Assembly: GCA_008632985.1 (NCBI GenBank) | Contig: QPGO01000144.1 | Span: 62,001-126,000, forward strand | From: Psammoneis japonica | Lineage: Eukaryota | Length of the DNA: 64,000 bases | Direction: 5' to 3' | Shown: piece after piece, positions 1 through 64,000 of the stretch | Position numbering within the stretch: the first letter of the stretch is position 1 | Layout of the letters: every line of letters starts with the position of its first letter | Notes under the pieces: generated by a model | Seen by the model: the letters and a program-made list of their open reading frames with translations, nothing else | What the model was told of the DNA's origin: nothing | Database searches by the model: none | Position numbers and translations under genes: made by a program

Positions 1-976
1 GCATTCAACCTCTTAATTGCCAGCCACTCCTGATGCATCTTTTTTTGTTTCATTGCAAGCTGCAGGCAGTGCAGGCATGTTTTTTGCTCCAGCTCCAGCA
101 AATCCTGCAGCATCCCATCCATCATCTTTGGGCTGCAACTCTGTTCACAATCTCTGCAGAGCATGCCCGTTTCCTCCGTTTCCTTGTTGTTGAGTGTGAA
201 CATGACACTGAGGAACAATGTTTCCTTGACATGCTCTCTTGCCTTTGCCATGTCTTGCATCACCTTGGTGTGATCCGCCACCCAATTGGCTGAGCTTGTC
301 TGCCACTCCACAATGACCATTGTCCTTTGCTGCTGCCACAGTGTTTTTTCTGGTGCGTGCTGAAGTGCACTGAAGCAAGGTGATGGATGTGGTTGAGTCT
401 TGTGGATGATGTGCATGTGACGGTTGTCTTTTTCCCTTCTGCACATTTTTTGCTTGCCTGGGCAGGGTCTTCTCCCCACATCTTTTTGTTTGGCTGCACA
501 TCTTGCTTTTCATCTTCAATGTCTGAACATTTGCTTGCCATGATGTCCAATGTCTCTTTGTGGCCAACTCTCTAACGGCTGTTGCTGCCATGCCAATCAA
601 CTCCCACTCAAAAATCAACCAAGTCTGCACTCAACAATTTGATTCAAAAATCAATCTGACACCTGCGCACCAACAAACGGCTCTTGTGAACAAGCATCAA
701 ATTGTTTCATCCTGCTTCCGCAGCTGTCTTTTTCCAATCAAACTTTTGGCTTGGCATGGCTTTTTGCCACCGTTGCCACTGCCACCCACAAAGTGCAGCC
801 CGCCCCAGTGTGTCTGCCACAACTCAATTGAGCCAGTCATCGCAAGCCACCATTTTTGTTTTCCAAGAACAGCAAATTGCTTGTCAGTCATCCGTTTCTG
901 CCTCTGAGAAAGACAAAGCAGCAAATCCCTGCACAGACTTTCAATGGAGATGAGGACCCACCCAGGAGCCCATGCG

Positions 977-1424
977 CAGCATGCATGCGGACAAAAGGTC
1001 ATTTTTGTCATGACCTTTGTGACATTTAAACTGTGACACGTCGCCGTGATGCATTGACTCTTACAAGCAACTGGACACTGCACTCCTCCCCATGCATCAC
1101 GCGACCTTGCGGCTCTTGCCAACGTGACATGACACTGAACGTGTTTGACGGAACAGTGTGGGTGCGTGCAAAGGAACACACAGAACTTGTGCAGAGTTTT
1201 GCGCATTCAACAGTGATCAACGTTGCTGCAGACAACTCCCACTCAGGGTTTTGAACCCCTGGTCTTCTGCCCAACTGATGTTCACGCAATGAACCACTCC
1301 GCTGTGAATTTACAAAGCAGCGTGCATGCAGACAAAAGGTTGTTTGTGTCATGACCTTTGTGACATTTAAACTGCAACACGTCGCTGTGATGCATTGGCT
1401 CTTGCAAGTGGCTGGACATTGCAC
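977..1424 (+). repeat. ~105-bp direct repeat, two copies (977-1083 and ~1319-1424)
   Basis: Both copies read gcatgc.gacaaaagg....ttgtcatgacctttgtgacatttaaactg...cacgtcgc.gtgatgcattg.ctctt.caag...ctggaca.tgcac. Differences are mainly tg/ca/ta/cg swaps. Confidence 0.85.
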
Positions 1425-1551
1425 ATGCCCCACCCCCCATGAAGAAGCAGAGGACAGGAGGAGGAAGAGGAGGAGGACAAATGTGATGATGATTCCTCTC
1501 AATGCGAAATGTTCCCTGCGCATGAATGGGAGCCAGTCCCATTCATGTTGA

Positions 1552-2709
1552 TTGATGAAGTTCAAGCCAAACTGGAGCGGCAAAGAGAGGTCACTTTTTC
1601 ATGGCAATCACATTTGTTTTTTGTCTGATTGTGCTGACATCATCACATTGATTTCTTGTTCTAACAGGAAGAAGGCCGCCGGTGATTTGTTGTCATTCGC
1701 AATGAACAAAAGTGACGATTGCGAGGAGGAGTCAATTGACCAGAAAACAAGCGAACTTCCAACCACTTGCATGGGTGAAGAGGACAAAAGCGAAGAGCCT
1801 GTTGACAATGAGCACAACCAAGTTGCACATTGCTCCGAGGGTGAAGAGGACCACAGCGACTTGGGAGGTTGTTTCGCAAGTGACAAAACTAACGGGGAAA
1901 CACACAATGTGCTGTGGTTGGGGATGACCCGTCCGCTCAATGCAAGGCAACTATCTTCTCAAGAATTGTGCTCTGAGAAGGGGGTGGCCTTAGCATCGTC
2001 CAACCAACACAGGCGAGACGAGGCCCGCACAATGGCATTTGAGGAATCTAACAAAACAATCACAAACGTCGTTCCAACAGTTTCTCTCCAAGACGGCCAT
2101 CCTGATCTGCACTTAAATTGCAATGTGAAAGCAAGAGATTTCATCAAGAGAGTCAAGCAGCAGTTTGAGAAACTTGTTGATTTCGACAATCATGGGTTCG
2201 ACCAAATCATGTTGGACTGCTGCTGGATGCCAGATGGAGAGTGGTGCGACAGTTGTTTTGGGACGACTCAATTTTTCCAAAATCTGGTTGATCTTCTGGC
2301 CTTGCTCTCCAAAAACAAAGAAGGGGGGGACATGGTGATTCCCTTTGCTCTTGCAACCTTCTTCCAGGTTGTCAAACAATGGAAGAAATTATTGGCTGTG
2401 TTCGACATGTGCACAATGGACAATGATGCTGCAAAGAGCCGTGCGAGCATGTTCTTTGCAAGCAACCTTGTGGCCCAAGAACAACAAGAACGGTGGTTGG
2501 GAAAGCCTTCCGATCAGGAAGAAGCTCATCTTGGAGTTTCCAAAGAAGACATCAGAACAAAAGCAATGAAAGGTGCTCGTGCCGCACTGCTTCACGTGCA
2601 CCACAATGACTTTGCCAATTCTGAAAGGATCAAATTCATCATGTTTGCAAGAAAGAGCCAGGAAATCACTGTGAGTGAATGGCAGATTGATGCGCGCATC
2701 CCATTTTAG
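1552..2709 (+). pseudogene. Hypermutated TE-associated ORF with possible class I SAM-dependent methyltransferase-like fold
   Basis: 385-aa Tyr-free ORF. Motifs VLWLGM, FDQIMLDCCWMP (restorable to FDQIILDYYWIP) and FFQNLVDLLALLSKNKEGGDMVIP. The 3' end runs into the element starting at 2667. Confidence 0.4.
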
Positions 2710-5017
2710 AAACAAATCTGACCAACACTTCCTTCTGTCCTGTGCAGCCCAAACAAACAGGGCCTTTTCTTGTGCTTCTGCCACTCCTGGACATTCTTCA
2801 TAAACCAAAACATTGTCCCCAATTGCTTCGACAGGGACAACCCGTGACTCAGGTGAGCACTGAGTCTTCTCAGGCGTTGAAAGCCAGTTGTTTTGTTTGT
2901 GATCAAGCTGCCAGCGACTGACCAAGTCTGCATGCTGATGCTGTTGCCTCACAGTTCTCTGGTCAATGTTGACAGGGCCTTCATCAAGACTCATGCTCGT
3001 CGTCCTTGTCTTGTGGATGAGAAGGGAAAAGAAGAACAACACACAAAAAATGGCGGGAAAATGGCAAACATTACATTGTCTTCCAGATTTTGATAATTCT
3101 TGCAGGTGTGACGTGTCTGCATTTTGATTTTTTATCTGGCATTTACAATGAATGTTGTTCTTTTTTATTTGCTGTCAAAATGAAGGACATCATCTCCGTT
3201 GAAACCCAATGACAGCCACATCAAAAAGTGAGTTGGACTGTTCATTGTTGCACACAAACACATTTTCAAATTTCAATGTCACTGACAACAATTTGTGCAA
3301 TGTCACAGAGAAAAACAGAGTGGCTGGCTGTCTCAACACGACCCAGATGACGGTTGCACTGTCAAACAGCAACACTGCTCTCATTGTTGCTGTGTGAAGA
3401 TCAAGATGTCGTCTTGAGCACCACCGGCAAAGAAGAGAAAGAAAAATGAGACCATTGAGCCAATGAGCCCAAGACTTCAGGCAGTGTTGAAGAGAACAGG
3501 TGCGCAGGCAGCGCATGGTGCATTGAAATCAGAAGCAGAGAAGGTGGCCAGAAATGATCTCTTTCCACAGGTGAAGTTTCTCAGTCCATCAGAATTGGCA
3601 AGTGATGGGAGCGTCTCAATGTTTGTCAAGAAACAGATTGCTGGTGGCAACATGGACACTTCAAATTGGTCAGGAACTTGGGAGGAATGGGCAAAAAAGG
3701 CGGTAAAAAGGCAAACCAACAATGGCAGAAACACGGTGTGTTCGGCCATTGGGGCGGAGGCAATGGCCCGCAAGTCAAGTGACCAATGTGTGTGATTTGA
3801 GAGTTGTGCGCATCTCACAAGAAGATGACGGTGATGCTTTGTCCATGTGGGCATTGTTGCTGAGGAAGAGGGAAAGGAAAAAGAAAAGAAACTCAAGGCG
3901 GCAGTCAGGAGGAAAAAGCAAAGCAGGAAAAAGTCAAGCCGTGACAAGAATGAAGAGAATGACATCCCGTTTGTGCCGACATGGGATCCGTTTAGCCTGG
4001 GCACTGTCACCGGCGGCAAACGAAGGAACAAGCAGGCATGCAAGTGGTTCTGTGATCACATCCCACCTCAAACCAAGCAAAAACAGGCACGGAGCAGCAC
4101 CGTCAAAACTGGGAATGCACAGGTCTCACAGTTGTTTGCGGCAGGTGACGAAGCTTTGGCGCCATCAGCTGTGGAGAATTGTTGGCAGGTGTGGGCATGC
4201 AGGAACAAGGAGGAGGCGGTGGAAGAATTGGGTGAGGAAATGGAGCCCGAAGAAACAAGGCCTGCCCCTCGGTGCACGAAGCCAAAGAAACAACGAGTGA
4301 CTTGGGGAGACGACGGAATCATTCGGTTCAACCATTTGCACAAAGAGGTGACGAAAGACAGAGACTCCAAGGAGGGCAAGGAGTTTGAAAAGTGGCATGT
4401 GGAGATCAAGAAAAGTGAGTGCAAGAAGTCCGGAGAAGCAAAAAAGAAGAAGAAGATGGCACCGACCGGTGACACGGAGAAGGTGAAGGCAATGAACAGC
4501 CCAATGGTGGAGAGCAGCAGGGACGACAATGGCAATGACGATGAGCAGGAGGAAGGCGCAAAAGGCAAAACGAATGATGGAGGAGACGATTCCGATGAAG
4601 ACGAGTCCAATGAAGACGAGTCCAACAATGATTGTCAGCTCAGTTTAAGAGAGTTGTAGCAAGAAAATGTGCACACAGTTGACACAGCACTCGGTCATTG
4701 CACTGCAGATGTAACAAGGAATTGACTTGACCGATGAAATGTTTTTCTCGTTTAAAACAATGTTTACGAAAATTGACAAACCAAGGTTTGTGTGGCAATG
4801 CAATCGCGCATTGGCATGTGGCAACAAGGTGGAGGCAGAAATGGTGATGTGGACACAGTGAAAAACAGCATGCACAATTCTTAACAAGTTGTTGCAATGT
4901 TGGCACACCAAACTTGCAACCAGAGGTTGGCCTGTCATCACATGACAACAAAGTTTTGCAATGTTTCAATGAATTGTCATCATGCAAATCTACACATTTT
5001 TAACATTTTGTGCACTC
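2667..5017. mobile_element. Internal-deletion derivative of the Plavaka/CACTA-like element at 29965-35698
   Basis: 2667-2965 aligns to 29965-30263 and 2966-5017 aligns to ~33679-35698. About 3.4 kb containing nearly all of the transposase is missing. Confidence 0.85.
3406..4659 (+). pseudogene. Element accessory ORF2 (copy 1), one intron ~3770-3849
   Basis: PAKKRKK NLS-like start, LFPQVKF..W..NGRN.V and WF.D..P..EALA...ENCW blocks, acidic tail, TAG stop at 4657-4659. Splice donor degraded to gcaagt. Confidence 0.65.
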
Positions 5018-5101
5018 TTGTGTGGCGCTCTTGCCGCTTCTTTGTCCTCTCCCCTGGATGAGACATCTGAAGAGCTCACCTTGCCCCCGGATCTGCCCGC
5101 T

Positions 5102-5493
5102 GATGGGTTTCAGCCCCAGGCGGGACTTCGTGTGACATTGGCCCGTGAATTCTGCGTGCGAGCTCCACAGCAAATTTGTGCTGCAATGAAAATGTGAATG
5201 ATCGCCAACAGAAAAAGAGGCAATTTTGCAAACGCATCTCCTCCTTCATGCTTGGAGCACATCAACAATGGTTTGCCCGGGTGTGTTCCAAAGACATCAA
5301 AGAGTGCACCCAGCGTGTTTTCATTCTCATGGCTGTTGAAATGGAAAGCCTTTGGCTTTGCAAAACAGGGAGTGTGAAACAATTTCACAGAACACAACAC
5401 GTGGAAATGCAGTGCACGACATGCGACGCGATCCAAAAATGATTGATGTCACAGTGCAGCAGTGCAAGGTCCCACCTGGAGCTGGAATGCATC
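5102..5493. mobile_element. MITE, GTTCCAG-TIR family (subfamily B), 392 bp
   Basis: Termini gatgggtttcagccccaggcggga / tcccacctggagctggaatgcatc. 4-bp TSD cgct/cact. Homologous to 63462-63859. Confidence 0.8.
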
Positions 5494-5499
5494 CACTGT

Positions 5500-8400
5500 C
5501 CCCCCCACCACTGCTAACTCGGATCCCTTGCACAGGGAGGCAGTCACCTGATCCACCAACCTTTTCACTCTCAGAGGAAGCTTTGTTGGAGCTGATCATG
5601 CTGTGCGAAAATTCCGGTGCTGCTTGTCAGTTTTGCAAGCAGTTGCTTGCCCTGTCACAATGATTTCACAAGAAGTGGAAATTTGATTGTTCCCAGTGTC
5701 TTGGGCCAGACTTGTTGGTGAAGAAACTCCACAAGAAGGTTTTCCTGCCCCAGCCTGACATTCGCATCATTGGCGGACAGGAAGTCACTTGCTTTTGCAT
5801 GCTGGACATGTTGAGAGATTTGCTCACCCACTCAATGTTTGACAATGAGCACAGCCTCAATGTGAACAAGTCCCTGCAGGCATGTTTCCACAAGTTCGTT
5901 CCTGTTGATGGGTGCAATCTTGGCAAGAACATGTCCAACAAATGGTGCTTCAAAACATGTGATGACCTCCCCAACAACTTTGACTGTGAGAAAGACTTGT
6001 TCTTGCCAATCAGCTTGTGCGCTGATCAGACAGGGGCTGATGCCTGTCAAAGGTGTCCCCTTGAACCCTGGTTGTTTTGTGTTCTTCTTGACAAGAGGTT
6101 GTGCTTGGCGTCACCTTGGGTTCATGCCAAGCACAGACAAGGGTGGGGCAAGTGGCGCACTTGATGAAAACGGCAATGTGAACAAAGACGGACAAGTGGG
6201 CAAGTCTTCTTCATCAATCATGCAGGTTTGCCATGACATGTTGTCTTTCCTCTCATAAGATTTGAAGGGACTTGGGTGGTGTTTGCATTGTGTCCCATCT
6301 CAACAAGCCAACACTTGGATGGACCAGGTCCACTTGAGCATTTGGAAAGGACAGTCCATTGGATGGCTGCCTCAAGAGGCAACAGAAGCTTGTGGCGGCC
6401 CTTCTTTTGCATCTGCACACAATGAACCCGCTGCAAAGCACCTTTGACAGTGTCAACTTTGGCAGCAATCTGTGGGGTGTGTTTTCAGCAATGGCTGATG
6501 ATCACCTTCATTCCTGGGAAGCAGGTGGTGTGGAGAACATCATGCAAGTCTTGCACTTTGGACTCACCAAGACAGAGAAGGAAAACTTTGAGATGGAGCT
6601 GAAAGCTGTCATTGGAAGCTGCAGATCCACGGCCTTGGTGCAACACCCAAGAGGTTGCTTGAGTTCTGGCTTCAGCAGAAAATGACTCTCCAGACCCACT
6701 CTGAAAAAATGGGTTTGCTGTTCCACCTGTGCACAGCAGTGCAATGTCTCAAGCCATGTGAGACAATGAAAAGGGCACATGAACAAAAGAAGAAACAAAA
6801 AACATTTCCCTCAACTGCAAAACTTGCCTCTCTGCAGAAAAAACCAAAGAAAAGCAAGAACAAAAAGGCAAATGCAATCAACAAGCCATCTTCCAATGTT
6901 TCTCAAGGAATTGATGACAGCTCATCTTCCAACAAGGAGAGCTTCAGTTGGTTGTGGCAAAAGATCTTGCTCATCCACGACTGCCTGTGGGCGCAACAAA
7001 AAGCAACAAAGAGTCACTCAGGAGGCTGCCTGAGACAGGGAAAATGCACAAAAGGCTGCTGAGGAGGCAGCACAAAGGAAGCCTCCTCCAAGGAAGAAAA
7101 TGACAAAAAACGCTTCCACCCACTGCTTTTCCCTGCAGGAAGGACACTTTTTTTGCCACGGACCATGGCAGCAAAGATCCTTTTGATCACAAATTGGGAA
7201 CAATCCAGTGTGTCATCAAGCACCTGAAGCTCCACAGATTTGCTTTTTTGCCAGAGGATGACTTCAATGAGTTTCAGCTGAATCAGCTGTTCATCAAATC
7301 TTGGAAGATTTTGAAAACCATCAAAAGCAAGGAGGATGATTTTTGCCCACCACATGACGTCCTTGACTCCATCACATGTCCCATTGTTGGGGACTGCTGT
7401 GATTGCCTTTTACAAAGAAATCAGGGAATGCTTTCAAACGTTGACATGTGCATTGACTCCAGGCAGTTGGCCACAGAGGAATCATGTGAAGGGGAGGATG
7501 TGGCAGTTCAGAATCCAGGCCAGTTCTCTTGCCCAATGGAGAATTGTGTTGTGAAGCAATTGACACACGGGTGCAACATCATTCAACATGATGACCTTCT
7601 CTTCTTTCTTGGAGCACATTCTTTGCTGCCATGCATTTTGTCATTGTTCCCACCATCTTCTGGGAGCAATGCAGAAGGATCATGCTGTGATTTGCTTTGG
7701 GACAAAGTGAGTGGTTGGCTGCATGGACACCATCCTGTGCCAGGGTGACAACTTGGCAGACTTTGACATGGGAAAGGTTGAAGCCCAGAACCACAAGGAC
7801 TTTCATCATTCAAGGCTTGGTGACAACATGCAATCACATGCATTGACAGGTGAGAGACTTTTGAAAACCAAAGCAAAGAAGATCTCCAAGGTGGCCCAGA
7901 AGCACAGTGAGGCCACTTTCCTCCAACAGACATGCAAACAAATTTGTGAAGCCCTTCTGTGCAGAAGGTGTGTGGATGAGATCGCCGTGCAGAAGTCGGA
8001 AGAAAACCTTGCATTGCATGGTCTTGTAGATGATGCATCCTCCATTGCCAATGGTGATGGAGAATCCAAAGTTGCCCAACACATGCCACACTTTGTCTTC
8101 CAGCACGATTGTTTTGAGGACCTGTTGGCACTTGATTGACATGGTGACAAAAGCCCAACTGACAAGGAAATGAGCACACCTTGCTGAGCCTTCCTTGAAG
8201 CCATCCAAGAACTGGAACCAGACCAACCCAGGTTTGACATGTGGAATGAAGCAAAACTTGCAAATGGTGACTGCCTCTGAGCTTGCCCACTGTGCTGCTC
8301 CAAAGAGGGCCCCTGGTTTGATTGGGCAGAAGTCCATTTTGACATGGATGATGCATCTTGCAAACCCCGCCCTGCATGTGTCGTCAGTTTCTACAAGGAT

Positions 8401-8772
8401 TCTGGTGGGGTTGCAAAGGCAATCATTCATTCTGTTGACTGCAAGTTGGTGTCCACGTGGGTGACCGAGTCCGATTTCGGGGACAACAGATTGTTCACTC
8501 ATCATGTGCAAGAATTTCAATCATCTGGAAGACCATCAATGCAGAACATTGGCCTTCATTCAATGCATCGTGGCATTCTCTGTTCCTGTCAAAGCAACAC
8601 AAAGACCCGGTCCCCCGAAGTGTGCAATCAAAACCAGAGGAGGGAACACCAAGTGATGGTGGTGAAACCCCGCTTGGACTGGGCAAAGATGTTTTGCAAA
8701 TGGACAAGGGAAATGATGTCAAGAGAGAAGAGTGCTGAGGGCACTGACAAGTGCATCTTTTGGAGCAATTGA
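5500..8772 (+). pseudogene. Degenerate Plavaka/CACTA(CMC)-like transposase, second subfamily
   Basis: Motifs across frames: LFLPISLCADQTGADACQRCPLEPW (cf. LY.DKTG...YPLEP), AWRHLGFMP, CHDMLS, FDSVNFGSN.WGVFSA..DDHLHSWEAG, GERLLKTKAKKISKVAQK. Frameshifts, and the I.GD block appears deleted near 6270. Confidence 0.7.
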
Positions 8773-9525
8773 AATGCAGACAATGTGGGCTTGCATTGGA
8801 GGCTGGATTGCCAAGCTGTTTTCTTCCAGTGTGGCTGGAAATGATGCACTGCCACAACGAGAGCCTCCGTGCAATCTTGGGTTGGAGATGCCATGTTCAA
8901 GGACTTCCTCTCCAGCCATCGCTGCTCTGTCAGTCTCCTTCAATGCCTTGTTGATGCCTTTTCTCCGCCTTTGCAAACCCACTCTCTTTTTGTTGTTGCT
9001 TTTCCACATGTCAGAGCAGATCAAATCTTTGGTCTCAGTCTGGCTTGCTTCAACCAGCAGATCCACAAATGATTGCTTGTCCTCCTTCTTGAGGTTTGTC
9101 AAGTTGTTGCCCTTGTGGTGCACCAATGGAGCCAGTTTGTCTTGAATCAGATTCCTGATTGCATGAGTTGCATCCATCATCTTCTTTTTCATCTGGGCTG
9201 AAGCATTGTCTCCAGCGATGGGCCGCCAGTGGGGTGAATCAAAGCTGCACAGCAGGGACCCATTGACAACTTTCTCCTGCATGTCCTCCATGGACACAGG
9301 ATCATCCATCATGAGGCCATTGTCATGCTTGGTGCATTTTTCAGCAATCTCAGCATCATTGTGCAGTCTGACAGCATGAACCCATGCATTGTGGGAATGC
9401 TTTTGCTTGATGCATGCAGCAAGAAACTCTTTGTGAGCTTCTTCAACTTGTGCATTGGTTGCAATGCCACCAGCCAACACACTTGTGAGTGACTGCTTGG
9501 ATTCCTGCAACCTGATGTGGCACCT
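8770..9525 (-). pseudogene. Hypermutated ORF remnant of unknown function, cut by a MITE
   Basis: Protein-like, Tyr-free ~250-aa stretch (QESKQSLTSVLAGG...KKMMDATHAIRNLIQDKL) convergent with the transposase. Confidence 0.35.
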
Positions 9526-9746
9526 GACGCGTTCCAGACGTAGGTGGGAATCCGTGTGACATTGGGCCCGTAGACTTCTACGTGCGAGCTCCGCAGCAAA
9601 ATTGCACGGCAATTAAAATGCCAATGATCGCCAACAGAAAATGAGGCAATTTTGCGAACGAACAAACTCGCACATGATTGAAGCACATCATTTTTTACTT
9701 GGCCAGTTGCATTCTTCAGACATTGAAGAATGCAACTGGCGCATTG
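9526..9746. mobile_element. Truncated MITE, GTTCCAG-TIR family (subfamily A), inverted relative to 31981-32376
   Basis: Starts gacgcgttccagacgtaggtgggaatcc, the reverse complement of the right part of the 31981 copy. Second TIR absent. Confidence 0.8.
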
Positions 9747-9933
9747 ACATTCTCACAGGATTTTGCTTTCTCCTGCAACCTCTGGGCCTCCGCAGAGTCA
9801 CACCCACTGTTTCATCCATGACACCTGACATCTGGAGGCCATCAAGACCAAGATCGCCATCTCCTGCAAGGTCTGTTTCAGCATTGTTGTCATTGGATTT
9901 GCCATTGCCAAGAGAGTTTCTTCAATGTCCGAA

Positions 9934-10160
9934 TCAAAAATCCTTCAAGAGAGTCTTGTCACCAATGTCGCGCTTGAAGCAATTGTCTTTGATGCAAAGC
10001 TCTCCCAAATTGGCAAATTTGTTGAGAATCGTGAAATTGCTCATGAAGGAATTGTTGTTGAGATGAAGTTTCACAAGAGACATTAATTCTCCCATTGCAG
10101 TTGGAACTGGGCTGGCGAAGTTGTTGTTGTTGAGTCCAAAGATCCCAAGAGCTGTTCCAA
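9934..10160 (-). pseudogene. Hypermutated leucine-rich-repeat gene fragment
   Basis: ALGIFGLNNNNFASPVPTAMGELMSLVKLHLNNNSF...LGELCIKDN matches the plant-type LxxLxLxxNxFxGxIPxxxGxL repeat, with LYL->LHL and LYI->LCI. Confidence 0.6.
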
Positions 10161-11977
10161 ACACCCCTTTTTCAAAAAAAATCACGTCAAAATCAATCGG
10201 GCAAAAAGCACCCAGAAAACTTTGATTTTGGATTGTTTGATGTGGTTTTTCATGTTGGCCAGCAGCTGTCAAATCAAAAATTGATCTTGACGACACACAT
10301 GAAAAATGAAGTTGCAAAATCAAAGCAACATGACCCATCAAAATGTCGCTCCACAGTGTTGAGCTTCATTGTCAATGTCCAAACCACACCAACCAACAAC
10401 AAAAGCATCACTCCTGGCTCAATCATTGTCAACTTGTGGCAACAAAAGTGACCTCTTTAGAATGGCAGCAACTCATTTGATTGCAGGGCCAGTCTCACAC
10501 CAGTGTGAAGTGCTTGCAGTTGACTCGTGCTGTTTTCAGATGAAGCAAAGCTGTGCATTGTTTTCTTCTTGACATCAGCCATGATAGATTTTGGATCCCT
10601 TGTGGTGGAAAGAGGGGACGAATGAATGTTGCCATTGATCTTCTGCATTAAATTTGGTCATGTGCAGTTCTGTTCTTGCTGTGAGCATCACTCCAGATGC
10701 CTTGTGGCTTGTGTTTGTGGCCACACGACACAATGACAATTTTTTTGGGACAAACAAGCTGCTGCACTCTGCATGTGAGGTGCAAAAAAAGGAAAATGTG
10801 TGACACCACTGGATCCACCACATTGATTTTACAGACATTTGTGGCTCCGCTTTTGCCCTGGCCTTTGGTGCCCCAGATGCTTTGTGGCTCACTTTTGTGT
10901 CAAAACGACACAAGAAAATTGTTTTTGTGCAGCAACAAAAAATCCGTGGTGCTGTTCTTTGCGTGAGCCACAACATTTCACTTTGTCTTTTTTGAGGTGC
11001 ATCATGTGCAATCAACGCCATCACAAAAGGGGTTCAAAAGTGTCGTCGTGTGTGTTGCTTGAGATCGGATGATCGGAGCGAGATGGCACCAAGCACTGAC
11101 AGGCTGAAGCCGTGTTTGCCTGTTTGTGTGGTTGAAAGATTTGGTTAACTTGGATTTGGACAACTTCATTTTTCACTTTTTGGGTGTGGACGGGTCCGGT
11201 GTGTGAGAAACGTCAAGTGCTCATCTGCAATCCACCGTGCCCACCTGGTTCTAAAGAGCACCCAGAGTCTCAAGAGTGGCAGGGTCCAAAGCGTCATTGA
11301 AAAAGAGCACCACCTTTTCTGCACGGCTCTCACTCTCTTTGCTGCCACTGCTGGTTTTGTCACTGGCAATTGCTGCAGTGATTGCTGCAGCAGTCACAAC
11401 AGCAAGAACAGCTGGCACAAAATCAATCCAACAACTCCAAACAACAGACACTTTCTTGATGCTCGTTGATCATTGGTGCTGGCACTCTCCCACCATCGGT
11501 CACCCCCATTGCTGCATTGCTTTCATTGGGCACATGTGCTGCCTCTGCCATGGCACCCCTCTGGTTCTGAAGGGCTTGAACTTCTTGCAGCATGGTTTCG
11601 CCGGAATGTGGCTCCTTGCAAGCGGAGTCATCGTTTGCAACTGAAGCAGCCATCTCTTTTGGGCCGGAGTTTGTCGCAATGAAGACAGTGGCACAGAGCA
11701 GTTTGAAGCCTCATGCTGCAAGCTTCAAATGATTGGCATCCCTGCGGACTGGCCCACTTGTGTCTTTTGTGATGCAAAATGAACACATCATTTGCGCCTG
11801 ATGACCAGCACCAATCTGAAATGGGGCGTGTACTTGCAGCATTAGATTGCCCAAGTGTGTTGTGTTCTCTGATGACGAAAGAATGAAATAAACGCTAAAC
11901 TACAACATGTGACAGCAGAACTATAAGTGATGGTAATTTAAAATAGCCAGAGTTATTACCCAAAGATATGACTGGAG

Positions 11978-14215
11978 TTAGGAGAGAAACAACTGGTTGC
12001 TGCTGCTTCCAGGAACAAACATTTGCAACAACCGATCCGTGGGACAAGAACTTTCGTCGTCCACTGTGCAAAACTTGTTGAACCCATCAAAGCACCAATC
12101 CTTGTCGGCCAGTCTTGTAAACAAAATGACAAAGCAGCCAATGGTAGCAAAGGCAATAATAGTGGCCAAAATGACAATCAAAAGAGATGCCCTTCCCGTG
12201 CGCTTAATGTAGCCATCAATCTTCTTCTTTCCAACGTAGGCGCCAATCAAACAGACAAAGAAATAAAAGACAGCGTAGGATACCGGGACGAGACCGGAAG
12301 TGACAAAAATCACGGCGACGCTCGAGGAGGTCAGGACAATCATGGTGGCTGTTGTCGCTGACGAGACGCGTGGATGAATGCCCATGACCAGCATGAGTGG
12401 TCCCAAAACCATTCCACCTCCAATGCCAATGAGCCCAGCGACAACACTGTTGTATGAGAAAGAGTTTGACAACCAAGTGCAAAAAATCGTCAGCGACGTG
12501 TACAAGAGAAAGACAGCATTCTTTCCAAGCCAGCCCGTTCTATTACTCACCCGGCAATGAAAGTAAAACACCCATAAAATCTAAGCGATTTCATGTCCCA
12601 AACTGGATCGTCGTGTAGGTAGGGGTATTCGACTGCCTCACGTTGAGCTTGTTTAATCATGAGCTTCCTTCCAAAGTAAAGGGCAAATCCGAAAATCCAA
12701 ACAAACTGAAGTACAATCAAGACCGCATACGCTGGAGAATCGCAAGTGATTCCAACCAAACTTTCCACGCCCTTGCCTCCCTTGAAGAGGGTCAAGAGGA
12801 ACAAACCAATCCACAAAATCAGTAACGCAATAATCTTTTCACGGGGAAACTGACGAGAATCGCTTTCGAGATACTCTTTGCGGAGTTCCAGTTTTTCGGA
12901 TTCCGACAAGGTGTCGTCGGCAGTGTCTTCTGTTGACATCTTGTCGTCGTCGTCAGAGGCATCCTCCGGCGCGTGCTCTTGCATCTTGGAGTCGTCAACC
13001 TCGATTTGCTCTTCGTCGTCCTTGACGACTCCCTCCACCAGTACGCCAGAAGCTTGGTTTTCCTCCCCAGAAAGCGATGAACTCGATGCATCCTCATCAG
13101 TACCAGATTCTTGGGGTGTTCCTTCCTCCTTGGCTTCCGGGTCGTCTTGCACCTTTTTGTCTTGTTGCAACTCTTCTTCTTCTTGTTCTTCTTCTTCGGC
13201 GGCGGCCGCTTCGGCTTCGGCTCGCTTGGCTCGTTCCGCCGCTCGAGTTGCAAAATACTTTTTATAAGTCTTATAAGACGTAAAGGACAAGACGAGACCG
13301 GCAATCAAAAGATACAACCAGTTGGGAAGTACCCTTTGGACAAGGACACCAAGCACAGCTCCCGCCATTTCCATGGGGGCCAGGTAAAGTGCCTGTTAAA
13401 AGTTATAAGCAGTTTCAATGAGAAAGAGGGTTAGACTAGGAATATCCGTGACGATACCCAAACAAAACAACAAACTCATTCAATGCCAACATACCATATC
13501 GTATGAAATGAGCGGACGGGTATAAAACTTGTTTCCCTTTTGTAAATACTCCTCTTCTTCGACTTCAGTGATTTCCTCTTGAACGTGAATACGCTTCTCT
13601 TCATCGTAATGGCCCTTGTCGCTACGAATCTTGTTGTTGGGATGCCGATTGCGAGAATTGAGAAACAAACCACCTAAACTGGCCCCAAAGATACTCGCTT
13701 GCGACAATCCTGATGCCTGTTTGGGTGAGAACTGAAACAAGAGAATACCCAGCGGCACGTAAATGCCACCACCTCCCACACCGCAAGCGGTCGCAACACC
13801 CGCCGTGATGAACCTGTAGGATTGAAAAAGAGGAAGCGAGGTATATAATGTTAGCAAAGAAGGATAGGTAAACTAGAAAGCAACTAGAGAATTTCTAACG
13901 CCAGACATACCATACAACCATACCAACCAAATCGTTCCAGAGGTAATGATAATGGTTCTCGAAATCGTTCGTATCCGTGTTGTGCTTGCGAAAGAGCTTA
14001 CGATCAATGCACATATCATGCACGATATCCGTGGATAGGAATCCGGTGCAATCCAAACAGTCCGAGACTTGCATACCCCCACAATTGGGGCACGTATAGG
14101 TAGTTCCCGTGGTGCATTTCGAGTCTCCTCCCGACGTCACCTGAAACAAAGAACAAAACAACAAGAGCGCAATCCAAGCGATGCGCTTATTGGCAGAGAA
14201 CCTCATTGTTCTCAT
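11978..14215 (-). CDS. TauE/SafE-family (sulfite exporter-like) membrane transporter, 4 exons
   Basis: GVGGGGIYVP and GLIGIGGGMVLGP motifs, multiple TM helices. GT-AG introns at ~13910-13814, 13494-13393 and 12550-12447 keep the frame. Confidence 0.88.
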
Positions 14216-15053
14216 TGTATTCTTTTTTATGAGAATAGAATTGATGTCAAATCAGAGAGAGAACAGAGTACTCGAGCAAATGAGACAAAAGTGGTATCCC
14301 CCTCGTGTCTTTTGATGGAATGCAGCTGTTGTTGCGGCCAAAGACTTATGCCGTGCCGGTATTGAGTTTGTGCGTTATGTTCCGTGTTGCGGTTTTCAAC
14401 GCTTCGTTTTCGCGATGCCTGTGTTGGTTTTCGTACATGTTCTACGTGTGACGTGATGGATTGAACATCGCACGAATAGTTTCAATCACCAACTAAGGGG
14501 CTGAATATTATATTGAAATTTCTAATTCTTTCGCTCGCACATCCCAACCTTACCAGACATCATGAGCATATTCTACCTGCTGTTTTGGGTTTGGTCGGTC
14601 GCTGGATGGATTGTTAATACAGGAGTTGCAGTGCAGAGAACAGACAAACACCGGTTGACGGTGCCGAGAGACAACCAGCCAGCTACTCACTCATGCTCCC
14701 AACGGTGGCACATGAGACCTTTTCGAGGGGACCATGGCAACCTATCTCGATCGAGTCGAGCAAGAAAAACAAACCAGTAAAGGAATGGACTACTATTCAG
14801 GATGATATTCTACTTCCCTGGAATGGCTCAACCTTCAATCTGCGGGGGTCCGACGACACAGAACACGAGGCCCATGCTGGAAACCATCAGAGCTGCGAGC
14901 ACGACTCAGTAGGTCTATATTATGCACTTTCAGGGTTAGGAATGTAACTCTCAGGTAGGAGCAGTTGCAGTCGACTTTTTGGCTCGTTTTGATAATCCGG
15001 CGTATCAAAGAGTAATCGATATGAGGAGAACCGTCTCGTTGTATAGCATGCAA

Positions 15054-15362
15054 TGGACGTGTGACGCATCCCTTGGCCGAATGCGCTCAAGCGATCTACA
15101 AAGCCAAAAATAGCTCATGAGTTTGCACCACGTGTGTGGGTTGGAGAGTACCAATGTGTGCCTATCACACTTTCATGATACATGGATGCTCTTTTATCGT
15201 GACTTAAATGCTGTGGACGTGACGCATTCCTTGGCCGACTGCACTCAAGCGAACTGCACAACCAAAAAACTTCGTGAGTTTGCAGTTTGCACCACGTGTA
15301 CGTCGGAGAGTATCTGAACGTGTGCCTGTCTACATCATTAATAATTCATCGTGACTAATGCC
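15054..15362 (+). repeat. ~155-bp tandem duplication, intergenic
   Basis: Two diverged copies beginning tggacgtg(tg)acgcat.ccttggccga and ending atcgtgact(t)aa(a)tgc. Confidence 0.75.
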
Positions 15363-15658
15363 ATCTCCAACAACGATAGATTCTCTGCACCGAGGCAAGA
15401 AGTAGAGATAGCACAGCTAAGGCCACTTTGTTAGAAGATTCTGTTCTCTAAGCTTCTGTAAAACACAGTGTCAAAGAAATGCTGCTCTCGTTAAAACTAA
15501 AAGCAACCTATAATATATATAATATATGGCACGTGTTAAAATGTATTGAACATGTACAATCCCAAATGCAGATCATCTTCCAAAGACGTCGTAATTGTGG
15601 GATGCGTCCGAACTCAGACGGCAACGGACTAAGCAATAGAAAATGCGTCGTGCATTTT

Positions 15659-18600
15659 CTACCTCCAATCGCTTCCGTGTTTCATTGCCTTCTTGCTTTC
15701 GGCGGGAACAGTTGCAATGAATCGCGTCACTTCAGTGCCTGCGAATTCGCTGCCCTCGACGATAAATCCACTTGGCACATCTTCTTCCTCTGCAACATAT
15801 ACCTGGTAAAACCCACGCCCATCTAAAGATGATATGGAAAAGCCGCAAAGTGAGTTCTCTGTTCAACAACAGCAGCAGCGCAGCAAAAACATTGAGCGGA
15901 TCACGTACCAACGCAACACAGCCCGTCTTCAAAATAATCAAATATAGTAAAACTACAGTCTGCACCTTCCGGGACATAGTGCGTTTCGGAGATTAATCCC
16001 CCCTGCCGTTCTGCGTATGTAGCGACTGCACGTAAAACAATTGTCTCGTTGTTACAACTCAGCGTCCAGCCGGTTTCCTCGGGAGCATTGTCCAGCTTAA
16101 TGACGATAGTAACGGGGGCCATATCTTCAGCCATTGTCGGAGCGGCAGTTGGTGCCTTGGGTTCATCGTCTTGTTTGTCATCTCCTCCTTTGTTGTGAGT
16201 CAATATCACAGCAAGAGCGACGACTATAGGAATAACAAGAAAGAGGACAGCAATCCATCTACACCATCGTCGCCGTTTTGCATCTTTCCTGCTGCTGACC
16301 CATGTTGCCCATAGGAAAGAATGTTTCTTTTCTTCTACCAGCTTGTCTTGCTGCTCCGCACTTTGCTCCGCAGCAGACACGACAACTGCTTCCGCATCAA
16401 TGAATGCCGCATTTTCATTTTCTTCCATAGATCCTGAGGAACTCGAGTCTGAATCGGACTCGTCACTACTACCATCGTCGTCCTCGTAGCTTGATTCATC
16501 GGACCCGCTGCCCGATTCTTCGTCTTCTTGAATCTGGTCTTCAAGCGGTGAAAACATATCCTCTTCTTCACTGTCATCGTCTTCGTCCGTCTCTTCATCC
16601 TCATCTTCAAATACCTCAAGCGGATCGTTGTTAATAGCACCTATTGCATACGCACCGGGTGACCTAAATCGTTCGTCCTGTGGAGTGACTCGAATCTTAC
16701 TCACACGTTGCATTGACGGCTGGAGTGGCATTTGTGGGCGTATTGCAACAGGGGGGGGAGCCGAGGAGTCTTCGAAATCATCATCATCCTCGTATTCATC
16801 TTCATCGTATTCATCGTCGTATTCATCGTCATCTTCAGAATCGCTGTCTTCGTTAATGGAATCCAAGGATCGGCCCGTTTGCAACGCAGATGGCCCATAA
16901 TTGTCATCGTCATTTGACGCGGAATATGCAACGCTTCTTCCAGTAGAAGGAGTGACGCCCAAAATTTCATCAGCCAGTTGCTCCGCTTCTTTCATTTTCT
17001 TTTTCATCAACGCGTCTTTTTCTTCTTGACTAATGTTGCTTATTCCATAGTACGAGCCGGATTTGTTGAGATTTGCACCATCGCCGTGAGGGTTTTCCTG
17101 AGGAAGTGATTTAGAGGATGCCGTGACGCCCATTCGCTCATCTGCTAATCGATCGGCATCCTTAATTCTTTGTTTTGCAAGCTCATCCTTTTCGTCTTGA
17201 GTCAGTTTCTTGGGAGGCGCCTTTTTCATAGCCGGAGCGACAGCACCCATGCGTTGATCCGCGAGTCGATCAGCCTGCTTAATTCGCTCTTTAGCCAATT
17301 CATCCTTTTCCTCCTGAGTCAGTTTTTTTGAAGGCGCCTTTTTTATAGCCGGAGCGACAGCACCCATGCGTTGATCCGCGAGTCGATCAGCCTGCTTAAT
17401 TCGCTCTTTAGCCAATTCATCCTTTTCCTCCTGAGACAGTTTCTTCGGCGGCGCCTTCTTCATGGCCGGAGCGACAGCACCCATGCGTTGATCTGCAAGG
17501 CGATCCGCCTGCTTAATTCGCTCTTTAGCCAATTCATCCTTTTCCTCCTGAGTCAGTTTCTTCGGCGGCGCCTTTTTCATGGCCGGGGCGACAGCACCCA
17601 TGCGTTGATCCGCCAATCGATCCGCCTGCTTGATTCGCTCTTTCGCCAATTCATCCTTTTCCTCCTGTGTCAGTTTCTTAGGAGTCGCCTTTCTCATAGA
17701 TTGGGATACTGCACCCATGCGTTGGTCCACGAGTCGATCCGCCTGCTTAATTCGCTCTTTAGCCAGTTCGTCCTTTTCTTCCTGGGTAAGCTTCTTCGGA
17801 GGCGCCTTTTTCCTAGCCGGAGCGACACCCATGCGTTGATCTGCAAGTCGATCTGCCTGCTTTATTCGCTCTTTAGCCAGTTCATCCTTTTCCTCCTGAG
17901 TCAGTTTCTTTGGGGACGCCTTTTTCATGGATCGGGATGCTACGCCCATGCGTTGATCCGCGAGTCTATCCGCCTGCTTTATTCGCTCTTTAGCAAGTTC
18001 ATCCTTTTCTTCTTGAGTCAGTTTCTTTGGGGACGCCTTCTTCATAGATGGGGATGCTACGCCCATGCGTTGATCCGCGAGTCGATCCGCCTGCTTAATT
18101 CGTTCTTTAGCAAGTTCGTCCTTTTCCTCTTGAGTCAGTTTCTTCGGCGGTGCCTTTTTCCTAGCCGGAGCGACACCCATGCGTTGATCTGCAAGTCGAT
18201 CTGCCTGCTTTATTCGCTCTTTAGCCAGTTCATCCTTTTCCTCCTGAGTCAGTTTCTTTGGGGGCGCCTTTTTCATGGATTGGGATGCTACGCCCATGCG
18301 TTGATCTGCGAGTCGATCCGCCTGCTTTATTCGCTCTTTGGCAAGTTCATCCTTTTCCTCCTGAGTCAGTTTCTTTGCAGGCGCCTTTTTCTTGGCCGGG
18401 GCGACACCCATGCGTTGGTCGGCAAGCCGATCAGCCTGTTTTATGCGCTCTTTCGCCAGTTCATCCTTCTCGAGTTGGGTAAGCTTCTTAGGAGGTGCCT
18501 TTTTCATGGATTGGGATATTGCACCCATGCGTTGGTCCGCGAGACGATCAGCCTGCTTTATTCGCTCTTTTGCCAGTTCATCCTTTTCCTCCTGAGTCAG

Positions 18601-18981
18601 TTTCTTTGAAGGCGCCTTTTTCCTTGCCGGGGCCACACCCATGCGTTGGTCGGCAAGCCGATCCGCCTGCTTTATGCGCTCTTTGGCCAGTTCATCTTTC
18701 TCGAGCTGAGTTAGTTTCTTCGGAGGCGCTTTTTTCATAGATTGGGATGCTACGCCCATGCGTTGATCCGCAAGTCGATCCGCCGCTTTGATTCGCTCTT
18801 TCGCCAGTTCATCCTTCTCGAGCTGGGTCATCTTTTTTGCAGGTGACGAACTAGCAGCTGCAGCGCCCGACGCTGCAGTGCTTCGCTTCTTCTTTTTCTT
18901 CTTCTTGCTGCTGCTGCTACCGGTGCGTGAAGGACCATCAATGCGCTTTCTATCGATTTCATCCGTTTCCAACGTCGTCAT
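15659..18981 (-). CDS. Single-pass membrane protein with 15 tandem 38-39-aa repeats and a small C-terminal extracellular domain
   Basis: Repeat KKLTQEEKDELAKERIKQADRLADQRMG(VA/AV)...KKAPP, acidic linker, PGAY motif, TM (IAVLFLVIPIVVALAVIL), PTAAPT stalk, domain LDNAPEETGW...DGLCC. An intron at ~15908-15823 joins DGRGFYQVYV...GSEF. Confidence 0.8.
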
Positions 18982-19016
18982 GGTGATTTGGATACAAGTG
19001 TGGTGTTGTAGTGATG

Positions 19017-20410
19017 ACAATGGACTATGACTCTTTCCGGTTAGGTCGTGTGATTTGGCTCGACAGAAATCAGTAGTCTAAGCAGCAGAAGAAACGCACG
19101 TAAAAGTGGGGAGATAGAAAGCTCAAACGGGACGGCATTTCAGTGACCATTTTTGAGTTTCGGTCATTGCAAGTGTTGCTATTTATGCCTAGAAGTCATT
19201 TCTTTGTTGTTTTCTTTGGTACATTAAGAATGTATTTAAATGTCGTTTTTGACGCTATGACCATAGAGGCATAAATACCGCCTCAATCGATTCGTGCGCG
19301 TTGATGACTGCCGAAAATCGAGGATCACGCAAGCAACAGCAATCTTTCGCGCTGTAGAGTCATTTACGTAGAAATGTGTAGAACAGTACCAAGATAATTA
19401 CTGAAAAGTCTGTCTGTCTGTCCTTAGTGAATTTTAACTTCGCGAAAAATGGACTTGACTGTTTTCTGATCAGGTGTATTTTTCTTCAACACATTTGCAA
19501 AAATACACCTGACCCGACAACAGTCAAGTCTATTTTTGCACAAATTGTGTGAACATAACAGTTTCAGTACAAAAACGTGTAGATTCCACAGGCGTCCACA
19601 ATTGTTTTGTGCTTTTTTTCACATTGCGGGTCATTTTCGAAAGACTCCCATTGAACGCCGTCAAACTCTGTGTTCTCTAAGGCAGGGTCCTGCCTTGTGT
19701 CTACATGCATCTTTCCAAGAAAGCTGTCAGCAGTGGCACAGTCTCTCAGCAGAACTAAATGGAGGCAAGTCTGGACACCTGCCGAGAGACTGGCGAGCTT
19801 GTGGCAATGCTGGCAATGCAGAAAAATGTGAGGCAGCGCGGGGTTGGCATGCAGCTCCAGCAGCGGCAATGGACTGTGATTCTTTCTGGTTGGGCCATGT
19901 GATTTGGCATGACAGAAATCAATGAGAGCAGAAGAAACACACGCAAAAGTGGGGCAGATTAGAAAGCTCAAACGGGGCAGCATGTTTCAGCAACCATTTT
20001 TGAGTTTCAGCCATTGCAAGTGTTGCTGTTTGTGCCTGAAAGTCATTTCTTTGTTGTTTTCTTGGGTGCATTGAGAACGCATTTAAATGTCGTTTTTGAT
20101 GTCATGACCACAGAGGCACAAACACCGCCTCAATCAATTCATGCGCATTGATGACTGCCGAAAATCGAGGATCATGCAAGAGCGCCGACAAACCACCACA
20201 CAAAACTCTGTTCTCCAAAAGGCAGGGCCCTGCCATGTGTCTCCATGTGTCTTTCCAAGAAAGCTTTCAGCAGTGGCACAGTCTCTCAGCAGAACTGAAT
20301 GGAGGCAAGTCCAGACATTTGCCGAGAGAGACTGGTGAGCTTGTGACAATGCCGGCAATGCAGAAAAATGTGGGCAATGCGGGGTTGACATGCAATTTCA
20401 GCAGTGGCAA
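19017..20410 (+). repeat. ~530-bp tandem duplication (19017-19866 with MITE; 19867-20410)
   Basis: Both units start caatggact.tga.tctttc.ggtt.gg and end gca..t.cagcag.ggcaa. The second unit is heavily TA->TG/CA mutated. Confidence 0.9.
19334..19653. mobile_element. MITE, CAATGG-TIR family, with internal palindrome
   Basis: Termini caacagcaatctttcg / cgaaagactcccattg. Absent from the sister duplicate. Homologous to 26978 and 36100. Confidence 0.8.
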
Positions 20411-20811
20411 AATCGAGACTTCGCATCGAGCAGGGTTTCCAGACAAACAAAACTTGTTGCGTGCAGTGGCAACTGCTCGCAATGTTAAGAGAGAAAGAAG
20501 ACAATCGCCAGGGGTGGTGGAATCCCCCATCTAATGCGATTTATTTTTTGATTTTTTGGTTCGGCGCCGATTAGGGGGACTAAAATCTAATCTTTTATAT
20601 GCAACCACCAATTTTTATTAATACAATAACTTACGTGGATGACGTAGCAATACAGTACCAGTGTTCCTGTAGCACTTACGTCGACGGCCGATTTATGCCT
20701 TTCAAAACCCTTCAATTCTGAATACTTTATTCAGATTCAAACAGGCTGTCGCGAGTTGGTGCAGAACAACACAAAACGGCATCACTTCTCCAGCGCTCTC
20801 TTCCCCGCACC

Positions 20812-21786
20812 ATGGCGAGCACAACTCCCACACCGTCACCGACTACCGTCAATGAGAGTAACCAGTCACCGGCTCCATTATGGCTACAGGACGTTGCGGT
20901 GATCAATACCGCTTCAACAACGACGACGAGCCCGTCTCCGAACTTCAATCAAGTCGGAAAGTTTGAAAATGATAAGGTCTCTGAAGAGAATCACGACGAA
21001 GACAAGAACAACACTCAAGCTGGAGTACTCCACAGCGCTATCAGCTACACACCGAAAACAGTCTTGGCGGAAGGCCATGTTCACTTGAAGGGCTCTGGCA
21101 AGGACTGGTTCGGTTCGAGATCCTGGAAAGCTCGCTACGCGAGATTGGTGGTACGTAGGGTTTAGTATTGTTTCTACGGCCCAGTTTTGAATTTCTGTAC
21201 GTCTCATTTTTTCTGCTCACTTTTTTGCTTCAACGCAAAACAGCTGGCAGACGTTCAGGGAGTTGAAGCTCCGCTCCTCTTGATTTACTGGTTCCAATCG
21301 TCTATCGAACCGTCCACGGTAATCACATTGGATTCAACCGTGGTACTTCCCGTTGAAAAAGACGATCAAGACGCATGGAATGCACACTGCCTGGAAATCA
21401 TTCACGTCACGTCTCGTGGAGAACAACGTGTCACTCGCACCTTTACGGCTGGAACCAAAGACGCTCGCGATACATGGCTGCTTGTATTGAATCAGTGCCT
21501 CCTGCAGTACGAAAAGAGCAAATCCCATCGCAACAAGGAGAACAAGAAGAAGAATACTGCGAGCAATACACTCGCTACGACAACATTACAGCGGCTGCAT
21601 TCACCGCCCAAGTCTCCTGTAGAACGATTTGCGGACGACATGTTCCCATCCGCAAAGCAGGCATCGAAACTATCTACACCGACCTTCTCGCCACCAATGA
21701 GTCCTAGATCCTCGTCGTCCGAGAAGCTACCCCTTCCCCGCAGCAGTAACACCGACACACTCGCCGGTGAATCGTTGGTTGCTTAG
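20812..21786 (+). CDS. Pleckstrin-homology (PH) domain protein, one intron ~21151-21243
   Basis: EGHVHLKGSGKDWFGSRSWKARYARLV...LLIYW...HCLEI...FTAGTKDARDTWLLVLNQ is the PH pattern. Intron gtacgt...cag. Confidence 0.8.
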
Positions 21787-22365
21787 CCGGAGGATGATCC
21801 AACACAGTGTGTGTGTGGCAGTTTTCTGTCGCTGTTTTCCTCTTGTGTATCCGTTACTTGCACGTGATATATACTGGGCTGTCTGTTTCTCTACCAAGTC
21901 AAGAAATAATGAAGTATCATCAGGAGTAGTAGAGCTATGTATGCTGTACTTTTGCGCCACGAATCGACCCGATTGGATCGATCGATTCTGTTTTGGCAGC
22001 AAGCATTTTTCCCCTCTTCAACCTTTCTATAGTTCATATATGTTTACACCATTCCTTCTTTAGCTATTTACATGATGTGTATTTTGTTATCATGGCTGGT
22101 CGACACAAAATCGAACGAAAAAAAAATGAGGCTCGCTCGATCGCGGCTTCCTTTTTTCGAAATGATTCAATACTTTCTACAAGTCCCGATGATTGAATTT
22201 TATATATATTGTAATTCATTAATATCGAACATTCATTTCGCGCTAAAATTTCGAAGTGATGCTCACGCGCTCACGCGATTGACGGCTGACTTGCGACTTT
22301 TCGCCACTTCACCCTCTCAGCTTCTCGCACTCACTGTGTTATTTCAGTCAACACCTTTCAGCAAC

Positions 22366-23737
22366 ATGGGCAAGACACTGGAGTCTTTGGATCGCCGTCA
22401 GAATCCTGAATCGTCGGGTCCTATTGACGTGGATTATTTTCTGTCCGTGGATGAGGATAACAACGGCAGTTTTATGTTACAAAAAGTGAATGACGAAAAC
22501 AACAACAACAACAAGTCATCCACAACAGGCTCGACTCCTCGCTCGTCGCTGTTTCAAGAACTTTACGATTATGTCAAGAATCGTAGTTGGAAAAAGAAAT
22601 TATTGACTGCCATTTTAATTGTGGTGTGCGTCGTGGTGTTTATGGATTTAATTTTTGGTAATGTCATTCGAACCTGGATCAGTTCGTTTCTCGAATGGAT
22701 GAGCGCAAATTCGGTCCTGGCGGTCCTTGCCTTTATCGGGATTTTTATTGTATCGACACGTAAGTTATATATATTCGAATGAAAAATCTGTTTGTCAAGC
22801 AAAGAGAATACAGTATGGCTAACTCACCTTCATAACTTCTTCTTGCATACAATAACAGTAATTTTCATCCCTCCCTCGATTCTGATTTTTGGTGCTGGAT
22901 TTTGCTTTACCGAATCTTCAGATGGTCACATTATCATGGGTATATGTTCAGCAACGATTGCGTGCTTTTTAGGCTCGTGCATTGGTGCTCTGATTGCCTT
23001 TTTTCGGGCGCGGTACATGATGAGAGATTTGATACACTTGTTTGCTCGACGCTATCCCCTGGTGCGAGCCTACGATAAGGCCTTTAAACGGAATGGATTC
23101 CGAGTCATGGCGCTTTTGCGATTGTGTCCACTAATTCCCTTTAATGCGCTCAATTATATTGGTGGTATTACCGGCGTAAAGTGGGAAGAGTTTACCTTGG
23201 CATTGATTGGAACTTTGCCATGGATTATTCTCATGGTGACGATTGGAGCTACAGCCGGAAGCTTGGCCACGGCAGAGGCCAATGCTGCGTCTGTCAACAA
23301 TAACAATGATGATGACAAGGCAACTTTTGAAGAATGGAGTGAGCATCATCAAGTCATTGCATCCGTCTTGGTAGGCGCAGGACTGGCGAGTGGCGTCATT
23401 GCAATGATTGTTGTGTGGTACTTTGCCAAGAAGGAATTGCAAAAGGTACGTGTCGTTTTCTCATCATTTTGCAATGAGAAACAGCTCTCGACTTAAGGTT
23501 TGTTTTTTACTTTGGTCTCTTTAGGAAATGGACAGTGACGACAAGACAGACGCGATACAGGAAGTCACAGACGTAGCTCCTCCATCAACTCCACAGGATC
23601 AAGACTTGGATTCCATTGAAGCCAATAGGAGCGGTACGGTACATTACAATGCTTCAGACGATGAGAAAGATGGAGTCGAAACTAGCTTTCAAGAAGGAGT
23701 GGACGATGAAGAATGGTTTTGGGTTTGGACTGCCTAA
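22366..23737 (+). CDS. TVP38/TMEM64 (SNARE-associated/DedA family) membrane protein, 2 introns
   Basis: FIPPSILIFGAG, GALIAFFRARY and LLRLCPLIPFNALNYIGG motifs. Introns at ~22760-22858 and 23446-23524. Confidence 0.88.
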
Positions 23738-24184
23738 GCTTGTTCTTGTGCCAACAACAATAGATACAGCTACAGTATCAGTTACTGTAACTACTTTAGA
23801 TGCAATCTTATTTCTAGCGGCAGTGTTTCGATCTTTTCTAAAGAATGTAAAACCTTTATCTGCTGCGGGATCTCTTTCAGTCAGATGTCACTACCGTACA
23901 TGTAAGCTATCGTGTACCGGTAGTCTATTGTTGAAAACCCAGCAAAGGAAACGCTGGGCACTGCGTTGTGCACTCCCTATCCCTTATCTGATCAAATCAT
24001 TGGCACACATCACGCACCTCTGCGAAGTACACGATGGGGATGCATTTCGAGGTCAGAGTTCAGATTTCAGCGATGATTATTGACGTCAGATACTAGAGCT
24101 CAGAGCTCATCTCATCGTTGCGCTTACCCGGTTAAAAAAGACAGGCTCAGGAATAGGGTCCGCTGCATTTTTTAGAAACGAAAT

Positions 24185-24913
24185 ATGTCTCTTTTTGTGC
24201 GAATTTTCGTGTTGACACTGGCGCTCTTGTGTTCGCAAGTGCTCTCTTTTAATGCGGGTATGAATGGAATTCGTCCTTCAGTTATTTCTTTAAGAGCAAG
24301 TCCCCCACTCCCAAACTTTTGTTCGGAGTGTGGACAAGCATCCATGGAGTTACGAATCCCCGATGGTGACGAGCGAGAACGAGCTGTGTGTGCCGCTTGC
24401 GGTCGAATCGAGTACACCAATCCAAAAGTGGTGGTTTCCTGTGTCGTAAGGACAAACGACAAACACATACTACTTGGAAAGCGAGCGATTGAACCACGAA
24501 AGGGTTATTGGGGAATACCGCAGGGTTTTCTAGAACATGGAGAGACGACTCGACAAGCCGCTGCCCGAGAAGTACGAGAAGAGACGGGAGCTGTTGTATC
24601 GGATCTAGAGTTACGAGCCGTCTACAATGTACCTGGGTCGGTTCAGATTGTCTACGAAGCAACTGTGGATGAAGAGGTTGCTCAAAATCAAATTGCATCA
24701 TCTACTGCAGAATCGTCCGAAGTAGCATTCTTTTCACCCGAAACCGTACCATACGATGAACTCTGCTTCCCGACCGTTCAATGGGCTTTAGATCATTGTG
24801 TTTCAATGGAGAAGAGCGAATCAACTCCACATATTCAACAAAAGACGAAGTTCTACGATGCTAAACTTGACTTGTGGAGTGAGTCTGAGGACGAACCACC
24901 AAGAATTTCGTAG
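24185..24913 (+). CDS. Nudix hydrolase with N-terminal zinc ribbon (NUDX23-like), probably plastid-targeted
   Basis: FCSECG...C.ACGRIEYTNPK zinc ribbon and Nudix box GFLEHGETTRQAAAREVREETG. Signal peptide followed by S-F. Confidence 0.9.
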   Translation: MSLFVRIFVLTLALLCSQVLSFNAGMNGIRPSVISLRASPPLPNFCSECGQASMELRIPDGDERERAVCAACGRIEYTNPKVVVSCVVRTNDKHILLGKRAIEPRKGYWGIPQGFLEHGETTRQAAAREVREETGAVVSDLELRAVYNVPGSVQIVYEATVDEEVAQNQIASSTAESSEVAFFSPETVPYDELCFPTVQWALDHCVSMEKSESTPHIQQKTKFYDAKLDLWSESEDEPPRIS

Positions 24914-24978
24914 CTATTGCAAGTCAAAGTGAAGACAAATCAAGATGACTAGCTATAGGTCGCATACGATACTGCTCC

Positions 24979-26660
24979 TCACATCATTGTGAACGTGTGT
25001 ACAGATCCGGATTTCTCACCATTCGAATCGCGCTCTCTCGAACCAACTACAAGAGTTGTGCCGTTTCCTGACAGCGAAATGGACGATCCAAAGTAGTCTC
25101 CACTCTAGCCGCTCCATTTAATCGACCGCCAACTTGAACCCAATCCTTTTTGCTTGCATTGTATTGAAATGTGACGACTTGTCCAGCATTTGTCCGTCCA
25201 TCAGCATCATGTATAGGTAGCTCCCCACGGCAAGAATGCTTCCAGTTCTGCTCAAGGACACGGCTGCACCAAATCGTTCGCCGTGTTGCTGACTCAAGAG
25301 CGGCGAACCACGTACGTTGTGCCCACGTGGCCGTTTCGCGGTCCAGCGTGTAAACTACGACTCTTCCAAGAACCGTGCCGTAAAAGACATGTCCCGGTGC
25401 ACCCACAGCCAAGATCAAACCCGTGTCATCCAGACAACTTGAACACCCAAACAAACCTTCGGCAACTTGTCCAACAATGGGAAAGCCGAGTGGTTCCCAA
25501 AGCGACGATGAAACATCATGCTCGCACACGTGGACTTGTCCCGAGGCATTTCCACCCAAGTCACCAAAGTGAGCACCAATCGTCACAATCGTTCCCTGGC
25601 CATTCAAGGAAATGGACACGCCAAAGCGGTCGCCACGTGCTTGTCCAAGCAAAATTTGTCCATGTTGGTCCCAGGAGCATGTGTCGGCATTGCAGCAAAA
25701 CAATTTTGCAGATCCGGAGCTGCTGCCATTTCCAGTGTCATCATTGGGAGCTCCAATGGCGAGAATGCTCCCCTCTTGTGACAGTGACAGGGAACATCCA
25801 AAACCACTGCTGCTGCTGCCAGTGGTGTTCCCAACAATGCCCTTGCTGATCTGGTGCCATCGCTGCGTTGCAGGGTTGCACCTGTGCACTTGAACACTGC
25901 CGACATCATTCAGTCCCCCGCTGTCACTGCATGTTGCTCCTGTTGCAAGAATCGTTCCATCAGGACTCAGCACAATGGATCCTCCAAACTCATCACCATT
26001 GGCTGCTCCCACCAATTGTTGACCCAGCGGCATTCAAAGACTGTCATGACTGTGGCACAAGACAGACACACAGCCGGGGTGATGAGAAGAAGGAAGGGCT
26101 TGCGATGCTCCCACAGCAAGGATTGCACCATCATGTGACAAGGAAACGGCTTGACCAAACCAAATGGTCAGGAGATTTTCCAGTCAATTCTCTAGTCCAC
26201 GTTGGAGCCAGGTTTGGATTGTGAGATTCAAGACTTCCTCATCATGAGTCAGCAAGAAGGACAAGGAGTTTGGGGTCCCAGTCATTGGGGGTGCATGTGT
26301 TGATGGCACAATGGAAGGTGACACGGCAAAAAGTCTCTTGGGGGAAACAGTGGGCTCCAGAGTCTGCTCCAGATTCTGTCCATTGTTGCGGTTTCTGGCT
26401 TCATTGTTGTGATCGTTTCTCAATGACACCGGCACTGCAATCGCCAGCACAGCAACAACAACAAAAATCAAAAGCACAGCAACCCCCGCAAAAATTGTGA
26501 AATGATTGCATCCTTGTCACACAGACACACTCCATCAGAATGGCAAGACGATTCATTGGCGTCCTCCTTTGTTGACAACGAGTTCACGGTTGATGCATGT
26601 TGTGCATTTGTTCTTTGTTCTTTGGCACAAAATTCCAATCTGAAGATGGCATCATCGCTT
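24979..26660 (-). pseudogene. FG-GAP-like beta-propeller membrane protein gene, 5' three-quarters hypermutated
   Basis: Repeats GDEFGGSIVLSPDGTILATGA and GDRFGVSISLNGQGTIVTIGA, TM LLIFVVVAVLAIAVPV. Frameshifts. Tyr is lost at coordinates above ~25390. Confidence 0.8.
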
Positions 26661-26977
26661 CTTTGTTTGCCACCCAGCCATGCTTGTCAATCAACAAAAT
26701 CAAATCAAATGTGTGTTGGAATGCGATTGATGAAGTTTGGCAACAATTGCACAGTGCTGCAGCCTCAATTCCACAACCACTTTCTTCTGACAGTGAGCAT
26801 GGTGACAAAATGCCGAGCCCGCTGCTGCAGTGCTCCTTGTCACCATGGCTGCTGTGCCAGAAAAGAAGGACAATTGCGCCGGCATGGTTGCCTTTTGTGA
26901 GACTGTGTTTTTGATTTCACTCTGCGAACAGCAGACCACAGCCCATCTTTTGATGTGTTTTCAACCCAGGTGGGTCA

Positions 26978-27186
26978 CAATGGCAATCTTTTATGCTGCA
27001 GAGTCATTTGCACAGAAATGTGCAGAACATTTGCAAAAATGCACCTGACCCGACAACAGTCAAGTCCATTTTTGCACAAATTGTGTGAACACAACAGTTT
27101 CAGCACAAAAACGTGTGGGTTCTGCAGGCATCCACAACTGTTTTGTGCTTTTTATGTCACGGGTCATTTTCGAAAGATTCCCATTG
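26978..27186. mobile_element. MITE, CAATGG-TIR family, internally deleted
   Basis: Termini caatggcaatctttt / cgaaagattcccattg. 3-bp TSD tca/tcg. Lacks one arm of the internal palindrome. Confidence 0.8.
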
Positions 27187-28997
27187 TCGGGGACAATGCA
27201 CGAGGTTTTCTGCACATTTCCATGTGACACACACTTTTTGCACCACAACAGTGTGCAATTTTTGAGCTCCCACATGATGCCATCTTTTTTTCATGCCTCA
27301 CCCACAAACCACAAATCGCGCACACCAAAAATGGCGCCATGCCGCTGCCATGAACTTGACCATCCTTGCACCATCGTCCACAATGACAAAGAAGGTGAGA
27401 ATGCCAAAAGATGTCAATGAGACTGAGGTCAATGTGATGATGTGGTTGAAGCTTTGATTTTTGCCATTTGTTGTGTCTTGTGGACACCAGCCTTTTTCCT
27501 CATGACATTTTTTATGCCAATTTTTCTCATCCTCAGATTGCGATGCGGCATTCTTTGACACGCAAGGCTCTGTTGACTTGATGCTTCATACACACAACAA
27601 TGCATGTCTTTGTGATGTGTCAGTGTGATTTTTATGATGCATTGAGCACACTTTAAGTTGGCGTGGATGACACTTTTGGGTCAAGTGCAAACATCAAACA
27701 TTGGCACCAAAAAAAGAATGATTTTCTGCATTCAGTTTTGAGGGCGCATGGTGATGAAGAAGCCACTGGATGAGTCCAACAGGTGCAACATTGTAAAGCA
27801 GAACAAAAAAAAGTGACATCTGTGTGTTGCATCCATTTTGCTTTGTTCTGAGGTGGAGCAGGTCAATTGCACATGTGGAAATGCTGTCTGCATTTTGTTG
27901 TTGCCACATCAGAGTGCACGACATCGCAATGTCTGCACGCATGACAAAATTACATTGCTGCATTGTAAAATTTACTTGTCTGCACATGATGGTTTTTGTC
28001 ATTTGGCCAATTGTCAATCTCCTGCCATTCTTCATGTTTGAACACAGGTGCTTTTTAATTTTCATGCTCAGCCTTTTTCACAACAACCAACGATCTTCAA
28101 CGACAAGCCAAACATTGCAACTGCGTGCAATGAAATTTTCATCATGCAAAGTGTGCGCTGATCATTCAATCAACAACTGTGCTCCAATTGGCCCATTCGT
28201 CCACATTGTCCTCTTCATTCCACATGTCTTGTCCGCTCTCTTGCAAGAATTTCAAATGTGCCGCTGCCGTGTTGGATGTTTCCTCATCACTGTTCCAAAA
28301 AAGCCACACTGCATTTCTTGCATTTGGGTGAACATCATCGAGAGGAAGAGGTCCCTCGAAATGCAGAATCGCATCACTGCTCCCCTCTTGACGTCGTGTC
28401 GTCTGCTTCTTTTTCTCTTTCTTCATTTTGCCCGTCCCATTTTTCTCTTCCTTGTTCATCTTGGCGCCACCTGTTTTCACCATCTCTGGCGTCTTTCCAT
28501 CCGAATCCTTCTTTTTCATCGATCCCGTCGCTGTCGCCTTCATCGTGTGTCACTTTGTTTTGGATCCATGTTTCTGACTTCTCTCTGTGTTGTCTCCATT
28601 TCCGAATGTTTCTTTGTGATTGTTCGCACACATCACTTGAAGGCACCCACGTGTTCTTCACGTGCCTTAAAGCGCATGTAGAAATCCATGTTGTTTTCCA
28701 GCACATGCACCCTTTCTCCTGATGCATGTTTGCACAATGTTTTCTTCCATCAATTCTGCACTCCGCATTGCCCTTTCCCAGCATGATCTCACGCAGGATT
28801 TCTCTGGGAGAAGTCACATGCGCGTCTGGCTGGTTTTTGTGTTTAAAACTCCAAATCCCATCAGGCGCGCATGTGACTTCTCCCACCACTCTGGCATGTT
28901 TCCACAGAAACCAGAATTTTGTGACTGACGCACGACCAATCTGGTGAATGCAATGGCGGACCCACGACCACAACAATCAGAGCATTAGAAGAAAACC

Positions 28998-29897
28998 ATG
29001 TCAGATGAACTCCGTCCATCCAATGATGAGGATTTCCGTCACTGGATGACGGAGACAGTTGATGGTTTTGTTCACGCTGACGCTGCTCGTTGTTCGGAGG
29101 AACAGAGAGCAAAGGATGCAAAGGCTGCTGTGTCAAGATCGGCGGAAGCAATGGCAGAAGCCCATTGTGCGTTGTGGCTGCAACGACCGCACTTGAGAGT
29201 GCTTTGTTAAATCAAGCAACAACCACTCGCGAATTTAAGCACACCCATGCACAGTGCATCAAGTCATCGATCAAGACACACTGTTCAGACAACGACCATG
29301 TTGTTGCAGTGGAAAATTGCAGCAAAGCAGAAATGAGTTTCCAGCACTTTCTTCGCGGCAACGCATTTGATGCAAAAGAGCTGGGGCTCCCAATCTCCAT
29401 TGCGGGACACAAAAATCAGAATGTGGGCTAAACATGCTGCACAGCCATGACTCGACGTTGCTTCTGAGAAGCCTCAGGGCAAATTCTGACACAGACACCA
29501 CAAGAGCAGCAGAGAGGGAGTTTTCTGCAATTGACAGCATCAACAAATCCATCCACCACCGTGCCGTGCCACTCCTTCAAAGGCGACATCTAACACAGCC
29601 GCAGCACATCCTGAAGGACACAATCACGTTGCTCCACAAGGCCCTTGACGATTTGACAAGGAAAGACGTTGCCTTGCAGTGACTTTGCATGATCTGAGGC
29701 CAGGCACAGATCAAATGTGGGGAGGGACATGGACCGCGATCCGGGCTGTGGATGAAGAAGCCATGGCAAGAGAAAGGGTCCTGCAGCTGGCATTGCAAAT
29801 TGAGGCACAATTGGTGGCTGTCAACCAGCCTGACCACAGCGCCGACTTTCAGCAGGCAATTGTGGCTGCCAGGGAACATTTCATGGTTGCAGGATGA
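28998..29897 (+). pseudogene. Broken helical ORF of unknown function adjacent to the transposase 3' end
   Basis: Consecutive protein-like fragments (MSDELRPSNDEDFRHW..., AIRAVDEEAMARERVLQLALQIEAQL) in shifting frames, Tyr-free. Confidence 0.3.
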
Positions 29898-29998
29898 CTG
29901 AGTGGACCATGCAAGTGGACACTGCATGGAATCTGTGAGGAAGCAATTGCTCTGAAACTGCACACACTGTGAGTGAATGACAGATTGACACACGTGTC

Positions 29999-32900
29999 CT
30001 GTTTTAGAAACAAATCTGACCAACACTTCCTTCTGTCCTGTGTGGCCCAAACAAGCGGGGCCTTTTCTTGTGCTTCTGCTGCTCCTGGACATTCTTCACA
30101 AACCAAAACATTGTCCCCAATTGCTTTGACAGGGACAACACGTAACTTGGGTGAGTGCTGAGTCTTCTCAGGCGTTGAAAGCCAGTTGTTTCATTTGTGA
30201 TCAAGCTGCCAGCAACTGACCAAGTCTGTGTGCTGATGCCGTTGCCTCACAGTTCTCTGGTCAGCTTGACAAGCAGTTGGATGGACCACTGCAAAAATCG
30301 ATCCTGTGTCTTCCTGTTCAAAGAAACACAGCAAACGGGAGGGAAACTGTTGATCGCCCTTTCGTGTGCCAAAGGTCACACAGGCAAAGTCATGCCATGG
30401 TCCTTCACTTTTGCAATTGGGGTGCGCACAGCAAACATCCCTCCCGTTTGCATTGCAAAACTCTGTCTTGCAAGTCAGGTGTGTGTTTTCACTGTCTTCA
30501 CCAACACAATCCTCCCACTTTTCCGACATGAAGTTTGGCAACACAGGATGAACTTGGCAACGAGCATGCTCACTGTTCCACTCAAACGTCACAGCGCCAA
30601 TCCCTCGGTTGCAGGTGAGAGTGAGTGCACTTCCTCCCAGTGTGTGATTGTCCATCCTGACTCTTGATGATTCCTTTTTCCCAGTTGGCAAAATCCAACT
30701 GTCAGCTGAAATTGCGGCATTGAGCCTCATTTGGTCCTCCACATGCGACACGACCTGCTTCAGAAAACTGTTGAGGTTGCGTTGTTGTGTGGCAGATGAC
30801 GGCAGCTTGAAAAAGTCTTTCAAGAGACATTCCCCCAAGCCTGCGTCAAAGTTCATCGCATGTTGGCAATGACAAAGAAACACTGGGAGATGGAGTGTTT
30901 CATGAAGCTTTTGAAGCTTTCCCCCACATCCTTCTGTTCGCGGGACGAATTGCACTGTCCGGTCAATGAGGAGACGGATTTTCTTGTGTGTTTTCTGAAT
31001 GGATGAACTGGGAGTTGCGCTTGTGATGGGTGGATTGCCTAGCCTGCACCATGCGTGGAAGACAAGAAGGTCCTCAAGCAATTGAATGAATTGCTGGACG
31101 CTGCAGTCAAGTCTTTTTCCCTTGCATTTTTTCTTTTTTTGGTTGTCGTCACCATCCTCAGCCTCACTCTTCTCTTTCTCATCCTCATTTTCGTCCCAGT
31201 CACCCTCTTTGGACTCCTCTGACCTTTCATCATCAGAGTTGTCCAAGCACTCACTAGGTTGGTGGCAACTCTCAAAGTTTGCTTTGGGCATCTTGCGATT
31301 CTCTGGAACAATGGGTTTGTCTGCGTCCTCGTCAAGGAAGCATGACTCACATGCGTTTCGTCCCTCGCTGGTTGACAGGAGAAGGCAGAAAACAAAAGCC
31401 ATTCCAGCCCAGTGGTGAGAGTTGAGAAAGGCAAGCAACGTTGCTCCTCCTTTGAAGTTTGTTTGCAAAAAGGATGCTTTGCAAGTTGACCGGTGATTGC
31501 TGAAAATCCTTTCCACCATGCTGTCCACCTCACTTGCGACCACAGGTGTCATGCTGTCTACAAATGAATTGATCACCCTTTTCAAGGTGCCGTTTTCAAA
31601 GAGATGCATCATGTCGATTGCTGTCGCAAGGGTGATGCCACATGGTTGTGCACCAAAGTCTGCCTCAAAAAGACAGTTGGCAGGTGCGCTGTGTTGCTTG
31701 AGGCAATGCAAGATGCCCAACCAGTGCTTCCTTTCTTGGTCTGATCTGTTGTCGTCGTTGGCCTCAGTTTGCACTTGGTGGAGATCCAGTCCCAGGACAA
31801 ACTTGCATTCAATCCATGGGTCGTCCAGTTTGTTGAAGCCAGCGAGGCAAAAACGACAGCAACGTTGACGACAGTTGTGACCTCCGCATCGTCCAACGAG
31901 ACAGTCGCCACTTTTTGCGTCTCCTGTGATGAGAACGATCAGTGGGATCACATGGAGGTGTCGCATCTCATCCCCTCGTCGACGCGTTCCAGCCCTGGGT
32001 GGGAGCTCGCAGTGCTGACGTGTGACAACAACAATTTTTGTCATCCGTCACATGTTTCGTACGCAGATTTCTACGTGTGATGTTTAAAAAAAATTGTCCA
32101 GACTCGCTGTTTTGCAAAGCCCCAGACGTTTTATATGACAAATTTATAGAAACAACAATGTGCCAGTTACATTCTTCAATGTCTGAAGAATGTAACTGGT
32201 CAAGTAAAAAATGATGCACTTCAATCATGTGCGAGTTTGTGCGTTCGCAAAATCGCCTCATTTTCTGTTGGCGATCATTGACATTTTAATTGCCGCACAA
32301 TTTTACTGCGGAGCTCGCACGTAGAAGTCTACGGGCCCAATGTCACACGGATTCCCACCTGCATCTGGAACGCGTCCGTCGCACGCATGTTTTCATGCCT
32401 CCTTTTCTCATGACTTCCAAAAGTGGCTCCAAAACAACGTGCAAGCAAGTGTGGCAGTCTCTTGACGAGCGTCCCTTCTCCGCCTTGTGATTGTTTGAGA
32501 GATTCTTTGCCGCAGATGACGACATCTTTTCCAAGTCCAGGAGACAACCAATTGGTTTCCAGACATTCTTGTCCAACCATTTGTGAAGGCAACATGCGCA
32601 GAGGTCATGATCACTGGCTCTCCGCAATGTGATCCCATCCCTTGTGTCCTGCCAGTCTTGTCGACGTAAATGACATTGCACTTGAGAAATTGTTTCTACG
32701 GGTCAGTCATCCGTTCTTCACAACTGCACCTGCACCACTCACCCGCCAAAAGGCACTTGTCATCCGGTCCCTTCGCTTTGCACTTCCCAAAAGGATTGTC
32801 TGGATCGGCCACATTCTCTCTGCTGCGCCACAGGTGAGGATCAAGCAAAAACTGTTCCCAAACCTTTGTGAAATCCCATCTTGGCACTGACGCTCGTTTT

Positions 32901-33700
32901 GGCAAACCGGTTTTGAAATTTTTGGTTTCTAGAGTGACAGGAACAGACTTGCTGGGTGGAAGAGGGAAATGCTTGGTTAAGGTGCGCATCAACTCTTTTC
33001 TCCTTGGCAGAACTGCACCAAGCTCAATGTTGCTGTTGCCAGTGTGCCTCTCAATGAAATCAACAATGCAGTCGCACAATTCCAGGGGAGCACCACATGT
33101 GTCCATGAGCTTCTTGCACAACTCTGCGCAAGCTCCGTCAAGATTTGTCAAAGAGGGAGTGGAAGCCAAGCCCTCTTCTGCAGGAGCGTCACACCTGATC
33201 CCCAAATGTTGGTCCTCATCATTGATGTCCTCTTCCTCCTCCATTGTCACGCCCAACACTGCAGCAAAGGATTGACCACCGCCAACATCCAAATCGTTCA
33301 TTGCTGAAAGTTCAACTCCTTGCATGCTGTGGTTTGATGAAACAGAGGACATGTCATCCATTCCGTGCGGTGCATCATCCAGGGAGGGGAACAAGGGGCT
33401 GCTGCTTGGATCACTCATTGAAGATCTTGGGAATCTGCTGCGAGTTGATCGCCTTGGATGGGATTCGTCATCATCAGAGGATGAAGAGGAAGAGCTGCCG
33501 CTTTCTTTGGGTGGCCCCTCTGTTGTGGCAGGAATGTCACTTTGATCTGGGATTGGATCTTGGGTTTGCAACTCTTGGGCAACTGAGCAACACGTCGGCG
33601 AGCATCTCCAATGGCAGGCCATTCGCAAAAACCACAACCGGGACAGAGAAGAGGGTTTCCGTCCATTGCAAATCAGACAACATTGACAGGGCCTTCATCA
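29999..33700 (-). pseudogene. Plavaka/CACTA(CMC)-like transposase, near full length, interrupted by a MITE
   Basis: DKTG...GEPVIMT, WKPIGCL, RDCHTCL, LIVLITGDAKSGDCLVGRCGGHN..CRFC, DMMHLFENG, KLQKLHETLH...NFDAGLGECLLK, CCAHPNCKSEGPWHDFACV, FPSRLLCFF, WSDLF. Family assignment is from remembered motifs, not a search. Confidence 0.8.
31981..32376. mobile_element. MITE, GTTCCAG-TIR family (subfamily A), 396 bp
   Basis: Perfect 12-bp TIR gacgcgttccag/ctggaacgcgtc and 4-bp TSD cgtc. Removing it restores the transposase frame GGMKTCVRRGDEMRHL. Confidence 0.95.
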
Positions 33701-34118
33701 AGACTCACACTCGTTGTCCTTGTCTTGTGGATGAGAAGGGAAAAAAAGAACAACACACAAAAAATGGCAGGAAATTGGCAAACATTGCATTGTCTTCCAG
33801 ATTTGGATGATTCTCACAGGTGTGACATGTCTGCATTTTGATTTTTTTTCTGGCATCCACAATGAATGTTGCACTTTTTATTTGCCATCAAAATGCAGGA
33901 CATTGTCTCCGTTGAAATGCAATGACAGCCACATCAAAAAGCAAGTTGGGCCATTCGTTGTCACACACAAACACATTTTCAAATTTCAAATGTTGCTGAC
34001 AAAATTTGTGCAATGTCACAGAGAAAAACAGAGTGCCTGGCTGTCTCAACATGACCCAAATGATGGTTGCACTGTCAAACAGTGCCGCTCCTCTCATTGT
34101 TGCCGTGAAAAGATCAAG

Positions 34119-35339
34119 ATGTTGTCTCCAGCACAACCGGCAAAGAAGAGAAAGAAACATGAGACCATCAAGCCAATGAGCCCGAGACTTCAGGCAGTGT
34201 TGAAGAGAACAGGTGCGCAGGCAGCGCATGGTGCATTGAAATCAGAAGTAAAGAAGGTGGCTAGAAATGATCTCTTTCCACAGGTGAAGTTTCTCAGTCC
34301 GTCAGAATTGGCAAGCAATGGGAGCGTCTCAATGTTTGTCAAGAAACAGATTGCTGGTGGCAACATGGACACTTCAAATTGGTCAGGAACTTGGGAGGAA
34401 TGGGCAAAAAAGGCGGTAAAAAGGCAAGTTGACAATCGCAGAAACACGGTGTGTTCGGCTGTTGGGGTGGAGGCAATGGCCCGTAAGTCAAGTGACCAAT
34501 GTGTGTGAATCGAGAGTTGCACGTGTCTCACAAGAAGATGAGGGCGATGCTTCATCCATGTGGGCGTTGTCACTGAGGAAGAGGGAAAGGAAAAAGAAAA
34601 GAAACTCAAGGTGGCAGACAGGAGGAAAAAGTGGAAAAAGTCAAGCCGTGACAAGAATGAAGAGAATGACATCCTGTTTGTGCCGACATGGGATCCGTTC
34701 AGCCTGGACACTGTCACCGGCGGTAAACGAAGGAACAAGCAGGCACACAAGTGGTTCTGTGATCACATGCTGCCTCAAACCGAGCAAAAGCAGGCATGGA
34801 GCAGTGCCATCAAAACTGGGAATGCACAGGTCTCACAGTTGTTTGCGGTTGGTGACAAAGCTTTGGCGCCATTGGCTGTGGAGAATTGTTGGCAGGTGTG
34901 GGCATGCAGGAACAAGGAGGAGGCGGTGGAAGAATTGGGTGAGGAAATGGAGCCTGAAGAAACAAGGCCTGCCCCTTGGCACACGACGAAGCCAAAGAAA
35001 CAACAAGTGTCTTGGGGAGATGACGGAATCAATCGGTCCAATGATTTGTGCAAAGAGGTGACGAAAGATGGAGACTCCAAGGAGGGCAAGGAGTTTGAAA
35101 AGTGGCATGCGGAGATCAAGAAAAGCGAGTGCAAGAAGTCCGGAGAAGCAAAAAAGAAGAAAAAGAAAGCACCAACCGGCAATGCGGACAAGGTGAAGGC
35201 AATGAACAGCCCAATGGTGGAGAGCAGCAGGGACGACAACAGCAATGATGATGAGCAGGAGGAAGGCGCAAAAGGCAAAACGGACGACGGAGGAGACGAG
35301 TCCGACGATGATCGTCAGCTTAGTTTGAGAGAGTTGCAG
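34119..35339 (+). pseudogene. Element accessory ORF2 (copy 2), divergent from the transposase
   Basis: Highly similar to 3406-4659. Donor gtaagt at 34483 is intact. The stop TAG has become CAG at 35337-35339. Confidence 0.65.
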
Positions 35340-36099
35340 CAAGAAAATGTGCACACAGTTAACATGGCACTCGGTCATTGCACTGCAGACACAACAAGGG
35401 ATTGACCCAACTGATGAAATGCTTTTCTCATTTAAAATGATGTTTGCAAAAATTGACAAACCAAGGATTGTGTGGAGATGCAATCACGCATTGGCATGTG
35501 GCAACAAGGTGGAGGCAGATGTGGTGATGTGGACATGGTGAAAAACAGCACACACAATTCTTGGTGAGTCATTGCGATGTTGGCACAGCAAACTTGCAAC
35601 CAGAGGTTGGCCTTTCATCACATGACAACAATGTTTTGCAATGTTTTGACAAATTGTCATCATGTAAATCTGCACATTTTTAACATTTCGTGCACTCTGA
35701 TGCACTGCTTCTGCTCATCAAATGACTCAATCACTCTGCATTCATCAAACTTTGTTGCTGGCATTTCGGTGCTGGCGTGCAACTGACTCAAGACTCCCAC
35801 ACAGGTTGACAGATCAGCCGATCTTTGAAACAGCGGATCGCGCAAAAATGCACATGCAAAGTCAGTTCCCCCGATTTTTCACATGCAAAAAATGGAGTTG
35901 GAATGCTGTTTTTTTCAACATGAGCTCTTCACACAACAGAGAATGCGGACATCCTTTCAAAACAGTCAAACTGGACAAAAGAAACAGAGAAACAGCGACT
36001 CAAAGTCATTCAAAAAACTGCCGCGCGCAGTTTCCCGTCATTTTGAGACCAAAAAATTGATTTCGAAAGAGCTTTCTCTTTTTGTCCGCACCCTCCAAC

Positions 36100-36427
36100 C
36101 AGTGGCAATCTTTCGTGCTGTGGAGTCATTGTTTCATAAATGCGCAGAAATCATGCAGACCAATGCCAGCAAAAATGTGAAGTTGTCTGTCCATCTGCCC
36201 TCAGTGAGCTTCAATTCTGCAAAAAATGGACTTCACTGCAATTTGATCAGGCACACTTTAGAACAACACATTTGCAGAAATGTGCCTGATCAGTTAGCAG
36301 TGACATCCTTTTTTGCAAAAGTTTTGAGAAGACAACAGTTTTGGCACAAAAATGTGTAGATTCTGCGGACGTCTGTGAGTGATTTGTGCATTTTGCATCA
36401 TGGGTCATTTTTGAAAGATTCCCATTG
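36100..36427. mobile_element. MITE, CAATGG-TIR family, diverged copy
   Basis: Termini cagtggcaatctttcg / tgaaagattcccattg. 3-bp TSD aac/aac. Confidence 0.8.
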
Positions 36428-36597
36428 AACAAAGAAGGCAGCCGGTCATTGAAAATGAACAGATCTGATGAAAGAACAAGCAAAAAATTGGGGGAAAGCA
36501 TGAGCTCAGATGAGAATTTTTTCTCGCACAAAAAGCACGGTGACGGAAAACATGCAGACGCAATGTGACACCCTCTTGTGCACTGCGCGCATGACCC

Positions 36598-37178
36598 ACC
36601 TGGAACACTGACAAAAATGTCACCAACACAGAAAAACTGCAACATTTTGCACACAAATGAGACAATTCTGTGCACTCTTAAAGCCTCGCTTGTTTGTGAA
36701 ATTGCCCCATTGAACAATTGCATGTCGCCAATGTTTGAGAGACACATTTTTCTCAAGTGATCGGGAGTGCTCTTAAGTGTCACATCGTTTGTCTCCATTT
36801 GTCTCCATTTGTCTCCACTTGTCTCCACTGTGGACTGTCTCCGTTTGTCTCCATTTGTCTCCGTTTGTCTCCATTTGTCTCAGTTTGTCTCCGTGTGTCT
36901 CCGTTTGTCTCCATTTGTCTCTGTTTGTCTCCATGTGTCTCCCTTCTCTAAAACTCACATGCACACAAAAAGACACTTAAGAACACCATGTGTTGCTTGA
37001 GGGCGGTTGGTGATTTTGGCGACATTGTCGAAGTGTCACATGGAAAACAGTGATTAAAATTTATTCAATGCAGTCATTTGCACACCAAACAGATTGCAAG
37101 ATTGCACTTGATTGTCTCATGCAGATGCAAAATGTCTCAGTTTTCTGTTTTGGTGACATTTTCATCAGTGTTCCTGGG
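36598..37178. mobile_element. Foldback-type element: ~190-bp imperfect inverted arms around a minisatellite
   Basis: ggaacactgacaaaaatgtcaccaacacagaaaaactg..acattttgc mirrors gcaaaatgt..cagtttttctgttttggtgacattttcatcagtgttcc. Inner pairs are atgagacaat/attgtctcat, atgtcgccaa/ttggcgacat and cttaagtgtc/gacacttaag. Confidence 0.75.
36788..36943 (+). repeat. 10-bp minisatellite (tttgtctcc[a/g]), ~15 units
   Basis: Directly visible tandem array. Confidence 0.95.
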
Positions 37179-40100
37179 ATGAAAACACATCTTTTGTGCA
37201 CATGGGAGGCACGTGCCTGTTGTGATGAACAAGGGAGTGGAATGCCAAGAACCAGCTTCAGAATGTGGTGTTCACTGAAATCTCTTTTTCTCACTCCTCA
37301 CTGCCACAGCCCACCCAGGAGCAATTGAGTGCTTGGCATGGGAAGCCAACAAATTGATGGGCGTGACTGCACAATGCCCCATCTGGCCTTGCTCTGACAG
37401 GAGTGATGATGGAGACACATTCTGTCTGGCAGAAGTCACATTGGCTCACAAGAAGAATGTGCAAACCTGACCCTTGGTTCAAAGACTTGCGGCCATGGTT
37501 GCATGACTTAATTTTTGCTCCACAGGCCTTGCACTGAGACACCACTTTGGAAAATGCAGATGCCCGCATTGGGCACCTGTGTGCCAGCTGGGTTTTGTGT
37601 CAACAGTGGGGCACTCAGGCTGAACAAGAGGAAGTGCTTGATTGGCATTGGCCACTTGGAGCTGCCAAAGGTTCCCTGGAATGCAAAGATTTGCACACAT
37701 GGCATGTGAGGGTTGACATGCTGCCATGTGGGGATGGAGATTTGCTTTGCTTGTTGAGCTGCAATGTGTCATGCATTCATGTGATTGCACAATGAACACA
37801 GTGTAAAAATGTCATGTTGTGTGCAATCTGCACAAAACACACCACATGCATTTGCTTGTTGTGAGCAAATCTCCGCCGGTGGAGATTTGCTCCAAGAGTG
37901 TGACATCAAGTGCTCCATTGTGACAGCAGCTCATCATAAACTTCATTGTCAAAGGTTGAGATTTAGTTCCTCTTTGTTCACAGATGAAGTGTGCAAAAAA
38001 CCGGTGTTAAAAGTCAACATTGAACTTTCTACATTGCAAAAACGGCCCCCCAGAGTTTTCTGCAAATGCACGCTCCAACACAAAATCACATGAATTGTTT
38101 GTTGTCCAAGAAGTTTGAGAACATTTTGTTCAACACATTTGTGATGTGAGCAAACAAGTCCAGTGGTTGAAGGGTCAAAATGCCATCATCATTGACAACA
38201 TTCCTGTCAAGATTGGTGGCAACAGCATGGGCTGCATTGCTTTGAATGTTGCTTTCCTTTTGCCCAGTGTTGCCAGGCCTGGACACAATTTTGCATGCTT
38301 TTGTTGATTTCCTTCACAACATCTCCAGTCAACCCTTGAATGGCTCAAAAGTGTGCAAGAATCTCACCCCACACTGGATCATTTGCAAATCGGTTGCCAT
38401 TGTTCAAAGTCTTTGCAGACAAACAGTGGGTGCCCTTGGATTGGTGGCAAACCACATCTTCACCTTTGTCAGTTTGTCAAGAATTGGATGACAAAGCACA
38501 AAGACAACAAAGAAAAGATGCAATGCCACAAATGAGGTTCACTCTGAACAAGCATCAGTTGCCCCAAACAAAAAGTGATCAGAGCATTTTTCTCCATTTG
38601 CAAGTGCAAAAAACAAACAGTCAGAGCTTTGCTCTGTTCAAGCCACAGTCAGAGCAACATGCTCTATTTTTAAGACAAACAGAGCAAGATAAAAAGAGTT
38701 GCTCTGTTTGGCTGAAATCAGAGGATGCCTCTGATTGAGCCCAATTTTTCAGAGCCAATGCTCCAAGTGACTCGAGTCTCATTGGACCTTCCACATTTTC
38801 AGAGCAAAAAATTTTTTTCACATCAAAGAAACAACCCAAATGTGCAAGATGAAAATGCAACACGCAAATTGTCATTGATGCACAAGCATGCACACTGCAC
38901 ACATGTGTTCCACACATGCACACAACATTGTCATCAACGTCCATCATCATGTGGTGAGCACCTTTCTTGCTCTGCATGTGTGTGTGTGTGTGTGTGCCAT
39001 GTGGCATTGTCTGACATGTGTTTTGCCCTGCACACACACAATGACACAGTCTTCTCAGTTCTCAGTCTTTGCAAGCTGTTTCCATCTGCAGGCATGGCTT
39101 TTCCTGAGAGGCTCACATGCAAAATTGGCTGGTCACTTGACCAATCTGCAGCATTGTTTTTGTGCAGAGTCAAGCTCATCTCTTCTTTTGTGGTTTTGCA
39201 TGTTGATGTTTTTGCTTTTGCAAGCACTTTTTTTCAAGGCAGCCATGCCAGGTGGGCTTTTTGTGCTCAATGAATGTGGCACAAGCCATCATTTTCTAGG
39301 GCCTGCCACCCAGGCATCTCTTCTCACACAAACCCTGGGGTGTGTGTGCCTTGCTTGGGGGGGCTTGTGGGGNGGGGGGGGCACCATGACTTCTGTGGCA
39401 TGCACCCTGGCCCAGTGCACTGCTGGTTTTGACAACAAACCATCAAACAATTGCTGCCATTGCCTTGTGCAATGCTGGCATCAAAGTTGCCTCTGCTGAA
39501 ACCCAGGTGCAGCGTGGAGCCTCGCCACCACATTGGCAGCCCTTTTGTTCAATCTCCTGGCCCACACTGGCACCCTTGTTCCAAGCAGCACCCAGCACAT
39601 GTCCATTCTTGCTCTTGCCCTCTCCTTCTCTCTCGGCTCCTCAAAAAAGCAAGTGCCTCCTTCGCTGAAGTTCTGGCTCCTCAGGGCTTTTTCCACAGCT
39701 GACCTGACCAGGTGTCTCTTCAGAGAGAGAGAGAGAGAGAGAGAGCATTGGTGACAAGAGAGTGCAAAGCACCAAGTGACAGAGGGCAATGGTTGGGCAA
39801 TTGTGCAGCACAGATTAGAAGCCAACAAGTGAAAGTGGTCTGTGCCTCCCGCCTTGCTCAAATTGGTTTTTCTCGTGCGGCTGCCTCAGCATCAGCCGAG
39901 TTGTCGTGCACGTCATGGAAGCAGCGCCAAAGCAAGCTGCAGCACAACCTTGCTTTTCATCTTCATCAATGTTGCACTGCATGTTGACAAGCAGAGAGCA
40001 AGCTTTGCCAGGAATGAGAAAGGAGAGGGGGGCGAGCAATGCAGGAGGGCAGCCACCACTCAGCTGCTGCTGGCAACCATGGGCTGTCTTGCAGCTTTTG

Positions 40101-40362
40101 GGTCAAAAATGGCAAGACCCAACCCTGCGGAAGGCAAGCCCAGGGCTGGCAGTGGCAGGCTGTGCTGGGTGAGTGCACCTTGCTGTTGCAGGCATCTCAG
40201 AGATGCACCTCCGCCATTTGCGGGGCTTTGTGCGCACTGGCTGCAGGTGCCCACGCTTGCACTGGGGCTGCACCCCCCTTCAGCCCCACAGCTTTGGTGC
40301 TGAGTTGCAAACAGTGATAATCTCAACTCCCAGCAATGGCAACTTCATGGTGTTGTGGTGCC

Positions 40363-40729
40363 ACAGACAGTGCTGCGCCAAAATGCGAGTTGTGCCCTTG
40401 GAAAAATGAACAGATCCATGCCTTCAACACGACTGGAGGAGTCTTGTGCGTCGATGACATCATGACATGTCAAACATGCTCGTCCCACAATACATCCACA
40501 ACTCTAAAGCGACTCATTGATTTTCAGATTCATTTGCGACGAAACAGACAGTGCTGCACCAAAAAATGCGAGTTGTGCCCTTAGAAAAATGAACAGATCT
40601 GATCCATGCCTTCAAACACGACTGGAGGAGTCTTGGCGTCGATGACATCATGACGTGTCAAACATGCTCGACCCACAATAATCCACGACTCCAAAGACTC
40701 ATTGATTTTCAGAATTCATTTGCGACGAA
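40363..40729 (+). repeat. ~180-bp tandem duplication at the domain edge
   Basis: Two copies of acagacagtgctgc...cattgattttcaga(a)ttcatttgcgacgaa. Confidence 0.9.
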
Positions 40730-40912
40730 GCACACACAAACACAAATCGATCCGAACCGAATTCTCTCCGTTGAAGTCAACTTCAGGTGAGACCTGTTCC
40801 CTTTGTTGTCGCAATTTGGGTGCTCGCGTGCTCATCATAGCCGATAGCGTATTGAGACGAGAATGCTGGAAGAACAATCAAATCTAATCGAATCTCACAT
40901 CTCACACGAAAC

Positions 40913-42356
40913 ATGGAACATTGCAAAACTGATCTCTCCAGGCACAGACAAAGAGCTGTCATGGCAAACATATGCCCTATTAACGTTCCTCTGCCGAGAG
41001 ACAGAATCTGCGAAACAGTCAATCAAGATGGAAAAATCTGCGGTAAAACGCTTACGCGGCACCGCTTTTTGATTTTCCCCTACACTGATCACACTGTGTG
41101 TCCAACATGCCATCCTGGCGAAGAGGACCAAAATGAACTAGAGCAAAGACAAGAGAACGAGAAGAAGGATATGCGCTGCTGTGGTATTGTAGCTTCTGTA
41201 TTTCTTGTGGTGATCGTGGCGATTGTGGCGACCGTTTTAGCTGGTGACAACAGAAAGCCACCCACACCTCCTCCGTCTTCAAACCAGCCAAACACCCAGG
41301 CACCGTCTTCAAACCAGTCGAACCTCCGACCAGCCACGCCTTCTCCAACGCCTTTACCCACGCCTCTCACGCCTTCTCCAACTCCTTTGCCCGCGCAAGG
41401 CCCAACTTCCAGCCCAGAAACATTGCTGACATTGATTGCAGACGCCTCTCCCGACAATGGCCGGGCCCTTCGTGATCCAACATCGCCACAGAGCAGAGCT
41501 CTTGCTTGGTTGCGGAACAATGCCGCAATTAACAGTTACTCCAACCCGAAGAAGATCCAGCGGTATGCTCTCGCCACTCTTTACTACAGCAGTAGAGGCG
41601 AGTCGTGGATTTCGAGTGACAAGTGGCTAACCGATGACGACGAGTGCTCTTGGCACAATGAAGTGTCGGGTGGTGACAATAAATGCAGCGAAGGAAAGCT
41701 AACCCATCTGTATCTTCCTGCCAATGACTTGCGAGGTACAATCCCACAGGAGGTCGCCATGGTTTCAAGTTCCCTGAGTAAGTTGTATCAGAGGCCAGAT
41801 TCGTGGAACTGCTCCAGTGCGTCGCTGCACATTCTCTCCATTTTGCGCCTTGTTCGTGTTAGCTGACTATTATTTGTTCCCTCGTTCCGGTATAAAATCC
41901 GCAGTTGAGCTATCTTTGGCCCAAAACTCGTTGACAGGCGCGATTCCGACAGAAATTGGGATGTTGACCAAGTTGGGTAAGTTCTATTGTGCTGCCCGTC
42001 CACCCACCTGTCTCAATAGTGTTTACCGTCCATCACGCCTTTGACTGCAATCTCATGTGTTTTGATGTATTCCATAGATACCTTATATCTTAACAGCAAC
42101 TCATTGACTGGCACCATTCCAACTGAGATGAGCTTCTTGACGGGCTTGAGTACGTTTTTCCCTTCGAGGCCATGCGCCATTGCACACTCACCAAGCATTC
42201 TCTGACAGTTTCTTTCAATTCCTTTCACTGAAATCTAAAGAGTGGTTAGATCTGTATGATAATGATTTGACAGGAAGCTTCACTTGTCCCAAATATATCG
42301 AAAGTTGCGGCATCTCTTGCAGCGACTGGAGTAACCCTGTCTGCCGCACTCTCTAG
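40913..42356 (+). CDS. Type II membrane leucine-rich-repeat protein, 3 introns
   Basis: TM, Pro-rich stalk, SPQSRALAWL...IQRYALATLYYS...W..DDECSW cap, then LYLPANDLRGTIPQE, LSLAQNSLTGAIPTEIG and LYLNSNSLTGTIPTE repeats separated by GT-AG introns (first donor at 41778). Confidence 0.85.
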
Positions 42357-42645
42357 CTACGCGCAGTAGGTGCCAATTATATATCAAAGGAAGAGACGAA
42401 AAAAAAGGATGTCCATTGTAGCAGCACATGTGTCGTGCGGATTAATTTATTATGCAGACCGTACAGTAAGAGTGTAAACTCGTAGAATATCTACCTTGCA
42501 TTGCGCCAGCATCGCATCCATCGCATAGTTCGTTGAACCCGGGTCGCGTTGTCGCCCTTGCAAACTGTTTCTACTATCTATTGCTTTGAAAGACAGGATC
42601 AGGAATAGCGAATCGGGTATCGTGATCAATCTGCTGCTTTATTTC

Positions 42646-43345
42646 ATGTCTCTTCATCTGCGAATCGCAAGTGCTCTCTTTTAATGCGGGTATGAATCGA
42701 ATTCGTCTTTCAGTTACTTCTTTAAGAGCAAGTCCGCCAATCCCAAACTTTTGTTCGGATTTTGGACTAGCATCCATGGAACTGCGAATCCCCGAGGGTG
42801 ACGAGCGAGAACGAGCCGTGTGTGCCGCTTGCGGTCGAATCGAATACACCAATCGAAAAGTGGTGGTTCCCTGTGTTGTAAGGACAAACGACAAACACAT
42901 ATTACTTGGAAAGCGAGCCATTGAACCGCGAAAGGGTAAGTGGGGAATACCACGAGGCTTTCTAGAACATGGAGAGACGACTCGACAATAAGCCGCTGCC
43001 CGAAAAGTAAATGAAGAGACTGGAGCTGTTGTATCGGATCTGGAGTTGCGAGCCGTCAACAAAGTACCCGGATCGGTTCAGATTGTCTATGAAGCAATGA
43101 TGGTGGATCGAGAAGCAGCTCAAAATGAAATTGCAGCATCTACTACAGAGTCGTCTGAAATAGCATTCTTTTCTCCCGACTCTGTACCCTACGACGAGGA
43201 ACTCTGCTTCCCGACCGTTCAATGGGCTTTAGATCATTGTGTTTCCATGGAGAAGAAGGAATCAATTACACATATTCAGCAAAAAGACGAAATTTTACGA
43301 TGCTAGGCTTGACTTGTGGAGTGAGTTTGAGGACGAACCACCGAC
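42646..43345 (+). pseudogene. Nudix hydrolase pseudogene, duplicate of 24185-24913
   Basis: High identity to copy 1. Truncated signal peptide, a 2-bp insertion giving TAA at 42989-42991 inside the Nudix box, and a later frameshift. Confidence 0.85.
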
Positions 43346-43654
43346 TTCATCGTTGCTATTGCAAGTCAAAGTGAAGAAAAAAGAATCATGATAACTAGCT
43401 AGAGACGGCACGCTACGGCTCCTCACTTTATTGTGAATGTGTGTACAGCTCCGGATTCCTCGCTATTTGAATCACGCTCTCTCGATCCAAGTACAATCAA
43501 GCGCTCGGTATGAGAAGCCGAGGATGCTACGCTGACAGCTAAGAGTGGAATCAATGCAGCTATACAAGTTACTGCGTGACGTTGCTATCACAAGCTACAG
43601 TAACTTCAACAGCACATGAACTGTTACCCGTCGCCTCGCGTATTTTCAGAGGCC

Positions 43655-45712
43655 CTACAACGGTGTCAAGGAAAACACCTTTGCCATGCCTGTCTCTTTA
43701 CGATGATGTCGCGCACCAACGACAATTTCATTTCCTGTTTCAGACAGAGCAACGGCGTATCCAAATTCATCGAGAGCTGCCTCGCCGCTCATGAGAATGT
43801 GATCCCCCACGCGGTGCCATTCCTCTGTGGCTTCGTCGAGAGAATATATTTGCACTTGGCCGGATTTGAATGCACCAAACGCTTTCTTGTAAGGAATACC
43901 AACCGCGAGAATCTTGCCATTACTATTGTTCAAGTCAACACTGGATCCAAAGCCATCATTGCTATTCCCACTCTCAAGGGTCTGTCCGCGTTGTGTCCAT
44001 ACATCCCTCGTACTGTCATACTCAAATACGGACACTATTCCGAGATTCTCGTCGCTGATATTACTCCTGCCGACAGCAAGAACACGGCCACTTCCATCAA
44101 GAGACACAGCGGACGAGCCAAACGACTGACTGACTGCATCAAGTGGTACGTTTCCCATTTGCATCCACTCGGACGATGAAGATTCGTATTGATACACATA
44201 CACGCTTCCAGCACTGGTGCCAATGGCAACTGTGGTTCCCACATTGTTTATAGACACGGACGAGCCAAATCCCATTTCGTCACGCTCTATTGCTTGGCCC
44301 AGGGGCTCCCAAGACTCCATGTCCTCGTTGAATTGCAACATGCGAACCGATCCACTACCCTTGGCCCCCACCACAAGGATCTTTGCGTGCCTTGACAAAG
44401 AGACGGATCCACCGAAAAAGTCCCGACTCTGAGTACCGACAAGTTTATCGCCCATTGGGTACCACGTGTTCCCAAACCGTCGGTAGACACGCACGCACCC
44501 AGAATCTGAAAAGCTGTAGTCATAAAGATCGGAGCCAATCGCCAGAATCGTTCCGTCGCCATTCAGCGACACGGATGCACCGAATCGGTCACCATTGTTC
44601 TCTCCAGTCAATTCCTCTCCAGTCATGTCTAGACTCATTTGTGTCCACCGCTCTGACAAACTATCCTCGAGATGATAGACAGAGACATAGCCAACATTGT
44701 TGCGACGTGCGTGATATTGTGGGGCTCCCACTGCAACTACACGTGCATCGAGTGAGATGGAAACGGACGTACCAAAGGTATCACTCGGGGCTTTACCACT
44801 CAAGTCATTGCCGATGTCATTCCACAAACCTTGCTCCAACAGAGGCGACGGCGTTTCTTCAGGAGCGCTTGTGGATAATGTGGTCGGGCTACTGGTTATA
44901 CCTGGACGTAGTGTATATGGCCTTGTTGGTATTGTTGATGTTGTTGGTATGGCTGTGGATGAATGTGGCCTTTCAGCCTTGCTTTTATCACCAACAAGCG
45001 TCGCTGATATTACTACCACTCCTGCAACAATGGTTAACGCAATCAAGGTACCGAGTGCAAAGAAACGAGTCCATTTTGTATTGTTTGCATCTTGTTCCCG
45101 TTGTCCCTCCGTTGGCTCTCCAATCCGCTCGGCCTGAACTAAGGGTCTAGTAGATCGATTTAAAAGGGGAGCCAAGCTTAGTTCCTGGACTTGAAGCTGA
45201 AGACGAGAGATCTCTTCTCGATAATTTTCGCCTCTTGGTGCCAACTCTGCGTGGACAAGCACCTCCGGGGGATCCTGCGACTGTTCCCTGACAATGACGC
45301 TTCCTGAATCAGATGCAAGAAGAGATTCAACGTCTTCATCTTCGCTGCTGATTTGACTTAGCTGCTCGCCTATGGACAATTCATCTTGCGTATAATGCGA
45401 AGACACACCTGGTCTTCCTGCGGCATTGTCGCTTCTGGAGCAAGAGGCTGAAATGCTTCTAGTTGAAGCCGCATCCCTCGACCCCCGCTTTGACTTAGTC
45501 TTTCGTACTGATGAACACTTTTCATTGTACTTTTGTTCCATTCGTTCCAAGCTATGAAGTTTATGCTTCTTCCGTCTTTTCTTGCGTTTCGAATGTGCGT
45601 GGCGGAGGTGACGTCTCGTGCGTTCATCGACCTCGCTGCACTCGTTCGATCGTTCCTCCTGTCCTATTTCTGTGTCCCTTGAATGCTTGAGTTCAGAATC
45701 CATGATATTCAA
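43655..45712 (-). CDS. Type II membrane protein with FG-GAP-like seven-bladed propeller
   Basis: Intact 685-aa ORF. TM FFALGTLIALTIVAGVVVI, Thr/Pro stalk, seven FG.SVSL...G..LA.G repeats. Confidence 0.85.
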   Translation of the reverse strand: MNIMDSELKHSRDTEIGQEERSNECSEVDERTRRHLRHAHSKRKKRRKKHKLHSLERMEQKYNEKCSSVRKTKSKRGSRDAASTRSISASCSRSDNAAGRPGVSSHYTQDELSIGEQLSQISSEDEDVESLLASDSGSVIVREQSQDPPEVLVHAELAPRGENYREEISRLQLQVQELSLAPLLNRSTRPLVQAERIGEPTEGQREQDANNTKWTRFFALGTLIALTIVAGVVVISATLVGDKSKAERPHSSTAIPTTSTIPTRPYTLRPGITSSPTTLSTSAPEETPSPLLEQGLWNDIGNDLSGKAPSDTFGTSVSISLDARVVAVGAPQYHARRNNVGYVSVYHLEDSLSERWTQMSLDMTGEELTGENNGDRFGASVSLNGDGTILAIGSDLYDYSFSDSGCVRVYRRFGNTWYPMGDKLVGTQSRDFFGGSVSLSRHAKILVVGAKGSGSVRMLQFNEDMESWEPLGQAIERDEMGFGSSVSINNVGTTVAIGTSAGSVYVYQYESSSSEWMQMGNVPLDAVSQSFGSSAVSLDGSGRVLAVGRSNISDENLGIVSVFEYDSTRDVWTQRGQTLESGNSNDGFGSSVDLNNSNGKILAVGIPYKKAFGAFKSGQVQIYSLDEATEEWHRVGDHILMSGEAALDEFGYAVALSETGNEIVVGARHHRKETGMAKVFSLTPL

Positions 45713-46236
45713 TCTCTTTTATGTGATAGGGATACAGGGATGGTGTGGTCTAGGTATTTATTGGGGGTGTCACCATCGTACACAGAATCAATCCATCATC
45801 GGGTTCTCCACTGCAAATAAATTCGAATTGAGTGAGCGACGCCATGGGATATTTCCGTTGTTGACCGATGAAGACAGAATGACTATGACTCTCGTAGATA
45901 AAAACCGGAAAAGACAATCATCATTGGTCATTATTTTTGAGAGTCTTCGTTAAGCCCCATAAGTACAGATGACTGATTTCTAAGAAAGGAGGCGACATTG
46001 GCCACTTCGGTCGGTCACAATTCAATCAGCAAGGAGTGAGGCATTGCGAACCCAGATTTCGACTCGCTGATGAGTACGGTGTACCTTAAGCGCGCAATGC
46101 ACCGATAGGAGGAGCGAGCAACAAATAGCTTGTAGTCATATTGAAAGCCCCCTTTGATTTCTAAATTTGAAGAAAAAGAGACTTACTACAGCATGGATTT
46201 TCCACACGATCCGTTGCGACGTCAGCGGGAACTCAT

Positions 46237-49200
46237 TCACCTCCCTCCTTGAGAACTTTTGCGAAACATAACTCCTCCCAAGAATCCTCCAACTCCTTTG
46301 TCTTTAACATCACTTGACACCTCTTTTCCTATTTCTTTTCCCATACCAACAAACTTCGATCCCAATCCAAGTCCTTTGCCCATTGCCTTTTTGAATCGTT
46401 GCGCGGGCTTGGCCAACGCTTGACCGACTACCGCTGTCACGCTGGACTTTTTGTGCCGTTCCGTCCATTGCGAGATACCAGGGAGTGCATGGAGACGTAA
46501 AACTCCAGACGAACACGCTGCCGCTCCCACAACGGGTCTTAGAATGGAGGGCCCAAAGTCCAAATCATAAGCAGTAGGGACTTGCTCATTCAGCTCTTCC
46601 TTTTCTGTTATATGCCACTCGTCGATGAATTCCAGTGGTGTTACTGCAGAAAGGCGATGAATTGTGATACCACGACCACTGCAAACAAAAATGGCAGTTC
46701 CGTCCGGAGTGGCGGTGATCTTATGGGGGACTCCTCGCCATGACTCGAGAGCCTTGGACCCCAAGCTCACGCCTTCCAGCGAGAATAAGTGAAGGGTCAT
46801 GATGGCGCGGTTTACCGTGGACGCGCTCTGGCTTGACGAAATTACCGTTTTGCAAACACAAACCAAGAAGCCTTGTACGCTAATGCACAGAGCGGGAGTA
46901 TCAGCAAAAACAGTCCGCATCTTCGTGTTTTCGTCGGAAAAGAAAGCCCCATTGAGTGTATCTTGTGGAGGCGGAAAGTTTCGAATCATGCCACCATTGC
47001 CAACACTATATATGCAGCACTTCTTCTCTGATACAGTCGCACAAACATGAATAGCACTGCTGAGAGCAACGGCATGAATCTTGGCTCCACCGTGACCCCG
47101 CATTCGGACGCGCGGTCTTAGCGGAAGGTAGTGAGACGACATGAATCGCCAGATGGACGCACCGCCATCCGCACTTCCTAAAATGGCAAGTTCACCACCG
47201 ACGCCACCGTGTCCAGCAGCTGTTCCAATAGGATCCATTGCAATGCATGTGATAGTGCTGCTGTGAATGGAAGGAACAATCGCCTCTCCGCGAACGTTCC
47301 CCTTGGCAGGATCCACGAGCTGCATTGCGAGACCTCCTCTCCCGTCCCCGTCACTCAGTACCAACAAAACGGAACGATTAGCAAACAATGTTTTAGAGAT
47401 CGCCACTGTTGGGAGAGATGGACGCCCATTTCCGGGTAGCTTTGTGGGTATGTGAGGAATGCGAGGCACAATGCGAAAGCGAGGAAGCTCTCGCTGAGCT
47501 ACAAAGCCACCCTTGTCGAATAGATCCTCTTCGCGGGTTTGACGATAAGATTTTGCTTCGTCCCCTTCGCCCGGTGGTCCATCTTCAGGTTTCCAAGCCC
47601 AACGGAAAGTGTGATAGACACCCTGTGCATCAACAGCGAGGCACCGATCGAGTCCAGCAAGTCGAACAGCAATCAAATCAGCATGAGGACCCGGCGGCGG
47701 AGCTGCCAAATGCACCCAGTGGCTAAGAGGCGCTTGAAAGAACGGGAGAAACATGGGCTCTCCGATAATCCTTTGAGTCCCGTCCTTTCTTAGTGACGGA
47801 CTCGCCATCACGTCCTCGTCCTCGTCGGGTTCCTTTCCACTTGTGCTGGGTCCAGCTCCCTGCGTATATGCGCTCAATATCTGATAGAATGTGAGCCTTT
47901 GGTAATTCCTCCAGCGCTGCACACGCCGCACATGATTTCTGCGGAAAAGTTGCATCGGACACTGCCCAAAGTGGGCAATCTGTAACTCTGTAGCGGTACG
48001 CAAAGACTCATCCTCAATACTCGCAACATCGACACTACCGTAGTAGGTCAGGTAGAAGAACACGTTATTAGCCTTGATCGCTTCCGGACCTTGCTGCTTC
48101 CTGTTGGAACAGTTACATACAAGAACAAGAAATAATTAGAGTTAACAAATATCGCAAACACAAGATCCACCGATCGCGCTCACCTCCCAAAAATTAGATC
48201 TATCCAATCAGGCAGCATTTCCGAGCAAATGTCACTCTCAAGCGCGTCCCTCATTACCTCGACAAACTTCTCCGGGCTGCCATTGGCCCAGGGGGGCAAC
48301 TGGACATCACCAATTACCTCGCCTTCCTGTGAAGTGCCTAACTTGTACTTATTCGAATTCTTCAAGAAGGCAGGGTTGCAATACCACTCTGGGGTAAGCT
48401 CCTTAACCTCCGCTGCCGACGATCCAGTGCACATATCCCACGTCCGCGGAACAGAACTAAACAGCCTGTCCGCCACGTCAAAATGCCCCCCTTGAAGCTG
48501 GCGGTGAAGTCCAGAAAAAGGGTGCATCCGCACCAAGAAGTGTAACACAACGCCCGCACTTGTTGAGTAATGGCTGCCGTACATAAACGCGGGAATTGTC
48601 GGATCTTGGAATGTTTCAAAGCGATCGATAAAATCAGCTAGCCGCTCAGGATTCAATGCTCCCACTGGCTTTGATAAATCCCGAAAATTAGATCGATCGC
48701 TCAAATCAGGGATTTCTTCAGAGTGAAAGTTCGACAATACCCAAGGCATCACAGGATACTGACAAAGGTCGTTGTAGCTCCGCCCAGACAAAATATTAAG
48801 ATGGAGGAGGTAATCGAAGTTTGTGACGCGACCTTCCACCCAACCCAACGCCAGTCGGCTCAACTGCTCATGCAAGAATTGACCACTTCGATCAGGCCAC
48901 TGTTTGATGGTCTGCGGAGGAGCTCGCCTCATGATTGCATTTGCTGCATCATCGCGTCTGACGTTCCCTTCATACCCGGGACCAAAATCGAGGAAAATAG
49001 ACGTAGCTGGGGAGTACAAGCCAAATCCGCCGAATGAGCCACCACCAGACGGTATGAAAAACATTTCGAGGGCTGAGTCTCTCAGTCTGTATCTGCGCAG
49101 ATAAATATGGGAGAGCTCAGAAATGTTAAAGCGAATGCATTTAGGACGCAGAGCAGCGGTTTCCCGGTGCCTTTTCTCTAGCTCTTCCGTCTCCGTGTCT

Positions 49201-52200
49201 TCCTCAACTGCACTCGGTCCTCCTCCAGATTCCTCGATCATTCTCTGTCGTTCTGCTTCTTCCTTGACGGCCATCATCTCCCCATCAAAGAGCCCTTCAG
49301 ACTCAACGTCGTATTCTAGGATCAAGTGCGTTGCTGAAAGTAACATGGAACACTTTCGACTGCCTTCAGTTTTGATATGAAGACAATGTTCGAAATGAAA
49401 ATCAATCATGCCAGCGACAGAAGCATATACTGCGCCTATCGTCGATGAAGAATTGTCCGGTGGGTGAGAAAACGGACTGGACGCAATGTGATGATGAAAC
49501 GACCTCAATTGGTGCTGTTCGATCAATTCCGCAATCGCAGCATCCCCTTCCGTAGCTTCTTTGGCATCTGCAGATTTTTCTGATTCACTGACTTTCCCAT
49601 CCTTGACATCAGATCCCGTTTCGTCCACCGTTTCGTCCTCGGGGCTTTCCTTTGCCGGGCCGTCTTCGTTGGCAGCTTCTGGGTTACGCTCCGACAAGTC
49701 TGGAAAGTCTGCATGGCCTTCGACATCGGGTTCGTCGAGGTCGTCAATCGCTACGGTCAAGTCAATATCTTCGTTATCTTCGTCTGTTGTCTCTTTCTTG
49801 GTGATGTCAACAATCTCGAGGTCACCCGCTTCGGCAAGCTTCTTGGCTGCCGATAGGTCGATATCGGTTACGTATGAATTCCTCTGACTGGCTTTATCTT
49901 GGTCACTAAGTTCTTCCACGGCGGGCGCATCTTCTGGCAAACTCGCAGAGGATGCTCCGTGATCTAGCCAGGCGGGAATGAATCTTCTGAACTGTGGATT
50001 GCATGGCAAACTAATTAACCGACTACGAACATCGCGGTTGCCGTCCGCGATGGTCCTTTCCCAAAGATCGTCCATGGGAACATCGTCGTTCATGAATTCA
50101 ATGTACTGAGCCCAGCAGAAGCGTTCGGCAAATGCTGCGCAACTGTGACGATGAGAGGGAAGGAATTTCGATTCGAGTTCTTTCAAGCGAGATTTTTCCA
50201 CGGAAGAGAACTCAATAAAACTGGACATGGCATCAGCAGCTGTTTCCGATCCGACAATCGGTAAAGTGGGAATGGATGACTCCAACGCTGCTTGAACCTT
50301 CGTCCCGAGGGGAGAGAGAAGGAGTGAGGGAACATTGGTACCGTCTGCGTCCATGTTGACCGAGTCATTAAAAAGCTCGACAAGCTCAGATTCAGCAGCG
50401 TCACGGGCAACACTGGCGTCCCACGTATCCAGATACGATGAGAGGACAGGAAGCATAGTATCTACTTGCGCATTTTGACCTTCGGATGCTTTGGCCCCGG
50501 CAATGTCCGAGCATTTCTCCAGAGCTGACCCAAGACCTTTGTATTGACTCCATCCCAGTTTAGTAGCATTGCTACTATCCGTCACACCGTCGTCCGCCGC
50601 TTCGTACGTTTCATGGAACATGACAAAGTCTTCAGAGCCCATTCGTCCTCGATTGGAACCAGGGGAGGCAGGCGGCGTCTCATGCGGGGCATTACCAAAT
50701 GTCACAGTTTCGTCTCTTTCGGCGGCTGGTCGCTTTTCCGGCGTCAACTTGCTTGGAATCAAATCACCTCCAAGAATAAGCCGTTCAACCGCACGCGAAG
50801 ATTCTGCCTCTTCAGCAATAGCCGACCGTGACGTAGCATCCAAGAGACCTTGGGTTTCTCCCGAGTCCGCAGTGTCTTTAGATGCGCCTTTGTCGTCGTC
50901 ATAGGCGTCAAACAGAGCCTTGTCGCGCAACCGACGCTCGCCATTATAACGGACCCTAATTTCCTCCGCAACCGAAACAAAGAGAAAAGAGCAAATCTTG
51001 ACAGCGTCGTCATCATTGGCGTTTCGGTGATATGTTAGGCCTCTTCGCAAGGCAGCTAGCGCACTGAGGGCGACATCTCTAGCATTTGGAAATGACAGAC
51101 CAACGACAGCCGCAGTCAGCGAATGACGCATTTCATTGACCAAATGAGTGAGGAGAGACATTTTCACGGTAGGCGGAGTTTCAGCATCGTCCGATCCTTC
51201 CTCGGCGGAAGGTGGCAAAGGTTGTGGTACAGCAATCGTCATTGCCGAACGAATGTTTCCGACACACCCAAGAGCAACACGAAGGCACGGTTGTAAAATG
51301 GGAAGCAGAAGCTTTGATGAAGCCCCAGGTGTCATGTCCTGAGTCGAAACTTTACCCCGCGGAGAAAGCGGGGTAAGCGGCGAATGGAACTCTGAGTTTT
51401 CGTTCGCTCCAACCATATGATCCACCATTGGAGACAAGAGCGGCACATCCCCTCCCAAGCTACCTTGATCGGACGGATCGCTATAGCTTGGCTCTATTTC
51501 TTCAGCTCGTTGAGGCGGAGGAGCCAATACCAATTGGCACCACCCAGTTACCTCCCGGCCAAATGTCATAATGTCCAACAAGGCGCACAAAAGGATAACT
51601 TGGTCGCGAGTGTACACCGGAGACTCGTTCTTGGTGTCCCTCGGTGTCCTGAGTAGTTCCTTCTCCTCTATAAGGATACAAAGCCTCGAGACGGCCGAGC
51701 ACAAATCAACACTCCAGGTAATTTCAGCATCGTTTTCACGAGTAACAGCTTTTGTGAGAACCACGGCAGCCAATCGACAAAGAACATCTTGAGCCATGGC
51801 TTCAGCAACGCCCGCGCCGCTTTTCCCAGAAGTAGAAGAGTCGCTCTCGGCTTTTTCTGACGTGGGCGAAGATTTGCTGTACACTACCGAGTCTTTAAGA
51901 GTGCTTGTGACACTTCGCCATACCAAGGTAGACGCTTCCGCACCTCCCATTTTCATGGCCGTGGCAACTAGGTCCGTCAAGCACCCAAGAACAATACTCT
52001 GACAAGAGGATAGCTTGGACAGCGTCACATCATCAAAGTTCTTTTCCTCCTTCATTTTGTAGGCACTGCCAAAGTTGGTGGGATGCACATGAGTCGATGA
52101 CAAATCGACCCATTCGTTTTCCGAATCCGATCGCGATCGATTGCCCTGAGATGGCTGGGAAAAGGACAAGACTTCAATCTCCGACTCTACGGTTACATGC

Positions 52201-55200
52201 GACACGGCCTTGCGCCGAGTATCAATGTGATTTTCCAATACCATTAGCACCACCAACAAATGAGGTACATAATCCCTGGCAGCCTGGATCGCTTGAGAAG
52301 CCGCGGCTGACCTTCGTGATCTTCGCATCATGCGTGACTTTTTTCGTGGTACCAGGTTCAAGCCACCATAGACGCGTTGAAAGGCACCGCCGACCGCTGC
52401 AATCAGTTCCATCAAGACACTCAATGCTGCCGGGTCGACTGGTGCCTTGCCGTCCTCCTTGCTATCCTCGGGGTGAGACACGAGCGATACAACCAGACCC
52501 GGAAGCAACGGCATCATGACACGGAGTCGGTCCGACAACAAATCCGAGTAGTTCCAAGAGCTGCGCAATATTAGGGGAAATAATTGTGTGTTGAGCAATA
52601 CGAACAAACGGATATCGCAAAAAAATCAACAACAACAACCATACATCACTACTCACCTCTTGTCATTACGCCGTCCCCCAATCGACAATGCCGCCATGGC
52701 GGGCGGAGGCAAAAAGAGACACGACACGAGCCGTTCTTGATTCTTGGTGGACGACACGAGGCATCCTTGCAAACTACCCGCTAACGAGGATGCCAACAAG
52801 AGACTTCCCGTTGATTTGGCGGCAATTTCTCCTTCGGGACCGGCAATCGACGTGAGCCATGAAAAAATCAACAAGACAAACCGCCAATCCCGTTTCCATC
52901 CCATGGTGTGGTCCGTGTCTTTTTGTTGTTTGGAAGGGTTGCCATTGCCACTGGTATCGGCCAACTTTTCTCCACAAAAAATGGTTCGACTCAACATCAT
53001 GGGTGCAATGACATCATGGTATTGTCCCAATAACAAGTTTCGTCCCAATCGAGACGCCACTTGTGTCTTGAGTTGTTCTTGATTCATATTATGGGATGCT
53101 TCCTCTTCAATCGCGGCATCCAACAGAGACTTGTTGTTGTTGTTGCTGCTATTGCGTGGCTCGGGCAATATATCACACCATTGCAAAATCATCACCAACG
53201 CTTCCAAAACGACATGTCCACCCATGGATCCAAGTGGACAATCCGACAGTGCTCCGATACAAGCGGCAATGTCGTGTTCACTCTGAGAAATGACCTTGTC
53301 ATTCATGAGTGATGCCAAGAGCATTCCAAACAAGAGTTCGGCAAGTGATTTGGATATTTGTTCCAAGGCCGCTTGTTGGGGATCGACATGTTCGTCCAAC
53401 ACAAGTGTCGACAAGGACGTGCTCAAGAGTGAAACACTGTTGTTGTGGTAACGACGTTTGGAATCATACCTCATTTTGACAGAATCCAACAAGAATTGAA
53501 CGGGCATTTGCGATCGAAGCAAGTGTCCACCACTCTTGTGAAAGGATTGCTGCCAAACATCTTGGAGTGACTTTTTCTTGGGCAGTGGTGGTGGCGGTCC
53601 GCCGTACAAGTTGGATACGGTTTTCAACACGAGCGCTGCACTCTCCAAGTGTCCACCCCACAAATCAAAATCCAGAGCAAAGCTAAATATGCACGTCATG
53701 GCCAAATCGGATGACTTTTGAACCAATGTTTTCAAATCCGAAACAGTAGCAGTAGTAGTAGCGCCACAACAGGCTTCAATCAATTGACATGAGGCCCTGG
53801 CCAAATCCATGGGAATGTAGCCTGGACAAACATCGTCATGGTGGTTTTCATCATTGCTGCGCTTTTTGTTGTTGTGGTTGCTCTCTTGTTGCTTGAGCAA
53901 CTCCTTTAATGATATTCCACTACCACTTTCATCTAGCACATTCATTTGAATGGCACGTACCAACGATCGTCGCAGCGTGGATGCCAAAATGTGTAAGAGT
54001 CCCGATTGCAACACTTCTTCTTGAATGCGTGCTCCACCATTTTGAATAGAGGTTGCCAAACTATCCACCAAGAGCGCCGCAAACGCTCCATTGTTGCTGT
54101 AGAGTGCATGCAATCTCTCAAGAGATTGCGTTTTCAAAGAATCTTGTAAATGCAACACTTGTCCCGGTGGTTCGAGTGCTAAAAACAGGGGCAAGACACA
54201 ACTCGACAAGAAACCTTGTTCATGGAGCAAAGTGAAAGCATTGTCCCTGCGTCGTGGTGGTGCTATTGTGTTCCATCACCACCATGATGTTCTCATGTTC
54301 GGGTGTGTGATGCAATAAAAATTCCGACAATAAATGCGTCGCTTTGCACGACGTCCCTCCAATACGAGCGGCAATGCTTCTTGCGAATGGGGTGCTTGAG
54401 GTTCCAACAGTCCCACCTTGGGTGTGACTTCGGTATCACCCACCAAATAATAATTGGGCATGACGATTCGATGATGGGGATTGCGTAAAATCAACACAGT
54501 CGTGGCGGCATAACTCAAATAGACCGAAGATAATAATTGTTGCAATTCCAAACAATCCATGAGTGGAATACCAACGGATGCCTTGCGTCCATCGAGTGAT
54601 GTGCCCTTGGTGGGATTGGCCACGGGTGGGACCAAACCCTGTTGGAGTGGTAGGGAAGGACCGGCAGCGGCCAAGATGGCTTGATAGAGGGGTGAAATGA
54701 CTTCTCCGTACAATTGAATTGCAGCCACGTGCAAGTGTGCACCGACAACTGTAGTAGTAGTAGTAGTACTGTCTGCCAATTCCGAAGCCGTCACTTGAGA
54801 ATCATCCTTTTTTTGATTTGTCATGGTTTTGACTCCCCCCGCCATGCAATTGACCAAACAAGTGTTATAGGACATGTTGGCGGCCACATGATCCAAGACG
54901 GGAAAGCCAATTCACCATGTCCCTGTACCGTACCATTGACAGACAACGTCCATTGAGGTCGTTTGAGGTAGGGAAAATTGTGTGTAATACCAATCAAGGA
55001 CCACTGTTCAAGATTTAATTTCATACAGCAGGAAACAAGAGAGGACTGTTGAAATTGTTCTTGTTGCAACGACGACGTAGTACTTGCACCGACTTGACTG
55101 TGTGATATACTGGCGTGTGGCAACGAAAAGGCCGTGACGGTGGTCTGTACTTGATTTGTTTCATTCGAACAACAACTCCACTCTCCGAGCGTGACACAAA

Positions 55201-55664
55201 TTCCAATCCATGTTGATCTTGTGGTGACGTACTGAATCGATACAACACACGTCGTGTTTCGTATTGATAATGATTGGGATTGTCACTCCGTTGCGGTGTG
55301 GCAGTCAGACAGGCCTTGCTTTCTTCTTGGGTCTTCAACAACACGGGTCGTACCCAAAATAATATGGTGTAGGATTTGCGTAGCTTTTCCTTCCAATCCA
55401 ACGGTGGCAATATTCCACACGTACCATTGCCACCCAAATCGACGTGAGCATCCAATTCCGATAAATACGGTTGGAGGTCATTTAGAATGTTTTTCTGGGA
55501 AAGCGTGTTTTTCTGCAACAACGAAAAGAGATATTGACTCGTCGTGGTGGTTTTAGGTGCACCGTCGTCATCATCGTCTTGAATTGGATTCTCCATGAGA
55601 TTGCGCAACGACGATTGAGACAAGAGCAACGACGACGACGATGATTGTTGTTGTTGTCCGTCAT
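46237..55664 (-). CDS. BEACH-domain protein (PH-BEACH-WD40; neurobeachin/LvsC-like)
   Basis: [85 protein letters not shown], then WD40. Introns 48183-48101 and 52656-52561. The 5' part (54230-55664) shifts frame, so the start is uncertain. Confidence 0.85.
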
Positions 55665-57899
55665 GGTGCCTTTTTTGGGAGTGTTGGAGTGAATAGAAGA
55701 AGCTACGTGGAAATTGCGTAGAATTTATACCAGCGAGATCTTTTGGGTTTTGTTCGTGTGGGTGACATTTTGCGCGCGTAGAGTGCGCGGGAGAATGACC
55801 AACGGAAATGCACTTCTACGGGTATGAAGCTTACTGTATTTGTGGAACTGTCCGAATGACTTTGAGAATTGCTGCCTGCTTGCACAGCGGTGATGCCACT
55901 GGTCAAGTTCCAATGTGGCAGACAAGATGGGATTCTGCACCACTTGTGTCTGGCTGTGGTGTGGGTGGAGTTTTTCTCATGGTGTGTCTCATTGTCCACC
56001 ACAAGGGGGTTTGCTCAAACTTCTGTGCTGTGCTGTGGCCACAGGCCAAGCAAGGCCAAGCTGTGCTTCTCATGGCGGCTCTTGGCTCTCGTGCCACAAA
56101 TGTGCTNTTGTGGGCATGTGTTGCCATTGCATCTTGTGTCTGGCAGGAATCTGGCAGGTGATGTTGCTTTTCCAATGCCTCTTCTGCTTTGTCTGGAACT
56201 CACATCACATCCACCATCCACAAAATTCAAGCACCTCAACTCATCTTGTCAAAGCACGCCTGTTGGCGACACACCAGCTGCTGAGCAACTCTTCACTTGC
56301 TTTGTTTTTTTGTCATGTGGAGCCTGACAACTGTTTCATGCAGGGTCCAACTGCAGAGATGTGCAAATCAACTTGCAGCCCTCTGCACTTCAATCTGTCA
56401 AGGGTGTGCTGTGCTCTTTGCAGCAAGCACCTTCTTCCCTGTTTGTCTCACAGCAGTTTTTTGCTTTGTCACCACCAGCAGCTGCTGTCTCTGCATGCCG
56501 CTGACTTTTTTTGGGGTGGATGATGACACTCTCTTGTGTGGAACCTGCAATGAACTGCCTGGGGTCCCCCCAAGGATGGCCCTGCAGCTGAGCCCTCCTT
56601 GCTTCTTGCACACAATGTGCTGGAGAGTGCAGAAATGCAGGTTTTGCAACTTGCAATGTGGCAATCAAGTCTGTTGAAGCCTTCTGCCGAAGCCTTTGGC
56701 CAAGGTGGATTTGTTTGCTCTGGCATGCCTGAGTTGACTGACCAGAGTTTTTTGAGGCATCAGGCTGTGACAGTGCACGGAATGTGCTCTGGCTGTGTGC
56801 AGCTCTTTTCCCTTTGCCAAGCTTTGGGAGGAGCTTCCACCTGCTTGCAAAACTTTTGGGCAACCCCACTCCTCCTCTTCTGCACTTGCAAGTGGCAGCG
56901 TTTTCTTTTGCAGCAGCTGGACTCTCCAATTTCAGATTGTTTCTTTGTCCGCATCATGGGCATTGACCAAGTGGCTTCACATGTGGTGAATGAGTCCTTT
57001 TTGCCTGCTGCTGTGCAGCCCACCCCTGACCAACACTGCCATGGTGATGCACGCCCAGCACACCCCATGCTGCAGCTGCCAGTGCATGTTGAATTGGATC
57101 TCTGCTGCTGCACGACATTGACGGCAAACATCAATTTTCACTCCAGCCCTTTTCGTCAGATTGGCAATTGTGCTGCTGTTTGCAACGATGCTGCCTCTGT
57201 GAACAAGACAGGTGTGTGCCTCTTTCCTTTGGCACCAGCACTGCTTTTTGGGCTTTCCCAAGCTCCCAGATGATGACAACCCTGCTGTTCTTTGACTTTG
57301 GTCTTTGATGCCATGCTCTTTTGGTTTGGTTGATGAGCTCAACTCTGGCACCTTTTTGGCTGGCTGCTGCATCATCTGGGGTGTCTGGTGTGTTGCTCTT
57401 TGTGTTGGCTCCAACTCTGCACACTTGGACCCACCCACACTCCCTGATGATGATCCACCAGGAGAGACTTCACGCCCCATCTTTTCTTTCTTTGGACAGC
57501 ATCTTGAGACCGTTTCTCATGATTGTCATTAGAGCGCACAACACAGTGATCATCACGCATCTTTTCATTGTGATTTTTGTTCCTTTTGCAGACAAATTTT
57601 TCATGGTTTCAAACCTTGTCAGTTGTGTGGCTGGCAATGACATGTCAACCATGACAGATCAACATTTTTGTGCTGTGGGATCAGACCCCCCTCCCCATGA
57701 GAAAAAATGTTTCGCTGTGAAACAGGGGCACGTTTTCCCCATGAGAGTGCCGCCCTCCATCCCTGCAAAACCTGTGAATTAAAATCATTTGCATTGCACC
57801 ATGAACATTCCATTTTGTTGTTTGCATTTAAATTGAATGATGCCGACAGAGACAACACCCTGGAGTCTGCAGCAGCAGCTGCAGCTCACTTTCATCAAG

Positions 57900-58760
57900 T
57901 GCCGCTGCTTGCAGCCACCTTGTTCATTGCCAAAAATGTGCAGAATGCATTGTGAGAGTGCAGTGTGGATGAACCAACACTGCCAACAGGAACGGCAACT
58001 CAGACTTGCCGGTGCATCCGGCACTGCTGATTCTGGAACAGGCGTGTTTGCAGCAGGAGCTGCTGTTTCATTGTTTGAAGTGCCGCTGCTCTGTTCCACC
58101 TCATTCATTGCCAAAAAGAGCAAAACACATTTTGAGAGCATTGCACAGATGAGCCAACACAACCCACAAGAACGGCAACATGGACGTGCCAGTGTGTCCG
58201 ATGCCGCTGATTCTGGACCAGGTGAAGCAGCACTGCTCTGATCCACCTTGTTCATTGCAAAGAAGAGTGAAATGCTTTGTGAGAGTGTGTGGGACAACAA
58301 CAGCAGCCAATTGAAACTGCAACATGGACTCACTGGTGCATCCATCATGGCAGATTCGGTCACTTCTGCCACCGGTTCCCGACCCAGCAAAGCTGATTCC
58401 AGACCATGTGAAGCGACGCTGCTCTGACCCACCTTGTTCATTGCAAAGAAGTGTGGAGCGCTTTGTGAGAGTGCACAGGACAACAACAGCAACCAACTGA
58501 AACTGCAACATGGACTCACTGGTGCATCTGCCATGCATGGCAGATTCGGTTGCTTCTGCCACCGGTTCCCGACCCCGTGAAGCTGATTCCGGACCATGCG
58601 AAGCAACACTGCTCTGATCCACCTTGTTCATTGCAAAGAAATGCAAAATGCTTTGTGAGAGTGCACAGGACAACAACAGCAACCAATTGAAACTGCAACA
58701 CAGACTTGCAGGTGCACCCACCACTGCCGATTTGGGAGCTTCTGCTTCTGGTTCCCGACC
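57900..58760 (+). repeat. Diverged tandem array, 5 units of ~150-190 bp
   Basis: ccacct..ttcattgc.aa.aa recurs at ~57915, 58096, 58243, 58429 and 58619, followed by tgagag and gctgattc..gac blocks. Confidence 0.8.
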
Positions 58761-58788
58761 CATCGACATGGAATTGGCAGCTGCCGTG

Positions 58789-59055
58789 GGCCTGTTCCAG
58801 CTCCAGGTGCTCCGCGCGGGTTCGATTCCCATCATTTGGAAATTTGTGCATTTGGCGCAACCAACTTTTTCCAAATCCGTTTTTTGCCAAATCGAAGGGC
58901 AAGTGTGCACATTACATGCATTTTTGGGTGTACACTCACCTTTCAACTTTCGATTTTCGAAACGATCAAAATTGAAGGAGTCAATTGTGCCAAACTGCGC
59001 AAAAAATCGGCCTCTCGCGTGATGAAAAGCAGATCACCTGGAGCTGGAACAGGCC
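58789..59055. mobile_element. MITE, 267 bp, GTTCCAG-TIR family (subfamily C)
   Basis: Perfect 21-bp TIR ggcctgttccagctccaggtg / cacctggagctggaacaggcc. 4-bp TSD cgtg/tgtg. Confidence 0.9.
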
Positions 59056-62000
59056 TGTGGTTGTTGCAGTCGACCCCCCTGCTCTTGACCACAAACAGCA
59101 GAGAGACTTGGGAAGCCTTTAAAAATGAGCCCAACAACTCAGGCAACCTCCAACGGGTTGCCTGTCCACTCTCTGCCTCTGCAGTCTTTCTGGATCTGGG
59201 CACAGAAATTGGAGAAGATGGGTGTGACACAAGTGAACACATCAAAAACAAGTGAAGCTCTTTTTGTGCATGCCTTTTTTGAAGAGTGTCATGTGTGGCA
59301 AAGAACTCCTCATGTGTGTGATTCTGAGAGCTGCAGGAACAAGCACTGGGTCTGGACACAGAAGTTGGAGAAGACGGATGTGTTGTTGGCGAATGTGTCA
59401 AAAACCAACAACGTGCCTCTTTTTGCACATGCCTTGTTTGAACAGTGTAATTCATGGCAACTCATGATGACTCTGGGTGCAAAACTCTGACATGCACAAC
59501 TGTGACAATGCTGCAGAAAAGCAAGTTTGTGATGTGCGTGCACACAACACACAACAACACGCCAGCAGCTCAGCATTCTGGACACGGTGGATTCGTGACA
59601 GCACACTCAAGATCACAAAATTCAAGCTGTGCCCGAATGAAACCCCATCTTGACCAACCAGAAAGATGGCAGGCATCACCACATGTTGAGCTGCTGTCAT
59701 CGGCTGGCGGGGGGCAAAGCATTTCACCGCCATGGCCAGTTGTCGATTTGCAGATTTGCGACCACACGCAGGATCCACGTGAATCATGACAGCACATGCT
59801 GTCATTTTTCAAACTTTGGGCAGAGGGTGCGCTGTTGTGAAATGTGCAGAAAATTGTGTGTGCAAAACACATGATGAAAACGCCACAGACCAACAGGCTG
59901 TGCAAATCTGGGATGCATGAAGAAAAATGAAGGTGGGTCACGTGCATGCGTGAAGTGCTGCAGACTGCACAAGTGCAAAGACACACACATGTGAATGAGG
60001 AGGATGAAGTCAAAACCAAGTTCAAATTGATTAAGATCCAAAGGAAACCAAACCATGCATCACAAAAAACAGATTTTGACTCCAATTGAATCAAAAAACA
60101 TTGCGTGCATTTGATTGAAGCTTGTGCAAGAAAAGTCATTGGGGCATCAGATGAAATGCAAAAAAAGGCTTCAATTTGTTGAGCACTTTTTCTGGCATTT
60201 TTTTTAATTCTGCTTGTTGACAATTTTGACAATGCACGTTGAACAATTTACAAAGGAAAGTGGAAACCACTGCATTGCCACCTCTGATGTGACCCAAACT
60301 TTCTTGTCTTTCTGCTTTGTTTTTCTGCCCCCTGGTTTGCCAACCCAACACCAGATTTTTTGAAGTTGTCCAGTCACGACCTGTGCTCTTTTTCTCTTCT
60401 TGGGGGGGGGGAGCAGGGGATGTTTTCTGCTTTTTGCTTTGCAGCCACTTGTCCAGCAAATTGCAGCACACCATTTGTGGATGCTCTGTGTTCTCTTTTT
60501 GTCCATTTTCTTTGCTTCTCTTCTGGACATGCACTGCCATTGTGTCTTGTCTGATGGGAGTCTGACAAAGACAATTTTGTGCATTTTGATTCTGGCAACA
60601 ACGCACATCTGCACTGCTGGAGCTGCTGGTTGGTTCTTTGTGCAGAGACGATGAGATCTTTGCTGCACAGTGCCAAAGGCATGCTGAGTTGCCACACAAT
60701 GTGCAGAACGTTGATTTTTGTCAACTCTTCTTGCTGTGCACAGCTGCACCACCATGGTTGCACATCACACTCTTGCTGGTCAATTCCATGCAATGAAAGC
60801 ACTCAACCGCTGATGAGAAAAGAGTGGCTCATGACTCCACTCCTCTGCATTTCAAGTTTTCTAAATTTGCAAGTTCTTGGGTCTGTGTGTCAACAGGGCT
60901 GCTTTGGGCCTGCTTTGTTCTTTTGCCACAGCACTTTAAAGAATGCCCAACGCCTCACTTAAAAAGAAGCTCATGTTTTTCTGGATTTTGCAAGTTCTCA
61001 AGTCCATGTCAACTGGGCTGCTTTGTTCCTGTTTTGCTCCTTTGTGAGAGCACTCAATGCTCCACTTTCGAATTTGGCAGCACACATTTTAAATGCTGGC
61101 TTGAAGCAAAGGGTGTGTTGGGCATGCATGAAGCAAGTGGTCAAGCAGCCTCAACTTTGAGTCAGCAGAGTTGATCTCTTCTCTCTCATTCTCAATGACA
61201 TGAGCAAGAAGCTGAGCTGTTTGCTTTAAAAACAGCTGAGTTAAAAAAAAACATTTGGTTGTTAACTTGGCTCAATGAGAACATTTTGAAAACCTTTCAC
61301 ATGGGTGGGGTGCAGATCTTCTTGTTGTTTTTGTTCTTTGGCTTGTGCCATTGCTCGCCACAACACATTCTCCCCATTGTCTGCATTGTTGTGTCAGGAT
61401 TTTGAAGCAATTGTGATGAAGGGCATTCCCCTCCATTGAACAAACATGCAGGCTGCCAACAAAGCTGCTTTTTCTTTTCAGGAAAGTGCTTCAAGTTGTT
61501 GCAGCATTTGTGGTTGTTGGTTGTTTTTAGAAAGCTCTGGTGTGCAAGTTGGCTTGCACTGGACTCAAAACTTTCTTGGGGTGGTTGAGATGGAGGGTGC
61601 TCTCCTCCACGCATGCTGCCCGCTTTTGCCAGTTGTGCTCCAAAACTGGCAGCAGGCTGAATGCCTCATCACTTGCAGATGCCAACCTGTTCAAGCAACA
61701 TCTTGATTGATTTGACCCGATGCATCCACACTGTCTTTCCCACCACAATTGGAGGCAGGGAGTGCAGGGTGAAATTGCTTTGGACCAGCATGTTGTCTCT
61801 CCCCTCTGGCATTTTGTCCAGAGATGGCATCTTGTCATCATTTTCTGCCTGTGTGTTTCTCTTCTTGTGATCCATGTGCCCTGTGCAATCATGACACACC
61901 AAGCAATGTGTGTCGGCAGTCTTCCAGTGCCCTGCATGTTGCACACTTGACTTTTTGGCTTGAAGAAACAGCCTGCAGCACAGATGAGCCAAAGCAAAAG

Positions 62001-63162
62001 CTCACATCAGTGAGCTTTGCCACACTGGGCAACTCTTTTGACAGGGTTGCTGTTGCGTTGTGAGCTGATTGCACACCAGATGACCCTGAAACCAGTGTGC
62101 ACACACTTGCAAGATGAACATTCATTCCTCAGACAGGCACCAACAATGAGGGGGACATTTGGCCAGCCTGCATTCATTTGAAAAAAGGAGCTGACAAGAA
62201 AGTCTCAGTGGTGTTGTCATTCTCACACAGATGCAGAGATCTCTGTCAAGTTGTGAGCAACGCTTGCACAGACATGCAAGCAGGGCTCCTCTGCTGCTGA
62301 ACTGCTGTGATGACACCACACTCTCCTCTTTGCTTGTCATCAACAACACCTGCAGAGAGAGAATTTGCAATGTGAACTCTGCTGCTCTGTTGATGACAAC
62401 AACACTGGCATGTCGAGCACTGATGCACGCCACTGCTGTTTGTTTTTGTGGCCTCTTTTGTGTGCATTTTGGCATTCTTTCTGTGTGCATCACACTCTCA
62501 AAATGGCTCCATGATGCTGCTGAGTTCCAACACCTGCTGCCCTTCTGTGGTGCAATGACAACAGCTTTTTTCTCCATTCACTTTTGCTGCAGCACCAGCT
62601 GACAGCACCTGCTCCAAAACAGCATCCTCATGGCGGGCCAAACATGCGTCACTGCAGGCTGCCCTTTCGCTGACTTTGGCCGATGGCGGCACACCAGCCG
62701 CTGACAACCCCACAGCGGCACCTTGCTGCCACAGCATGTGTGATGTTGCAATCTCATGCATTTTCCACAGCAAAGAATGCTGCAATCTTGCCTTGGCTGC
62801 CACCTTGCTTGCCCCCTGAGCTGCCTCCCGAATGGCCTCACACGCCACCAGACACGCCACCACAAACCTCCAGCGCCATTTCACTGGCCTCAAACACCCA
62901 ACAAGGAACTTGTTTCCATGTGTCACACTTGGCTTGCCTCTGCAACAGCACACATTGGTGAGTGCAAAATGGCACTTGACAAATCTGCAGACGAAGTGTC
63001 CAAACTCTGTCTCGAAGTCCGTGATCTGTGAAACACGAGAGGAGCTCCGCCAACAGCAGCATGGCCATTGTGGACCTTGGTCACTCCAGTGATTTTGTGG
63101 TCTTGCGTGCAGAGGTGGAATCTCTGTCAGAAAATGCTTGACCACCACAGCTTTCGATCAGT

Positions 63163-63960
63163 GATGCGTTCCAGCCCCAGGTGGGAGCTCGCAGCACTGA
63201 CGTGTGACAACAATGATTTTTGTCATCCGTCGCATGTTTCGCACGTAGATTTCTGCGTGTGACATTTAAAAAAAATTGTCCAGACTCGCCATTTTGCGAA
63301 GCCCCAGACGTTTCACACAACAAATTTGTAGAAACAACAATGCGCCAGCCACATTCTTCAATGTCTGAAGAATGTAACTGGCCAAGTAAAAAATGATGTG
63401 CTTCAATCATGTGCGAGTTTGTGCGTTCGCAAAATTGCCTCATTTTCTGTTGGCGATCATTGACGGGTTCCAGTCCCAGGTGGGACTTTTTGTGACATTG
63501 GGCCCGTGGAATTCTGCGCGCGAGCTCCGCAGTGAAATTGTTGAGCAATGGACACATGAATGATTGCCAACAGAAAAAGAGGCAATTTTTGCGAACGTGT
63601 CTCCTCCTCCACACTTGAAGCACATTCTTTGCAGCATGCCCGGGTGTGTTCTTTAGACACCAAAGAACACACCCAGCGCATTTTTGTTGATGTGGGTGCA
63701 GATGACAGAAAGCCTTTGGCTTCGCAAAACAGGCAGTGTGGAGCAATTTTTTGTGATGGAACACGTAGAAATGCACGTGTGAAACATGCGACGGGTGACA
63801 AAAAAACAATCATGTCACAGCTCAGCAGTGCGAGGTCCCACCCAGAGCTGGAACACATCCATTGACATTTTGGTTGCCGTGTGATTTCACTGCGGAGCTC
63901 GCATGTAGAAGTCTGCGGGCCCAATGTCACACGGATTCCCACCTGCATCTGGAACGCGTC
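63163..63960. mobile_element. MITE subfamily A carrying a nested subfamily B copy
   Basis: TIR gatgcgttccag/ctggaacgcgtc, TSD cagt/cagt. 798 bp minus the 398-bp insert minus its 4-bp TSD equals 396 bp, the length of the 31981 copy. Confidence 0.93.
63462..63859. mobile_element. Nested MITE subfamily B, 398 bp
   Basis: Termini gacgggttccagtcccaggtggga / tcccacccagagctggaacacatc. TSD catt/catt. Confidence 0.9.
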
Positions 63961-64000
63961 CAGTGTGGACGCCTCTCAAAATCCGACCATTCGATCTGTT

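Follow-up and report, generated by a model that had tools for sequence, protein, structure and literature searches.

Probable TpA-directed A:T to G:C hypermutation in transposon-filled domains of the diatom Psammoneis japonica

Analysis of a 64-kb window of the genome of the diatom Psammoneis japonica (the whole stretch analysed: assembly GCA_008632985.1, contig QPGO01000144.1, positions 62,001 to 126,000) revealed long domains almost devoid of the TpA dinucleotide. They probably originated from flank-dependent A:T to G:C transitions directed at TpA, which acted in place and after insertion on intergenic stretches filled in with transposons, with CpG decay alongside. The analysis placed the host among the raphid pennate diatoms. 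According to this model, the intergenic stretches would fill with DNA transposons (a Plavaka-type element, a high-copy MITE, further repeats), and once these had inserted, A:T to G:C transitions on the chromosome would strike the TpA step on either strand, leaving TpG or CpA, at a rate set by the flanking bases such that ATAT, ATAC and GTAC would be erased and TTAA mostly spared. Ordinary decay of CpG to TpG/CpA, slower and with another flank preference, would proceed in the same domains.

Observed/expected (O/E) ratios of TpA did not exceed 0.12 in 32 of the 64 windows of 1 kb (1-11, 26-32, 33-40 and 56-64 kb) and ranged from 0.36 to 0.74 in gene windows. Segmentation resulted in five sharply bounded TpA-depleted domains totalling 35,904 bp of the 64 kb (56%). 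The depletion is thereby confirmed, and the preliminary description, according to which about half of the window was stripped of TpA, reduced in CpG and rich in TG/CA while the interleaved genes were normal, proved accurate, domain coordinates included. The leftmost domain (1-11,830; domains and repeats are given without strand unless stated) extends past the left end of the window and has 49 TpA in 11.85 kb (O/E 0.06) and a CpG O/E of 0.37. It contains high-copy repeats and degraded low-copy sequence, and TpA density is normal again from 11,831. A small island at about 19,757-20,531, with 5 TpA in 801 bp, holds mutated twins of repeat copies located at 19018-19869. The next depleted region (25,382-31,980 and 32,377-40,837; 25 and 41 TpA in 6.65 and 8.45 kb, O/E 0.06-0.07) is broken solely by a nested, little-mutated MITE, and has zero TpA across 25,382-26,192. 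The last domain (55,838-64,000; 26 TpA in 8.15 kb, O/E 0.05) continues past the right end, includes TpA-free runs of 1,693 and 1,718 bp and carries further MITE copies at 63163-63961. Domain edges were step-like and their sharpness is established: at 55,837, TpA occurs every 5-50 bp before the edge and then not once for 1,693 bp, an event of probability about 2e-28 at normal frequency.

Taken together, the domains have 146 TpA left, where base composition predicts 2,447 and the gene-region frequency about 1,375. CpG was roughly halved (O/E 0.34-0.53), TG and CA were nearly doubled (O/E 1.6-1.8), and GC content was 0.47-0.49. Dinucleotide frequencies changed by -0.0342 for TA, -0.0348 for CG, +0.0374 for TG and +0.0327 for CA, with no comparable depletion of AA, GA or AT. 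The sum of pyrimidine-purine (YpR) steps was 0.2416 in domains and 0.2406 in genes; since this sum is unchanged, the changes are transitions inside YpR steps, about half of them from TpA.

The direction of change could be assessed by using repeat copies located just outside a domain (19018-19756, TpA density normal) as a stand-in for the ancestor of their in-domain homologs (19867-20410, 27027-27186 and 36105-36430). TpA outside corresponded to TG or CA inside in 30 cases and the opposite in one; for CpG, these numbers were 21 and 4. Polarised A>G changes affected 27 of 67 strand-sites at TpA and 28 of 388 in the other contexts together (ApA 9/157, CpA 11/133, GpA 8/98), an odds ratio of 8.7 (p=4e-11). 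Both the direction of change and its TpA specificity are thus established, the polarised spectrum displaying the excess of A>G at TpA that had been anticipated. The effect is illustrated by twins 0.5 kb apart: 19018-19333 retains 17 TpA, its twin 19867-20180 has 2, 13 of the 15 aligned TpA being gone, and the spared and mutated copies differ by 38 transitions and 4 transversions. Earlier remarks that homologous copies differ by ta/tg/ca swaps were also supported by a 2-kb repeat pair (33683-35698 and 2969-5018), whose 187 mismatches in 2,012 aligned bases comprise 157 transitions and 30 transversions. CA/TG was their most frequent dinucleotide difference (37), double differences of this type being assignable to neither TpA nor CpG ancestry. 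For comparison, a gene pair outside the domains displayed 54 transitions and 42 transversions.

Successive stages of TpA loss were found within one MITE family. The copy nested in the transposase gene (31981-32376; 396 bp, 24-nt terminal inverted repeats, CGTC at both flanks) has 14 TpA, a near-normal 3.5 per 100 bp, versus 0.17-0.31 per 100 bp in the surrounding transposase remnant. An intermediate copy (9526-9746, minus strand) has 2.26 per 100 bp, and an older one (5101-5498, 398 bp) has lost all TpA (0 remaining), while its CpG density is 3.5 per 100 bp. The family of the intermediate copy has the highest summed read depth of the window (word depth about 42,500 over 9079-9612, compared with about 58 for single-copy sequence). 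Differences within the MITE family amounted to 43 transitions and 1 transversion, and single sites carried TA, TG and CA across three copies, both outcomes thus occurring at one site. These data establish that both strands are affected, that each copy mutated independently and that decay is graded within one family. Together with the 30 to 1 excess of TpA loss, they agree with the earlier proposal of a second process driving A:T to G:C changes at TpA on both strands. Survival of an almost intact MITE within a saturated domain shows that the process either is discontinuous or is currently inactive there.

Coding remnants provided a second view of the same changes. A gene remnant at 29999-33661 (minus strand), whose full protein would have about 1,150-1,270 aa, is putatively of Plavaka/KDZ type because of its homology to relatives. 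The window ORF 32346-32702 matched Pfam PF18759 weakly (E 0.0095, 15.6 bits, cut-off 26.3), and among the full-length relatives, the gathering threshold of this family was exceeded by P0125 and P0128, with 28.4 and 32.0 bits, and was not reached by P0126 and P0127. The longest open frame of the remnant (30194-32047, 618 aa) is free of tyrosine. Alignment with its nearest relative, P0124 (60% identical), placed Cys at 12, His at 2, Ile at 1 and Ser at 1 of 16 aligned Tyr, and in all five columns where four relatives have Tyr, the window has Cys (four columns) or His (one column). When eight relatives, which are not independent, were pooled, 138 aligned Tyr faced Tyr 2, Cys 50, His 19 and Phe 18 times, and Phe and Trp were conserved at 66-67%. 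Native TpA poverty of the elements is ruled out: related elements elsewhere (L001-L004) have a TpA O/E of 0.50-0.66, and 150 relatives contain 0.59-5.0% Tyr (about 3%) versus 0% in the window ORF. The suggestion that the process destroys the elements holds as regards protein ruin by missense (Tyr to Cys or His); new stop codons cannot arise in this way.

The 2-kb repeat at 33683-35698 adjoins the transposase remnant, and its counterpart at 2969-5018 (88.9% identical) adjoins a fragment of the C-terminal end of the same transposase. At 2667-5018, a match to 29965-30263 is joined directly to the match to 33683-35698; this candidate is probably an internally deleted copy of the Plavaka-type element, and the adjacency suggests that transposase and repeat are parts of one element. 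Mobile DNA is not the only sequence affected. An FG-GAP repeat open frame (25050-26033, minus strand; Pfam FG-GAP_2, E 6.8e-14, with the match inside the domain) spans the domain edge at 25,381 and is host-type coding sequence within a depleted domain. It has 0 Tyr in 211 in-domain residues and 3 in 117 outside, and the seven Tyr of a paralogue (43655-45718) that align with the in-domain part face His (4), Cys (1) and Ser (2).

TpA survival depended strongly on flanking bases, and this hierarchy is established, being the same with two separate baselines: 0 for ATAT, 0.009 for ATAC, 0.018 for GTAC, 0.089 for ATAA, 0.157 for GTAA, 0.25 for CTAA and 0.72-0.79 for TTAA. An additive per-strand model of the flank effect fitted these values with r=0.98. 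The preferred 3' neighbour followed the order T > C > G >> A (i.e. TAT > TAC > TAG >> TAA), and TG gains were largest before C or T irrespective of the 5' base. This fits a per-strand target 5'-TAB-3' mutated as A>G, equivalent to 5'-VTA-3' mutated as T>C on the opposite strand. Among polarised events, the outcome corresponded to the stronger strand in 13 cases and to the other strand in 10, with 7 ties; in strongly asymmetric contexts alone, 7 agreed and 2 disagreed. Assignment of the flank preference to a particular strand is thus moderately supported. ADAR favours a 3' G and ADAT2/3 have tRNA contexts of their own; the order observed here matches neither, and simple moonlighting of such enzymes is not obviously right.

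Decay of CpG is a slower component with another flank preference in the same domains. Polarised changes affected 19 of 64 strand-sites at CpG; for C in the remaining contexts, the figure was 28 of 287. CpG decay was greatest in TCGA, opposite to TpA decay, which was least in TTAA, and along the MITE series CpG fell just from 5.8 to 3.5 per 100 bp while TpA fell from 3.5 to 0. Among the single variants that the reads revealed between copies of high-copy sequences, most (15) belonged to the CpG type and one to the TpA type. The preliminary argument that deamination of 5-methylcytosine cannot remove TpA was correct in that it explains none of the TpA loss, but ordinary CpG loss does provide about half of the TG/CA gain. 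Diatom transposons are described as CpG-methylated, by DNMT5a (PMC9998398), and the CpG O/E of the domains and the polarised CpG to TG/CA changes are as expected from decay in methylated transposons.

No report of TpA to TpG/CpA hypermutation in a diatom was found in the literature, the sole report found being a 2026 preprint on the chlorarachniophyte Bigelowiella natans (Mettrop et al., bioRxiv 10.64898/2026.01.13.699255). The earlier statement that no system of this kind had been described does not hold, because this preprint presents the same signature, arising de novo in integrated viral DNA. As described there, A>G or T>C accounted for 230 of the 231 mutations that mutation-accumulation lines had acquired in two regions of integrated viral DNA, the GC-biased ones all at TpA, at a de novo rate about 1000-fold over background in cultured lines. 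In the roughly 95-Mb genome, 124 clusters of at least three 1-kb windows were reported, with a TpA O/E of 0.45 in a giant-virus insert. The authors propose an ADAT2-like deaminase as a candidate enzyme, and themselves draw a comparison with RIP and discuss ADARs.

Several features are common to both organisms. Changes are nearly all A:T to G:C (here 30 vs 1, 38 vs 4 and 43 vs 1, with a constant YpR sum) and restricted to TpA, giving TpG or CpA by strand (27/67 vs 28/388; both outcomes at the same site). They are confined to delimited foreign DNA, here mobile-DNA regions plus one host-type FG-GAP fragment, and activity is intermittent. Long-term clusters are TpA-poor and CpA+TpG-rich, those of B. 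natans being enriched in reverse transcriptase and DDE transposase domains. Differences concern the hosts, a stramenopile and a rhizarian from separate supergroup-level lineages; the footprint, saturated in the diatom (TpA O/E about 0.05 vs 0.45) over 56% of the window; and the targets, high-copy DNA transposons here and viral regions in B. natans. Three features of the diatom are absent from the preprint text as available, namely the flank hierarchy and its exemption of TTAA, the CpG decay located in the same domains and the unmutated out-of-domain twin; the terms trinucleotide, tetranucleotide, flanking, neighbour/neighbor and TTAA have 0 occurrences there. The hypermutation proposed here is read from standing sequence rather than from de novo events, and the features common to both organisms suggest a process of the same kind as in B. 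natans.

Other explanations deserve consideration. An identical signature would result if the thymine of 5'-VTA-3' were oxidised, e.g. by a TET/JBP-type dioxygenase, to 5-hydroxymethyl- or 5-formyl-uracil mispairing with G and yielding T>C. In dinoflagellates, TpA and TpC are said to be the preferred sites of 5-hydroxymethyluracil, and mushroom Plavaka/KDZ transposons are accompanied by TET/JBP genes. Survival data do not discriminate between TAB mutated as A>G and VTA mutated as T>C, as these are one event on opposite strands, and polarised outcomes favour the A-strand reading just 13 to 10, with 7 ties. However, Tyr codons (TAY) became Cys much more frequently than His (12 to 2 with P0124, 50 to 19 pooled) and TG gains were greatest before C/T, both of which are more simply explained by an influence of the base 3' to A; a thymine lesion is unlikely. 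A RIP-like process of opposite chemistry, triggered by homology with no role for place or chromatin, would suit the repeat-rich nature of the depleted DNA, some parts of which are present in roughly 100-700 copies to judge from their summed read depth, and the RIP comparison of Mettrop et al. (bioRxiv 10.64898/2026.01.13.699255) points the same way. It is nevertheless quite improbable: within this one window, the copy at 19018-19333 was spared and its neighbouring twin was not, FG-GAP host-type coding and low-copy stretches were depleted as much as repeats, a copy of a high-copy MITE stayed nearly untouched inside a domain, and a single-copy viral insert was struck in B. natans according to the same preprint.

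Modification of DNA in repeat chromatin might also cause a long-read base-caller to misread TpA, the consensus setting TG or CA randomly, and errors of this origin can be context-dependent. Contigs from a DNA run (X1; exact 31-letter words, single-copy depth about 58), which noisy reads would not yield, agreed with single-copy parts of the domains over 0.2-5.6 kb, differing at 0-1 positions. The TpA depletion is thus present in accurate-read contigs, although X1 is possibly the assembly's own sample and the platforms of both are not on record. None of the three conditions named earlier as refuting the reading, namely no A>G excess at TpA, natively TpA-free elements and absence of the pattern from reads, was borne out. 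Read depth was equal in depleted and gene parts, and the graded MITE series and codon-level coherence of outcomes further oppose an artefact of base-calling, which is unlikely in general and very improbable in this form. The absence of any special process, with methylated CpG decay acting on elements natively poor in TpA or deprived of it by selection, would be in line with the real CpG decay of the domains and with the methylation of diatom transposons (PMC9998398). But CpG decay is unable to remove TpA, TpA is at normal levels in elements related to this one, whose proteins contain about 3% Tyr, and TpA loss was quicker and more complete than CpG loss, with opposed flank preferences; there is hardly any likelihood left for this explanation. 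Finally, ADAR-type A-to-I editing of transposon transcripts, fixed through reverse transcription and re-insertion, could invoke the 5' U preference of ADARs and their discussion in the B. natans preprint. It is scarcely credible, as the identified elements are DNA transposons (Plavaka type, MITE), TG and CA at one site in different copies exceed sense-strand editing, neighbouring twins differ by location and flanking host-type sequence is affected.

TpA-directed change in place also differs from better known systems. Like ascomycete RIP, it is transition-only, has a dinucleotide preference and ruins repeated or mobile DNA, leaving aberrant domains between normal genes. RIP, by contrast, converts C:G to T:A, mostly CpA to TpA, and produces TpA, stop codons and AT-rich DNA; this direction was rejected here, TpA being lost to an O/E of 0.05 at a GC content near 0.48. 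Duplication dependence, which defines RIP, is not supported in the window. A context-specific deamination load on parasitic nucleic acid is shared with ADAR hyper-editing and APOBEC3 hypermutation, but ADAR acts on double-stranded RNA and APOBEC converts C>U in TC or CC on single-stranded DNA, and neither yields TpA-specific change on both strands of resident DNA. The chemistry may be adenine deamination in DNA, and the process may represent a genome defence aimed at silenced or foreign DNA. More tentatively, a DNA-editing immunity guided by location or chromatin, ancient or repeatedly acquired, is possibly common to diatoms and chlorarachniophytes. It would convert 5'-TAB-3' to TGB in silenced mobile and viral DNA, whichever strand carries the motif, alongside cytosine methylation, and a large share of the diatom genome would have been processed. 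This would be a mirror image of RIP without duplication requirement and without stop codons, and a new DNA adenine deaminase would be recognisable by its sparing of TTAA and traceable via genes common to footprint-bearing lineages.

Natural motif-specific A:T to G:C change in chromosomal DNA is very unusual. The flank rule offers a biochemical fingerprint for an enzyme hunt, and the spared and mutated twins together with the step-like edges suggest targeting by place, not homology. Since TpA-free DNA cannot hold TAA or TAG, dead transposons retain open frames of great length (618 codons in this case) that gene-finding programs will annotate as genes. The enzyme would also be of interest for base editing, should it prove to be a DNA adenine deaminase. 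A saturated footprint on high-copy DNA transposons over more than half of a 64-kb window implies that this is not one species' curiosity, and that the process can reshape the genomes of ecologically dominant algae.

The TpA dinucleotide was almost erased from five domains (1-11,830; ~19,757-20,531; 25,382-31,980; 32,377-40,837 and 55,838-64,000), which together spanned 35,904 bp and retained 146 TpA, against 2,447 expected from base composition or 1,375 from the local gene-region frequency. The TpA observed/expected ratio (O/E) was at most 0.12 in 32 of the 64 one-kb windows and ranged from 0.36 to 0.74 in gene windows, which bore out the loss of TpA beside normal genes reported in the preliminary description. 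Within domains, CpG O/E was 0.34-0.53, TG and CA O/E were each 1.6-1.8 and GC content stayed steady at 0.47-0.49. Domain edges were step-like: TpA occurred every 5-50 bp until position 55,837 and then not once over 1,693 bp, with comparable steps at 11,831, 25,381, 40,838 and near 19,757 and 20,531, and the domains filled intergenic space right to the gene borders. Subtraction of gene-region from domain frequencies gave -0.0342 for TA, -0.0348 for CG, +0.0374 for TG and +0.0327 for CA. The sum of these four pyrimidine-purine (YpR) steps was constant (0.2416 in domains, 0.2406 in gene regions), so the change consisted of transitions inside YpR steps. The TG/CA excess derived in roughly equal halves from TpA and CpG, an approximate partition as its baseline was local genes and not true ancestors.

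The direction of this change rests on three independent lines, namely repeat copies lying outside and inside a domain, codons, and an element family that is not natively TpA-poor. For the first, repeat copies at 19018-19869, just outside a domain and with normal TpA content, were taken as ancestor and compared with their homologues inside (19867-20410, 27027-27186 and 36105-36430). TpA outside faced TG or CA inside at 30 sites, with one site in reverse; the corresponding counts for CpG were 21 and 4. The tandem twins 19018-19333 and 19867-20180, with 17 and 2 TpA respectively, differed by 38 transitions and 4 transversions. Per strand-site, A>G changes affected 27 of 67 TpA against 9 of 157 ApA, 11 of 133 CpA and 8 of 98 GpA (odds ratio 8.7, p=4e-11), and the A>G excess at TpA over other A contexts on which the preliminary description depended was therefore present. 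C>T changes likewise affected 19 of 64 CpG against 28 of 287 sites in other contexts (p=1e-4). An ordinary mismatch spectrum was obtained from a control pair, a segmental duplication spanning a NUDIX gene (24233-25052 and 42665-43496, 86.8% identity; 54 transitions, 42 transversions); a gene with FG-GAP repeats (-) came next after both of its copies. The FG-GAP paralogue, only ~32% identical, gave weak polarity.

Tyrosine codons (TAY) become cysteine (TGY) or histidine (CAY) codons when TpA changes to TpG or CpA. The longest open frame in any domain (30194-32047, -; 618 aa), belonging to a Plavaka-type transposase remnant, had no tyrosine, 5.8% cysteine and 4.9% histidine, versus 3.2%, 2.3% and 3.9% in its 60% identical relative P0124, whose 16 aligned tyrosines faced 12 Cys, 2 His, 1 Ile and 1 Ser. 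In all five columns where four relatives shared tyrosine, the frame had Cys (four) or His (one). When eight non-independent relatives were pooled, their 138 aligned tyrosines corresponded to 2 Tyr, 50 Cys, 19 His and 18 Phe, and conservation of phenylalanine and tryptophan was 67% and 66%. Related sequences indicate that TpA poverty is not native to the family: four elements from metagenome contigs (L001-L004) had TpA O/E of 0.50-0.66, and the 150 best relatives contained 0.59-5.0% tyrosine (median 2.97%), contradicting the natively TpA-free elements that the preliminary description had considered as a refutation. Its core proposal of a second process, driving A:T to G:C transitions at TpA, is supported by the polarised copies, the tyrosine codons and the TpA-normal relatives.

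An apparent loss of TpA might also be created by noisy reads misreading a modified base, but this explanation is not an obvious one, since contigs were assembled from exact 31-mers and such an outcome is not expected of reads of that kind. A DNA sequencing run contained 96% of the words sampled from 8001-16000, its depth was constant across the domain edge, and its contigs (single-copy depth ~58) showed 0-1 differences from depleted parts, for example at 8634-9553, 9717-10433 and 10419-16000. This agreement is support and not independent proof, as these reads may come from the very sample that was assembled, on an unrecorded platform. Single N bases were seen at 39373 and 56107, each in a depleted domain and one of them inside a G-run. 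Coding bias, rather than hypermutation, may account for a mildly TpA-poor coding exon stretch at 52701-53601 in a BEACH-domain gene, where TpA O/E was 0.23, TG/CA 1.4-1.5 and CpG normal at 0.87.

The depleted sequence is mobile DNA. Over 535-5874 and 9079-10146, summed word depth rose to 5,000-42,500, suggesting ~100-700 similar genomic copies. At E<=0.001, a representative library contained 2,127 relatives of the 618-aa frame, and homology with relatives was collinear across 29999-33661. Full-length relatives measured 1,150-1,340 aa; P0125 and P0128 scored above the Pfam gathering score for Plavaka transposase, P0126 and P0127 below it. Searches with P0124 and with the ORFs of L001 and L002 gave no Pfam match, save ankyrin repeats in a neighbouring ORF. 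Among the 174 domain open frames of at least 90 aa, the 114 scanned against Pfam (roughly those of at least 105 aa) yielded no transposon domain above threshold and a single weak Plavaka match (E 0.0095), as expected of heavily mutated genes. Segment 2667-5018, which links a match to 29965-30263 with a match to 33683-35698, resembles a copy of the Plavaka element with an internal deletion; from this adjacency, the 2-kb repeat at 33683-35698 would be part of the same element. In L001 (1335-4871) and L003 (1766-4975), the ~1,180-aa transposase was read as two adjoining frames parted by one in-frame stop (L001 3270-3272), possibly because of an intron, translational read-through or a defect of recent origin.

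Miniature elements (MITEs) provided a view of timing. The copy inserted in the transposase gene (31981-32376; 396 bp, 24-nt terminal inverted repeats, CGTC at both flanks) had 3.54 TpA and 5.81 CpG per 100 bp; the values were 2.26 and 6.33 for 9526-9746, 1.66 and 5.30 for 63163-63464, 0.50 and 3.96 for 63461-63864, and 0.00 and 3.52 for 5101-5498. This graded series shows that TpA loss builds up after insertion, faster than CpG loss, and the near-intact copy within a saturated domain that the process is episodic or has lately been inactive at that spot. Variable columns of the family comprised 43 transitions and one transversion. The ta/tg/ca swaps between homologous copies noticed earlier were seen again, with TA, TG and CA occurring in three MITE copies at each of two sites.

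Targeting looks to be by position, since one twin was spared 0.5 kb from its mutated counterpart and since FG-GAP host-type coding sequence was depleted up to the step at 25,381. The FG-GAP/Kelch frame at 25050-26033 (-) crosses this edge, its 211 N-terminal residues lying inside with no tyrosine and 117 residues lying outside with three. Still open despite this tyrosine loss, it may represent either a pseudogene or a functional gene harmed by spill-over of hypermutation. Changes of TpA to TpG or CpA cannot give rise to new stop codons and remove TAA and TAG, hence the abundance of long open frames in dead DNA. As only TGA is left to stop frames, gene prediction in TpA-free DNA is likely to yield too many genes. 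Open frames of 280-385 aa without family match were common in domains (for example 1552-2706, 8722-9612, 27797-28678 and 58104-59033).

Flanking bases strongly affected TpA loss. Survival in domains was measured against the gene baseline, with every tetranucleotide pooled with its reverse complement. It increased from ATAT (0), ATAC (0.009), GTAC (0.018) and ATAG (0.02) through CTAC (0.084), ATAA (0.089), CTAG (0.13) and GTAA (0.157) to CTAA (0.25) and TTAA (0.72), the latter supplying 43 of the 146 surviving TpA. The same order was found with L001-L004 as baseline (TTAA 0.79). An additive per-strand model in which the rate depends on the base 3' of A fitted well (r=0.98; T 2.8, C 1.8, G 1.0, A 0.07). 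The strand carrying this rule is less certain. The A-strand reading agrees with the replacement of Tyr by Cys far above His and with TG gains greatest before C or T. Polarised events agreed with the strand prediction in 13 cases, disagreed in 10 and tied in 7 (7 versus 2 in strongly asymmetric contexts). Strand skew of TG versus CA along elements nowhere exceeded +/-0.15, and transcription-strand asymmetry is not needed, as the flank rule alone predicts ~2 Cys per His. CpG decay in the same domains is a separate process: CpG survival was lowest in TCGA (0.20) and highest in GCGC (0.70), a flank preference opposite to that of TpA. A two-copy decay model for 37 TG<->CA double differences, predicting ~6 from CpG, was not relied upon because rate differences among sites could produce a similar outcome and because, of 32 flank-matched doubles, 15 fell in contexts for which the strand model predicts few.

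The window is eukaryotic. Domain matches identified a giant BEACH-domain gene (46237-55815, -) and NUDIX, VTT and FG-GAP genes. A spliced gene, whose GT..AG introns measure ~100 nt, was seen at 11922-14366 in contigs from a second run (X2), RNA-like in behaviour although no run is recorded as RNA; this run had zero cover over 1-11,748, a blank not taken as a sign of silencing. A tandem array at 17183-18816 (117-bp or 39-codon unit, ~14 copies, 82% identity), in a region of strong strand skew (AT skew -0.26), sits in a 1,058-aa open frame (15901-19077, -) without Pfam match. An Rfam search of the window gave no match. The best named relatives of the BEACH region were raphid pennate diatoms (Bacillariaceae sp. 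73%, Nitzschia 74%, Amphora 71%; Seminavis 82% over part of the region only), followed by Triparma and oomycetes at ~50%; the host is thus a diatom and not the alga from which such mutation has been described.

That alga is Bigelowiella natans, and the statement in the preliminary description that no such system had been described has been overtaken by a 2026 preprint (bioRxiv 10.64898/2026.01.13.699255). According to the portion of it available, 231 of 302 nuclear mutations in mutation-accumulation lines fell in integrated giant-virus and virophage regions; A>G or T>C changes accounted for 230 of these 231, the GC-biased ones all at TpA, at a rate ~1000-fold over background and in some lines only. 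The same portion reports 124 TpA-poor, CpA+TpG-rich genomic clusters enriched in reverse transcriptase and DDE domains, and proposes an ADAT2-like deaminase. On this account B. natans is the closest known system, with the same dinucleotide-level signature as the window. Flanking context is absent from the preprint's main text in its available portion. Our literature searches found nothing relevant on TpA hypermutation in diatoms and, more widely, this preprint alone. In contrast, fungal RIP is duplication-dependent and proceeds in the opposite direction, and ADAR and APOBEC differ in substrates and contexts. Background for the CpG component is given by the methylation of diatom transposons at CpG by DNMT5a, as indicated in the accessible part of a report (PMC9998398) that also describes RID-related DNMT4 genes, of unknown function, as widespread in diatoms.

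We infer the involvement of an enzyme, a link with chromatin and a role in defence. New here are the diatom lineage, the footprint's extent and degree of saturation, its transposon targets, the flank rule, a CpG decay that is co-located yet distinct, and evidence of targeting based on position.

Follow-up and report, generated by a model that had tools for sequence, protein, structure and literature searches.

What process has removed TpA, together with CpG, from some parts of a stretch of DNA, when the DNA next to them is normal in both? The window that raises this question is a single stretch of 64 kb, from which all the results given here were obtained, and this nuclear DNA resembles that of a raphid pennate diatom.

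Composition of the window

The depleted blocks and the control DNA, to which no strand applies, are as follows (O/E, observed over expected).

1..11700: hypermutated block 1; TA O/E 0.01-0.14, CG 0.16-0.50, TG/CA 1.58-1.78; 47 TAs, 0 RTAY
19650..20250: small hypermutated block with normal DNA around it; holds the mutated copy of the duplicate at 19 kb
25300..40400: hypermutated block 2; RTAY 3 seen vs 176 expected, YTAR 35 vs 98
55750..64000: hypermutated block 3; RTAY 3 seen vs 97 expected, YTAR 16 vs 54
12000..19400, 20300-25200 and 40700-55600: normal (genic) control DNA; TA O/E 0.36-0.68, CG about 1

Over all blocks the O/E of TpA is 0.01-0.14 and that of CpG 0.14-0.63, TG/CA is raised to 1.5-2.0, and the borders are abrupt, falling within about 500 bases. 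The GC content of the blocks (0.44-0.50) is not lowered, nor is their AA O/E reduced. The combined loss of TA and CG, 2376 per strand, is matched by a gain of 2429 in TG and CA, and consequently the changes are essentially all transitions; TpG, which builds up in the blocks, is not a target. Overall survival is about 0.11 for TA versus about 0.39 for CpG, and the survivors of the two, counted per 500 bases, are weakly correlated (rho 0.25, p=0.04).

Thousands of contigs of run X1 (6913 on 1-20000) match sequence that coincides with the blocks, and the summed X1 depth, which is not a copy number, is 1e3-6e4 over 668-6003 versus 58 over 12007-16675. Nevertheless, 6004-9338 and 10006-11339 have little extra X1 cover and are still TA-free. 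Contigs of X1 match 8040-17257, including the TA-free 8040-11600, with 0-1 differences, and the TA-free sequence is not an assembly artefact.

Repeat copies and the duplicate at 19 kb

Four copies allow the changes to be followed site by site.

2969..5018, plus strand: repeat copy A, partner of 33683-35698; both copies mutated, identity 90.7% across 2012 columns
33683..35698, plus strand: repeat copy B, partner of 2969-5018
19000..19340, plus strand: unmutated copy of the duplicate; 18 TA, 18 CG; proxy for the ancestral state of 19850-20190
19850..20190, plus strand: mutated copy of the duplicate; 2 TA, 11 CG; against 19000-19340, 14 TA>TG/CA and 11 CG>TG/CA

At 37 dinucleotides, one of the repeat copies A and B has TG where its partner has CA, and this shows independent mutation in situ; in total, 95 such discordances were counted in mutated pairs and none in the genic paralogue control. 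In a comparison of two mutated copies, divergence at other sites is only about 3%, yet nearly all of their TAs are lost. Of 34 one-kb windows, 33 show a balance of TG and CA. In the duplicate only one of the two copies was altered, and the unmutated one lies 850 bases away. Relatives of one block element, found on four metagenome contigs, have a normal TA O/E of 0.50-0.66.

Flank dependence of TpA loss

A total of 152 TAs are left in the 34.7 kb of the blocks, among them 6 RTAY (411 expected at genic density) and 73 YTAR (228 expected). When 34,702 block bases are set against 27,203 genic bases, pooled survival is 0.015 for RTAY (6 vs 322), 0.109 for the mixed contexts (73 vs 525) and 0.320 for YTAR (73 vs 179). 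The pattern is replicated in all three large blocks. A second baseline, 18,475 bases of metagenome-contig sequence that is related to one block element but not depleted, returned 0.012, 0.103 and 0.308, respectively (p=5.5e-30), both baselines being proxies for the ancestral sequence. Within 1-11600, the 47 TAs comprise 0 RTAY (137 expected), 25 mixed (224) and 22 YTAR (76), and these shares depart from the genic baseline (chi-square, p=5.6e-9) as well as from the block's own NT/AN flank frequencies (p=0.002). A preliminary description of this DNA had noted that surviving TAs mostly follow a pyrimidine and often precede a purine, and the survivors it quoted are all found: TTTAAA at 1027, 1368 and 4753, TCTAAC at 573, 1662 and 2049, CTTAGC at 1991 and TTTAG at 2707, 3993 and 10458. 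Its remark that GTAC, ATAT, GTAT and ATAC are essentially gone holds as well, as none of the 47 TAs in 1-11600 is RTAY.

A single uniform rate of loss over the NTAN contexts, mutated against genic, is rejected (LRT 160), while a per-strand model fits all ten context classes (deviance 8.9, df 6, p=0.18). Both strands of TpA behave as independent targets, and for this reason RTAY, a target on both, is nearly extinct, YTAY and RTAR are intermediate and YTAR survives. The rates fitted to the survivors for the 3' flank are 2.31 for T, 1.44 for C, 1.11 for G and 0.22 for A, and these four rates are superior to a plain purine/pyrimidine rule (LRT 50, p=1e-11). The order of loss that fits the survivors is therefore T > C >= G >> A, although survival is not a pure rate, since survivors may include newly created TAs or selected ones (CTAAC near intron-like ends). 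The preference for TAY that had been proposed is accordingly retained for its flank bias and its strand logic but not in its plain form: the loss of TAT is no slower than that of TAC, TAG goes at a rate near that of TAC, and what is clearly spared is TAA, above all TTAA. The word U-A-C-G, named in that description as the site of TadA in tRNA, is not specially favoured, survival being 0.10 for TACG, 0.02 for TACC and 0.04 for TACT, at a +2 position that is confounded by CpG decay.

Direction of change between paralogues

Ten intra-window paralogue pairs offer 39 informative sites, of which 29 had changed on the TAY-bearing strand (p=0.003); deduplication of one event that falls in two overlapping pairs gives 28 of 38, and the sites with unchanged flanks give 24 of 30. 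The claim of A>G in TAY on either strand is borne out by these alignments, and the small counts given for it from the duplicate at 19 kb are reproduced (YTAY to TG 3 of 4, RTAR to CA 3 of 3). Bookkeeping of Y..Y tetranucleotides likewise gave +941 for TG versus +352 for CA. At TpA, the changed A:T pair, which becomes G:C, preferentially has its adenine followed by a 3' pyrimidine (T-A-Y>T-G-Y). The 35 changes at the A of TA produced G 31 times, T three times and C once. Sorted by the 5' base, A>G affected 31 of 72 strand-sites at TA, 11 of 177 at AA, 8 of 94 at GA and 17 of 128 at CA. The four-rate model forecasts the total direction count (29.9 predicted vs 29 observed), but it fails on the directions per class, where it does less well than the toss of a coin (2dLL = -4.9), owing to the TTAG/CTAA class, whose changes run 4:1 against the prediction.

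In the alignments, CG became TG 54 times and CA 43 times, as expected for deamination of 5-methylcytosine on both strands with TpG and CpA in equal shares, and no purine/pyrimidine flank bias separates the two outcomes (11 vs 10; 19 vs 17). Every CpG context is reduced, survival ranging from 0.16 at TCGA up to 0.65 at GCGC, with a strand bias towards a 5' T in the alignments of 27 vs 17 (p=0.17).

Open frames and tyrosine codons

Three open frames lie in the blocks, the third with its 5' two thirds.

30194..32047, minus strand: repeat-element frame of 618 aa; 0 Tyr; its only homologue, P0121, has 16 aligned Tyr, which are here Cys 11, His 3, other 2
1552..2706, plus strand: repeat-element frame of 385 aa; 0 Tyr; the 7 Tyr of the homologue P0122 are Cys 3, His 2, other 2
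25383..26033, minus strand: 5' two thirds of a host-gene-like frame with FG-GAP repeats, in block 2; 0 Tyr in 217 aa

The 1003 aa of the two repeat-element frames hold no tyrosine, and 19 Tyr codons of the homologues are now Cys (TGY, 14) or His (CAY, 5), a split that alone is not significant (p=0.064). The element at 30194..32047 is possibly a Plavaka/KDZ-like transposon, which we give as a lead only. The FG-GAP frame is mutated only inside the block: its portion outside block 2 retains 3 Tyr, and its paralogue at 43655-45718 has Tyr at places where the frame at 25383..26033 has His or Cys.

A putative adenine deaminase

The flank-dependent rewriting of TA to TG/CA points to an undescribed enzyme-like mutation process on DNA, and we found no published description of such a TpA-erasing hypermutation in the literature. 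Judging from the sequence, we tentatively favour the possibility that the repeat-rich blocks were hypermutated in place, on duplex DNA, by a base-modifying enzyme that deaminates adenine. The blocks would then be repeat-rich DNA of a diatom-like nuclear genome subjected in situ to dinucleotide-specific point hypermutation, in which CpG would be converted to TpG/CpA and TpA, even more completely, to the same products. The agent would be a base-modifying enzyme acting on chromosomal DNA in a silenced or repeat domain, rather than polymerase error or RNA editing. Adenine would be turned into hypoxanthine, which is read as G, by a putative deaminase that depends on a T at the 5' side and favours a pyrimidine at the 3' side, and alongside this step 5-methylcytosine at CpG would be deaminated, most strongly at TCG. 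We infer the deaminase from the mutational signature. In sequence alone, A>G on one strand and T>C on the other look the same. We know of no natural deaminase that acts on adenine in chromosomal duplex DNA. Candidate enzymes are the stramenopile-restricted deaminases fused to SAM and Tudor domains, which are described in the part of Iyer et al. (2011, PMC3239186) drawn on here. A Pfam scan of the 136 open-frame translations of the window returned no match to a deaminase family.

Comparison with known systems

Repeat-induced point mutation (RIP) of Neurospora and other ascomycetes resembles the present case in its dense, transition-only mutation of repeat-rich blocks with sharp edges, in the independent mutation of copies after insertion and in the ruin of open frames. 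In contrast, RIP consists mainly of C>T at CpA and generates TpA, the step that is destroyed here by alteration of an A:T pair; it lowers GC, whereas here GC stays at 0.44-0.50 and CA rises; its mutation of both copies of duplicated DNA may not apply here, as only one copy of the duplicate at 19 kb was affected; and the host here is a diatom-like stramenopile. RIP depends on a methyltransferase of the RID/DNMT4 or DIM-2 type and on a sexual phase. According to the portion of PMC9998398 used here, many diatoms carry a DNMT4 related to fungal RID, of unknown function. In repeats of Pucciniomycotina, the sections of Horns et al. (2012, PMC3318451) considered here describe TpCpG hypermutation in which the target is strictly TCG, and they report no A:T change. 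As far as those sections go, the two cases share C>T at CpG of repeats with a 5' T preference, but here every CpG context is reduced, the 5'-T strand bias does not reach significance and the TpA half is without counterpart.

The target adenine has a T directly 5', and in this it is similar to that of TadA/ADAT2, which convert A to inosine, read as G, next to a 5' T/U, with U-A-C-G as the natural substrate. The natural enzymes act on tRNA, and the early evolved TadA DNA editors, which preferred YAC, are laboratory products that need single-stranded DNA; ADAT2/3 of Trypanosoma brucei reportedly deaminates C in DNA too. Unlike in these systems, TAC is lost no faster than TAT here, TACG is not the best site and both chromosomal strands are altered equally. 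Vsr, with its CTAG depletion, and MBD4/TDG offer another likeness, as repair of deaminated 5-methylcytosine drives TA>CA/TG there, but the Vsr effect is genome-wide, modest and confined to one tetranucleotide, whereas the loss seen here is local, leaves almost no TA (O/E down to 0.01) and obeys another flank rule. Phase 2 of somatic hypermutation (Pol eta) and ADAR hyperediting both yield A>G in a TA context; here, AA is spared, transversions are rare, strand asymmetry is absent and a 3' pyrimidine is preferred.

Alternative explanations

A>G in T-A-Y is, on the partner strand, T>C in R-T-A, and the signature is equally writable as R-T-A>R-C-A. A TET/JBP-type dioxygenase or another thymine modifier in silenced chromatin may therefore be considered, although we judge it unlikely: the T of R-T-A would become 5-hydroxymethyl- or 5-formyluracil and pair with G, and, by also attacking 5-methylcytosine at CpG, this enzyme could contribute to C>T. 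Both erased steps would then be a 5-methylpyrimidine 5' of a purine, if the CpGs are methylated. Dinoflagellate 5-hydroxymethyluracil and kinetoplastid telomeric base J prefer TpA, 5-formyluracil directs misincorporation of G, and TET/JBP genes travel with KDZ/Plavaka transposons in fungi, the Plavaka-like lead here being weak. However, TG accumulates, so that T before G is not a target and the enzyme would have to read the 3' A and not a methylpyrimidine alone. The 5' flanks also differ, T>C being favoured after a purine and C>T strongest after T (TCGA versus GCGC), and a literature search for hydroxymethyluracil in diatoms returned, among the matches listed, only work on dinoflagellates and kinetoplastids.

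Less probable still is biased repair, in which an MBD4/TDG-like or Vsr-like enzyme on methylated repeats would turn replication-born T:G at TpA into C:G. The restriction of the outcome to TA>TG/CA, its co-location with CpG decay and the weak correlation of TA and CG survivors agree with it, the second-best G:T context of TDG is the one that arises at TpA, and CTAG depletion in E. coli has been attributed to VSP repair. Such repair should, however, protect CpG, and TA is erased more than CpG. Given about 3% divergence elsewhere with nearly all TAs gone, TA would need a rate roughly two orders of magnitude over background, a high rate if polymerase mispairs are the limiting step, and we know of no flank rule of this kind for these enzymes.

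Once deaminated 5-methylcytosine has been excised, the patch could be filled in an error-prone way by the Y-family polymerase Pol eta, whose motif is WA; this was one of the two mechanisms in the preliminary description, and we now consider it very improbable. In its favour, the WA dinucleotides are AA and TA, CpG has decayed within these blocks too, and the former CpG density is enough to place every TA in a repair patch. Nevertheless, AA, which Pol eta would also alter, is spared: A>G there (11/177) is no more frequent than in the genic paralogue control (9/122), and AA O/E is not lowered. In addition, A>G accounts for 31 of the 35 changes seen at the adenine of TA, while the WA spectrum has many transversions, and dependence on the 3' flank is, to our knowledge, not a feature of this polymerase. 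The other mechanism proposed there, an adenine deaminase, is the most economical reading of the signature.

We give even less credence to the idea that element transcripts underwent ADAR-like A-to-I editing before they were reverse-transcribed and reinserted. A>G by such editing has a 5' U/T preference that resembles the present one, but the ADAR preference for G over a pyrimidine at the 3' side is opposite to that seen here, TG and CA are balanced on both strands, 95 discordances separate the copies, a host-gene-like frame and sequence with little extra X1 cover are also mutated in the blocks, one of two adjacent duplicates is intact and the CpG loss is left unexplained.

It is equally far-fetched that no mutation took place, the blocks being foreign or virus-like DNA, elements selected against TA and CG, or an artefact that arose at modified bases in sequencing or assembly: joint avoidance of CpG and UpA does occur in RNA viruses and some transcripts, but Tyr codons were destroyed and not synonymously avoided (Tyr>Cys/His against the homologues), an unmutated duplicate lies 850 bases off, copies are discordant at the same sites, relatives of one element have normal TA elsewhere, and X1 contigs repeat the TA-free 8040-11600 almost letter for letter.

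Composition and extent of the hypermutated blocks

Three long blocks of the window (1 to ~11700, ~25300-40400 and ~55750-64000) and a small island have lost nearly all of their TpA and part of their CpG. Calculated per 2 kb, the observed/expected ratio (O/E) of TpA is 0.01-0.14 in 1-12000, 26001-40000 and 56001-64000 and 0.36-0.68 elsewhere; that of CpG is 0.14-0.63 in the blocks and 0.73-1.12 elsewhere, TG and CA reach 1.5-2.0 in the blocks, and the GC content is unchanged between the blocks and the rest of the window. At 500-base resolution the block edges fall at ~11.6-11.8 kb, 25.3 kb, 40.4 kb and 55.75 kb, and the TA-poor island occupies 600 bases at ~19.65-20.25 kb. The blocks (34,702 bases) hold 152 TA, 787 CG, 3737 TG and 3705 CA, and the normal, genic DNA used as control (12000-19400, 20300-25200 and 40700-55600; 27,203 bases) holds 1027, 1571, 1889 and 2042, respectively. 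Scaled to genic density, the loss of TA and CG (~2376 per strand) is close to the gain of TG and CA (~2429), and thus transitions to TG and CA account for the losses. A sequencing or assembly artefact was rejected, since independent contigs of sequencing run X1 repeat 8040-11600 with 0-1 differences.

Inside the blocks, the stretches 31750-32350, 9250-9750 and 4500-5000 retain 5-14 TA per 500 bases, with CG also above the surroundings, and two of them share one repeat family (9526-9746 and 32156-32376, 93.7% identical). These TA-richer sub-stretches may be younger insertions, part-way through the process. Single N bases are found at 39373 and 56107, each within a TA-free block.

Transitions arising in place on both strands

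Duplicated segments of the window
19000-19340 and 19850-20190: adjacent duplicates at 19 kb, with 18 and 2 TA, respectively
24233-25052 and 42665-43496: two copies of a NUDIX gene (segmental duplication), with 87% identity in BLAST and 88% over 818 aligned columns

In the alignments of mutated pairs, TG is aligned with CA at 95 dinucleotides, against none in the genic NUDIX pair, whose substitution spectrum is normal. Such discordance arises only if an ancestral TA or CG was resolved separately in each copy, and thus the change occurred in place, after copying. Of 34 one-kb windows, 33 have TG and CA in balance, and the process acts alike on both strands. Per strand-site, A>G was counted at 31/72 TA, 11/177 AA, 8/94 GA and 17/128 CA in mutated pairs, and at 5/71, 9/122, 4/131 and 6/103 in the control pair, respectively, and the A of TA became G 31 times, T three times and C once. 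Mutagenic repair by polymerase eta, an option raised in the preliminary description, fails both on the AA counts and on this spectrum. The 1461 variants of X1 paralogue contigs comprise 278 A>G, 285 T>C, 251 C>T and 262 G>A, with 36-73 of each transversion. Two mutated copies from which nearly all TAs are gone differ at only ~3% of other sites (56 of 2012 columns), and therefore the mutation rate of TA exceeds the background by roughly two orders of magnitude; it also exceeds that of CpG. Counted per 500 bases, TA and CG survivors are weakly correlated (rho 0.25), and any clustering of A>G near mutated CpGs has to be read against a saturated TA loss and former CpGs at about one per 17 bases.

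Flanks of the surviving TpA sites

The surviving TAs had been described as mostly preceded by a pyrimidine and often followed by a purine, and the words then quoted are present among the 47 TAs of 1-11600, with RTAY (R, purine; Y, pyrimidine) absent. Over all blocks, survival relative to genic density, which like the second baseline is a proxy for the ancestral sequence, was 0.015 for RTAY (6 versus 322 genic), 0.109 for YTAY/RTAR (73 versus 525), 0.320 for YTAR (73 versus 179) and 0.65 for TTAA (43 versus 52). In the first, second and third blocks, 0, 3 and 3 RTAY were observed against 137, 176 and 97 expected, and the flank shares depart both from the genic shares (p=5.6e-9, 1.3e-12 and 9.4e-7) and from the NT/AN prediction of each block itself (p=0.002, 0.0003 and 0.045). 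The second baseline, four metagenome contigs that carry relatives (38-49% identity) of the 30-32 kb element, with normal TA O/E (0.50-0.66), gave survivals of 0.012, 0.103 and 0.308 for RTAY, the mixed class and YTAR, respectively.

In a Poisson model, the two strands were treated as independent targets, with a rate that depends on the base on the 3' side of the adenine. The rates obtained are 0.22 for A, 1.11 for G, 1.44 for C and 2.31 for T, and the fit to the ten strand-symmetric classes is acceptable (deviance 8.9, 6 df, p=0.18). Equal depletion of all contexts is rejected (likelihood-ratio test, LRT, 160), in accordance with the flank-dependent loss first proposed. The preference was then written as TAY; the bias itself holds, but a plain purine/pyrimidine rule fits significantly worse (LRT 50). 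Nor is the TadA word U-A-C-G specially favoured, the rate for T exceeding that for C, and so the process is not classed under TadA. There is also a hint that an A at +2 protects TA (TACA 0.16 versus TACC 0.02; TAGA 0.26 versus TAGC 0.05).

Part of the survivors may be new TAs, and selection may hold some of them, several CTAAC lying beside intron-like ends. This branch-point-like motif holds five of the 47 survivors of 1-11600 (positions 573, 1662, 1890, 2049 and 5515), and the one at 1662 has, 4 bases downstream, an AG resembling an intron end.

Direction of the change

In the duplicates at 19 kb, a recount returned the figures of the preliminary description, namely three of four YTAY sites changed to TG and all three of the RTAR sites that changed to CA. 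Ten intra-window paralogue pairs obtained by self-comparison yielded 63 TA>TG/CA events. At sites with TAY on one strand and TAR on the other, the TAY strand was the one changed in 29 of 39 cases (p=0.003; 28 of 38 after removal of one event common to two overlapping pairs), and in 24 of 30 when the flanks match in both copies (p=0.001). CpG displayed no such bias (Y..Y, 11 TG versus 10 CA; R..R, 19 versus 17). Likewise, strand-symmetrised tetranucleotide bookkeeping gave gains of 941 TG and 352 CA in Y..Y contexts. Four survivor-derived rates predict the direction total (29.9 versus 29 observed); as a predictor of direction per class, the same model was rejected, performing below chance (2dLL = -4.9), and TTAG/CTAA sites changed four times on the TAA strand and once on the TAG strand. 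Therefore, the claim on direction rests on the R/Y contrast only. This pyrimidine-over-purine contrast is supported by two kinds of data, and the finer order of G versus A comes from survivors only. The sample is one window, with direction taken from 39 alignment sites and 19 Tyr codons, which are small numbers.

The loss of TAY is also seen in protein frames of the blocks. Tyr is absent from the 618-aa frame 30194-32047(-) and from the 385-aa frame 1552-2706(+), and where two homologues (P0121 and P0122) carry Tyr the window has Cys (TGY) 14 times, His (CAY) five times and other residues four times. The 14 Cys, versus 13.3 expected, lean in the predicted direction, a result that alone is not significant (p=0.064). 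An FG-GAP-repeat gene follows each NUDIX copy, and one of them, 25047-26033(-), extends into a block; Tyr is kept only outside the block, and the inner part has His or Cys where the paralogue 43655-45718 has Tyr. The nucleotide match of this duplication ends at 25052, short of the block, and the comparison inside the block is thus at the protein level only.

The CpG half

Survival of CpG relative to genic density is 0.16 for TCGA, 0.30-0.32 for ACGA/TCGT and CCGA/TCGG and 0.65 for GCGC, a flank dependence that is approximately multiplicative per strand, with a 5'-T accent. In the alignments, the 5'-T strand bias at CpG is not significant (27 versus 17), and no nucleosome-like periodicity was seen among surviving CpGs. 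Apart from its 5'-T accent, this half of the process has the appearance of ordinary 5mC decay. The accent resembles the TpCpG hypermutation reported for repeats of Pucciniomycotina (PMC3318451).

Targets of the process

The process is tied to repeats, and its targets include non-mobile DNA, as in the FG-GAP-repeat frame changed inside a block. X1 contigs of at least 80% likeness (6913 in total, the summed depth not being equal to copy number) pile up on 668-6003, 9339-10005 and 19344-20000, yet 6004-9338 and 10006-11339, with little extra contig cover, are equally TA-free. A single X1 contig spans 10419-17257 with zero differences, and in the adjacent duplicates at 19 kb mutation is confined to the copy inside the island. 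Targeting looks like that of a chromatin domain more than strict homology sensing.

Possible mechanisms

The explanations retained involve a lesion or modification of chromosomal DNA at TpA whose flank preference is one-sided. TadA-type enzymes require a 5' T. Enzymatic adenine deamination is favoured because it is a single step, gives clean A>G and has a 5'-T requirement that fits such enzymes, and we put forward the overall explanation that contains it tentatively, at somewhat less than an even chance. C>T at (T)CpG would accompany this deamination, with one enzyme possibly making both changes, and the joint action would erase both self-complementary pyrimidine-purine steps. The data are equally readable as T>C at R-T-A, and so thymine oxidation at that site, giving T>C, stays a candidate, although an unlikely one. 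Still less probable is a repair bias by which T:G mispairs at TpA would be resolved to C:G. RNA editing followed by reverse transcription is disfavoured by the strand symmetry, the copy discordance and the host-gene-like target, and selection or foreign origin by the destroyed Tyr codons, the unmutated neighbour copy and the normal relatives.

Returning to adenine deamination, a possible but rather doubtful form is a RIP-like defence of the diatom lineage, in which a deaminase targeted to silenced repeat chromatin would make hypoxanthine at 5'-T-A-(not A), together with C>T at (T)CpG. Stramenopiles are described as having deaminases specific to their lineage, with SAM and Tudor domains as fusion partners (PMC3239186), and diatom DNMT4 as related to fungal RID, with a function that is not known (PMC9998398).

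A strand-wise flank rule is the kind of trace that sequence-specific enzymes leave, and this one (T-A-Y fast, T-A-A slow, strands independent) provides a handle for an enzyme search and for oligonucleotide tests of candidates. To our knowledge, genome defence by point hypermutation of repeats has been described in fungi, where only C:G pairs are changed; here, in contrast, A:T>G:C removes nearly every TpA in addition to CpG decay, and the host is a phototrophic stramenopile. A search of full texts, in a collection with limited coverage of subscription journals, found no account in which repeats of diatoms or of any other organism lose both TpA and CpG. An adenine deaminase acting on chromosomal DNA, if true, would be new biochemistry, new in kind and of interest for base editing. 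Under the RIP-like reading, no earlier hypermutation defence would have targeted A:T pairs or been seen outside fungi, and laboratory adenine base editors would have a counterpart in nature, whereas thymine oxidation or biased T:G repair would be a new route from silencing marks to genome composition.

Coding content of the window

In the normal DNA, the long frames code for eukaryotic proteins (with BEACH/PH_BEACH, FG-GAP repeats, NUDIX and a VTT domain), and the best relatives of the BEACH protein, at up to 77% identity, are metagenome proteins and proteins of Bacillariaceae, Nitzschia, Amphora and Seminavis; therefore, the window is nuclear DNA of a raphid-pennate-diatom-like organism. A Pfam scan of the 116 block frames of at least 110 aa returned only two matches, both below the cut-off (Plavaka, E=0.0095; DC_STAMP, E=0.0091). 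Homologues of the element proteins and their metagenome relatives are likewise without a Pfam family, and the 'Plavaka-like' assignment of the element (Atlas rows) is a lead only. The search found no homologues of 32699-33694(-). In the metagenome contigs (L001-L004), the relatives of the 30-32 kb element (38-49% amino acid identity) have intact, long frames (up to 1088 aa) with normal TA content and no Pfam family, the element family itself being uncharacterised.

Without TA there can be neither TAA nor TAG stops, and so dead elements resemble long open frames. In the blocks TGA is the only remaining stop, and those 116 long frames fill all six reading frames; the window as a whole has 84 open frames of at least 150 aa. 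Gene callers would over-predict in such blocks, where dead elements can mislead them.

Features of the normal DNA between the first block and the island
15901-19077 (-): 1058-aa open frame without Pfam family, with a tandem array at 17125-18845
12446-12551, 13391-13494 and 13811-13909: skips in contigs of run X2, with ends CT..AC (GT..AG when read on the minus strand)

The self-match step of the tandem array is 117 bases (39 aa), with units 74-85% identical. Contigs of sequencing run X2, recorded as 'DNA?', cover 11922-14366(-) with three skips of 97-104 bases each, whose GT..AG ends on the minus strand lead us to conclude that X2 resembles spliced cDNA. The gene in question would end close to the TA-free block, at ~100-300 bases from its edge.

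Follow-up and report, generated by a model that had tools for sequence, protein, structure and literature searches.

Copy A' of a tandem duplicate in the window (the whole 64-kb stretch of DNA that was analysed) probably shows the outcome of a transition hypermutation that acts on DNA within limited regions and turns TpA and CpG, the two self-complementary pyrimidine-purine steps, into TpG or CpA. The changes have a significant dinucleotide signature, are sharply confined and GC neutral, and depend on the flanking bases. They are burst-like in tempo, since almost no transversions accompany them. Three long tracts with a composition like that of the TpA-poor island around A' make up about 35 kb of the window, which appears to be a saturated diatom case of TpA hypermutation with added CpG loss.

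Table 1. Positions and main properties of the features discussed
Feature	Position	Strand	Properties
Depleted tract 1	1-11830		Runs off window start; TpA o/e mostly 0.00-0.18 per 500 bp
Intact gene, protein of ~39-aa repeats	15901-18981	-	Adjoins A; TpA normal; 14 copies of 117-nt period
Copy A, unmutated	19018-19333		5' flank of minus-strand gene 15901-18981
MITE-like insert M1	19334-19650		317 bp between A and B, absent from A'/B' junction; not TpA-depleted
TpA-poor island	19581-20485		905 bp, measured between flanking TpA; TpA o/e 0.08
Copy B	19651-19866		Inside TpA-poor island; 3 TpA (o/e 0.27), CpG o/e 0.44
Copy A', mutated	19867-20180		2 TpA (o/e 0.08); o/e of CpG 0.54, TG 1.56, CA 2.02
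Copy B', also mutated	20181-20410		0 TpA, CpG o/e 0.33
NUDIX gene segment, control duplicate	24233-25052 / 42665-43496		Each copy lies in normal DNA; identity 86.8% across 836 columns
FG-GAP repeat ORF	25047-26033	-	Straddles tract 2 edge at 25382; Pfam FG-GAP_2, E = 6.8e-14
Depleted tract 2	25382-40580		Holds M2, M3, transposase relic and very-high-depth words (27914-28900); overlaps N-terminal part of FG-GAP ORF
MITE copy M2, deleted form, mutated	26978-27186		Inside tract 2; right half, 5 of 5 TpA to TG/CA
Transposase relic, open frame of 618 codons	30194-32047	-	C-terminal half of Plavaka-like (CACTA/KDZ-type) transposase
MITE copy M3, mutated	36096-36430		Inside tract 2; 12 of 15 TpA of M1 to TG/CA
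Depleted tract 3	55838-64000		Runs off window end

The tandem duplicate and a control duplicate

Repeat finding and blastn showed that the tandem duplication consists of two copies of a unit of about 540 bp, A+B. The initial annotation had described the A/A' pair. That duplication is real, but the partner segment B/B' had been overlooked, and the duplicated unit is wider than described. By blastn, A and A' are 85.3% identical over 320 columns, and the identity of B and B' is about 85 to 86%. Copy A, with 17 TpA (o/e 0.64) and 18 CpG (o/e 1.3), resembles the normal DNA of the window. B, A' and B' form one contiguous mutated block with unmutated flanks in place. Five TpA are left in the island, at 19678 (CTAA), 19702 (CTAC), 19756 (CTAA), 19960 (TTAG) and 20084 (TTAA), and the neighbouring intergenic stretch (20486-20811) has a TpA o/e of 0.79. 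The MITE that the initial annotation had placed beside the island is the insert M1, which separates A and B. The intact gene next to A matched no Pfam family.

A global alignment of 19017-19337 with 19866-20184 has 315 columns, with 42 mismatches (36 transitions and 6 transversions) and 10 gap columns. Fourteen of the 16 alignable TpA of A are changed in A', 8 to TG and 6 to CA. The earlier count had been 13 of 15 (7 TG and 6 CA); the strong conversion that it described stands, but the exact count does not. The earlier estimate that about 11 of 18 CpG had changed agrees with the alignment (11 of 18, with 4 to TG and 7 to CA), as does the claim that TpA loss is at least as strong as CpG decay. 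A' has just two TpA, both common to A, and nine CpG, two of which differ in A.

When the alignment was trimmed to 19018-19333 and 19867-20180 (310 columns), it contained 34 transitions and 3 transversions. TpA positions of A, 32 in all, take 14 of the transitions (hypergeometric p = 3e-7), and its CpG positions, 36 in all, take 11 (p = 5e-4); a single one of the rest hits a CpG of A', which leaves 8 others. None of 200,000 random placements of the 34 transitions gave 14 on TpA. Substitution counts by dinucleotide thus bear out the excess of changes from TpA and CpG to TG and CA. The description of other differences as few roughly holds (8 other transitions, 3 transversions and the gap columns), and the three example strings quoted with it are all found in the sequence. 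Between B and B' there are 20 transitions and 6 transversions, two CA/TG double differences among them. Changes outside Y-R steps are commoner in B/B' (17 of 206 columns) than in A/A' (9 of 310).

The NUDIX gene segment served as a control duplicate. Its copies differ by 51 transitions and 44 transversions, only 3 to 4 of 34 TpA are changed to TG or CA, and there are no CA/TG double differences. By Fisher's test, A/A' differs from this control in TpA changed to TG or CA (14/16 versus 3/34, p = 7e-8), in CpG (11/18 versus 8/50, p = 6e-4) and in the ratio of transitions to transversions (34:3 versus 51:44, p = 2e-5).

Run X1 yielded contigs that were built from exact 31-letter words, with a word depth of about 59 to 66. 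One contig (18950-19361) spans A with no differences, and another (19588-24262) has no difference within the island. X1 is possibly from the same sample as the window, and its agreement therefore checks the assembly and not the biology. X2 is labelled "DNA?" but behaves like RNA, as judged from GT..AG joints at 21149/21243, 22759/22859 and 23443/23523. One X2 contig spans 18950-19086, which includes part of A. None was seen over 19282-20609, which is not evidence of silence.

Depleted tracts, Tyr-free proteins and flank dependence

The edges of the tracts are sharp, within tens of bases (11831, 25381/25382 and 55837/55838). In the tracts, the o/e is 0.06 for TpA, 0.40 for CpG, 1.73 for TG and 1.71 for CA, versus 0.57, 1.01, 1.14 and 1.17, respectively, in the normal DNA of the window. 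GC content is 0.48 in both. CpG o/e varies between tracts (0.07 to 0.8), and TpA loss is uniform. Three repeat pairs within the tracts have transition:transversion counts of 28:0, 27:1 and 156:31, and 26 of 28, 25 of 27 and 131 of 156 of these transitions lie within Y-R steps. Tract repeat pairs carry 37, 9 and 7 CA/TG double differences, and the NUDIX control carries none. Within this single 64-kb window, then, the tracts are depleted of TpA and the control duplicate has a normal spectrum. The DNA that was hit comprises the Plavaka-like transposase relic, MITE copies, highly repeated words, the duplicate of a host 5' flank and part of the host FG-GAP ORF. The 836-bp NUDIX duplicate, the tandem array with its 117-bp period and M1, a highly repeated MITE, have all escaped mutation.

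Proteins encoded across the tracts record the direction of change. The transposase relic has 852 homologues at E <= 1e-3, and of the six top homologues that were scanned, four have a match to Pfam Plavaka, which reaches the cut-off in three. Not one of its 618 residues is Tyr, compared with 3.0% in 27 homologues (p ~7e-9). Aligned with the 16 Tyr of the closest homologue, P0241 (60% identical), are 11 Cys (7 TGC and 4 TGT), 3 His (CAY) and 2 other residues. As a control, 27 of 29 Phe are kept between the same two proteins. A metagenome search with a five-sequence alignment found 13 loci with related transposases, and all 13 have a TpA o/e of 0.49 to 0.77; a metagenome scan with the 618-aa ORF alone gave 20 pattern matches and no relative.

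The FG-GAP ORF crosses a tract edge. At conserved Tyr columns within the tract, it has His (CAC, 25886) and Cys (TGC, 25526), but beyond the edge it has Tyr (TAC, 25352). Its first 180 residues include no Tyr, 6 His and 7 Cys. The FG-GAP paralogue was unusable as an internal reference, the two ORFs being only about 32% identical. In the tracts, the direction of change is a loss of TpA.

M1 has 15 TpA (o/e 0.49) and an internal 39-nt inverted repeat, and two relatives, M2 and M3, lie in the window. Words of M1 recur very often in run X1; their summed depth, which is not a copy number, is about 5,300 versus about 59 to 66 in neighbouring sequence. MITE words with TpA and TpA-free tract copies are both present in that run. 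At most sites, M2 and M3 agree on whether the outcome is TG or CA, which could reflect either descent from an already changed copy or a flank rule. As a possible family consensus, M1 has one difference among the best-supported rows listed, and this is weak as an argument about polarity.

TpA loss depends on the flanking bases. Survival in the tracts, compared with scaled normal DNA, is 0.009 at ATAT, 0.02 at ATAC and GTAC, 0.026 at ATAG and up to 0.64 at TTAA, a comparison that is approximate because most of the "normal" DNA is genic, unlike the tracts. Loss is about 98 to 99% at RTAY and 36% at TTAA. CpG survival in the tracts ranges from 0.17 at TCGA to 0.68 at GCGC. Outcomes also follow the flanks: a rule by which YTAY becomes YTGY and RTAR becomes RCAR fits 15 of 19 polarised DNA pairs, and 23 of 29 cases when Tyr codons are included (p = 0.001). 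In a tetranucleotide mass balance, YTAY falls from 680 to 75, and YTGY gains 951 and YCAY 350. Four of the five surviving TpA of the island belong to the YTAR class, which is loss-resistant in the tracts as well (p = 0.004). On sequence grounds, this flank pattern is what would be expected for A>G at T-A-Y. TG and CA outcomes are not clustered by strand (z = -1.2 in the tracts and -1.35 in normal DNA). The run of TG first and CA later in A' is therefore due to flanks or chance. A processive enzyme acting on one strand was considered and dropped for the same lack of clustering.

Direction of change and alternative explanations

The initial annotation had taken A as the before state and A' as the after state, and this order is supported by composition, protein outgroups, double differences, the GC direction and the surviving TpA. 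The direction at A/A' is set indirectly, and analogy with the tracts supports a loss of TpA in A'. A matches normal DNA in composition (TpA o/e 0.64 and CpG o/e 1.3), and A' matches the tracts (0.08 and 0.54). Had A instead gained its TpA, the ancestor would have been free of TpA, a state that would itself require explanation. CA/TG double differences need a TA or CG intermediate and therefore indicate loss, not gain. In 21 of the 36 transitions, A has A or T where A' has G or C. TpA and CpG differences are both found in A' and have opposite GC directions, so that one C-to-T process on A cannot make both.

This last point bears on the classical direction of RIP, in which, as in Neurospora, the TG/CA state would be ancestral and A would have gained TpA through C-to-T changes at CpA/TpG. 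A two-copy alignment is symmetric with respect to TG/CA and TA, and the like outcomes of M2 and M3 at most sites would fit. In addition, DNMT4, which is related to fungal RID, is described in diatoms other than Phaeodactylum in the available text of PMC9998398. However, A is not enriched in TpA (0.64, versus 0.57 for normal DNA and 0.79 for the adjoining intergenic stretch), and C-to-T changes in A cannot create the 11 extra CpG that it has over A'. This direction would also imply an ancestor with 2 TpA in 314 bp, the very state that is derived elsewhere in the window, and the TpA that survive in the island fall in the loss-resistant flank class. We therefore regard this direction as extremely improbable. 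A sequencing or assembly artefact would start from modified bases in silent chromatin (for example 5mC at CpG and a modified A or T at TpA) that were systematically miscalled. Older long-read base callers are known to read methylated motifs wrongly, as transitions. The pattern also extends over whole domains and is confined to two palindromic steps, and X1 is possibly the same sample. Such an origin is nevertheless very improbable, because the exact-word contigs of X1 show no differences over 4.7 kb, which noisy reads would not give. A strand-specific miscall would affect at most half of the reads at a position, so that many TpA would remain and new CpG would appear, whereas RTAY survival is 1 to 2% and CpG falls. 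Moreover, TpA-bearing MITE words coexist with TpA-free tract copies in one run.

A slow, chronic bias, in which CpG decay and a TpA-directed bias act in unexpressed, unconstrained DNA, would need no dedicated system. The variable loss of CpG beside a uniform loss of TpA could be read this way, and so could the old look of the tracts, most of whose ORFs have no recognisable family. We consider it unlikely, given that 27 to 34 transitions are accompanied by almost no transversions (28:0, 27:1 and 34:3), versus 51:44 in a control of similar overall divergence. Edges that are sharp to tens of bases also argue against it, as does the adjacent intergenic stretch, which keeps its TpA. B. natans gains the same signature within hundreds of generations, according to the available preprint text (bioRxiv 10.64898/2026.01.13.699255). 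Hyperediting of double-stranded RNA by an ADAR-like enzyme, fixed in the genome through reverse transcription, would likewise give A-to-G changes beside a 5' U or T on both strands. However, a tandem duplicate of a promoter region, MITEs and a DNA-transposase relic do not copy through RNA, and the mutated block is contiguous, with its unmutated flanks in place. ADAR favours G as the 3' neighbour, whereas the preference here is for a pyrimidine, and to our knowledge ADARs are known only from animals. No hallmark of retro-copies (poly-A tail, target-site duplications or intron loss) was seen at the mutated copies. An RNA-level origin thus has hardly any probability.

Proposed mechanism and precedents

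We suggest that the hypermutation of TpA and CpG at the DNA level that we see in A' also saturated the approximately 35 kb of transposon-rich DNA in this pennate-diatom-like genome. At the duplication, it would have hit the 0.9-kb block of B, A' and B' and spared A, which adjoins the intact gene and lies partly under the transcript-like contig. M1 would probably have inserted between A and B after the mutation. The TpA part would be an A-to-G change at 5'-T-A-Y-3' or, equally, T-to-C at R-T-A on the other strand. Enzymatic deamination of adenine to inosine in DNA is the most likely route, as proposed for Bigelowiella natans. The CpG part may come from deamination of 5-methylcytosine in the same silenced chromatin, or the system behind the TpA changes may have a second activity that produces it. 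Possible triggers are the duplication, as in RIP, and silent chromatin that spread into neighbouring DNA. If homology alone were the trigger, both copies would be expected to be hit, yet A was spared.

The closest precedent is the chlorarachniophyte B. natans. Two integrated-virus regions gained 231 mutations in its mutation-accumulation lines, of which 230 were A>G or T>C; these were all on TpA and arose at about 1000 times the background rate, and the targets were integrated NCLDV and virophage DNA (Mettrop et al. 2026, bioRxiv 10.64898/2026.01.13.699255). In the available text of that preprint, the wider footprint is TpA depletion with CpA and TpG enrichment in clusters enriched for domains of transposon type (DDE-superfamily endonuclease and reverse transcriptase), and the authors read it as a RIP-like or deaminase-like defence. 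In both cases, A>G or T>C on TpA gives TpG or CpA by strand, and the hits are confined to discrete regions in otherwise normal DNA, here within a single 64-kb window. Non-host-like DNA is the target there and may be so here.

The two cases also differ. The host there is a rhizarian and here a diatom-like stramenopile. TpA is saturated here (o/e 0.06 over 35 kb), compared with a Rho of 0.45 given for the NCLDV region in the available text. The G:C>A:T rate is low there, and "CpG" does not occur in that text (bioRxiv 10.64898/2026.01.13.699255), whereas 11 of 18 CpG are lost in A' and the CpG o/e of the tracts is 0.40. With CpG also lost here, GC content stays constant. Because no CpG involvement is reported for B. 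natans, CpG loss in the window may reflect a distinct process, perhaps driven by methylation in the same domains. The targets in the window are a DNA transposon relic, MITEs, the 540-bp tandem duplicate of a host promoter and the edge of a host gene; no viral genes were recognised. RTAY is lost far more than TTAA here, and the words "trinucleotide" and "flanking" do not occur in the available preprint text. Mutation was followed in real time there; here, tempo is read from the transition:transversion proxy, which is set against that of the control.

RIP in Neurospora and other ascomycetes shares with the window a burst of transitions with almost no transversions, action on repeat and transposon DNA, spill into adjacent unique sequence and the ruin of coding capacity, and it too can strike a short tandem duplication. 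However, RIP changes C:G to T:A, mainly CpA to TpA, and so raises AT and TpA. In the window, about half of the events run from A:T to G:C; TpA disappears, and GC stays at 0.48. RIP is set off by duplications longer than a threshold, mutates both copies and requires a RID/DNMT4-type methyltransferase and a sexual phase. One copy of the duplication was spared here and the 836-bp gene duplicate is untouched. CpG decay through 5mC, which gives TpG and CpA in transposon-rich silent DNA, would explain the CpG half, but it cannot touch TpA, whose loss is the stronger. Compared with the loss of TpA, that of CpG is weaker, varies more and is flank-biased (TCGA most, GCGC least). The available text of PMC9998398 places DNMT4 in 31 of 60 diatom species and describes DNMT5-dependent methylation of TEs in the diatom Phaeodactylum.

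Among adenine deaminases, the DNA context preferred here invites comparison with one family in particular. TadA/ADAT2-family enzymes, like the base editors developed from them, convert A to I beside a 5' U or T, and some ADAT2 enzymes have been reported to deaminate both A and C. The bacterial tRNA context U-A-C resembles the T-A-Y preference seen here, whereas the substrates of eukaryotic ADATs mostly have a purine after A34. We know of no organism in which a natural role of TadA/ADAT2-type adenine deaminases in genome defence has been proven. Editing of DNA by ADAT2 is cited in the available text of the B. natans preprint (bioRxiv 10.64898/2026.01.13.699255).

TpA-directed A:T-to-G:C hypermutation has been reported once before, in the 2026 preprint on a rhizarian alga, and our literature search found no paper on TpA loss in diatom repeats. 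A saturated diatom-like example would add a second major lineage and argue for wide occurrence. It would also add to the precedent a four-base flank dependence that any candidate enzyme must reproduce, the loss of CpG alongside TpA at constant GC, and a target range in which transposons, MITEs and a small host-promoter duplicate are hit and the flank of the adjacent intact gene is spared. A wider reading is tentative, and we would put it somewhat below an even chance. It holds that diatoms share the DNA-editing defence of Bigelowiella, which would be old and SAR-wide. An adenine mutator reading 5'-(R)T-A-Y-3' would run to saturation, set off by a mere 540-bp host tandem duplication; it would be triggered by duplication or silencing and not tied to viruses, and joined with CpG deamination so that composition stays constant. 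If so, the constant base composition would hide the process from GC-based scans.

Such tracts also matter for annotation, since RIP indices that rely on GC or AT miss them. Neither TAA nor TAG can arise in them, so that long frames stay open, and the resulting pseudo-proteins, free of Tyr and rich in Cys and His, defeat domain searches. The tract ORF at 34542-35402 had no homologue among longer proteins, and Pfam gave no match at or above the cut-off for 117 of 119 tract ORFs. The matches that it did give were FG-GAP/Kelch on one ORF, plus two below threshold.

Substitutions in the tandem duplicate

The locus contains a tandem duplication whose unit is A+B; in the first copy, a MITE-like insert (M1) separates A from B. 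The duplication described in the initial annotation is real, but its true unit is larger than was seen there. A is immediately upstream of an intact gene for a 1026-aa Lys/Glu/Asp-rich protein, which has at least 14 tandem units of ~39 aa and matches no Pfam family. The corresponding array of 117-nt period shows no TpA depletion. One contig from sequencing run X2 covers 18950-19086, and X2 behaves like RNA, as GT..AG joints elsewhere in the run indicate.

A global alignment of A with A' had 315 aligned columns and 42 mismatches, 36 of which were transitions. TG or CA stood in A' at 14 of the 16 alignable TpA of A (TG 8, CA 6) and at 11 of its 18 CpG (TG 4, CA 7). Just two TpA were present in A', both common to A. 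The recount confirms the initial observation and differs by at most one site from its figures, 13 of 15 TpA (7 TG, 6 CA) and about 11 of 18 CpG. Trimming the ends left 34 transitions and 3 transversions in the pair. The TpA positions, 32 in all, took 14 of these transitions (p = 3e-7), and the 36 CpG positions took 11 (p = 5e-4).

Of the eight "other" transitions, five had a TpA or CpG event 1-2 bases away, and this pattern suggests that several bases changed in one small event or that the alignment is ambiguous there. Outside pyrimidine-purine steps, A/A' had 6 transitions and 3 transversions in 310 columns. This is fewer than in B/B' (19663-19869 versus 20203-20410), with 11 transitions and 6 transversions in 206 columns, where B' has several GC-to-AT double changes.

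As a control, we used a duplicated NUDIX gene segment from the same window, similar in divergence and lying in ordinary DNA at both places. It had 51 transitions and 44 transversions, and TpA had become TG/CA at just 3-4 of 34 sites. The contrasts with A/A' were significant for TpA (7e-8), CpG (6e-4), and the transition-to-transversion ratio (2e-5). The control alignment spans 836 columns at 86.8% identity. An X2 contig covers its first copy; the second has 6 stop codons in the frame tried and so is a pseudogene or contains introns. The window is eukaryotic, and the nearest matches to its NUDIX gene are pennate-diatom proteins (best match 72% identical; named matches Amphora, 61%, and Seminavis, 54%).

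Features of the window discussed in the text
Feature	Position	Strand	Remark
Copy 1 of tandem unit	A 19018-19333 + B 19651-19866		317-bp insert in between
Copy 2 of tandem unit	A' 19867-20180 + B' 20181-20410		
Transitions near TpA or CpG events	19046-19048, 19132-19134, 19162-19164, 19191-19192, 19253-19256		
Gene beside A	15901-18981	-	
Three depleted tracts	1-11830, 25382-40580, 55838-64000		35.2 kb total
MITE-like family	19334-19650 (M1); 26978-27186 (M2); 36096-36430 (M3)		
NUDIX duplicate	24233-25052 / 42665-43496		control
Plavaka-like transposase relic	30194-33694	-	CACTA/KDZ-type
FG-GAP ORF	25047-26033	-	crosses tract 2 edge at 25382
VTT-domain membrane protein gene	22792-23496	+	ordinary host gene, normal compartment
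Second FG-GAP protein gene	43655-45718	-	ordinary host gene, normal compartment
BEACH/PH_BEACH protein gene	46237-52625	-	ordinary host gene, normal compartment

Depleted tracts and the direction of change

The TpA observed/expected ratio (o/e) of the entire window is 0.28. Three tracts have o/e values of 0.06 for TpA, 0.40 for CpG, 1.73 for TG, and 1.71 for CA, and the remainder has 0.57, 1.01, 1.14, and 1.17, respectively. GC is 0.48 in both, and the tract edges are sharp, within tens of bases. The island, a short block bounded by TpA at 19580 and 20486, contains 5 TpA in 905 bp (o/e 0.08). It takes in B, A', and B' and leaves out A (TpA o/e 0.64) and the insert (0.49). The island is thus one case of a much larger pattern in the window. 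Different tracts have repeats in common, and for 117 of the 119 tract ORFs, no Pfam match reached the cut-off.

Within tract 2, the summed word depth of sequencing run X1 is ~9,000-19,000 at 27914-28900 and ~59-66 in neighboring sequence; therefore, this is a highly repeated element. Its listed differences from other contigs are mostly transitions. Single N bases occur at 39373 and 56107, both within depleted tracts.

A 618-codon tract frame without Tyr encodes the C-terminal half of a Plavaka-like transposase (852 homologues), and Pfam Plavaka was found in 4 of its 6 top matches (3 at or above the cut-off). Tyr makes up 3.0% of 27 homologues and is absent from the relic. The 16 Tyr of the closest homologue (60% identical) correspond to 11 Cys (TGC/TGT), 3 His (CAT/CAC), and 2 other residues, and Phe is retained at 27 of 29 positions. 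TpA was normal (0.49-0.77) in 13 of 13 metagenome loci with related transposases. The frame is open despite losing every Tyr. Hypermutated genes keep long open frames because TA>TG/CA cannot create TAA or TAG, and such frames could be mis-annotated as genes.

M1, in normal DNA, retains 15 TpA, and its relatives in the tracts have TG/CA at 12 of 15 (M3) and 5 of 5 (M2) of these sites. The ends of the family are alike in inverted orientation and start with a CAATGG-like motif. AAC at either side of M3 is a possible 3-bp target duplication, and the words of the family have very high depth in X1.

Polarity was judged from protein outgroups, double differences, insert copies, and locus composition, in place of an orthologue of A. 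CA/TG double differences numbered 37, 9, and 7 in repeat pairs inside tracts and 0 in the control pair. Since CA opposite TG can arise only by way of TA or CG, TA/CG was lost in both copies after duplication. A resembles normal DNA and A' resembles the tracts; A' holds the differences at both TpA and CpG, though these are opposite in GC direction. Of the five TpA remaining in the island, four have flanks of the class at which TpA is resistant in the tracts as well (p = 0.004). The proposal that A is the state before mutation and A' the state after it is thus supported by all four lines, and a gain of TpA in A, as in classical RIP, is therefore very unlikely. Assembly or polishing slips are excluded by X1 contigs (word depth ~59-66), which match 18950-19361 with 0 differences and 19588-24262 with 6, all at 21908-22012, outside the island; X1 is perhaps the same sample as the window assembly and does not represent independent biology. 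A one-strand miscall from base modification could not erase 98-99% of RTAY while lowering CpG too.

Tempo and flank dependence

Transitions and transversions stood at 28:0 and 27:1 in two 300-bp tract pairs and at 34:3 in A/A'. Pyrimidine-purine steps held 26 of 28, 25 of 27, and 28 of 34 of these transitions, respectively. Set against 51:44 in the control, the ratios point to a burst, not slow decay.

TpA survival in the tracts, relative to scaled normal DNA (mostly genic, so that the ratios are approximate), was lowest at ATAT (0.009), ATAC/GTAT (0.02), GTAC (0.02), and ATAG/CTAT (0.026). It was intermediate at ATAA (0.10), CTAC (0.11), CTAG (0.14), CTAA (0.20), and GTAA (0.21) and highest at TTAA (0.64). 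CpG loss was weaker and had its own preference, with survival from 0.17 (TCGA) to 0.68 (GCGC) under the same approximate scaling.

The flanks also set the product: YTAY became YTGY, and RTAR became RCAR. This rule held in 15 of 19 polarized DNA pairs and, with Tyr codons included, in 23 of 29 (p = 0.001). The tetranucleotide mass balance agrees, with YTAY falling from 680 to 75 while YTGY gained 951 and YCAY 350. Seen on one strand, A changes to G in T-A-Y; on the opposite strand, the equivalent change is T>C in R-T-A. A flank-set outcome would also account for the mostly identical outcomes of M2 and M3. TG and CA outcomes showed no strand clustering along the tracts.

Mechanism, trigger, and known systems

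TA and CG in this DNA have undergone a domain-limited, burst-like, GC-neutral conversion to TG/CA with a defined flank preference. The TpA part is most likely enzymatic A-to-I deamination in DNA beside a 5' T, the hypothesis offered for the one precedent, Bigelowiella natans. The CpG part could reflect deamination of 5mC, taking place in the same silenced chromatin, or the system responsible for the TpA part may have a second activity. Alternatively, a TET/JBP-type enzyme may have oxidized the two 5-methylpyrimidines, T and 5mC. KDZ transposons and TET/JBP genes are reported to be linked in fungi (PMC12730594), and DNMT5 is reported to methylate transposable elements in Phaeodactylum (PMC9998398).

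As far as the accessible preprint text goes, B. natans is the closest known case, alike in signature and confinement. In its mutation-accumulation lines, 230 of 231 mutations in integrated NCLDV and virophage regions were A>G or T>C, all on TpA and at ~1000x the background rate; elsewhere, the genome has clusters poor in TpA and rich in CpA+TpG, and an ADAT2-like candidate was named (bioRxiv 10.64898/2026.01.13.699255). The window has another host lineage and other targets, its depletion is saturated, and CpG is lost along with TpA; the accessible part of that text (bioRxiv 10.64898/2026.01.13.699255) makes no mention of diatoms, CpG, or trinucleotide or flanking context. Our literature search found no report of TpA loss in diatom repeats. 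This kind of hypermutation was described only very recently, and with the mechanistic detail from this window, the question of the enzyme becomes testable.

The window departs from fungal RIP in chemistry and direction and so is not a case of it, although the logic of working is alike. The trigger may be RIP-like, since a 2 x 540 bp duplication was hit and the tracts are repeat-rich. However, copy A and the highly repeated M1 are unmutated, as are the NUDIX duplicate (836 bp) and the 117-bp array, and a host gene edge is mutated. These observations fit a spreading silent-chromatin state, or selection removing lineages with a mutated promoter. At columns where Tyr is conserved, the FG-GAP ORF carries His and Cys in tract 2 and Tyr outside it; the hypermutation appears to have spilled over into a host gene here, or the ORF may be a dead gene copy. 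Its N-terminal 180 residues contain 0 Tyr, 6 His, and 7 Cys.

Follow-up and report, generated by a model that had tools for sequence, protein, structure and literature searches.

Gene A, an FG-GAP repeat gene on the minus strand, is crossed by the edge of a block of hypermutated DNA: its 5' three quarters have been rewritten, with Tyr replaced by His or Cys, whereas its 3' 400 bases are untouched. This edge (25381/25431) lies in single-copy pseudogene DNA, with approximately 1.5 kb between it and the nearest high-copy repeats. Our explanation of the whole pattern, to which we assign a probability of about 0.7, is in-place TpA and CpG hypermutation of repeat blocks within a silenced domain that reaches into unique DNA. 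All coordinates refer to the window, the 64-kb stretch of Psammoneis japonica contig QPGO01000144.1 that was analysed. The best named relatives of the window are from Amphora and Seminavis, and it is probably part of a diatom nuclear chromosome.

The window alternates between normal DNA and blocks depleted in TA and CG. Across 35.7 kb of depleted DNA, the observed/expected ratio (o/e) is 0.06 for TA, 0.40 for CG, 1.73 for TG and 1.72 for CA, compared with 0.57, 1.01, 1.14 and 1.17, respectively, across 27.6 kb of normal DNA; G+C is the same in both domains (0.478 depleted, 0.479 normal). There are five depleted blocks of 0.9 to 11.8 kb (TA o/e 0.06, TG/CA 1.7), with repeats in every case examined. 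Those recognized by composition include 1-11830, 32331-40500 (right edge gradual, 40300-40840) and 55838-64000, whose sharp edge is 22 bases short of the point at which the first long ORF of an intact BEACH gene begins. The hypermutated stretch 26950-32050 consists of high-copy repeats by read depth, including a MITE-like unit at 27027-27186. Over 52653-54275 the BEACH gene itself is somewhat low in TA in the three codon phases (0.16, 0.35 and 0.48), a level not clearly beyond gene-to-gene variation. Two isolated N occur in the window (39373 and 56107).

Within gene A, TpA is dense up to 25381 and occurs afterwards at 26193, 26992 and 27153 only. The TA at 25381 is followed by 811 TpA-free bases, whereas the longest TA-free gap in the normal domains is 175 bases (n = 1059 gaps, 27.6 kb). 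A two-rate change-point model places the TA edge after 25381 (2-lnL support 25381-25431), with 56 TA in the 1382 bases to its left and 2 in the 1619 bases to its right. Change point and codon reading together give an interval of 25382-25434 for the edge: the last retained TA belongs to the Tyr codon of GHVFYG, and the first codons likely to have been converted are the TGT codons of FGCSSCL. A first-pass annotation of this locus had listed Tyr-bearing peptides in the 3' end of the gene and altered ones beyond, with a switch within tens of bases. All of the peptides were found on the minus strand (GHVFYGTVLGRVVVYTLD and FQYNAS below 25390; VHRCNP, FGCSLSLS, LFCCNAD and VHVCEHDVSSSLW above), and the support interval agrees with the abruptness of the switch. 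The same annotation called the edge a hypermutation front; the edge is indeed sharp, but no motion of it is visible in the sequence.

CpG depletion begins elsewhere. Its change point falls after 25636 (support 25627-25761), approximately 250 bases deeper than the TA edge, and the local CpG-depletion edge is assigned to 25637-25684, with a CG o/e of 0.87 in 25382-25640 and of 0.33 in 25641-26000. A constant offset between the two edges was considered and rejected: the distance is approximately 250 bases here and 50 at 55837; at 20486 it is about 70, towards the depleted side, and at 11831 about 365, where the CpG change point sits on the other (normal) side, at 12196. Because the two kinds of edge are displaced from each other and can even fall in opposite order, a single shared domain boundary is too simple a description.

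Gene A is laid out as a membrane segment and, after it, seven FG-GAP_2-type repeats, and both its reading frame and the repeat series are unbroken across the edge. The 3' part (24979-25381, minus strand) has normal composition, with 13 TA, a TA o/e of 0.54 and a CG o/e of 1.21. The hypermutated part (25382-26516, minus strand) holds the membrane segment together with five FG-GAP repeats, all read in a single continuous frame (Pfam FG-GAP_2, E 6.8e-14), and has 1 TA in 1135 bases. Its translation (375 aa, 25390-26516) contains no Tyr, 15 His and 12 Cys; the corresponding counts for the FG-GAP part of paralogue B (387 aa) are 14, 7 and 1, and the shares of these residues over 120 homologues are 3.9%, 1.4% and 0.5%, respectively. 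Upstream of the membrane segment, the single-copy DNA at 26517-26950 (remnants of the gene A N-terminal region plus upstream DNA) is also hypermutated, with no TA and a CG o/e of 0.47; its read depth is 66.5 up to bin 26673-26839.

Although gene A had been described as a host gene, it is a pseudogene. It has in-frame TGA codons at 26184-26186 and 26034-26036 and three apparent frameshifts in its 3' part, near 25310-25317 (ACGTACGT), at about 25200-25225 and at about 25097-25116, the first and second of which were located by motif reading. FG-GAP_2 matches are spread over three frames, at 24982-25104 (E 2.1e-10), 25121-25354 (E 0.15) and 25332-26033 (E 1.3e-14), with no match in the main frame over 25050-25331. 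The gene therefore retains PF14312 repeats and lacks an uninterrupted frame, with the same interruptions in the read contig described below. Gene A and paralogue B share the membrane segment and repeat layout of FG-GAP_2 membrane proteins (PF14312), which are found in diatoms and marine bacteria; gene A differs from these proteins by its two stops and three apparent frameshifts. Among proteins of 575-2000 aa, the range covered by the search, its best homologue is 41% identical, and no close orthologue was found.

Gene A is convergent with an intact NUDIX hydrolase gene (24176-24913, plus strand; NUDIX E 1.7e-19, Zn_ribbon_Nudix E 2.9e-15), the stop codon of which is 468 bases from the TA edge. 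An 87% identical duplicate of 24233-25052, containing a broken NUDIX copy plus 73 bases from the 3' end of gene A, is found at 42665-43496 (plus strand), and these two regions were used as a normal-DNA control pair for the substitution pattern. Close to the duplicate is FG-GAP paralogue B (43655-45718, minus strand), a 687-aa ORF carrying VRVYRR, FGYAVALS and VYVYQYESSSSEW. It had been put forward as an intact paralogue of gene A, and its ORF is intact and the quoted motifs are present; it is not a close relative, however, as the two proteins are only 33% identical and have no detectable similarity at the DNA level. Residues of the two genes are consequently compared motif by motif within the repeats and not at orthologous positions.

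The edge is reproduced in a Logan contig of run X1, which is an independent assembly, perhaps of the same sample as the window assembly, and does not represent an independent individual. This 2282-base contig spans 24775-27056 with two other letters and no gaps, and because it bridges the edge, the junction, stops and frameshifts are all present in reads. Its depth is 66.5, compared with 52-61 for single-copy flanks; depth reaches 450 in bin 26840-27006 and 8,072-20,310 beyond it, and other copies show repeat joints at 26972/26978 to 27189-27199. A depth of 66.5 is the single-copy level, so the 5' part of gene A is not a captured fragment present in many copies (at 85% likeness or above), and the hypermutation covers approximately 1.5 kb of unique DNA, from 25382 to about 26950. 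The reads thus contradict both of the origins against which the first-pass annotation had cautioned, an assembly chimera at the junction and a multi-copy fragment captured by a transposable element (TE). The window and run X1 show one CpG-to-CpA difference, at 25867.

The direction of change is given by a local duplicate with one unmutated member (19018-19333, plus strand) and one hypermutated member (19867-20180, plus strand). The 15 TA of the former correspond to 7 TG, 6 CA and 2 retained TA in the latter (13/15 converted), and the 18 CG to 4 TG, 7 CA and 7 retained CG (11/18 converted). Transitions account for 38 of the 42 substitutions, and 11 of 15 C>T changes are at NCG. When copies of a 2-kb repeat are compared, 37 of the 53 listed double differences are exchanges between CA and TG, as are 9/9 and 7/8 of those listed for a second and a third repeat pair; the corresponding numbers of transitions and transversions are 157/30, 27/1 and 28/0. 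The control pair in normal DNA (24233-25052 and 42665-43496) has no such exchange among its 10 double differences, and 54 transitions to 42 transversions. Read from these copies, the changes were evidently made in place, after duplication and in each copy independently.

A decayed 618-aa ORF for a transposon-like protein (30191-32047, minus strand) contains no Tyr, 30 His and 36 Cys. Where its nearest relative (P0202, 60% identical) has 16 Tyr, this ORF has 12 Cys, 2 His, 1 Ile and 1 Ser, and in the five columns with Tyr in all four relatives it has Cys four times and His once. Use of the P0202 alignment as a query recovered four metagenome loci, whereas the mutated ORF alone retrieved no relative from metagenome_contigs or viral_contigs; the metagenome relatives have normal TA (0.50-0.66) and CG (0.70-0.79). 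The ORF may be Plavaka/CACTA-like, but this is a lead only. A Pfam search of 122 ORFs of the window gave just two sub-threshold matches in the depleted blocks, Plavaka at 32346-32702 (E 0.0095) and DC_STAMP (E 0.0091), and P0202 and three ORFs of metagenome locus L001 had no Pfam match.

The hypermutation is strand-symmetric, consists almost entirely of transitions and has two components. In the first component, the A of 5'-TA-3' becomes G on one strand or the other, giving TG or CA; this component is near saturation, strongest at T-A-Y and weakest at TTAA. TTAA makes up 30% of surviving TAs compared with 5% in normal DNA, while ATAT, GTAT, GTAC and ATAC together contribute 3 of 141 survivors compared with 31% of normal TAs. 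In the polarized duplicate the A>G contexts are TAT (6), TAC (3), TAG (3) and TAA (1). The second component is C-to-T change at CpG (CG to TG or CA), which is incomplete and varies among sub-blocks. No local strand bias between TG and CA was detected in the depleted 1-kb bins, all of which have |TG-CA|/(TG+CA) of 0.15 or less. As TA is palindromic, A-to-G change with a 3' pyrimidine preference is inseparable by sequence from T-to-C change with a 5' purine preference.

The depleted blocks end sharply, and their edges are independent of repeat boundaries. One edge (19580) crosses a copy of a MITE-like high-copy element (19339-19656, plus strand), which keeps its TAs on the normal side and has lost them only past 19580. 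The proposal that position rather than TE identity defines the target is supported by this largely spared copy, by the approximately 1.5 kb of mutated unique DNA and by the local duplicate, in which 19018-19333 is untouched and its partner is converted. Neither tRNA genes nor Rfam families, considered as candidate boundary elements, were found within the window, and no convincing common sequence motif was seen at the five sharp edges.

Several observations count against the silenced-domain explanation. In the polarized duplicate, 12 of 36 context-scored changes are outside TpA and CpG. All three frameshifts of gene A are within the unmutated 400 bases and none is within the 1.1 kb of mutated frame. 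Both in-frame stops occupy positions at which Trp would be expected in the repeat (motif reading), suggesting TGG-to-TGA changes that would be outside both signatures. Finally, a repeat at 31981-32376 has near-normal TA and CpG though it is inside a depleted block, so that either the process is discontinuous or the insertion is recent. Young copies with TA still present also include those at 9526-9746 and 63163-63864.

In the mechanism that we propose, transposons would nucleate a domain of silenced chromatin or DNA methylation that extends over adjoining unique DNA, much as repeat-induced point mutation (RIP) leaks in fungi, and this domain would be the target. The CpG component could arise by deamination of 5-methylcytosine; transposons of Phaeodactylum tricornutum are reported to carry H3K9me2/3, H3K27me3 and DNA methylation (PMC4504042), and by analogy with this diatom the component may be tied to cytosine methylation. 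For the TpA component, a putative deaminase could convert adenine in DNA to hypoxanthine, as proposed for the chlorarachniophyte Bigelowiella natans (Mettrop et al., bioRxiv 10.64898/2026.01.13.699255, 2026). For P. japonica, the deaminase and the chromatin guide are pure inference. A more general form of this idea, which we put at somewhat under even odds, is that diatoms have a homology-independent defence guided by chromatin domains, in which a T-A-Y adenine deaminase would rewrite each TpA in silenced transposon blocks, with 5mC decay at CpG in addition. Its reach would be set by a boundary defined to within approximately 50 bases, and it could erase neighbouring genes. Since a chlorarachniophyte bears the same signature, such a defence would be either ancient among eukaryotes or spread between algal lineages.

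The placement of the edges also allows the reverse reading, a tentative one that we take seriously without favouring it, in which mutation is the default fate of silent DNA, and open chromatin or transcription-linked repair shields active genes together with a few hundred bases on their flanks. On this reading, the shielded zone 3' of the NUDIX gene would give out at 25381, within a dead neighbour, and that position would not be the tip of transposon spread. A long ORF begins or ends 20-700 bases from each of the sharp edges (22 bases at 55837, next to BEACH; about 150 at 11831, ORF 11978; about 500 at 19580, ORF ending at 19077; about 680 at 20486, ORF 21166), and gene A is dead regardless. 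However, 2.5 kb of a normal domain without an ORF of at least 200 aa (13395-15901) keeps normal TA, and normal TA in long non-coding stretches means that not everything silent is mutated; furthermore, each depleted block examined has repeats. Shielding of this kind is a variant of the silenced-domain explanation and compatible with it. Of the earlier suggestion that mutation spread from the TE block into non-TE sequence, the mutated unique DNA is confirmed; the source of the edge is not, as NUDIX-gene protection fits the sequence too. The TpA component might instead reflect mutagenic thymine modification (T to C), such as 5-hydroxymethyluracil at TpA in silenced DNA, although we think this improbable. 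With a palindromic TA, the spectrum and the R-T-A (equivalent to T-A-Y) preference fit either base, and 5-hydroxymethyluracil of dinoflagellates is enriched at TpA and TpC; on the other hand, the modified base pairs normally with A. The main text of the sole study of this signature, moreover, proposes adenine deamination.

The remaining alternatives are much weaker. A homology-triggered process like the RIP of ascomycete fungi, by which the 5' part of gene A was mutated owing to a past duplication, seems very unlikely to us. RIP changes CpA to TpA, raises A+T, needs duplication and hits both copies, and its leakage reaches adjoining single-copy genes. The two are alike in that both are transition-only, dinucleotide-specific forms of DNA-level repeat inactivation that spill into unique sequence and kill genes, and the depleted DNA here is mostly repetitive. 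Nevertheless, the mutated segment is single-copy at 85% likeness or above, the duplicate member at 19018-19333 is untouched, a copy of a high-copy element is spared outside the block, the 87% identical pair lacks the signature, and the chemistry is reversed, with TpA destroyed instead of created and G+C unchanged; the single-copy segment, spared copies and reversed chemistry largely refute this reading. Even less credence is due to editing on an RNA or mobile intermediate (ADAR-like, then reverse transcription) or to capture and carriage of a gene fragment by a transposon. ADAR does favour U before the edited A (Discussion of 10.64898/2026.01.13.699255), but these routes are largely refuted by the frame and FG-GAP series that continue across the edge, the single-copy state of the segment, the equal treatment of strands and the independent mutation of copies after insertion. 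We attach just as little weight to an artefact, be it a chimeric assembly or modified bases that were systematically miscalled: the two isolated N do indicate an imperfect assembly, but the X1 contig matches the window over 24775-27056 at even depth with two differences and no gaps, and copies differ in whether a given ancestral TA now reads TG or CA, which is not expected of systematic miscalls.

The closest precedent is in B. natans, where integrated DNA of NCLDVs and virophages undergoes TpA-to-TpG/CpA hypermutation, as measured in mutation-accumulation lines (10.64898/2026.01.13.699255). Hypermutation of this type proceeds in real time at a rate raised about 1000-fold and is episodic between lines, features of which the CpG-to-CpA difference at 25867 is the one hint in the window. 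Reverse-transcriptase and DDE domains are enriched there among TpA-poor genes, an NCLDV region has a Rho of 0.45, and the reported spectrum has no G/C-to-A/T component; the main text of the preprint is silent on CpG, trinucleotide context, boundaries and host genes. Both systems convert TA to TG or CA on both strands over kb-scale regions, with loss of TpA and gain of CpA and TpG. They differ in host (a chlorarachniophyte there and a diatom, from another supergroup, here), in target (single-copy viral inserts in the preprint, high-copy transposon-like repeats here), in degree (Rho 0.45 there; near saturation here, with an o/e of 0.06) and in spectrum, which is described as exclusively AT-to-GC there, whereas CpG is co-depleted here (o/e 0.40; 11/18 CG converted). 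Integrated viral DNA is not indicated as the target in the window: no viral Pfam domain was found in the 122 block ORFs and no relative in viral_contigs, and depth in the thousands marks transposon-like repeats. Methylation-driven CpG decay, as in vertebrates and plants, resembles the present case in the change of CG to TG or CA in transposon blocks, to a degree varying among elements; it covers the CpG component only and offers nothing comparable to the TpA component, which is faster and saturated.

Literature searches on the TpA hypermutation signature, with and without diatoms as a term, found no report for diatoms, and TpA-directed DNA hypermutation has, going by the B. natans preprint, been described so far in one organism. 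The present locus extends it to a second eukaryotic supergroup and adds near-saturated action on transposon blocks, with limits set by position and not by sequence identity. A target set by location directs the search for a mechanism to chromatin or methylation domains, away from homology or RNA guides, and the edges would serve as fossil marks of domain boundaries at base-pair resolution, comparable with 5mC and histone maps. The blocks also affect annotation: long false ORFs arise in them because TAA and TAG stops are absent, and they mask transposon proteins from domain searches, with no match above Pfam cut-offs among the 122 ORFs. Genes adjoining transposons can be inactivated by such blocks.

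The window has a G+C content of approximately 48% and carries genes on both strands, with GT-AG introns of approximately 85-95 bases between long exons. Pfam matches identify a NUDIX hydrolase (24176-24913, + strand) and a large BEACH-domain gene (46237-55815, - strand), and two genes contain FG-GAP_2 repeats. Among named relatives, the NUDIX protein is closest to those of two diatoms, Amphora coffeaeformis (61%) and Seminavis robusta (54%), and the FG-GAP matches include diatom names (Bacillariaceae sp., Attheya); these relatives suggest that the DNA is part of a diatom nuclear chromosome, probably that of a raphid pennate species. In a 1058-aa ORF without a Pfam match (15901-19077, - strand), a 117-base (39-aa) unit is repeated in tandem approximately 15 times at 17125-18845, where the AT skew is strong (down to -0.43).

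Blocks totalling 35.7 kb (1-11830, 19581-20485 [0.9 kb], 25382-32050, 32331-40500, and 55838-64000) have observed/expected ratios of 0.06 for TA, 0.40 for CG, 1.73 for TG, and 1.72 for CA; the corresponding values in normal DNA (27.6 kb) are 0.57, 1.01, 1.14, and 1.17. G+C content is equal in the two (0.478 and 0.479) because the TA and CG conversions cancel. TA depletion is even throughout the blocks, and CG depletion differs by sub-block (observed/expected 0.0 to 0.8). Since TAA and TAG are impossible without TA, the blocks are crowded with long ORFs: 117 of at least 110 aa, overlapping and on both strands, occur in the 35.7 kb (1-11830, 25382-40500, and 55838-64000). These ORFs are not genes, and automatic gene callers would predict genes from them. 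Isolated N characters at 39373 and 56107 each lie within a block.

One of several block edges falls inside gene A, an FG-GAP gene (- strand) with a membrane segment near 26430-26510, seven FG-GAP-type repeats, and a stop at 24979. The first-pass annotation had described an abrupt loss of Tyr and TpA here as a hypermutation front, spreading from MITE/TE sequence into a host gene with an intact paralogue. The loss is confirmed, and all of the peptides quoted for it (VHRCNP, FGCSLSLS, LFCCNAD, FQYNAS, VYRR, and FGYAVALS) are found in the window. TpA occurs densely as far as 25381 and then not at all for 811 bases; the longest TA-free gap in normal DNA is 175 bases (1059 gaps, 27.6 kb). A two-rate change-point model places the TA edge after 25381 (support 25381-25431), and at the codon level the Tyr codon retained in GHVFYG lies on one side of it and the TGT codons of FGCSSCL on the other. 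The hypermutated part (375 aa) contains no Tyr, 15 His, and 12 Cys, compared to 14, 7, and 1 in the paralogue; across alignments with 120 homologues, Tyr is the most frequent partner of its His and of its Cys residues (20% each).

The hypermutated 1.1 kb of gene A has a continuous frame with TGA codons at 26184-26186 and 26034-26036, and in the unmutated 400 bases the FG-GAP_2 repeats are spread over three frames; gene A is therefore a pseudogene. FG-GAP_2 matches are located at 24982-25104 (E = 2e-10), 25121-25354 (E = 0.15), and 25332-26033 (E = 1e-14), with none in the main frame at 25050-25331. From motif reading, the TGA at 26034-26036 occupies the exact position of a Trp conserved in other repeats and likely arose from TGG. 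Such a G-to-A change lies outside both the CpG and TpA signatures; both premature stops are TGA. Three apparent frameshifts, one resembling a tandem duplication of 4 bases (ACGTACGT, 25310-25317), all lie at 25097-25317 in the unmutated bases, with none in the hypermutated 1.1 kb. By our own arithmetic, the chance of all three indels falling in the unmutated quarter is approximately 1% ((330/1430)^3), assuming that indels fall uniformly. Paralogue B (43655-45718, - strand) is intact and 33% identical to gene A. The duplication detectable at the DNA level covers the NUDIX gene and 73 bases at the 3' end of gene A: just downstream of the paralogue B stop codon, 42665-43496 carries a broken second NUDIX copy and these 73 bases, 87% identical to 24233-25052.

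Contigs assembled from publicly available reads of this organism were aligned to 23500-28500; the run is possibly the assembly's own sample, making this an independent assembly rather than an independent individual. A 2282-base contig spans 24775-27056 with no gaps and two different letters (24956 T>G and 25867 G>A), so the reads contain the junction, the two TGA codons, and every frameshift, which argues against an assembly chimera. The alternative that the 5' part is a multi-copy, TE-captured fragment is contradicted, for copies of at least 85% likeness, by the depth of this contig (66.5), similar to that of single-copy flanking contigs (52-61). Farther out, a depth of 450 is reached in 26840-27006, 8,072 in 27007-27173, and 20,310 by 28343-28500, with other repeat copies joining from 26972-26978 onward. 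Hypermutation thus covers approximately 1.5 kb of single-copy DNA, from 25382 to approximately 26950. At 25867, in this segment, the window has CG and the read contig CA, a CpG-to-CpA difference that could be between alleles or strains.

The converse is seen in MITE-like copies, a unit that at 27027-27186 has a read depth of approximately 8,000. The first 240 bases of another copy (19339-19656) lie within normal DNA. They retain 15 TAs whose counterparts in the copies at 36105-36430 and 27027-27186 read TG or CA, and the remainder of this copy, past 19580, contains no TA. This edge falls within one unit, and thus block 19581-20485 disregards unit boundaries. The 87% identical NUDIX-bearing duplicate also lacks the hypermutation signature. 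Repeat identity is thus insufficient. With 1.5 kb of unique DNA mutated and a MITE-like copy spared outside the block (19339-19580), the data support the earlier proposal that the target is set by position, not by element identity; homology does not set it either. The first-pass interpretation is thus supported with three corrections: gene A is a pseudogene, its paralogue is intact but distant, and the edge lies inside the gene but its movement is not demonstrated.

The CpG edge differs from the TpA edge in gene A. The CG observed/expected ratio is 1.21 in 24979-25381, 0.87 in 25382-25640, and 0.33-0.47 in 25641-26950, and the CpG change point (after 25636, support 25627-25761) does not overlap the TA edge. 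The two components can thus be separated, and of the two, TpA conversion is faster and saturates. A constant offset was rejected as a general rule because the offset varies: TA and CpG change points coincide at 55837/55888 and 20485/20413, and at edge 11830 the CpG change point (12196) is on the normal side.

The direction of change is apparent from a local duplicate with one unmutated member (19018-19333) and one hypermutated member (19867-20180): 15 TAs of the former correspond to 7 TG, 6 CA, and 2 TA in the latter, and 18 CGs to 4 TG, 7 CA, and 7 CG, with transitions making up 38 of 42 substitutions. Twelve of 36 context-scored changes lie outside the CpG/TpA signatures, most of them transitions. 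A decayed transposon-like ORF (30191-32047) has one database relative, P0202 (60% identity), whose 16 aligned Tyr residues are replaced by 12 Cys, 2 His, 1 Ile, and 1 Ser. All five columns that are Tyr in both P0202 and three metagenome-contig relatives are Cys (4) or His (1) in the window, and most columns with conserved Phe, His, or Trp are retained. TA (0.50-0.66) and CG (0.70-0.79) are normal in the metagenome relatives, so the family is not intrinsically TA-free.

Between block copies, CA-versus-TG doublets account for 37 of 53 listed double differences in a 2-kb pair, 9/9 in a second pair, and 7/8 in a third, with transitions/transversions of 157/30, 27/1, and 28/0, respectively; a control duplicate in normal DNA (24233-25052 versus 42665-43496) has 0/10 doublets and a ratio of 54/42. 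Such doublets are the expected product of one ancestral TA or CG resolved independently in each copy; mutation therefore took place in situ, after separation of the copies. Hypermutation is strand-symmetric at the 1-kb scale. Among surviving TAs, 30% are in TTAA (5% in normal DNA) and nearly none in ATAT, GTAT, GTAC, or ATAC; together with the A>G contexts of the polarised local duplicate (TAT 6, TAC 3, TAG 3, TAA 1), this indicates a preference of T-A-Y > T-A-G > T-A-A, where T-A-Y reads R-T-A on the opposite strand.

These comparisons show a DNA-level, in-place, strand-symmetric conversion by transitions, in which TA (preferably T-A-Y) and CG become TG or CA. It is limited to blocks whose edges, sharp to approximately 50 bases, run through unique DNA as well as repeat units. 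CpG loss would result from 5-methylcytosine deamination, and TpA loss from enzymatic deamination of A to hypoxanthine in DNA. ADAT/TadA enzymes naturally act on A34, which follows an invariant U33; this fits the T-A context. As TA is palindromic, thymine-directed chemistry is a possible alternative that fits the sequence alone equally. Adenine deamination has been proposed for Bigelowiella natans, with an ADAT2-like candidate named (bioRxiv 10.64898/2026.01.13.699255). The blocks may be domains of silenced, methylated chromatin that transposons nucleated, by analogy with Phaeodactylum, whose transposons are reported to carry H3K9me2/3, H3K27me3, and DNA methylation (PMC4504042).

B. natans is the closest case: the preprint describes the real-time measurement of TA-only transitions on both strands of two integrated viral regions, 124 TpA-poor clusters genome-wide, and a process that is episodic between lines; nothing is said in its main text of CpG, trinucleotide context, boundaries, host genes, or diatoms (bioRxiv 10.64898/2026.01.13.699255). 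Literature searches for diatoms, and for the signature without diatoms, found no diatom report. The same TpA signature occurs here in another supergroup, and the diatom case adds high-copy transposon blocks near saturation, coupled CpG decay, and demonstrable positional targeting. The consequences resemble those of leaky fungal RIP, but neither its defining chemistry nor its duplication dependence is found here.

A long-inverted-arm repeat has near-normal TA and CpG inside depleted blocks (31981-32376, 9526-9746, and 63163-63864; copies 91-94% identical), with 10 TAs in 31981-32282 and a CG observed/expected ratio of 1.12 in 32001-32500. It may be a young insertion with hypermutation still to come, in which case it would be a natural clock for the process; the copy at 31981-32376 fits either recent insertion or an episodic process, as between B. 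natans lines. Exons at the 5' end of the intact BEACH gene (52653-54275), 1.5-3 kb from edge 55837, have lowish TA in all three codon phases (observed/expected 0.16, 0.35, and 0.48) and a TG+CA observed/expected ratio of approximately 1.5, which may reflect mild hypermutation filtered by selection or amino-acid composition alone.

Follow-up and report, generated by a model that had tools for sequence, protein, structure and literature searches.

Region-confined loss of TpA in transposon islands points to a defence-like hypermutation in a probable diatom genome

How does a dead transposon come to read TG in one copy and CA in another at one and the same site, and what stood there before? The question is raised by a window of 64,000 nucleotides, by which we mean the whole stretch of DNA analysed here. 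A preliminary description had noticed such sites at stop codons, at a splice donor and among the expected tyrosines of a transposon, and had taken TA for the ancestral state. We consider it probable that they reflect a region-confined, context-specific TpA hypermutation of silenced transposon islands, defence-like in character and likely working through adenine deamination. The host is a eukaryote, most likely a diatom, a placement that comes from leads only. Hypermutation of A:T to G:C at TpA only is a very recently described kind and has so far been reported in one unrelated alga, Bigelowiella natans.

Table 1. Features of the window discussed in the text (o/e, observed over expected)
Feature	Position	Strand	Remarks
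Putative hypermutated island D1	1..11300	.	TA o/e 0.06, CG 0.37, CA 1.66, TG 1.72
Putative hypermutated island D2, contains the studied element	25450..40300	.	TA o/e 0.07, CG 0.45
Putative hypermutated island D3	55900..64000	.	TA o/e 0.05, CG 0.34
Degenerate full-length two-gene DNA transposon, apparently Plavaka-like, transposase and ORF2 divergent	29965..35698	.	aligns to sister copy at both ends
Transposase pseudogene	29999..33694	-	pieces 32696-33694, 32408-32695, 30191-32047, 30002-30190
ORF2, accessory gene	33735..35405	+	two same-frame blocks, intron donor GTAAGT at 34483
Sister copy, internal-deletion derivative	2667..5018	.	lacks equivalent of 30264-33682
Host FG-GAP-repeat gene fragment, straddles D2 edge	25047..26033	-	FG-GAP_2 55.8 bits for 25452-26033
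Nested young MITE-like insertion	31977..32377	-	24-nt terminal inverted repeats (inverted repeat I3)
Older MITE-family copy, 0 TA	5101..5498	+	repeat alignment
More MITE-family copies	9525-9746, 63159-63464, 63461-63864		
Small repeat copy in normal domain, TA kept	19339..19656	+	D2 copies 36105-36430, 27000-27190

The window holds three repeat-rich islands with sharp boundaries (Table 1), in which TA falls to 0.05-0.07 of expectation and CG to 0.34-0.45, with CA/TG raised to 1.66-1.83, whereas the gene-bearing stretches between them have a normal composition (CG o/e about 1.0); TA occurs 4.3 times per kb inside and 37.3 times outside. The edges are sharp to a few hundred bases: the last sparse TA of D1 lies at 11252 and TA is dense from 11831, around D2 it is dense up to 25381 and again from about 40491-40838, and the final TA before D3 stands at 55837. 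The islands are presumably silenced. The process recognised earlier in the transposon belongs to whole islands and not to this element.

The element in D2 is best read as a dead Plavaka-like DNA transposon with two genes, an assignment that remains indirect: neither the ORFs of the window copy nor the closest intact homologue, P0001, has a Pfam match, and the Plavaka domain proposed in the preliminary description (PF18759) passes its cut-off in three of nine longer, full-length relatives at 35-44% identity. The branch to which the element belongs is distant and mostly metagenomic, and it has conserved a divergent ORF2: in the relatives L003, L010, L013, L020, L021 and L025 this gene lies upstream of the transposase and on the other strand. 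The transposase family numbers 852 representatives at E <=0.001. Of 47 inverted pairs, the 25 listed include no terminal inverted repeat of the element. The deletion joint of the sister copy (30263 to 33683) also occurs in contigs of run X1, the only public run containing the stretch (share 0.40), which may be the source sample and is therefore not independent.

All sites on which the proposal was based read as described. The codon after WSDLFLK is CAG in the element (reverse complement of 29999-30001) and TGG in the sister copy (reverse complement of 2701-2703); the stop of ORF2 is TAG at 4657 in the sister and CAG at 35337; the ORF2 donor is GTAAGT at 34483 and GCAAGT at 3770 in the sister; and the minus-strand ORF 30191-32047 contains both CCAHPNCKSEGPWHDFACV and GRCGGHN. 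Alignment of the two copies (2667-5018 against 29965-30263 plus 33683-35698) gives 215 differences in 2311 columns, 184 of them transitions. Adjacent double differences number 63, where about 20 are expected under independence, and 46 of them are CA versus TG, with every other double-transition type at most 3, a pattern far beyond chance. In an approximately 830-bp host duplicate, 87% identical and lying in normal DNA (24233-25052 vs 42665-43496), 54 transitions and 42 transversions but no CA/TG sites occur in 818 columns. Opposite resolution at 46 sites shows that mutation acted in place, by independent events in separate copies. Only about 16 would be expected under a simple model of independent hits whose parameters come from the retained sites, and site heterogeneity is large.

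Opposite resolution indicates direction only together with outgroups, since CG yields the identical pattern; the 46 sites are a mixture of TA-derived and CG-derived ones that outgroups are needed to split. With outgroups, every site cited earlier supports a change from TA to TG or CA. P0001 terminates exactly after WSELFLK and the remaining full-length relatives end 2-6 residues past LF or LY, so that the CAG/TGG codon is better derived from TAG than from CGG. At the corresponding intron of ORF2, the distant relative L003 carries GTAAGT. The 18 tyrosine positions of P0001 read Cys (12), His (4), Ile (1) and Ser (1) in the window copy, and none is Tyr; all eight family-conserved tyrosine columns are lost (Cys 5, His 2, Trp 1), while conserved non-Tyr residues are kept at 60-100%, except Ile (one of two columns). 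Intact homologues natively carrying Cys or His at these positions were looked for, and the homologues have Tyr. Three aligned window ORFs contain no tyrosine in 1013 amino acids, as against 2.5-3.2% in seven homologues; one Tyr codon survives in the middle piece (32408-32695), outside this tally, and this piece begins after an in-frame TAG, the stop surviving at 32696-32698.

Set beside 18 intact relatives, the element is depleted in TA (ratio 0.13) and CG (0.64) only, GA/TC is unchanged (0.99), and a combined TA and CG loss of about 50 per kb stands beside a CA/TG gain of 41 per kb; ancestral composition of the islands was approximated from normal domains or distant relatives. The loss depends on the flanks: with two baselines, the fraction left is 0.00-0.03 for ATAT, GTAC, ATAC and ATAG, and 0.61-0.73 for TTAA. 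CA and TG are equally frequent and do not cluster in runs (z -1.1 to +1.6), and the targets include non-coding DNA as well as a DNA transposon, which argues for action on DNA and on both strands. TA loss is not a family trait, as TA o/e is normal (0.42-0.72) in all 36 related metagenome loci. The process most likely converts 5'-TA-3' in island DNA to TG or CA, the A of TpA undergoing an A:T to G:C transition on whichever strand is hit, with a strong preference for T-A-Y (equivalently R-T-A) and with TTAA largely spared. In the same islands CpG decays to TpG/CpA, most strongly at TCG. Tyrosine codons become Cys or His, TAG/TAA stops CAG, TGG or TGA, and the donor GTAAGT becomes GCAAGT.

According to the accessible text of the B. 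natans preprint (Mettrop et al., bioRxiv 10.64898/2026.01.13.699255), integrated viral DNA of this alga undergoes TpA-specific hypermutation: two integrated viral regions acquired 231 de novo mutations, 230 of them A->G/T->C on TpA, 124 TpA-depleted, CpA+TpG-enriched clusters are reported, and transposon-type Pfam domains are enriched among TpA-depleted CDS. Both cases share A->G and T->C on TpA only, the products TpG/CpA, confinement to regions of foreign origin and a long-term footprint of TpA-depleted, CpA+TpG-enriched 1-kb windows; our islands pass the thresholds given there (rho TpA <=0.43, rho CpA+TpG >=1.52). The host differs, a chlorarachniophyte (Rhizaria) there and apparently a diatom (Stramenopila) here, and so does the degree, with TA at 0.4% of dinucleotides here, near saturation, versus 3.3% in the hypermutable NCLDV region there. 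The targets here are sharply bounded transposon islands in which no viral genes were recognised, CpG loss co-occurs, and de novo rates there stand against a long-term sequence footprint only here. In the main text of the preprint, as far as accessible, the words CpG, flanking, trinucleotide and diatom occur 0 times. By analogy, the process may be enzyme-driven and defence-like, of the kind measured in B. natans mutation-accumulation lines, and may still be active at present.

The chemistry is probably adenine deamination, in which a deaminase that acts on DNA and is targeted to silenced chromatin would turn A into inosine, read as G. The tRNA A34 deaminase lineage typically edits an A with a 5' T or U beside it. 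The use of context-specific deamination to mutate foreign nucleic acid is shared with the deaminase-based restriction by APOBEC on DNA and ADAR on RNA; TadA adenine base editors are engineered, and we know of no natural adenine deaminase on chromosomal DNA established as genome defence. ADAR hyper-editing differs in that the 3' preference here is Y > G > A, which matches the known substrate preferences of neither ADAR nor eukaryotic ADAT2/3, and in that strand runs are absent. Alternatively, a regional TpA process could modify thymine, TET/JBP-type oxidation giving 5hmU/5fU that mispairs with G and hence T->C at R-T-A. Since T->C on one strand is A->G on the other, the sequence outcome is identical and our data do not separate the two; fungal Plavaka/KDZ transposons travel with TET/JBP genes, and 5-formyluracil is mutagenic, causing T->C. 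On the other side, ORF2 and the transposase give no Pfam match to a dioxygenase, and the sole direct study of the signature, in its accessible text, proposes adenine deamination with ADAT2 as the candidate (bioRxiv 10.64898/2026.01.13.699255). Neither point is decisive, and we regard thymine oxidation as unlikely.

If adenine deamination is directed to silenced islands, is it triggered by duplication, as a RIP-like process with reversed polarity relative to fungal RIP would be? The islands are composed of repeats, the family of the element has a high copy number (5538 X1 contigs on 5.9 kb), and mutation extends about 650 bases into the host gene fragment at the edge of D2, just as fungal RIP leaks into neighbouring unique DNA. 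The FG-GAP fragment retains Tyr below about 25381 (VVVYTLD, TFQYNAS) and has Cys or His above it (VQVHRCN, KLFCCNADTCSW, VHVCEHD, versus VRVYRR and VYVYQYE in the paralogue 43655-45718). However, the loss follows location and not the family of the repeat. The small repeat keeps its TA in the normal domain, and 11 of 12 and 6 of 6 of these sites read TG/CA in the two D2 copies (reverse case 1 and 0), and the host duplicate in normal DNA lacks the signature. The MITE nested in the element is very abundant (X1 depth 100,000-157,000, versus about 5,000-6,000 in its flanks) and freshly inserted, X1 contigs skipping it at the joints 31976/31977-32377/32378; still it is near normal (TA o/e 0.46, CG 1.24) between flanks at 0.05-0.06 and about 0.5. 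In its family TA loss is graded among copies, and the young copy has TA where older ones read TG or CA. The accessible part of the preprint describes the main B. natans target as single-copy. A duplication trigger is thus improbable. Irreversible, context-dependent transition mutagenesis of transposons, with destroyed reading frames and leakage into unique DNA, is nevertheless shared with fungal RIP and the TpCpG hypermutation of Pucciniomycotina, whose preference for TCG the CpG arm here likewise shows (Horns et al., 2012, PMC3318451, available text). In classical RIP, C mutates to T within CpA and TpA becomes enriched (PMC2621366, available text), whereas here TpA is erased, GC content does not fall, and the trigger follows location.

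Ordinary methylated-CpG decay alone would derive all TG/CA from CG, and Cys, His, Gln and Trp from CGN arginine codons, TA never having been present. Diatom DNA methylation is mainly CpG (PMC5124317, available text), CG is depleted in the islands only, 45 sites are CG versus TG/CA between the two copies, seven of 34 P0001 arginines read Gln, Cys or His, and in 23 of the 40 best-supported X1 variants the window has CA/TG where other copies have CG. Yet this decay is unable to remove TA: young and out-of-island copies have TA exactly where island copies read TG/CA, and the relatives L034 and L027 have lost CG strongly (0.01 and 0.25) with TA still at 0.52-0.59. As sole cause it is refuted by the tyrosine columns. 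It is a real contributor nonetheless, overlooked in the preliminary description, and accounts for only about one third of the YpR dinucleotides that the element has lost (16.5 of about 50 per kb) and for none of the TA loss.

A sequencing artefact, in which modified heterochromatin bases let TA and CG be miscalled as TG/CA, is hardly credible. The two dinucleotides that are depleted do belong to the classic targets of modification, no platform is recorded for either the assembly or run X1, and two isolated N occur in the window, but a systematic miscall predicts the same letter per context, whereas the copies differ at 46 identical sites, 1014 of the 5538 X1 contigs match at >=99%, 157 of 174 variant places among X1 copies are transitions, TA loss in one MITE family is graded, and public protein sets contain two further relatives with almost no Tyr. 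The chance is negligible for ADAR-like editing through an RNA intermediate, GC-biased gene conversion or selection against TA: ADAR prefers a 5' U (Discussion of 10.64898/2026.01.13.699255, accessible text) and conversion among repeats can raise GC, but we are dealing with a DNA transposon, the mutations reach its non-coding flanks and a host gene fragment as well, strand bias and strand runs are absent, AA/TT, AC/GT and AG/CT are undepleted (AT/AT 0.83), which speaks against a general AT->GC change, and GC content is unchanged (0.478 vs 0.48).

Loss of TA dinucleotides belongs to three hypermutated islands and not to the transposon copies that lie in them. The preliminary description had placed the phenomenon in the copies of a dead, two-gene Plavaka-like transposon (hereafter the element); it is present there, but it is larger and covers the whole islands (see table). 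Island edges are sharp, with dense TA stopping at 25381 and 55837 and starting at 11831 and at about 40491-40838, and GC content is equal in the islands and in the gene-bearing normal domains between them. Consecutive 1-kb windows under the TA threshold of a 2026 preprint on Bigelowiella natans (rho TpA <=0.43; bioRxiv 10.64898/2026.01.13.699255) run over 1-12000 (12 windows), 25001-41000 (16) and 56001-64000 (8). CA and TG both reach about 1.5-2.1 in most of them and are lower at the edges; in a few non-edge windows CA or TG is also lower (down to 1.42). Measured against 18 intact relatives, the element is depleted only in TA (ratio 0.13) and CG (0.64), the ratios being 0.83 for AT, 1.18 for AA/TT, 0.99 for AC/GT, 0.98 for AG/CT and 0.99 for GA/TC; among the A/T-containing dinucleotides TpA alone is affected. 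The gain of CA/TG in the element is 41 per kb, compared to a combined loss of TA and CG of about 50 per kb. Island contents of foreign origin are the Plavaka-like element, its deletion derivative (the sister copy) and MITE copies. Two isolated N, at 39373 and 56107, each lie inside an island.

Features of the window, with observed/expected (o/e) dinucleotide frequencies for islands and normal domains
Feature	Position	Strand	Description
Hypermutated islands	~1-11300, 25450-40300, 55900-64000		TA o/e 0.05-0.07; CG 0.34-0.45; CA/TG 1.66-1.83; TA 4.3 per kb
Gene-bearing stretches between islands			TA o/e 0.53-0.57; CG ~1.0; CA/TG 1.10-1.21; TA 37.3 per kb
Element	29965-35698		Dead two-gene Plavaka-like transposon copy
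Sister copy	2667-5018		Deletion derivative, without equivalent of 30264-33682
Transposase pseudogene frame	33694 to 29999	minus	By alignment to relatives
Transposase lesions	TAG 32696-32698; TGA 30191-30193		In-frame TAG; TGA; at least one frameshift; MITE-like insertion
Nested MITE-like element	31977-32377		401 bp, 24-nt inverted ends, inside transposase
Other copies of MITE-like family	5101-5498, 9525-9746, 63159-63864		Family of ~400 bp, 24-nt inverted ends
Segmental duplication	24176-26033 / 42626-45718		NUDIX hydrolase gene and FG-GAP-repeat gene; first FG-GAP copy truncated, continuing into second island

Re-reading confirmed the sites from which the direction of mutation had been argued. 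On the minus strand, the codon after WSDLFLK is CAG at 29999-30001 in the element and TGG at 2701-2703 in the sister copy; ORF2 ends with TAG at 4657 in the sister copy and reads CAG at 35337 in the element; the ORF2 donor reads GTAAGT in the element (34483) and GCAAGT in the sister copy (3770); and the transposase motifs that had been cited are present in a 618-aa minus-strand frame (30191-32047). The further claim, that sites resolved to TG in one copy and to CA in the other had TA as their ancestor, holds in its direction according to outgroups, but the pattern alone is ambiguous and insufficient for TA ancestry, because a CG ancestor gives the same outcome and CpG decay is active here. For the CAG/TGG codon, TAG is more plausible as ancestor than CGG, since the closest intact homologue, P0001, terminates exactly at WSELFLK and other full-length transposase relatives end 2-6 residues past LF or LY. 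An ancestral GTAAGT donor is likewise indicated by a related metagenome locus (L003), which has an intron with GTAAGT at the homologous place in ORF2. Direction was judged by tallying the Tyr columns of homologues in the window copy, a route that avoids the circularity of back-mutating Cys/His on the evidence of homologues and then scoring the product against them. At the 18 Tyr positions of P0001 the window has 12 Cys, 4 His, 1 Ile, 1 Ser and no Tyr, so that Cys or His stands at 16 of the 18, and there are no reverse cases (window Tyr versus homologue Cys/His), the three aligned ORFs being free of Tyr. At all eight family-conserved Tyr columns, defined by seven homologues, the window has a different residue (Cys at 5, His at 2, Trp at 1); for the other conserved residues, retention in the window frames is 60-100%, with the exception of Ile (one of two columns). 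Together the three aligned frames contain no Tyr in 1013 aa, compared to 2.5-3.2% in homologues, and a single Tyr codon survives (context TTAC), in the middle piece outside this tally. None of the intact homologues compared natively carries Cys or His at these positions and lacks the stop. A direction of mutation from TA to TG or CA is supported by these sequence comparisons.

TA loss is not a trait of the transposon family and is rare elsewhere. In all 36 related metagenome loci (search with alignment A2) TA o/e lies in the range 0.42-0.72, also in the two whose CpG loss is strong. Of 154 relatives, namely 150 listed among 852 plus 4 from the search with P0001, 2 contain just one Tyr although each is longer than 1100 aa. 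In the first of the two, P0224 (1290 aa), the conserved Tyr columns read His 4, Cys 1, Tyr 1 and others 5; in the second, P0210 (1127 aa), they read Cys 4 and others 4. These distant Plavaka-like proteins are probably hypermutated copies annotated as genes in some other assembly.

Comparison of the two copies points to the same dinucleotides. Over 2311 aligned columns, element and sister copy show 215 differences, 184 of which are transitions, and 156 of the 215 differences fall within TA, CG, TG and CA, which leaves only 28 transitions (184 minus 156) outside this system. There are 63 adjacent double differences, compared to about 20 expected under independence, and 46 of them are CA versus TG, every other double-transition type occurring at most three times. 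In addition, 19 sites are TA versus TG/CA and 45 are CG versus TG/CA. The control pair of host duplicates in normal DNA (24233-25052 and 42665-43496) has 54 transitions and 42 transversions over 818 columns and, at 87% identity, no CA/TG site at all. An independent-hit model fitted from retained sites predicted about 16 oppositely resolved sites, compared to 46 observed; it was dropped as a quantitative model because resistant sites of the TTAA type inflate the retained class.

Location, not repeat family, determines TA loss. A repeat copy in a normal domain (19339-19656) keeps TA at sites of which 11 of 12 and 6 of 6 are gone from two island copies, the reverse occurring 1 and 0 times, respectively. 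A fragment of a host FG-GAP gene (25047-26033) crosses the edge of the second island: Tyr is kept below about 25381 (VVVYTLD, TFQYNAS), and above it the fragment reads VQVHRCN, KLFCCNADTCSW and VHVCEHD, compared to VRVYRR and VYVYQYE in the paralogue. The MITE nested in the transposase is near normal (TA 0.46, CG 1.24), with flanks at 0.05-0.06 and about 0.5. Across the MITE copies TA o/e is graded (0.46, 0.32, 0.22, 0.08 and 0), hence the loss builds up over time since insertion, copy by copy; between the two most similar MITE copies there are 30 transitions and a single transversion. One public DNA sequencing run, X1, was listed as matching the stretch (share 0.40), and no RNA run was; X1 is possibly the source sample, and no contigs of two further runs, X2 and X3, aligned. 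In X1 the summed depth of the MITE family exceeds that of the transposon around the nested copy about 20-fold, which places the family among the most abundant repeats of the genome.

Survival of TA follows the flanking bases. It is about 0.00-0.03 in ATAT, GTAC, ATAC and ATAG, 0.10-0.30 where a T-side flank is present on one side and 0.61-0.73 in TTAA, and the order is the same under two baselines, the normal domains and the metagenome relatives. For half-sites, survival is 0.03 in TAT, 0.08 in TAC, 0.11-0.13 in TAG and 0.27-0.29 in TAA; per strand, A is most affected in T-A-T and T-A-C, less in T-A-G and least in T-A-A. As a consequence of this rule Tyr to Cys is commoner than Tyr to His, and GTAAGT becomes GCAAGT. 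CA and TG are equally frequent in the islands and form no strand runs (runs test, z -1.1 to +1.6). CpG decay is active in the same islands. Loss of CG is greatest at TCG (TCGA 0.17; half-site TCG 0.30-0.49 versus 0.43-0.77 for the others), 7 of the 34 Arg positions of P0001 read Gln, Cys or His in the window, and of the 40 variants with the best support in X1, 23 are places where the window has CA/TG and other copies have CG. Two metagenome loci, L034 and L027, have CG o/e values of 0.01 and 0.25 together with normal TA (0.59 and 0.52). Since they lose CpG without loss of TA, the two kinds of decay are separable.

The effect on reading frames is considerable. In six-frame translation Tyr accounts for 0.12% of island residues, compared to 2.11% elsewhere, and TAA and TAG together occur 217 times in the islands versus 914 times outside. 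Two of the three stop codons disappear with TA, and open frames of at least 130 codons consequently reach 2.36 per kb in the islands, more than double the 1.10 per kb of real genes. About 79-81 stop-to-stop frames of this length lie across the 34 kb of islands; 67 were scanned against Pfam, and the other 12 lie in the 30179-35483 region of the element, where five frames were scanned separately. No significant Pfam hit was obtained for 66 of the 67, the sole exception being the host FG-GAP fragment, and no viral gene was recognised among the scanned island ORFs. Such islands are likely to seed spurious, Tyr-free and Cys/His-rich gene models in automatic annotation, and reverting TG/CA to TA or CG would aid the recovery of degraded repeat families, comparable to deRIP in fungi.

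The change from TpA to TpG or CpA acts at the DNA level and on both strands, is confined to the islands, depends on time and prefers T-A-Y. It belongs to a kind of phenomenon described only very recently, and in another lineage. In mutation-accumulation lines of B. natans, two integrated viral regions mutate about 1000-fold faster than other genomic DNA, and of 231 changes there 230 are A to G or T to C, all of them on TpA; this hypermutation is active only episodically, and in a separate analysis transposon-type Pfam domains were enriched in TpA-depleted CDS (bioRxiv 10.64898/2026.01.13.699255). The authors propose adenine deamination, with ADAT2 as a candidate; CpG, flanking context and diatoms go unmentioned in the main text of the preprint (bioRxiv 10.64898/2026.01.13.699255). 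The islands described here satisfy the 1-kb window thresholds of that work, including rho CpA+TpG >=1.52, show the same polarised change of A to G and T to C (Cys or His in place of Tyr at 16 of 18 positions, TA being kept in the out-of-island repeat) and have foreign target DNA, in this case transposons. In the open-access and bioRxiv literature, our searches brought up hypermutation that erases TpA for B. natans and for no other organism, diatoms included.

Following the proposal made for B. natans, the enzyme involved would most likely be an adenine deaminase, and it would be directed to silenced chromatin. Thymine oxidation in place of adenine deamination at TpA would have an identical sequence outcome; we regard this route as improbable. 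Fungal RIP changes C to T at CpA and creates an excess of TpA, the opposite of the islands, where TpA is erased and CpA/TpG enriched, and its duplication trigger does not apply, with the duplicate in normal DNA unmarked and the out-of-island repeat copy spared. The TCG preference of the CpG arm resembles the TpCpG hypermutation reported for Pucciniomycotina repeats (PMC3318451). Hyper-editing of the ADAR type, with its 3' G preference, strand tracts and RNA substrate, does not match targets that are a DNA transposon and non-coding DNA, with a T-A-Y preference and no strand runs. A chromatin-directed DNA adenine deaminase might work beside cytosine methylation in diatoms, and possibly in much of SAR, to erase the TpA of silenced foreign DNA to saturation, a tentative proposal to which we give somewhat less than even chances. 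That a single enzyme deaminates both A and C is speculation, although it would fit the shared 5' T (T-A-Y, T-C-G). If such a deaminase exists, it would edit A to G in chromosomal DNA naturally and specifically at TpA, and it would be the mirror image of RIP, removing Tyr codons, TAA/TAG stops, TATA-like signals and GTAAGT donors at unchanged GC content. A footprint of TpA hypermutation at saturation in transposon islands of an apparent diatom would make the phenomenon, reported once so far, a widespread defence-like process and not a chlorarachniophyte curiosity. The flank rule (T-A-Y hit, TTAA spared), the co-localisation of CpG decay and the sharp edges offer handles on the enzyme and the targeting signal.

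P0001 shares 60% identity with the window transposase (303/508). Used as a query it retrieved nine longer relatives of 1013-1434 aa, and HMMER over 1.84 billion representatives gave 852 relatives with E values up to 0.001. Neither the five window ORFs nor P0001 matched PF18759 (Plavaka) or any other Pfam entry. Three of the nine longer relatives exceed the PF18759 cut-off of 26.3 bits (P0002 28.4, P0007 40.4, P0008 29.6) and the other six gave no hit; homology to these domain carriers is full-length (phmmer E 1e-114 for P0002, 1e-84 for P0008 and 3.5e-84 for P0007; alignment A1). No inverted repeat joining the element ends was found among the 25 of 47 inverted pairs listed; hypermutation would erode such repeats. 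Relatives of ORF2 lie beside the transposase, upstream and on the opposite strand, in six metagenome loci, which makes ORF2 a conserved second gene of the family. The family is high-copy, with 5538 contigs of X1 aligned over 5.9 kb; 157 of 174 variant places are transitions, and the contigs include the same internal-deletion joint as well as copies without the MITE.

Genes of the normal domains are built of long exons with GT-AG introns some 90-100 nt in length, unlike the genes of B. natans, which are intron-rich. Two leads suggest a diatom host: the atlas cluster nearest to the FG-GAP protein is commonest in Bacillariophyta (score 0.92), and just two relatives of the NUDIX gene carry an organism name, both of them diatom sequences (Amphora coffeaeformis, 61%; Seminavis robusta, 54%). 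An in-frame TGA at 54276-54278 (minus strand) splits the long frames 54276-54911 and 52653-54275; the surrounding frames look like one large BEACH-domain gene (46237-55815), in which the TGA may mark a short intron, pseudogene decay or a fault in the assembly. In a single frame of 1058 aa at 15901-19077 (minus strand), a 39-residue unit (KKLTQEEKDELAKERIKQADRLADQRMG...) recurs about fifteen times in near-identical form; an acidic tail and a transmembrane stretch come after the repeats, and these correspond to a 117-bp tandem DNA array at 17125-18843.
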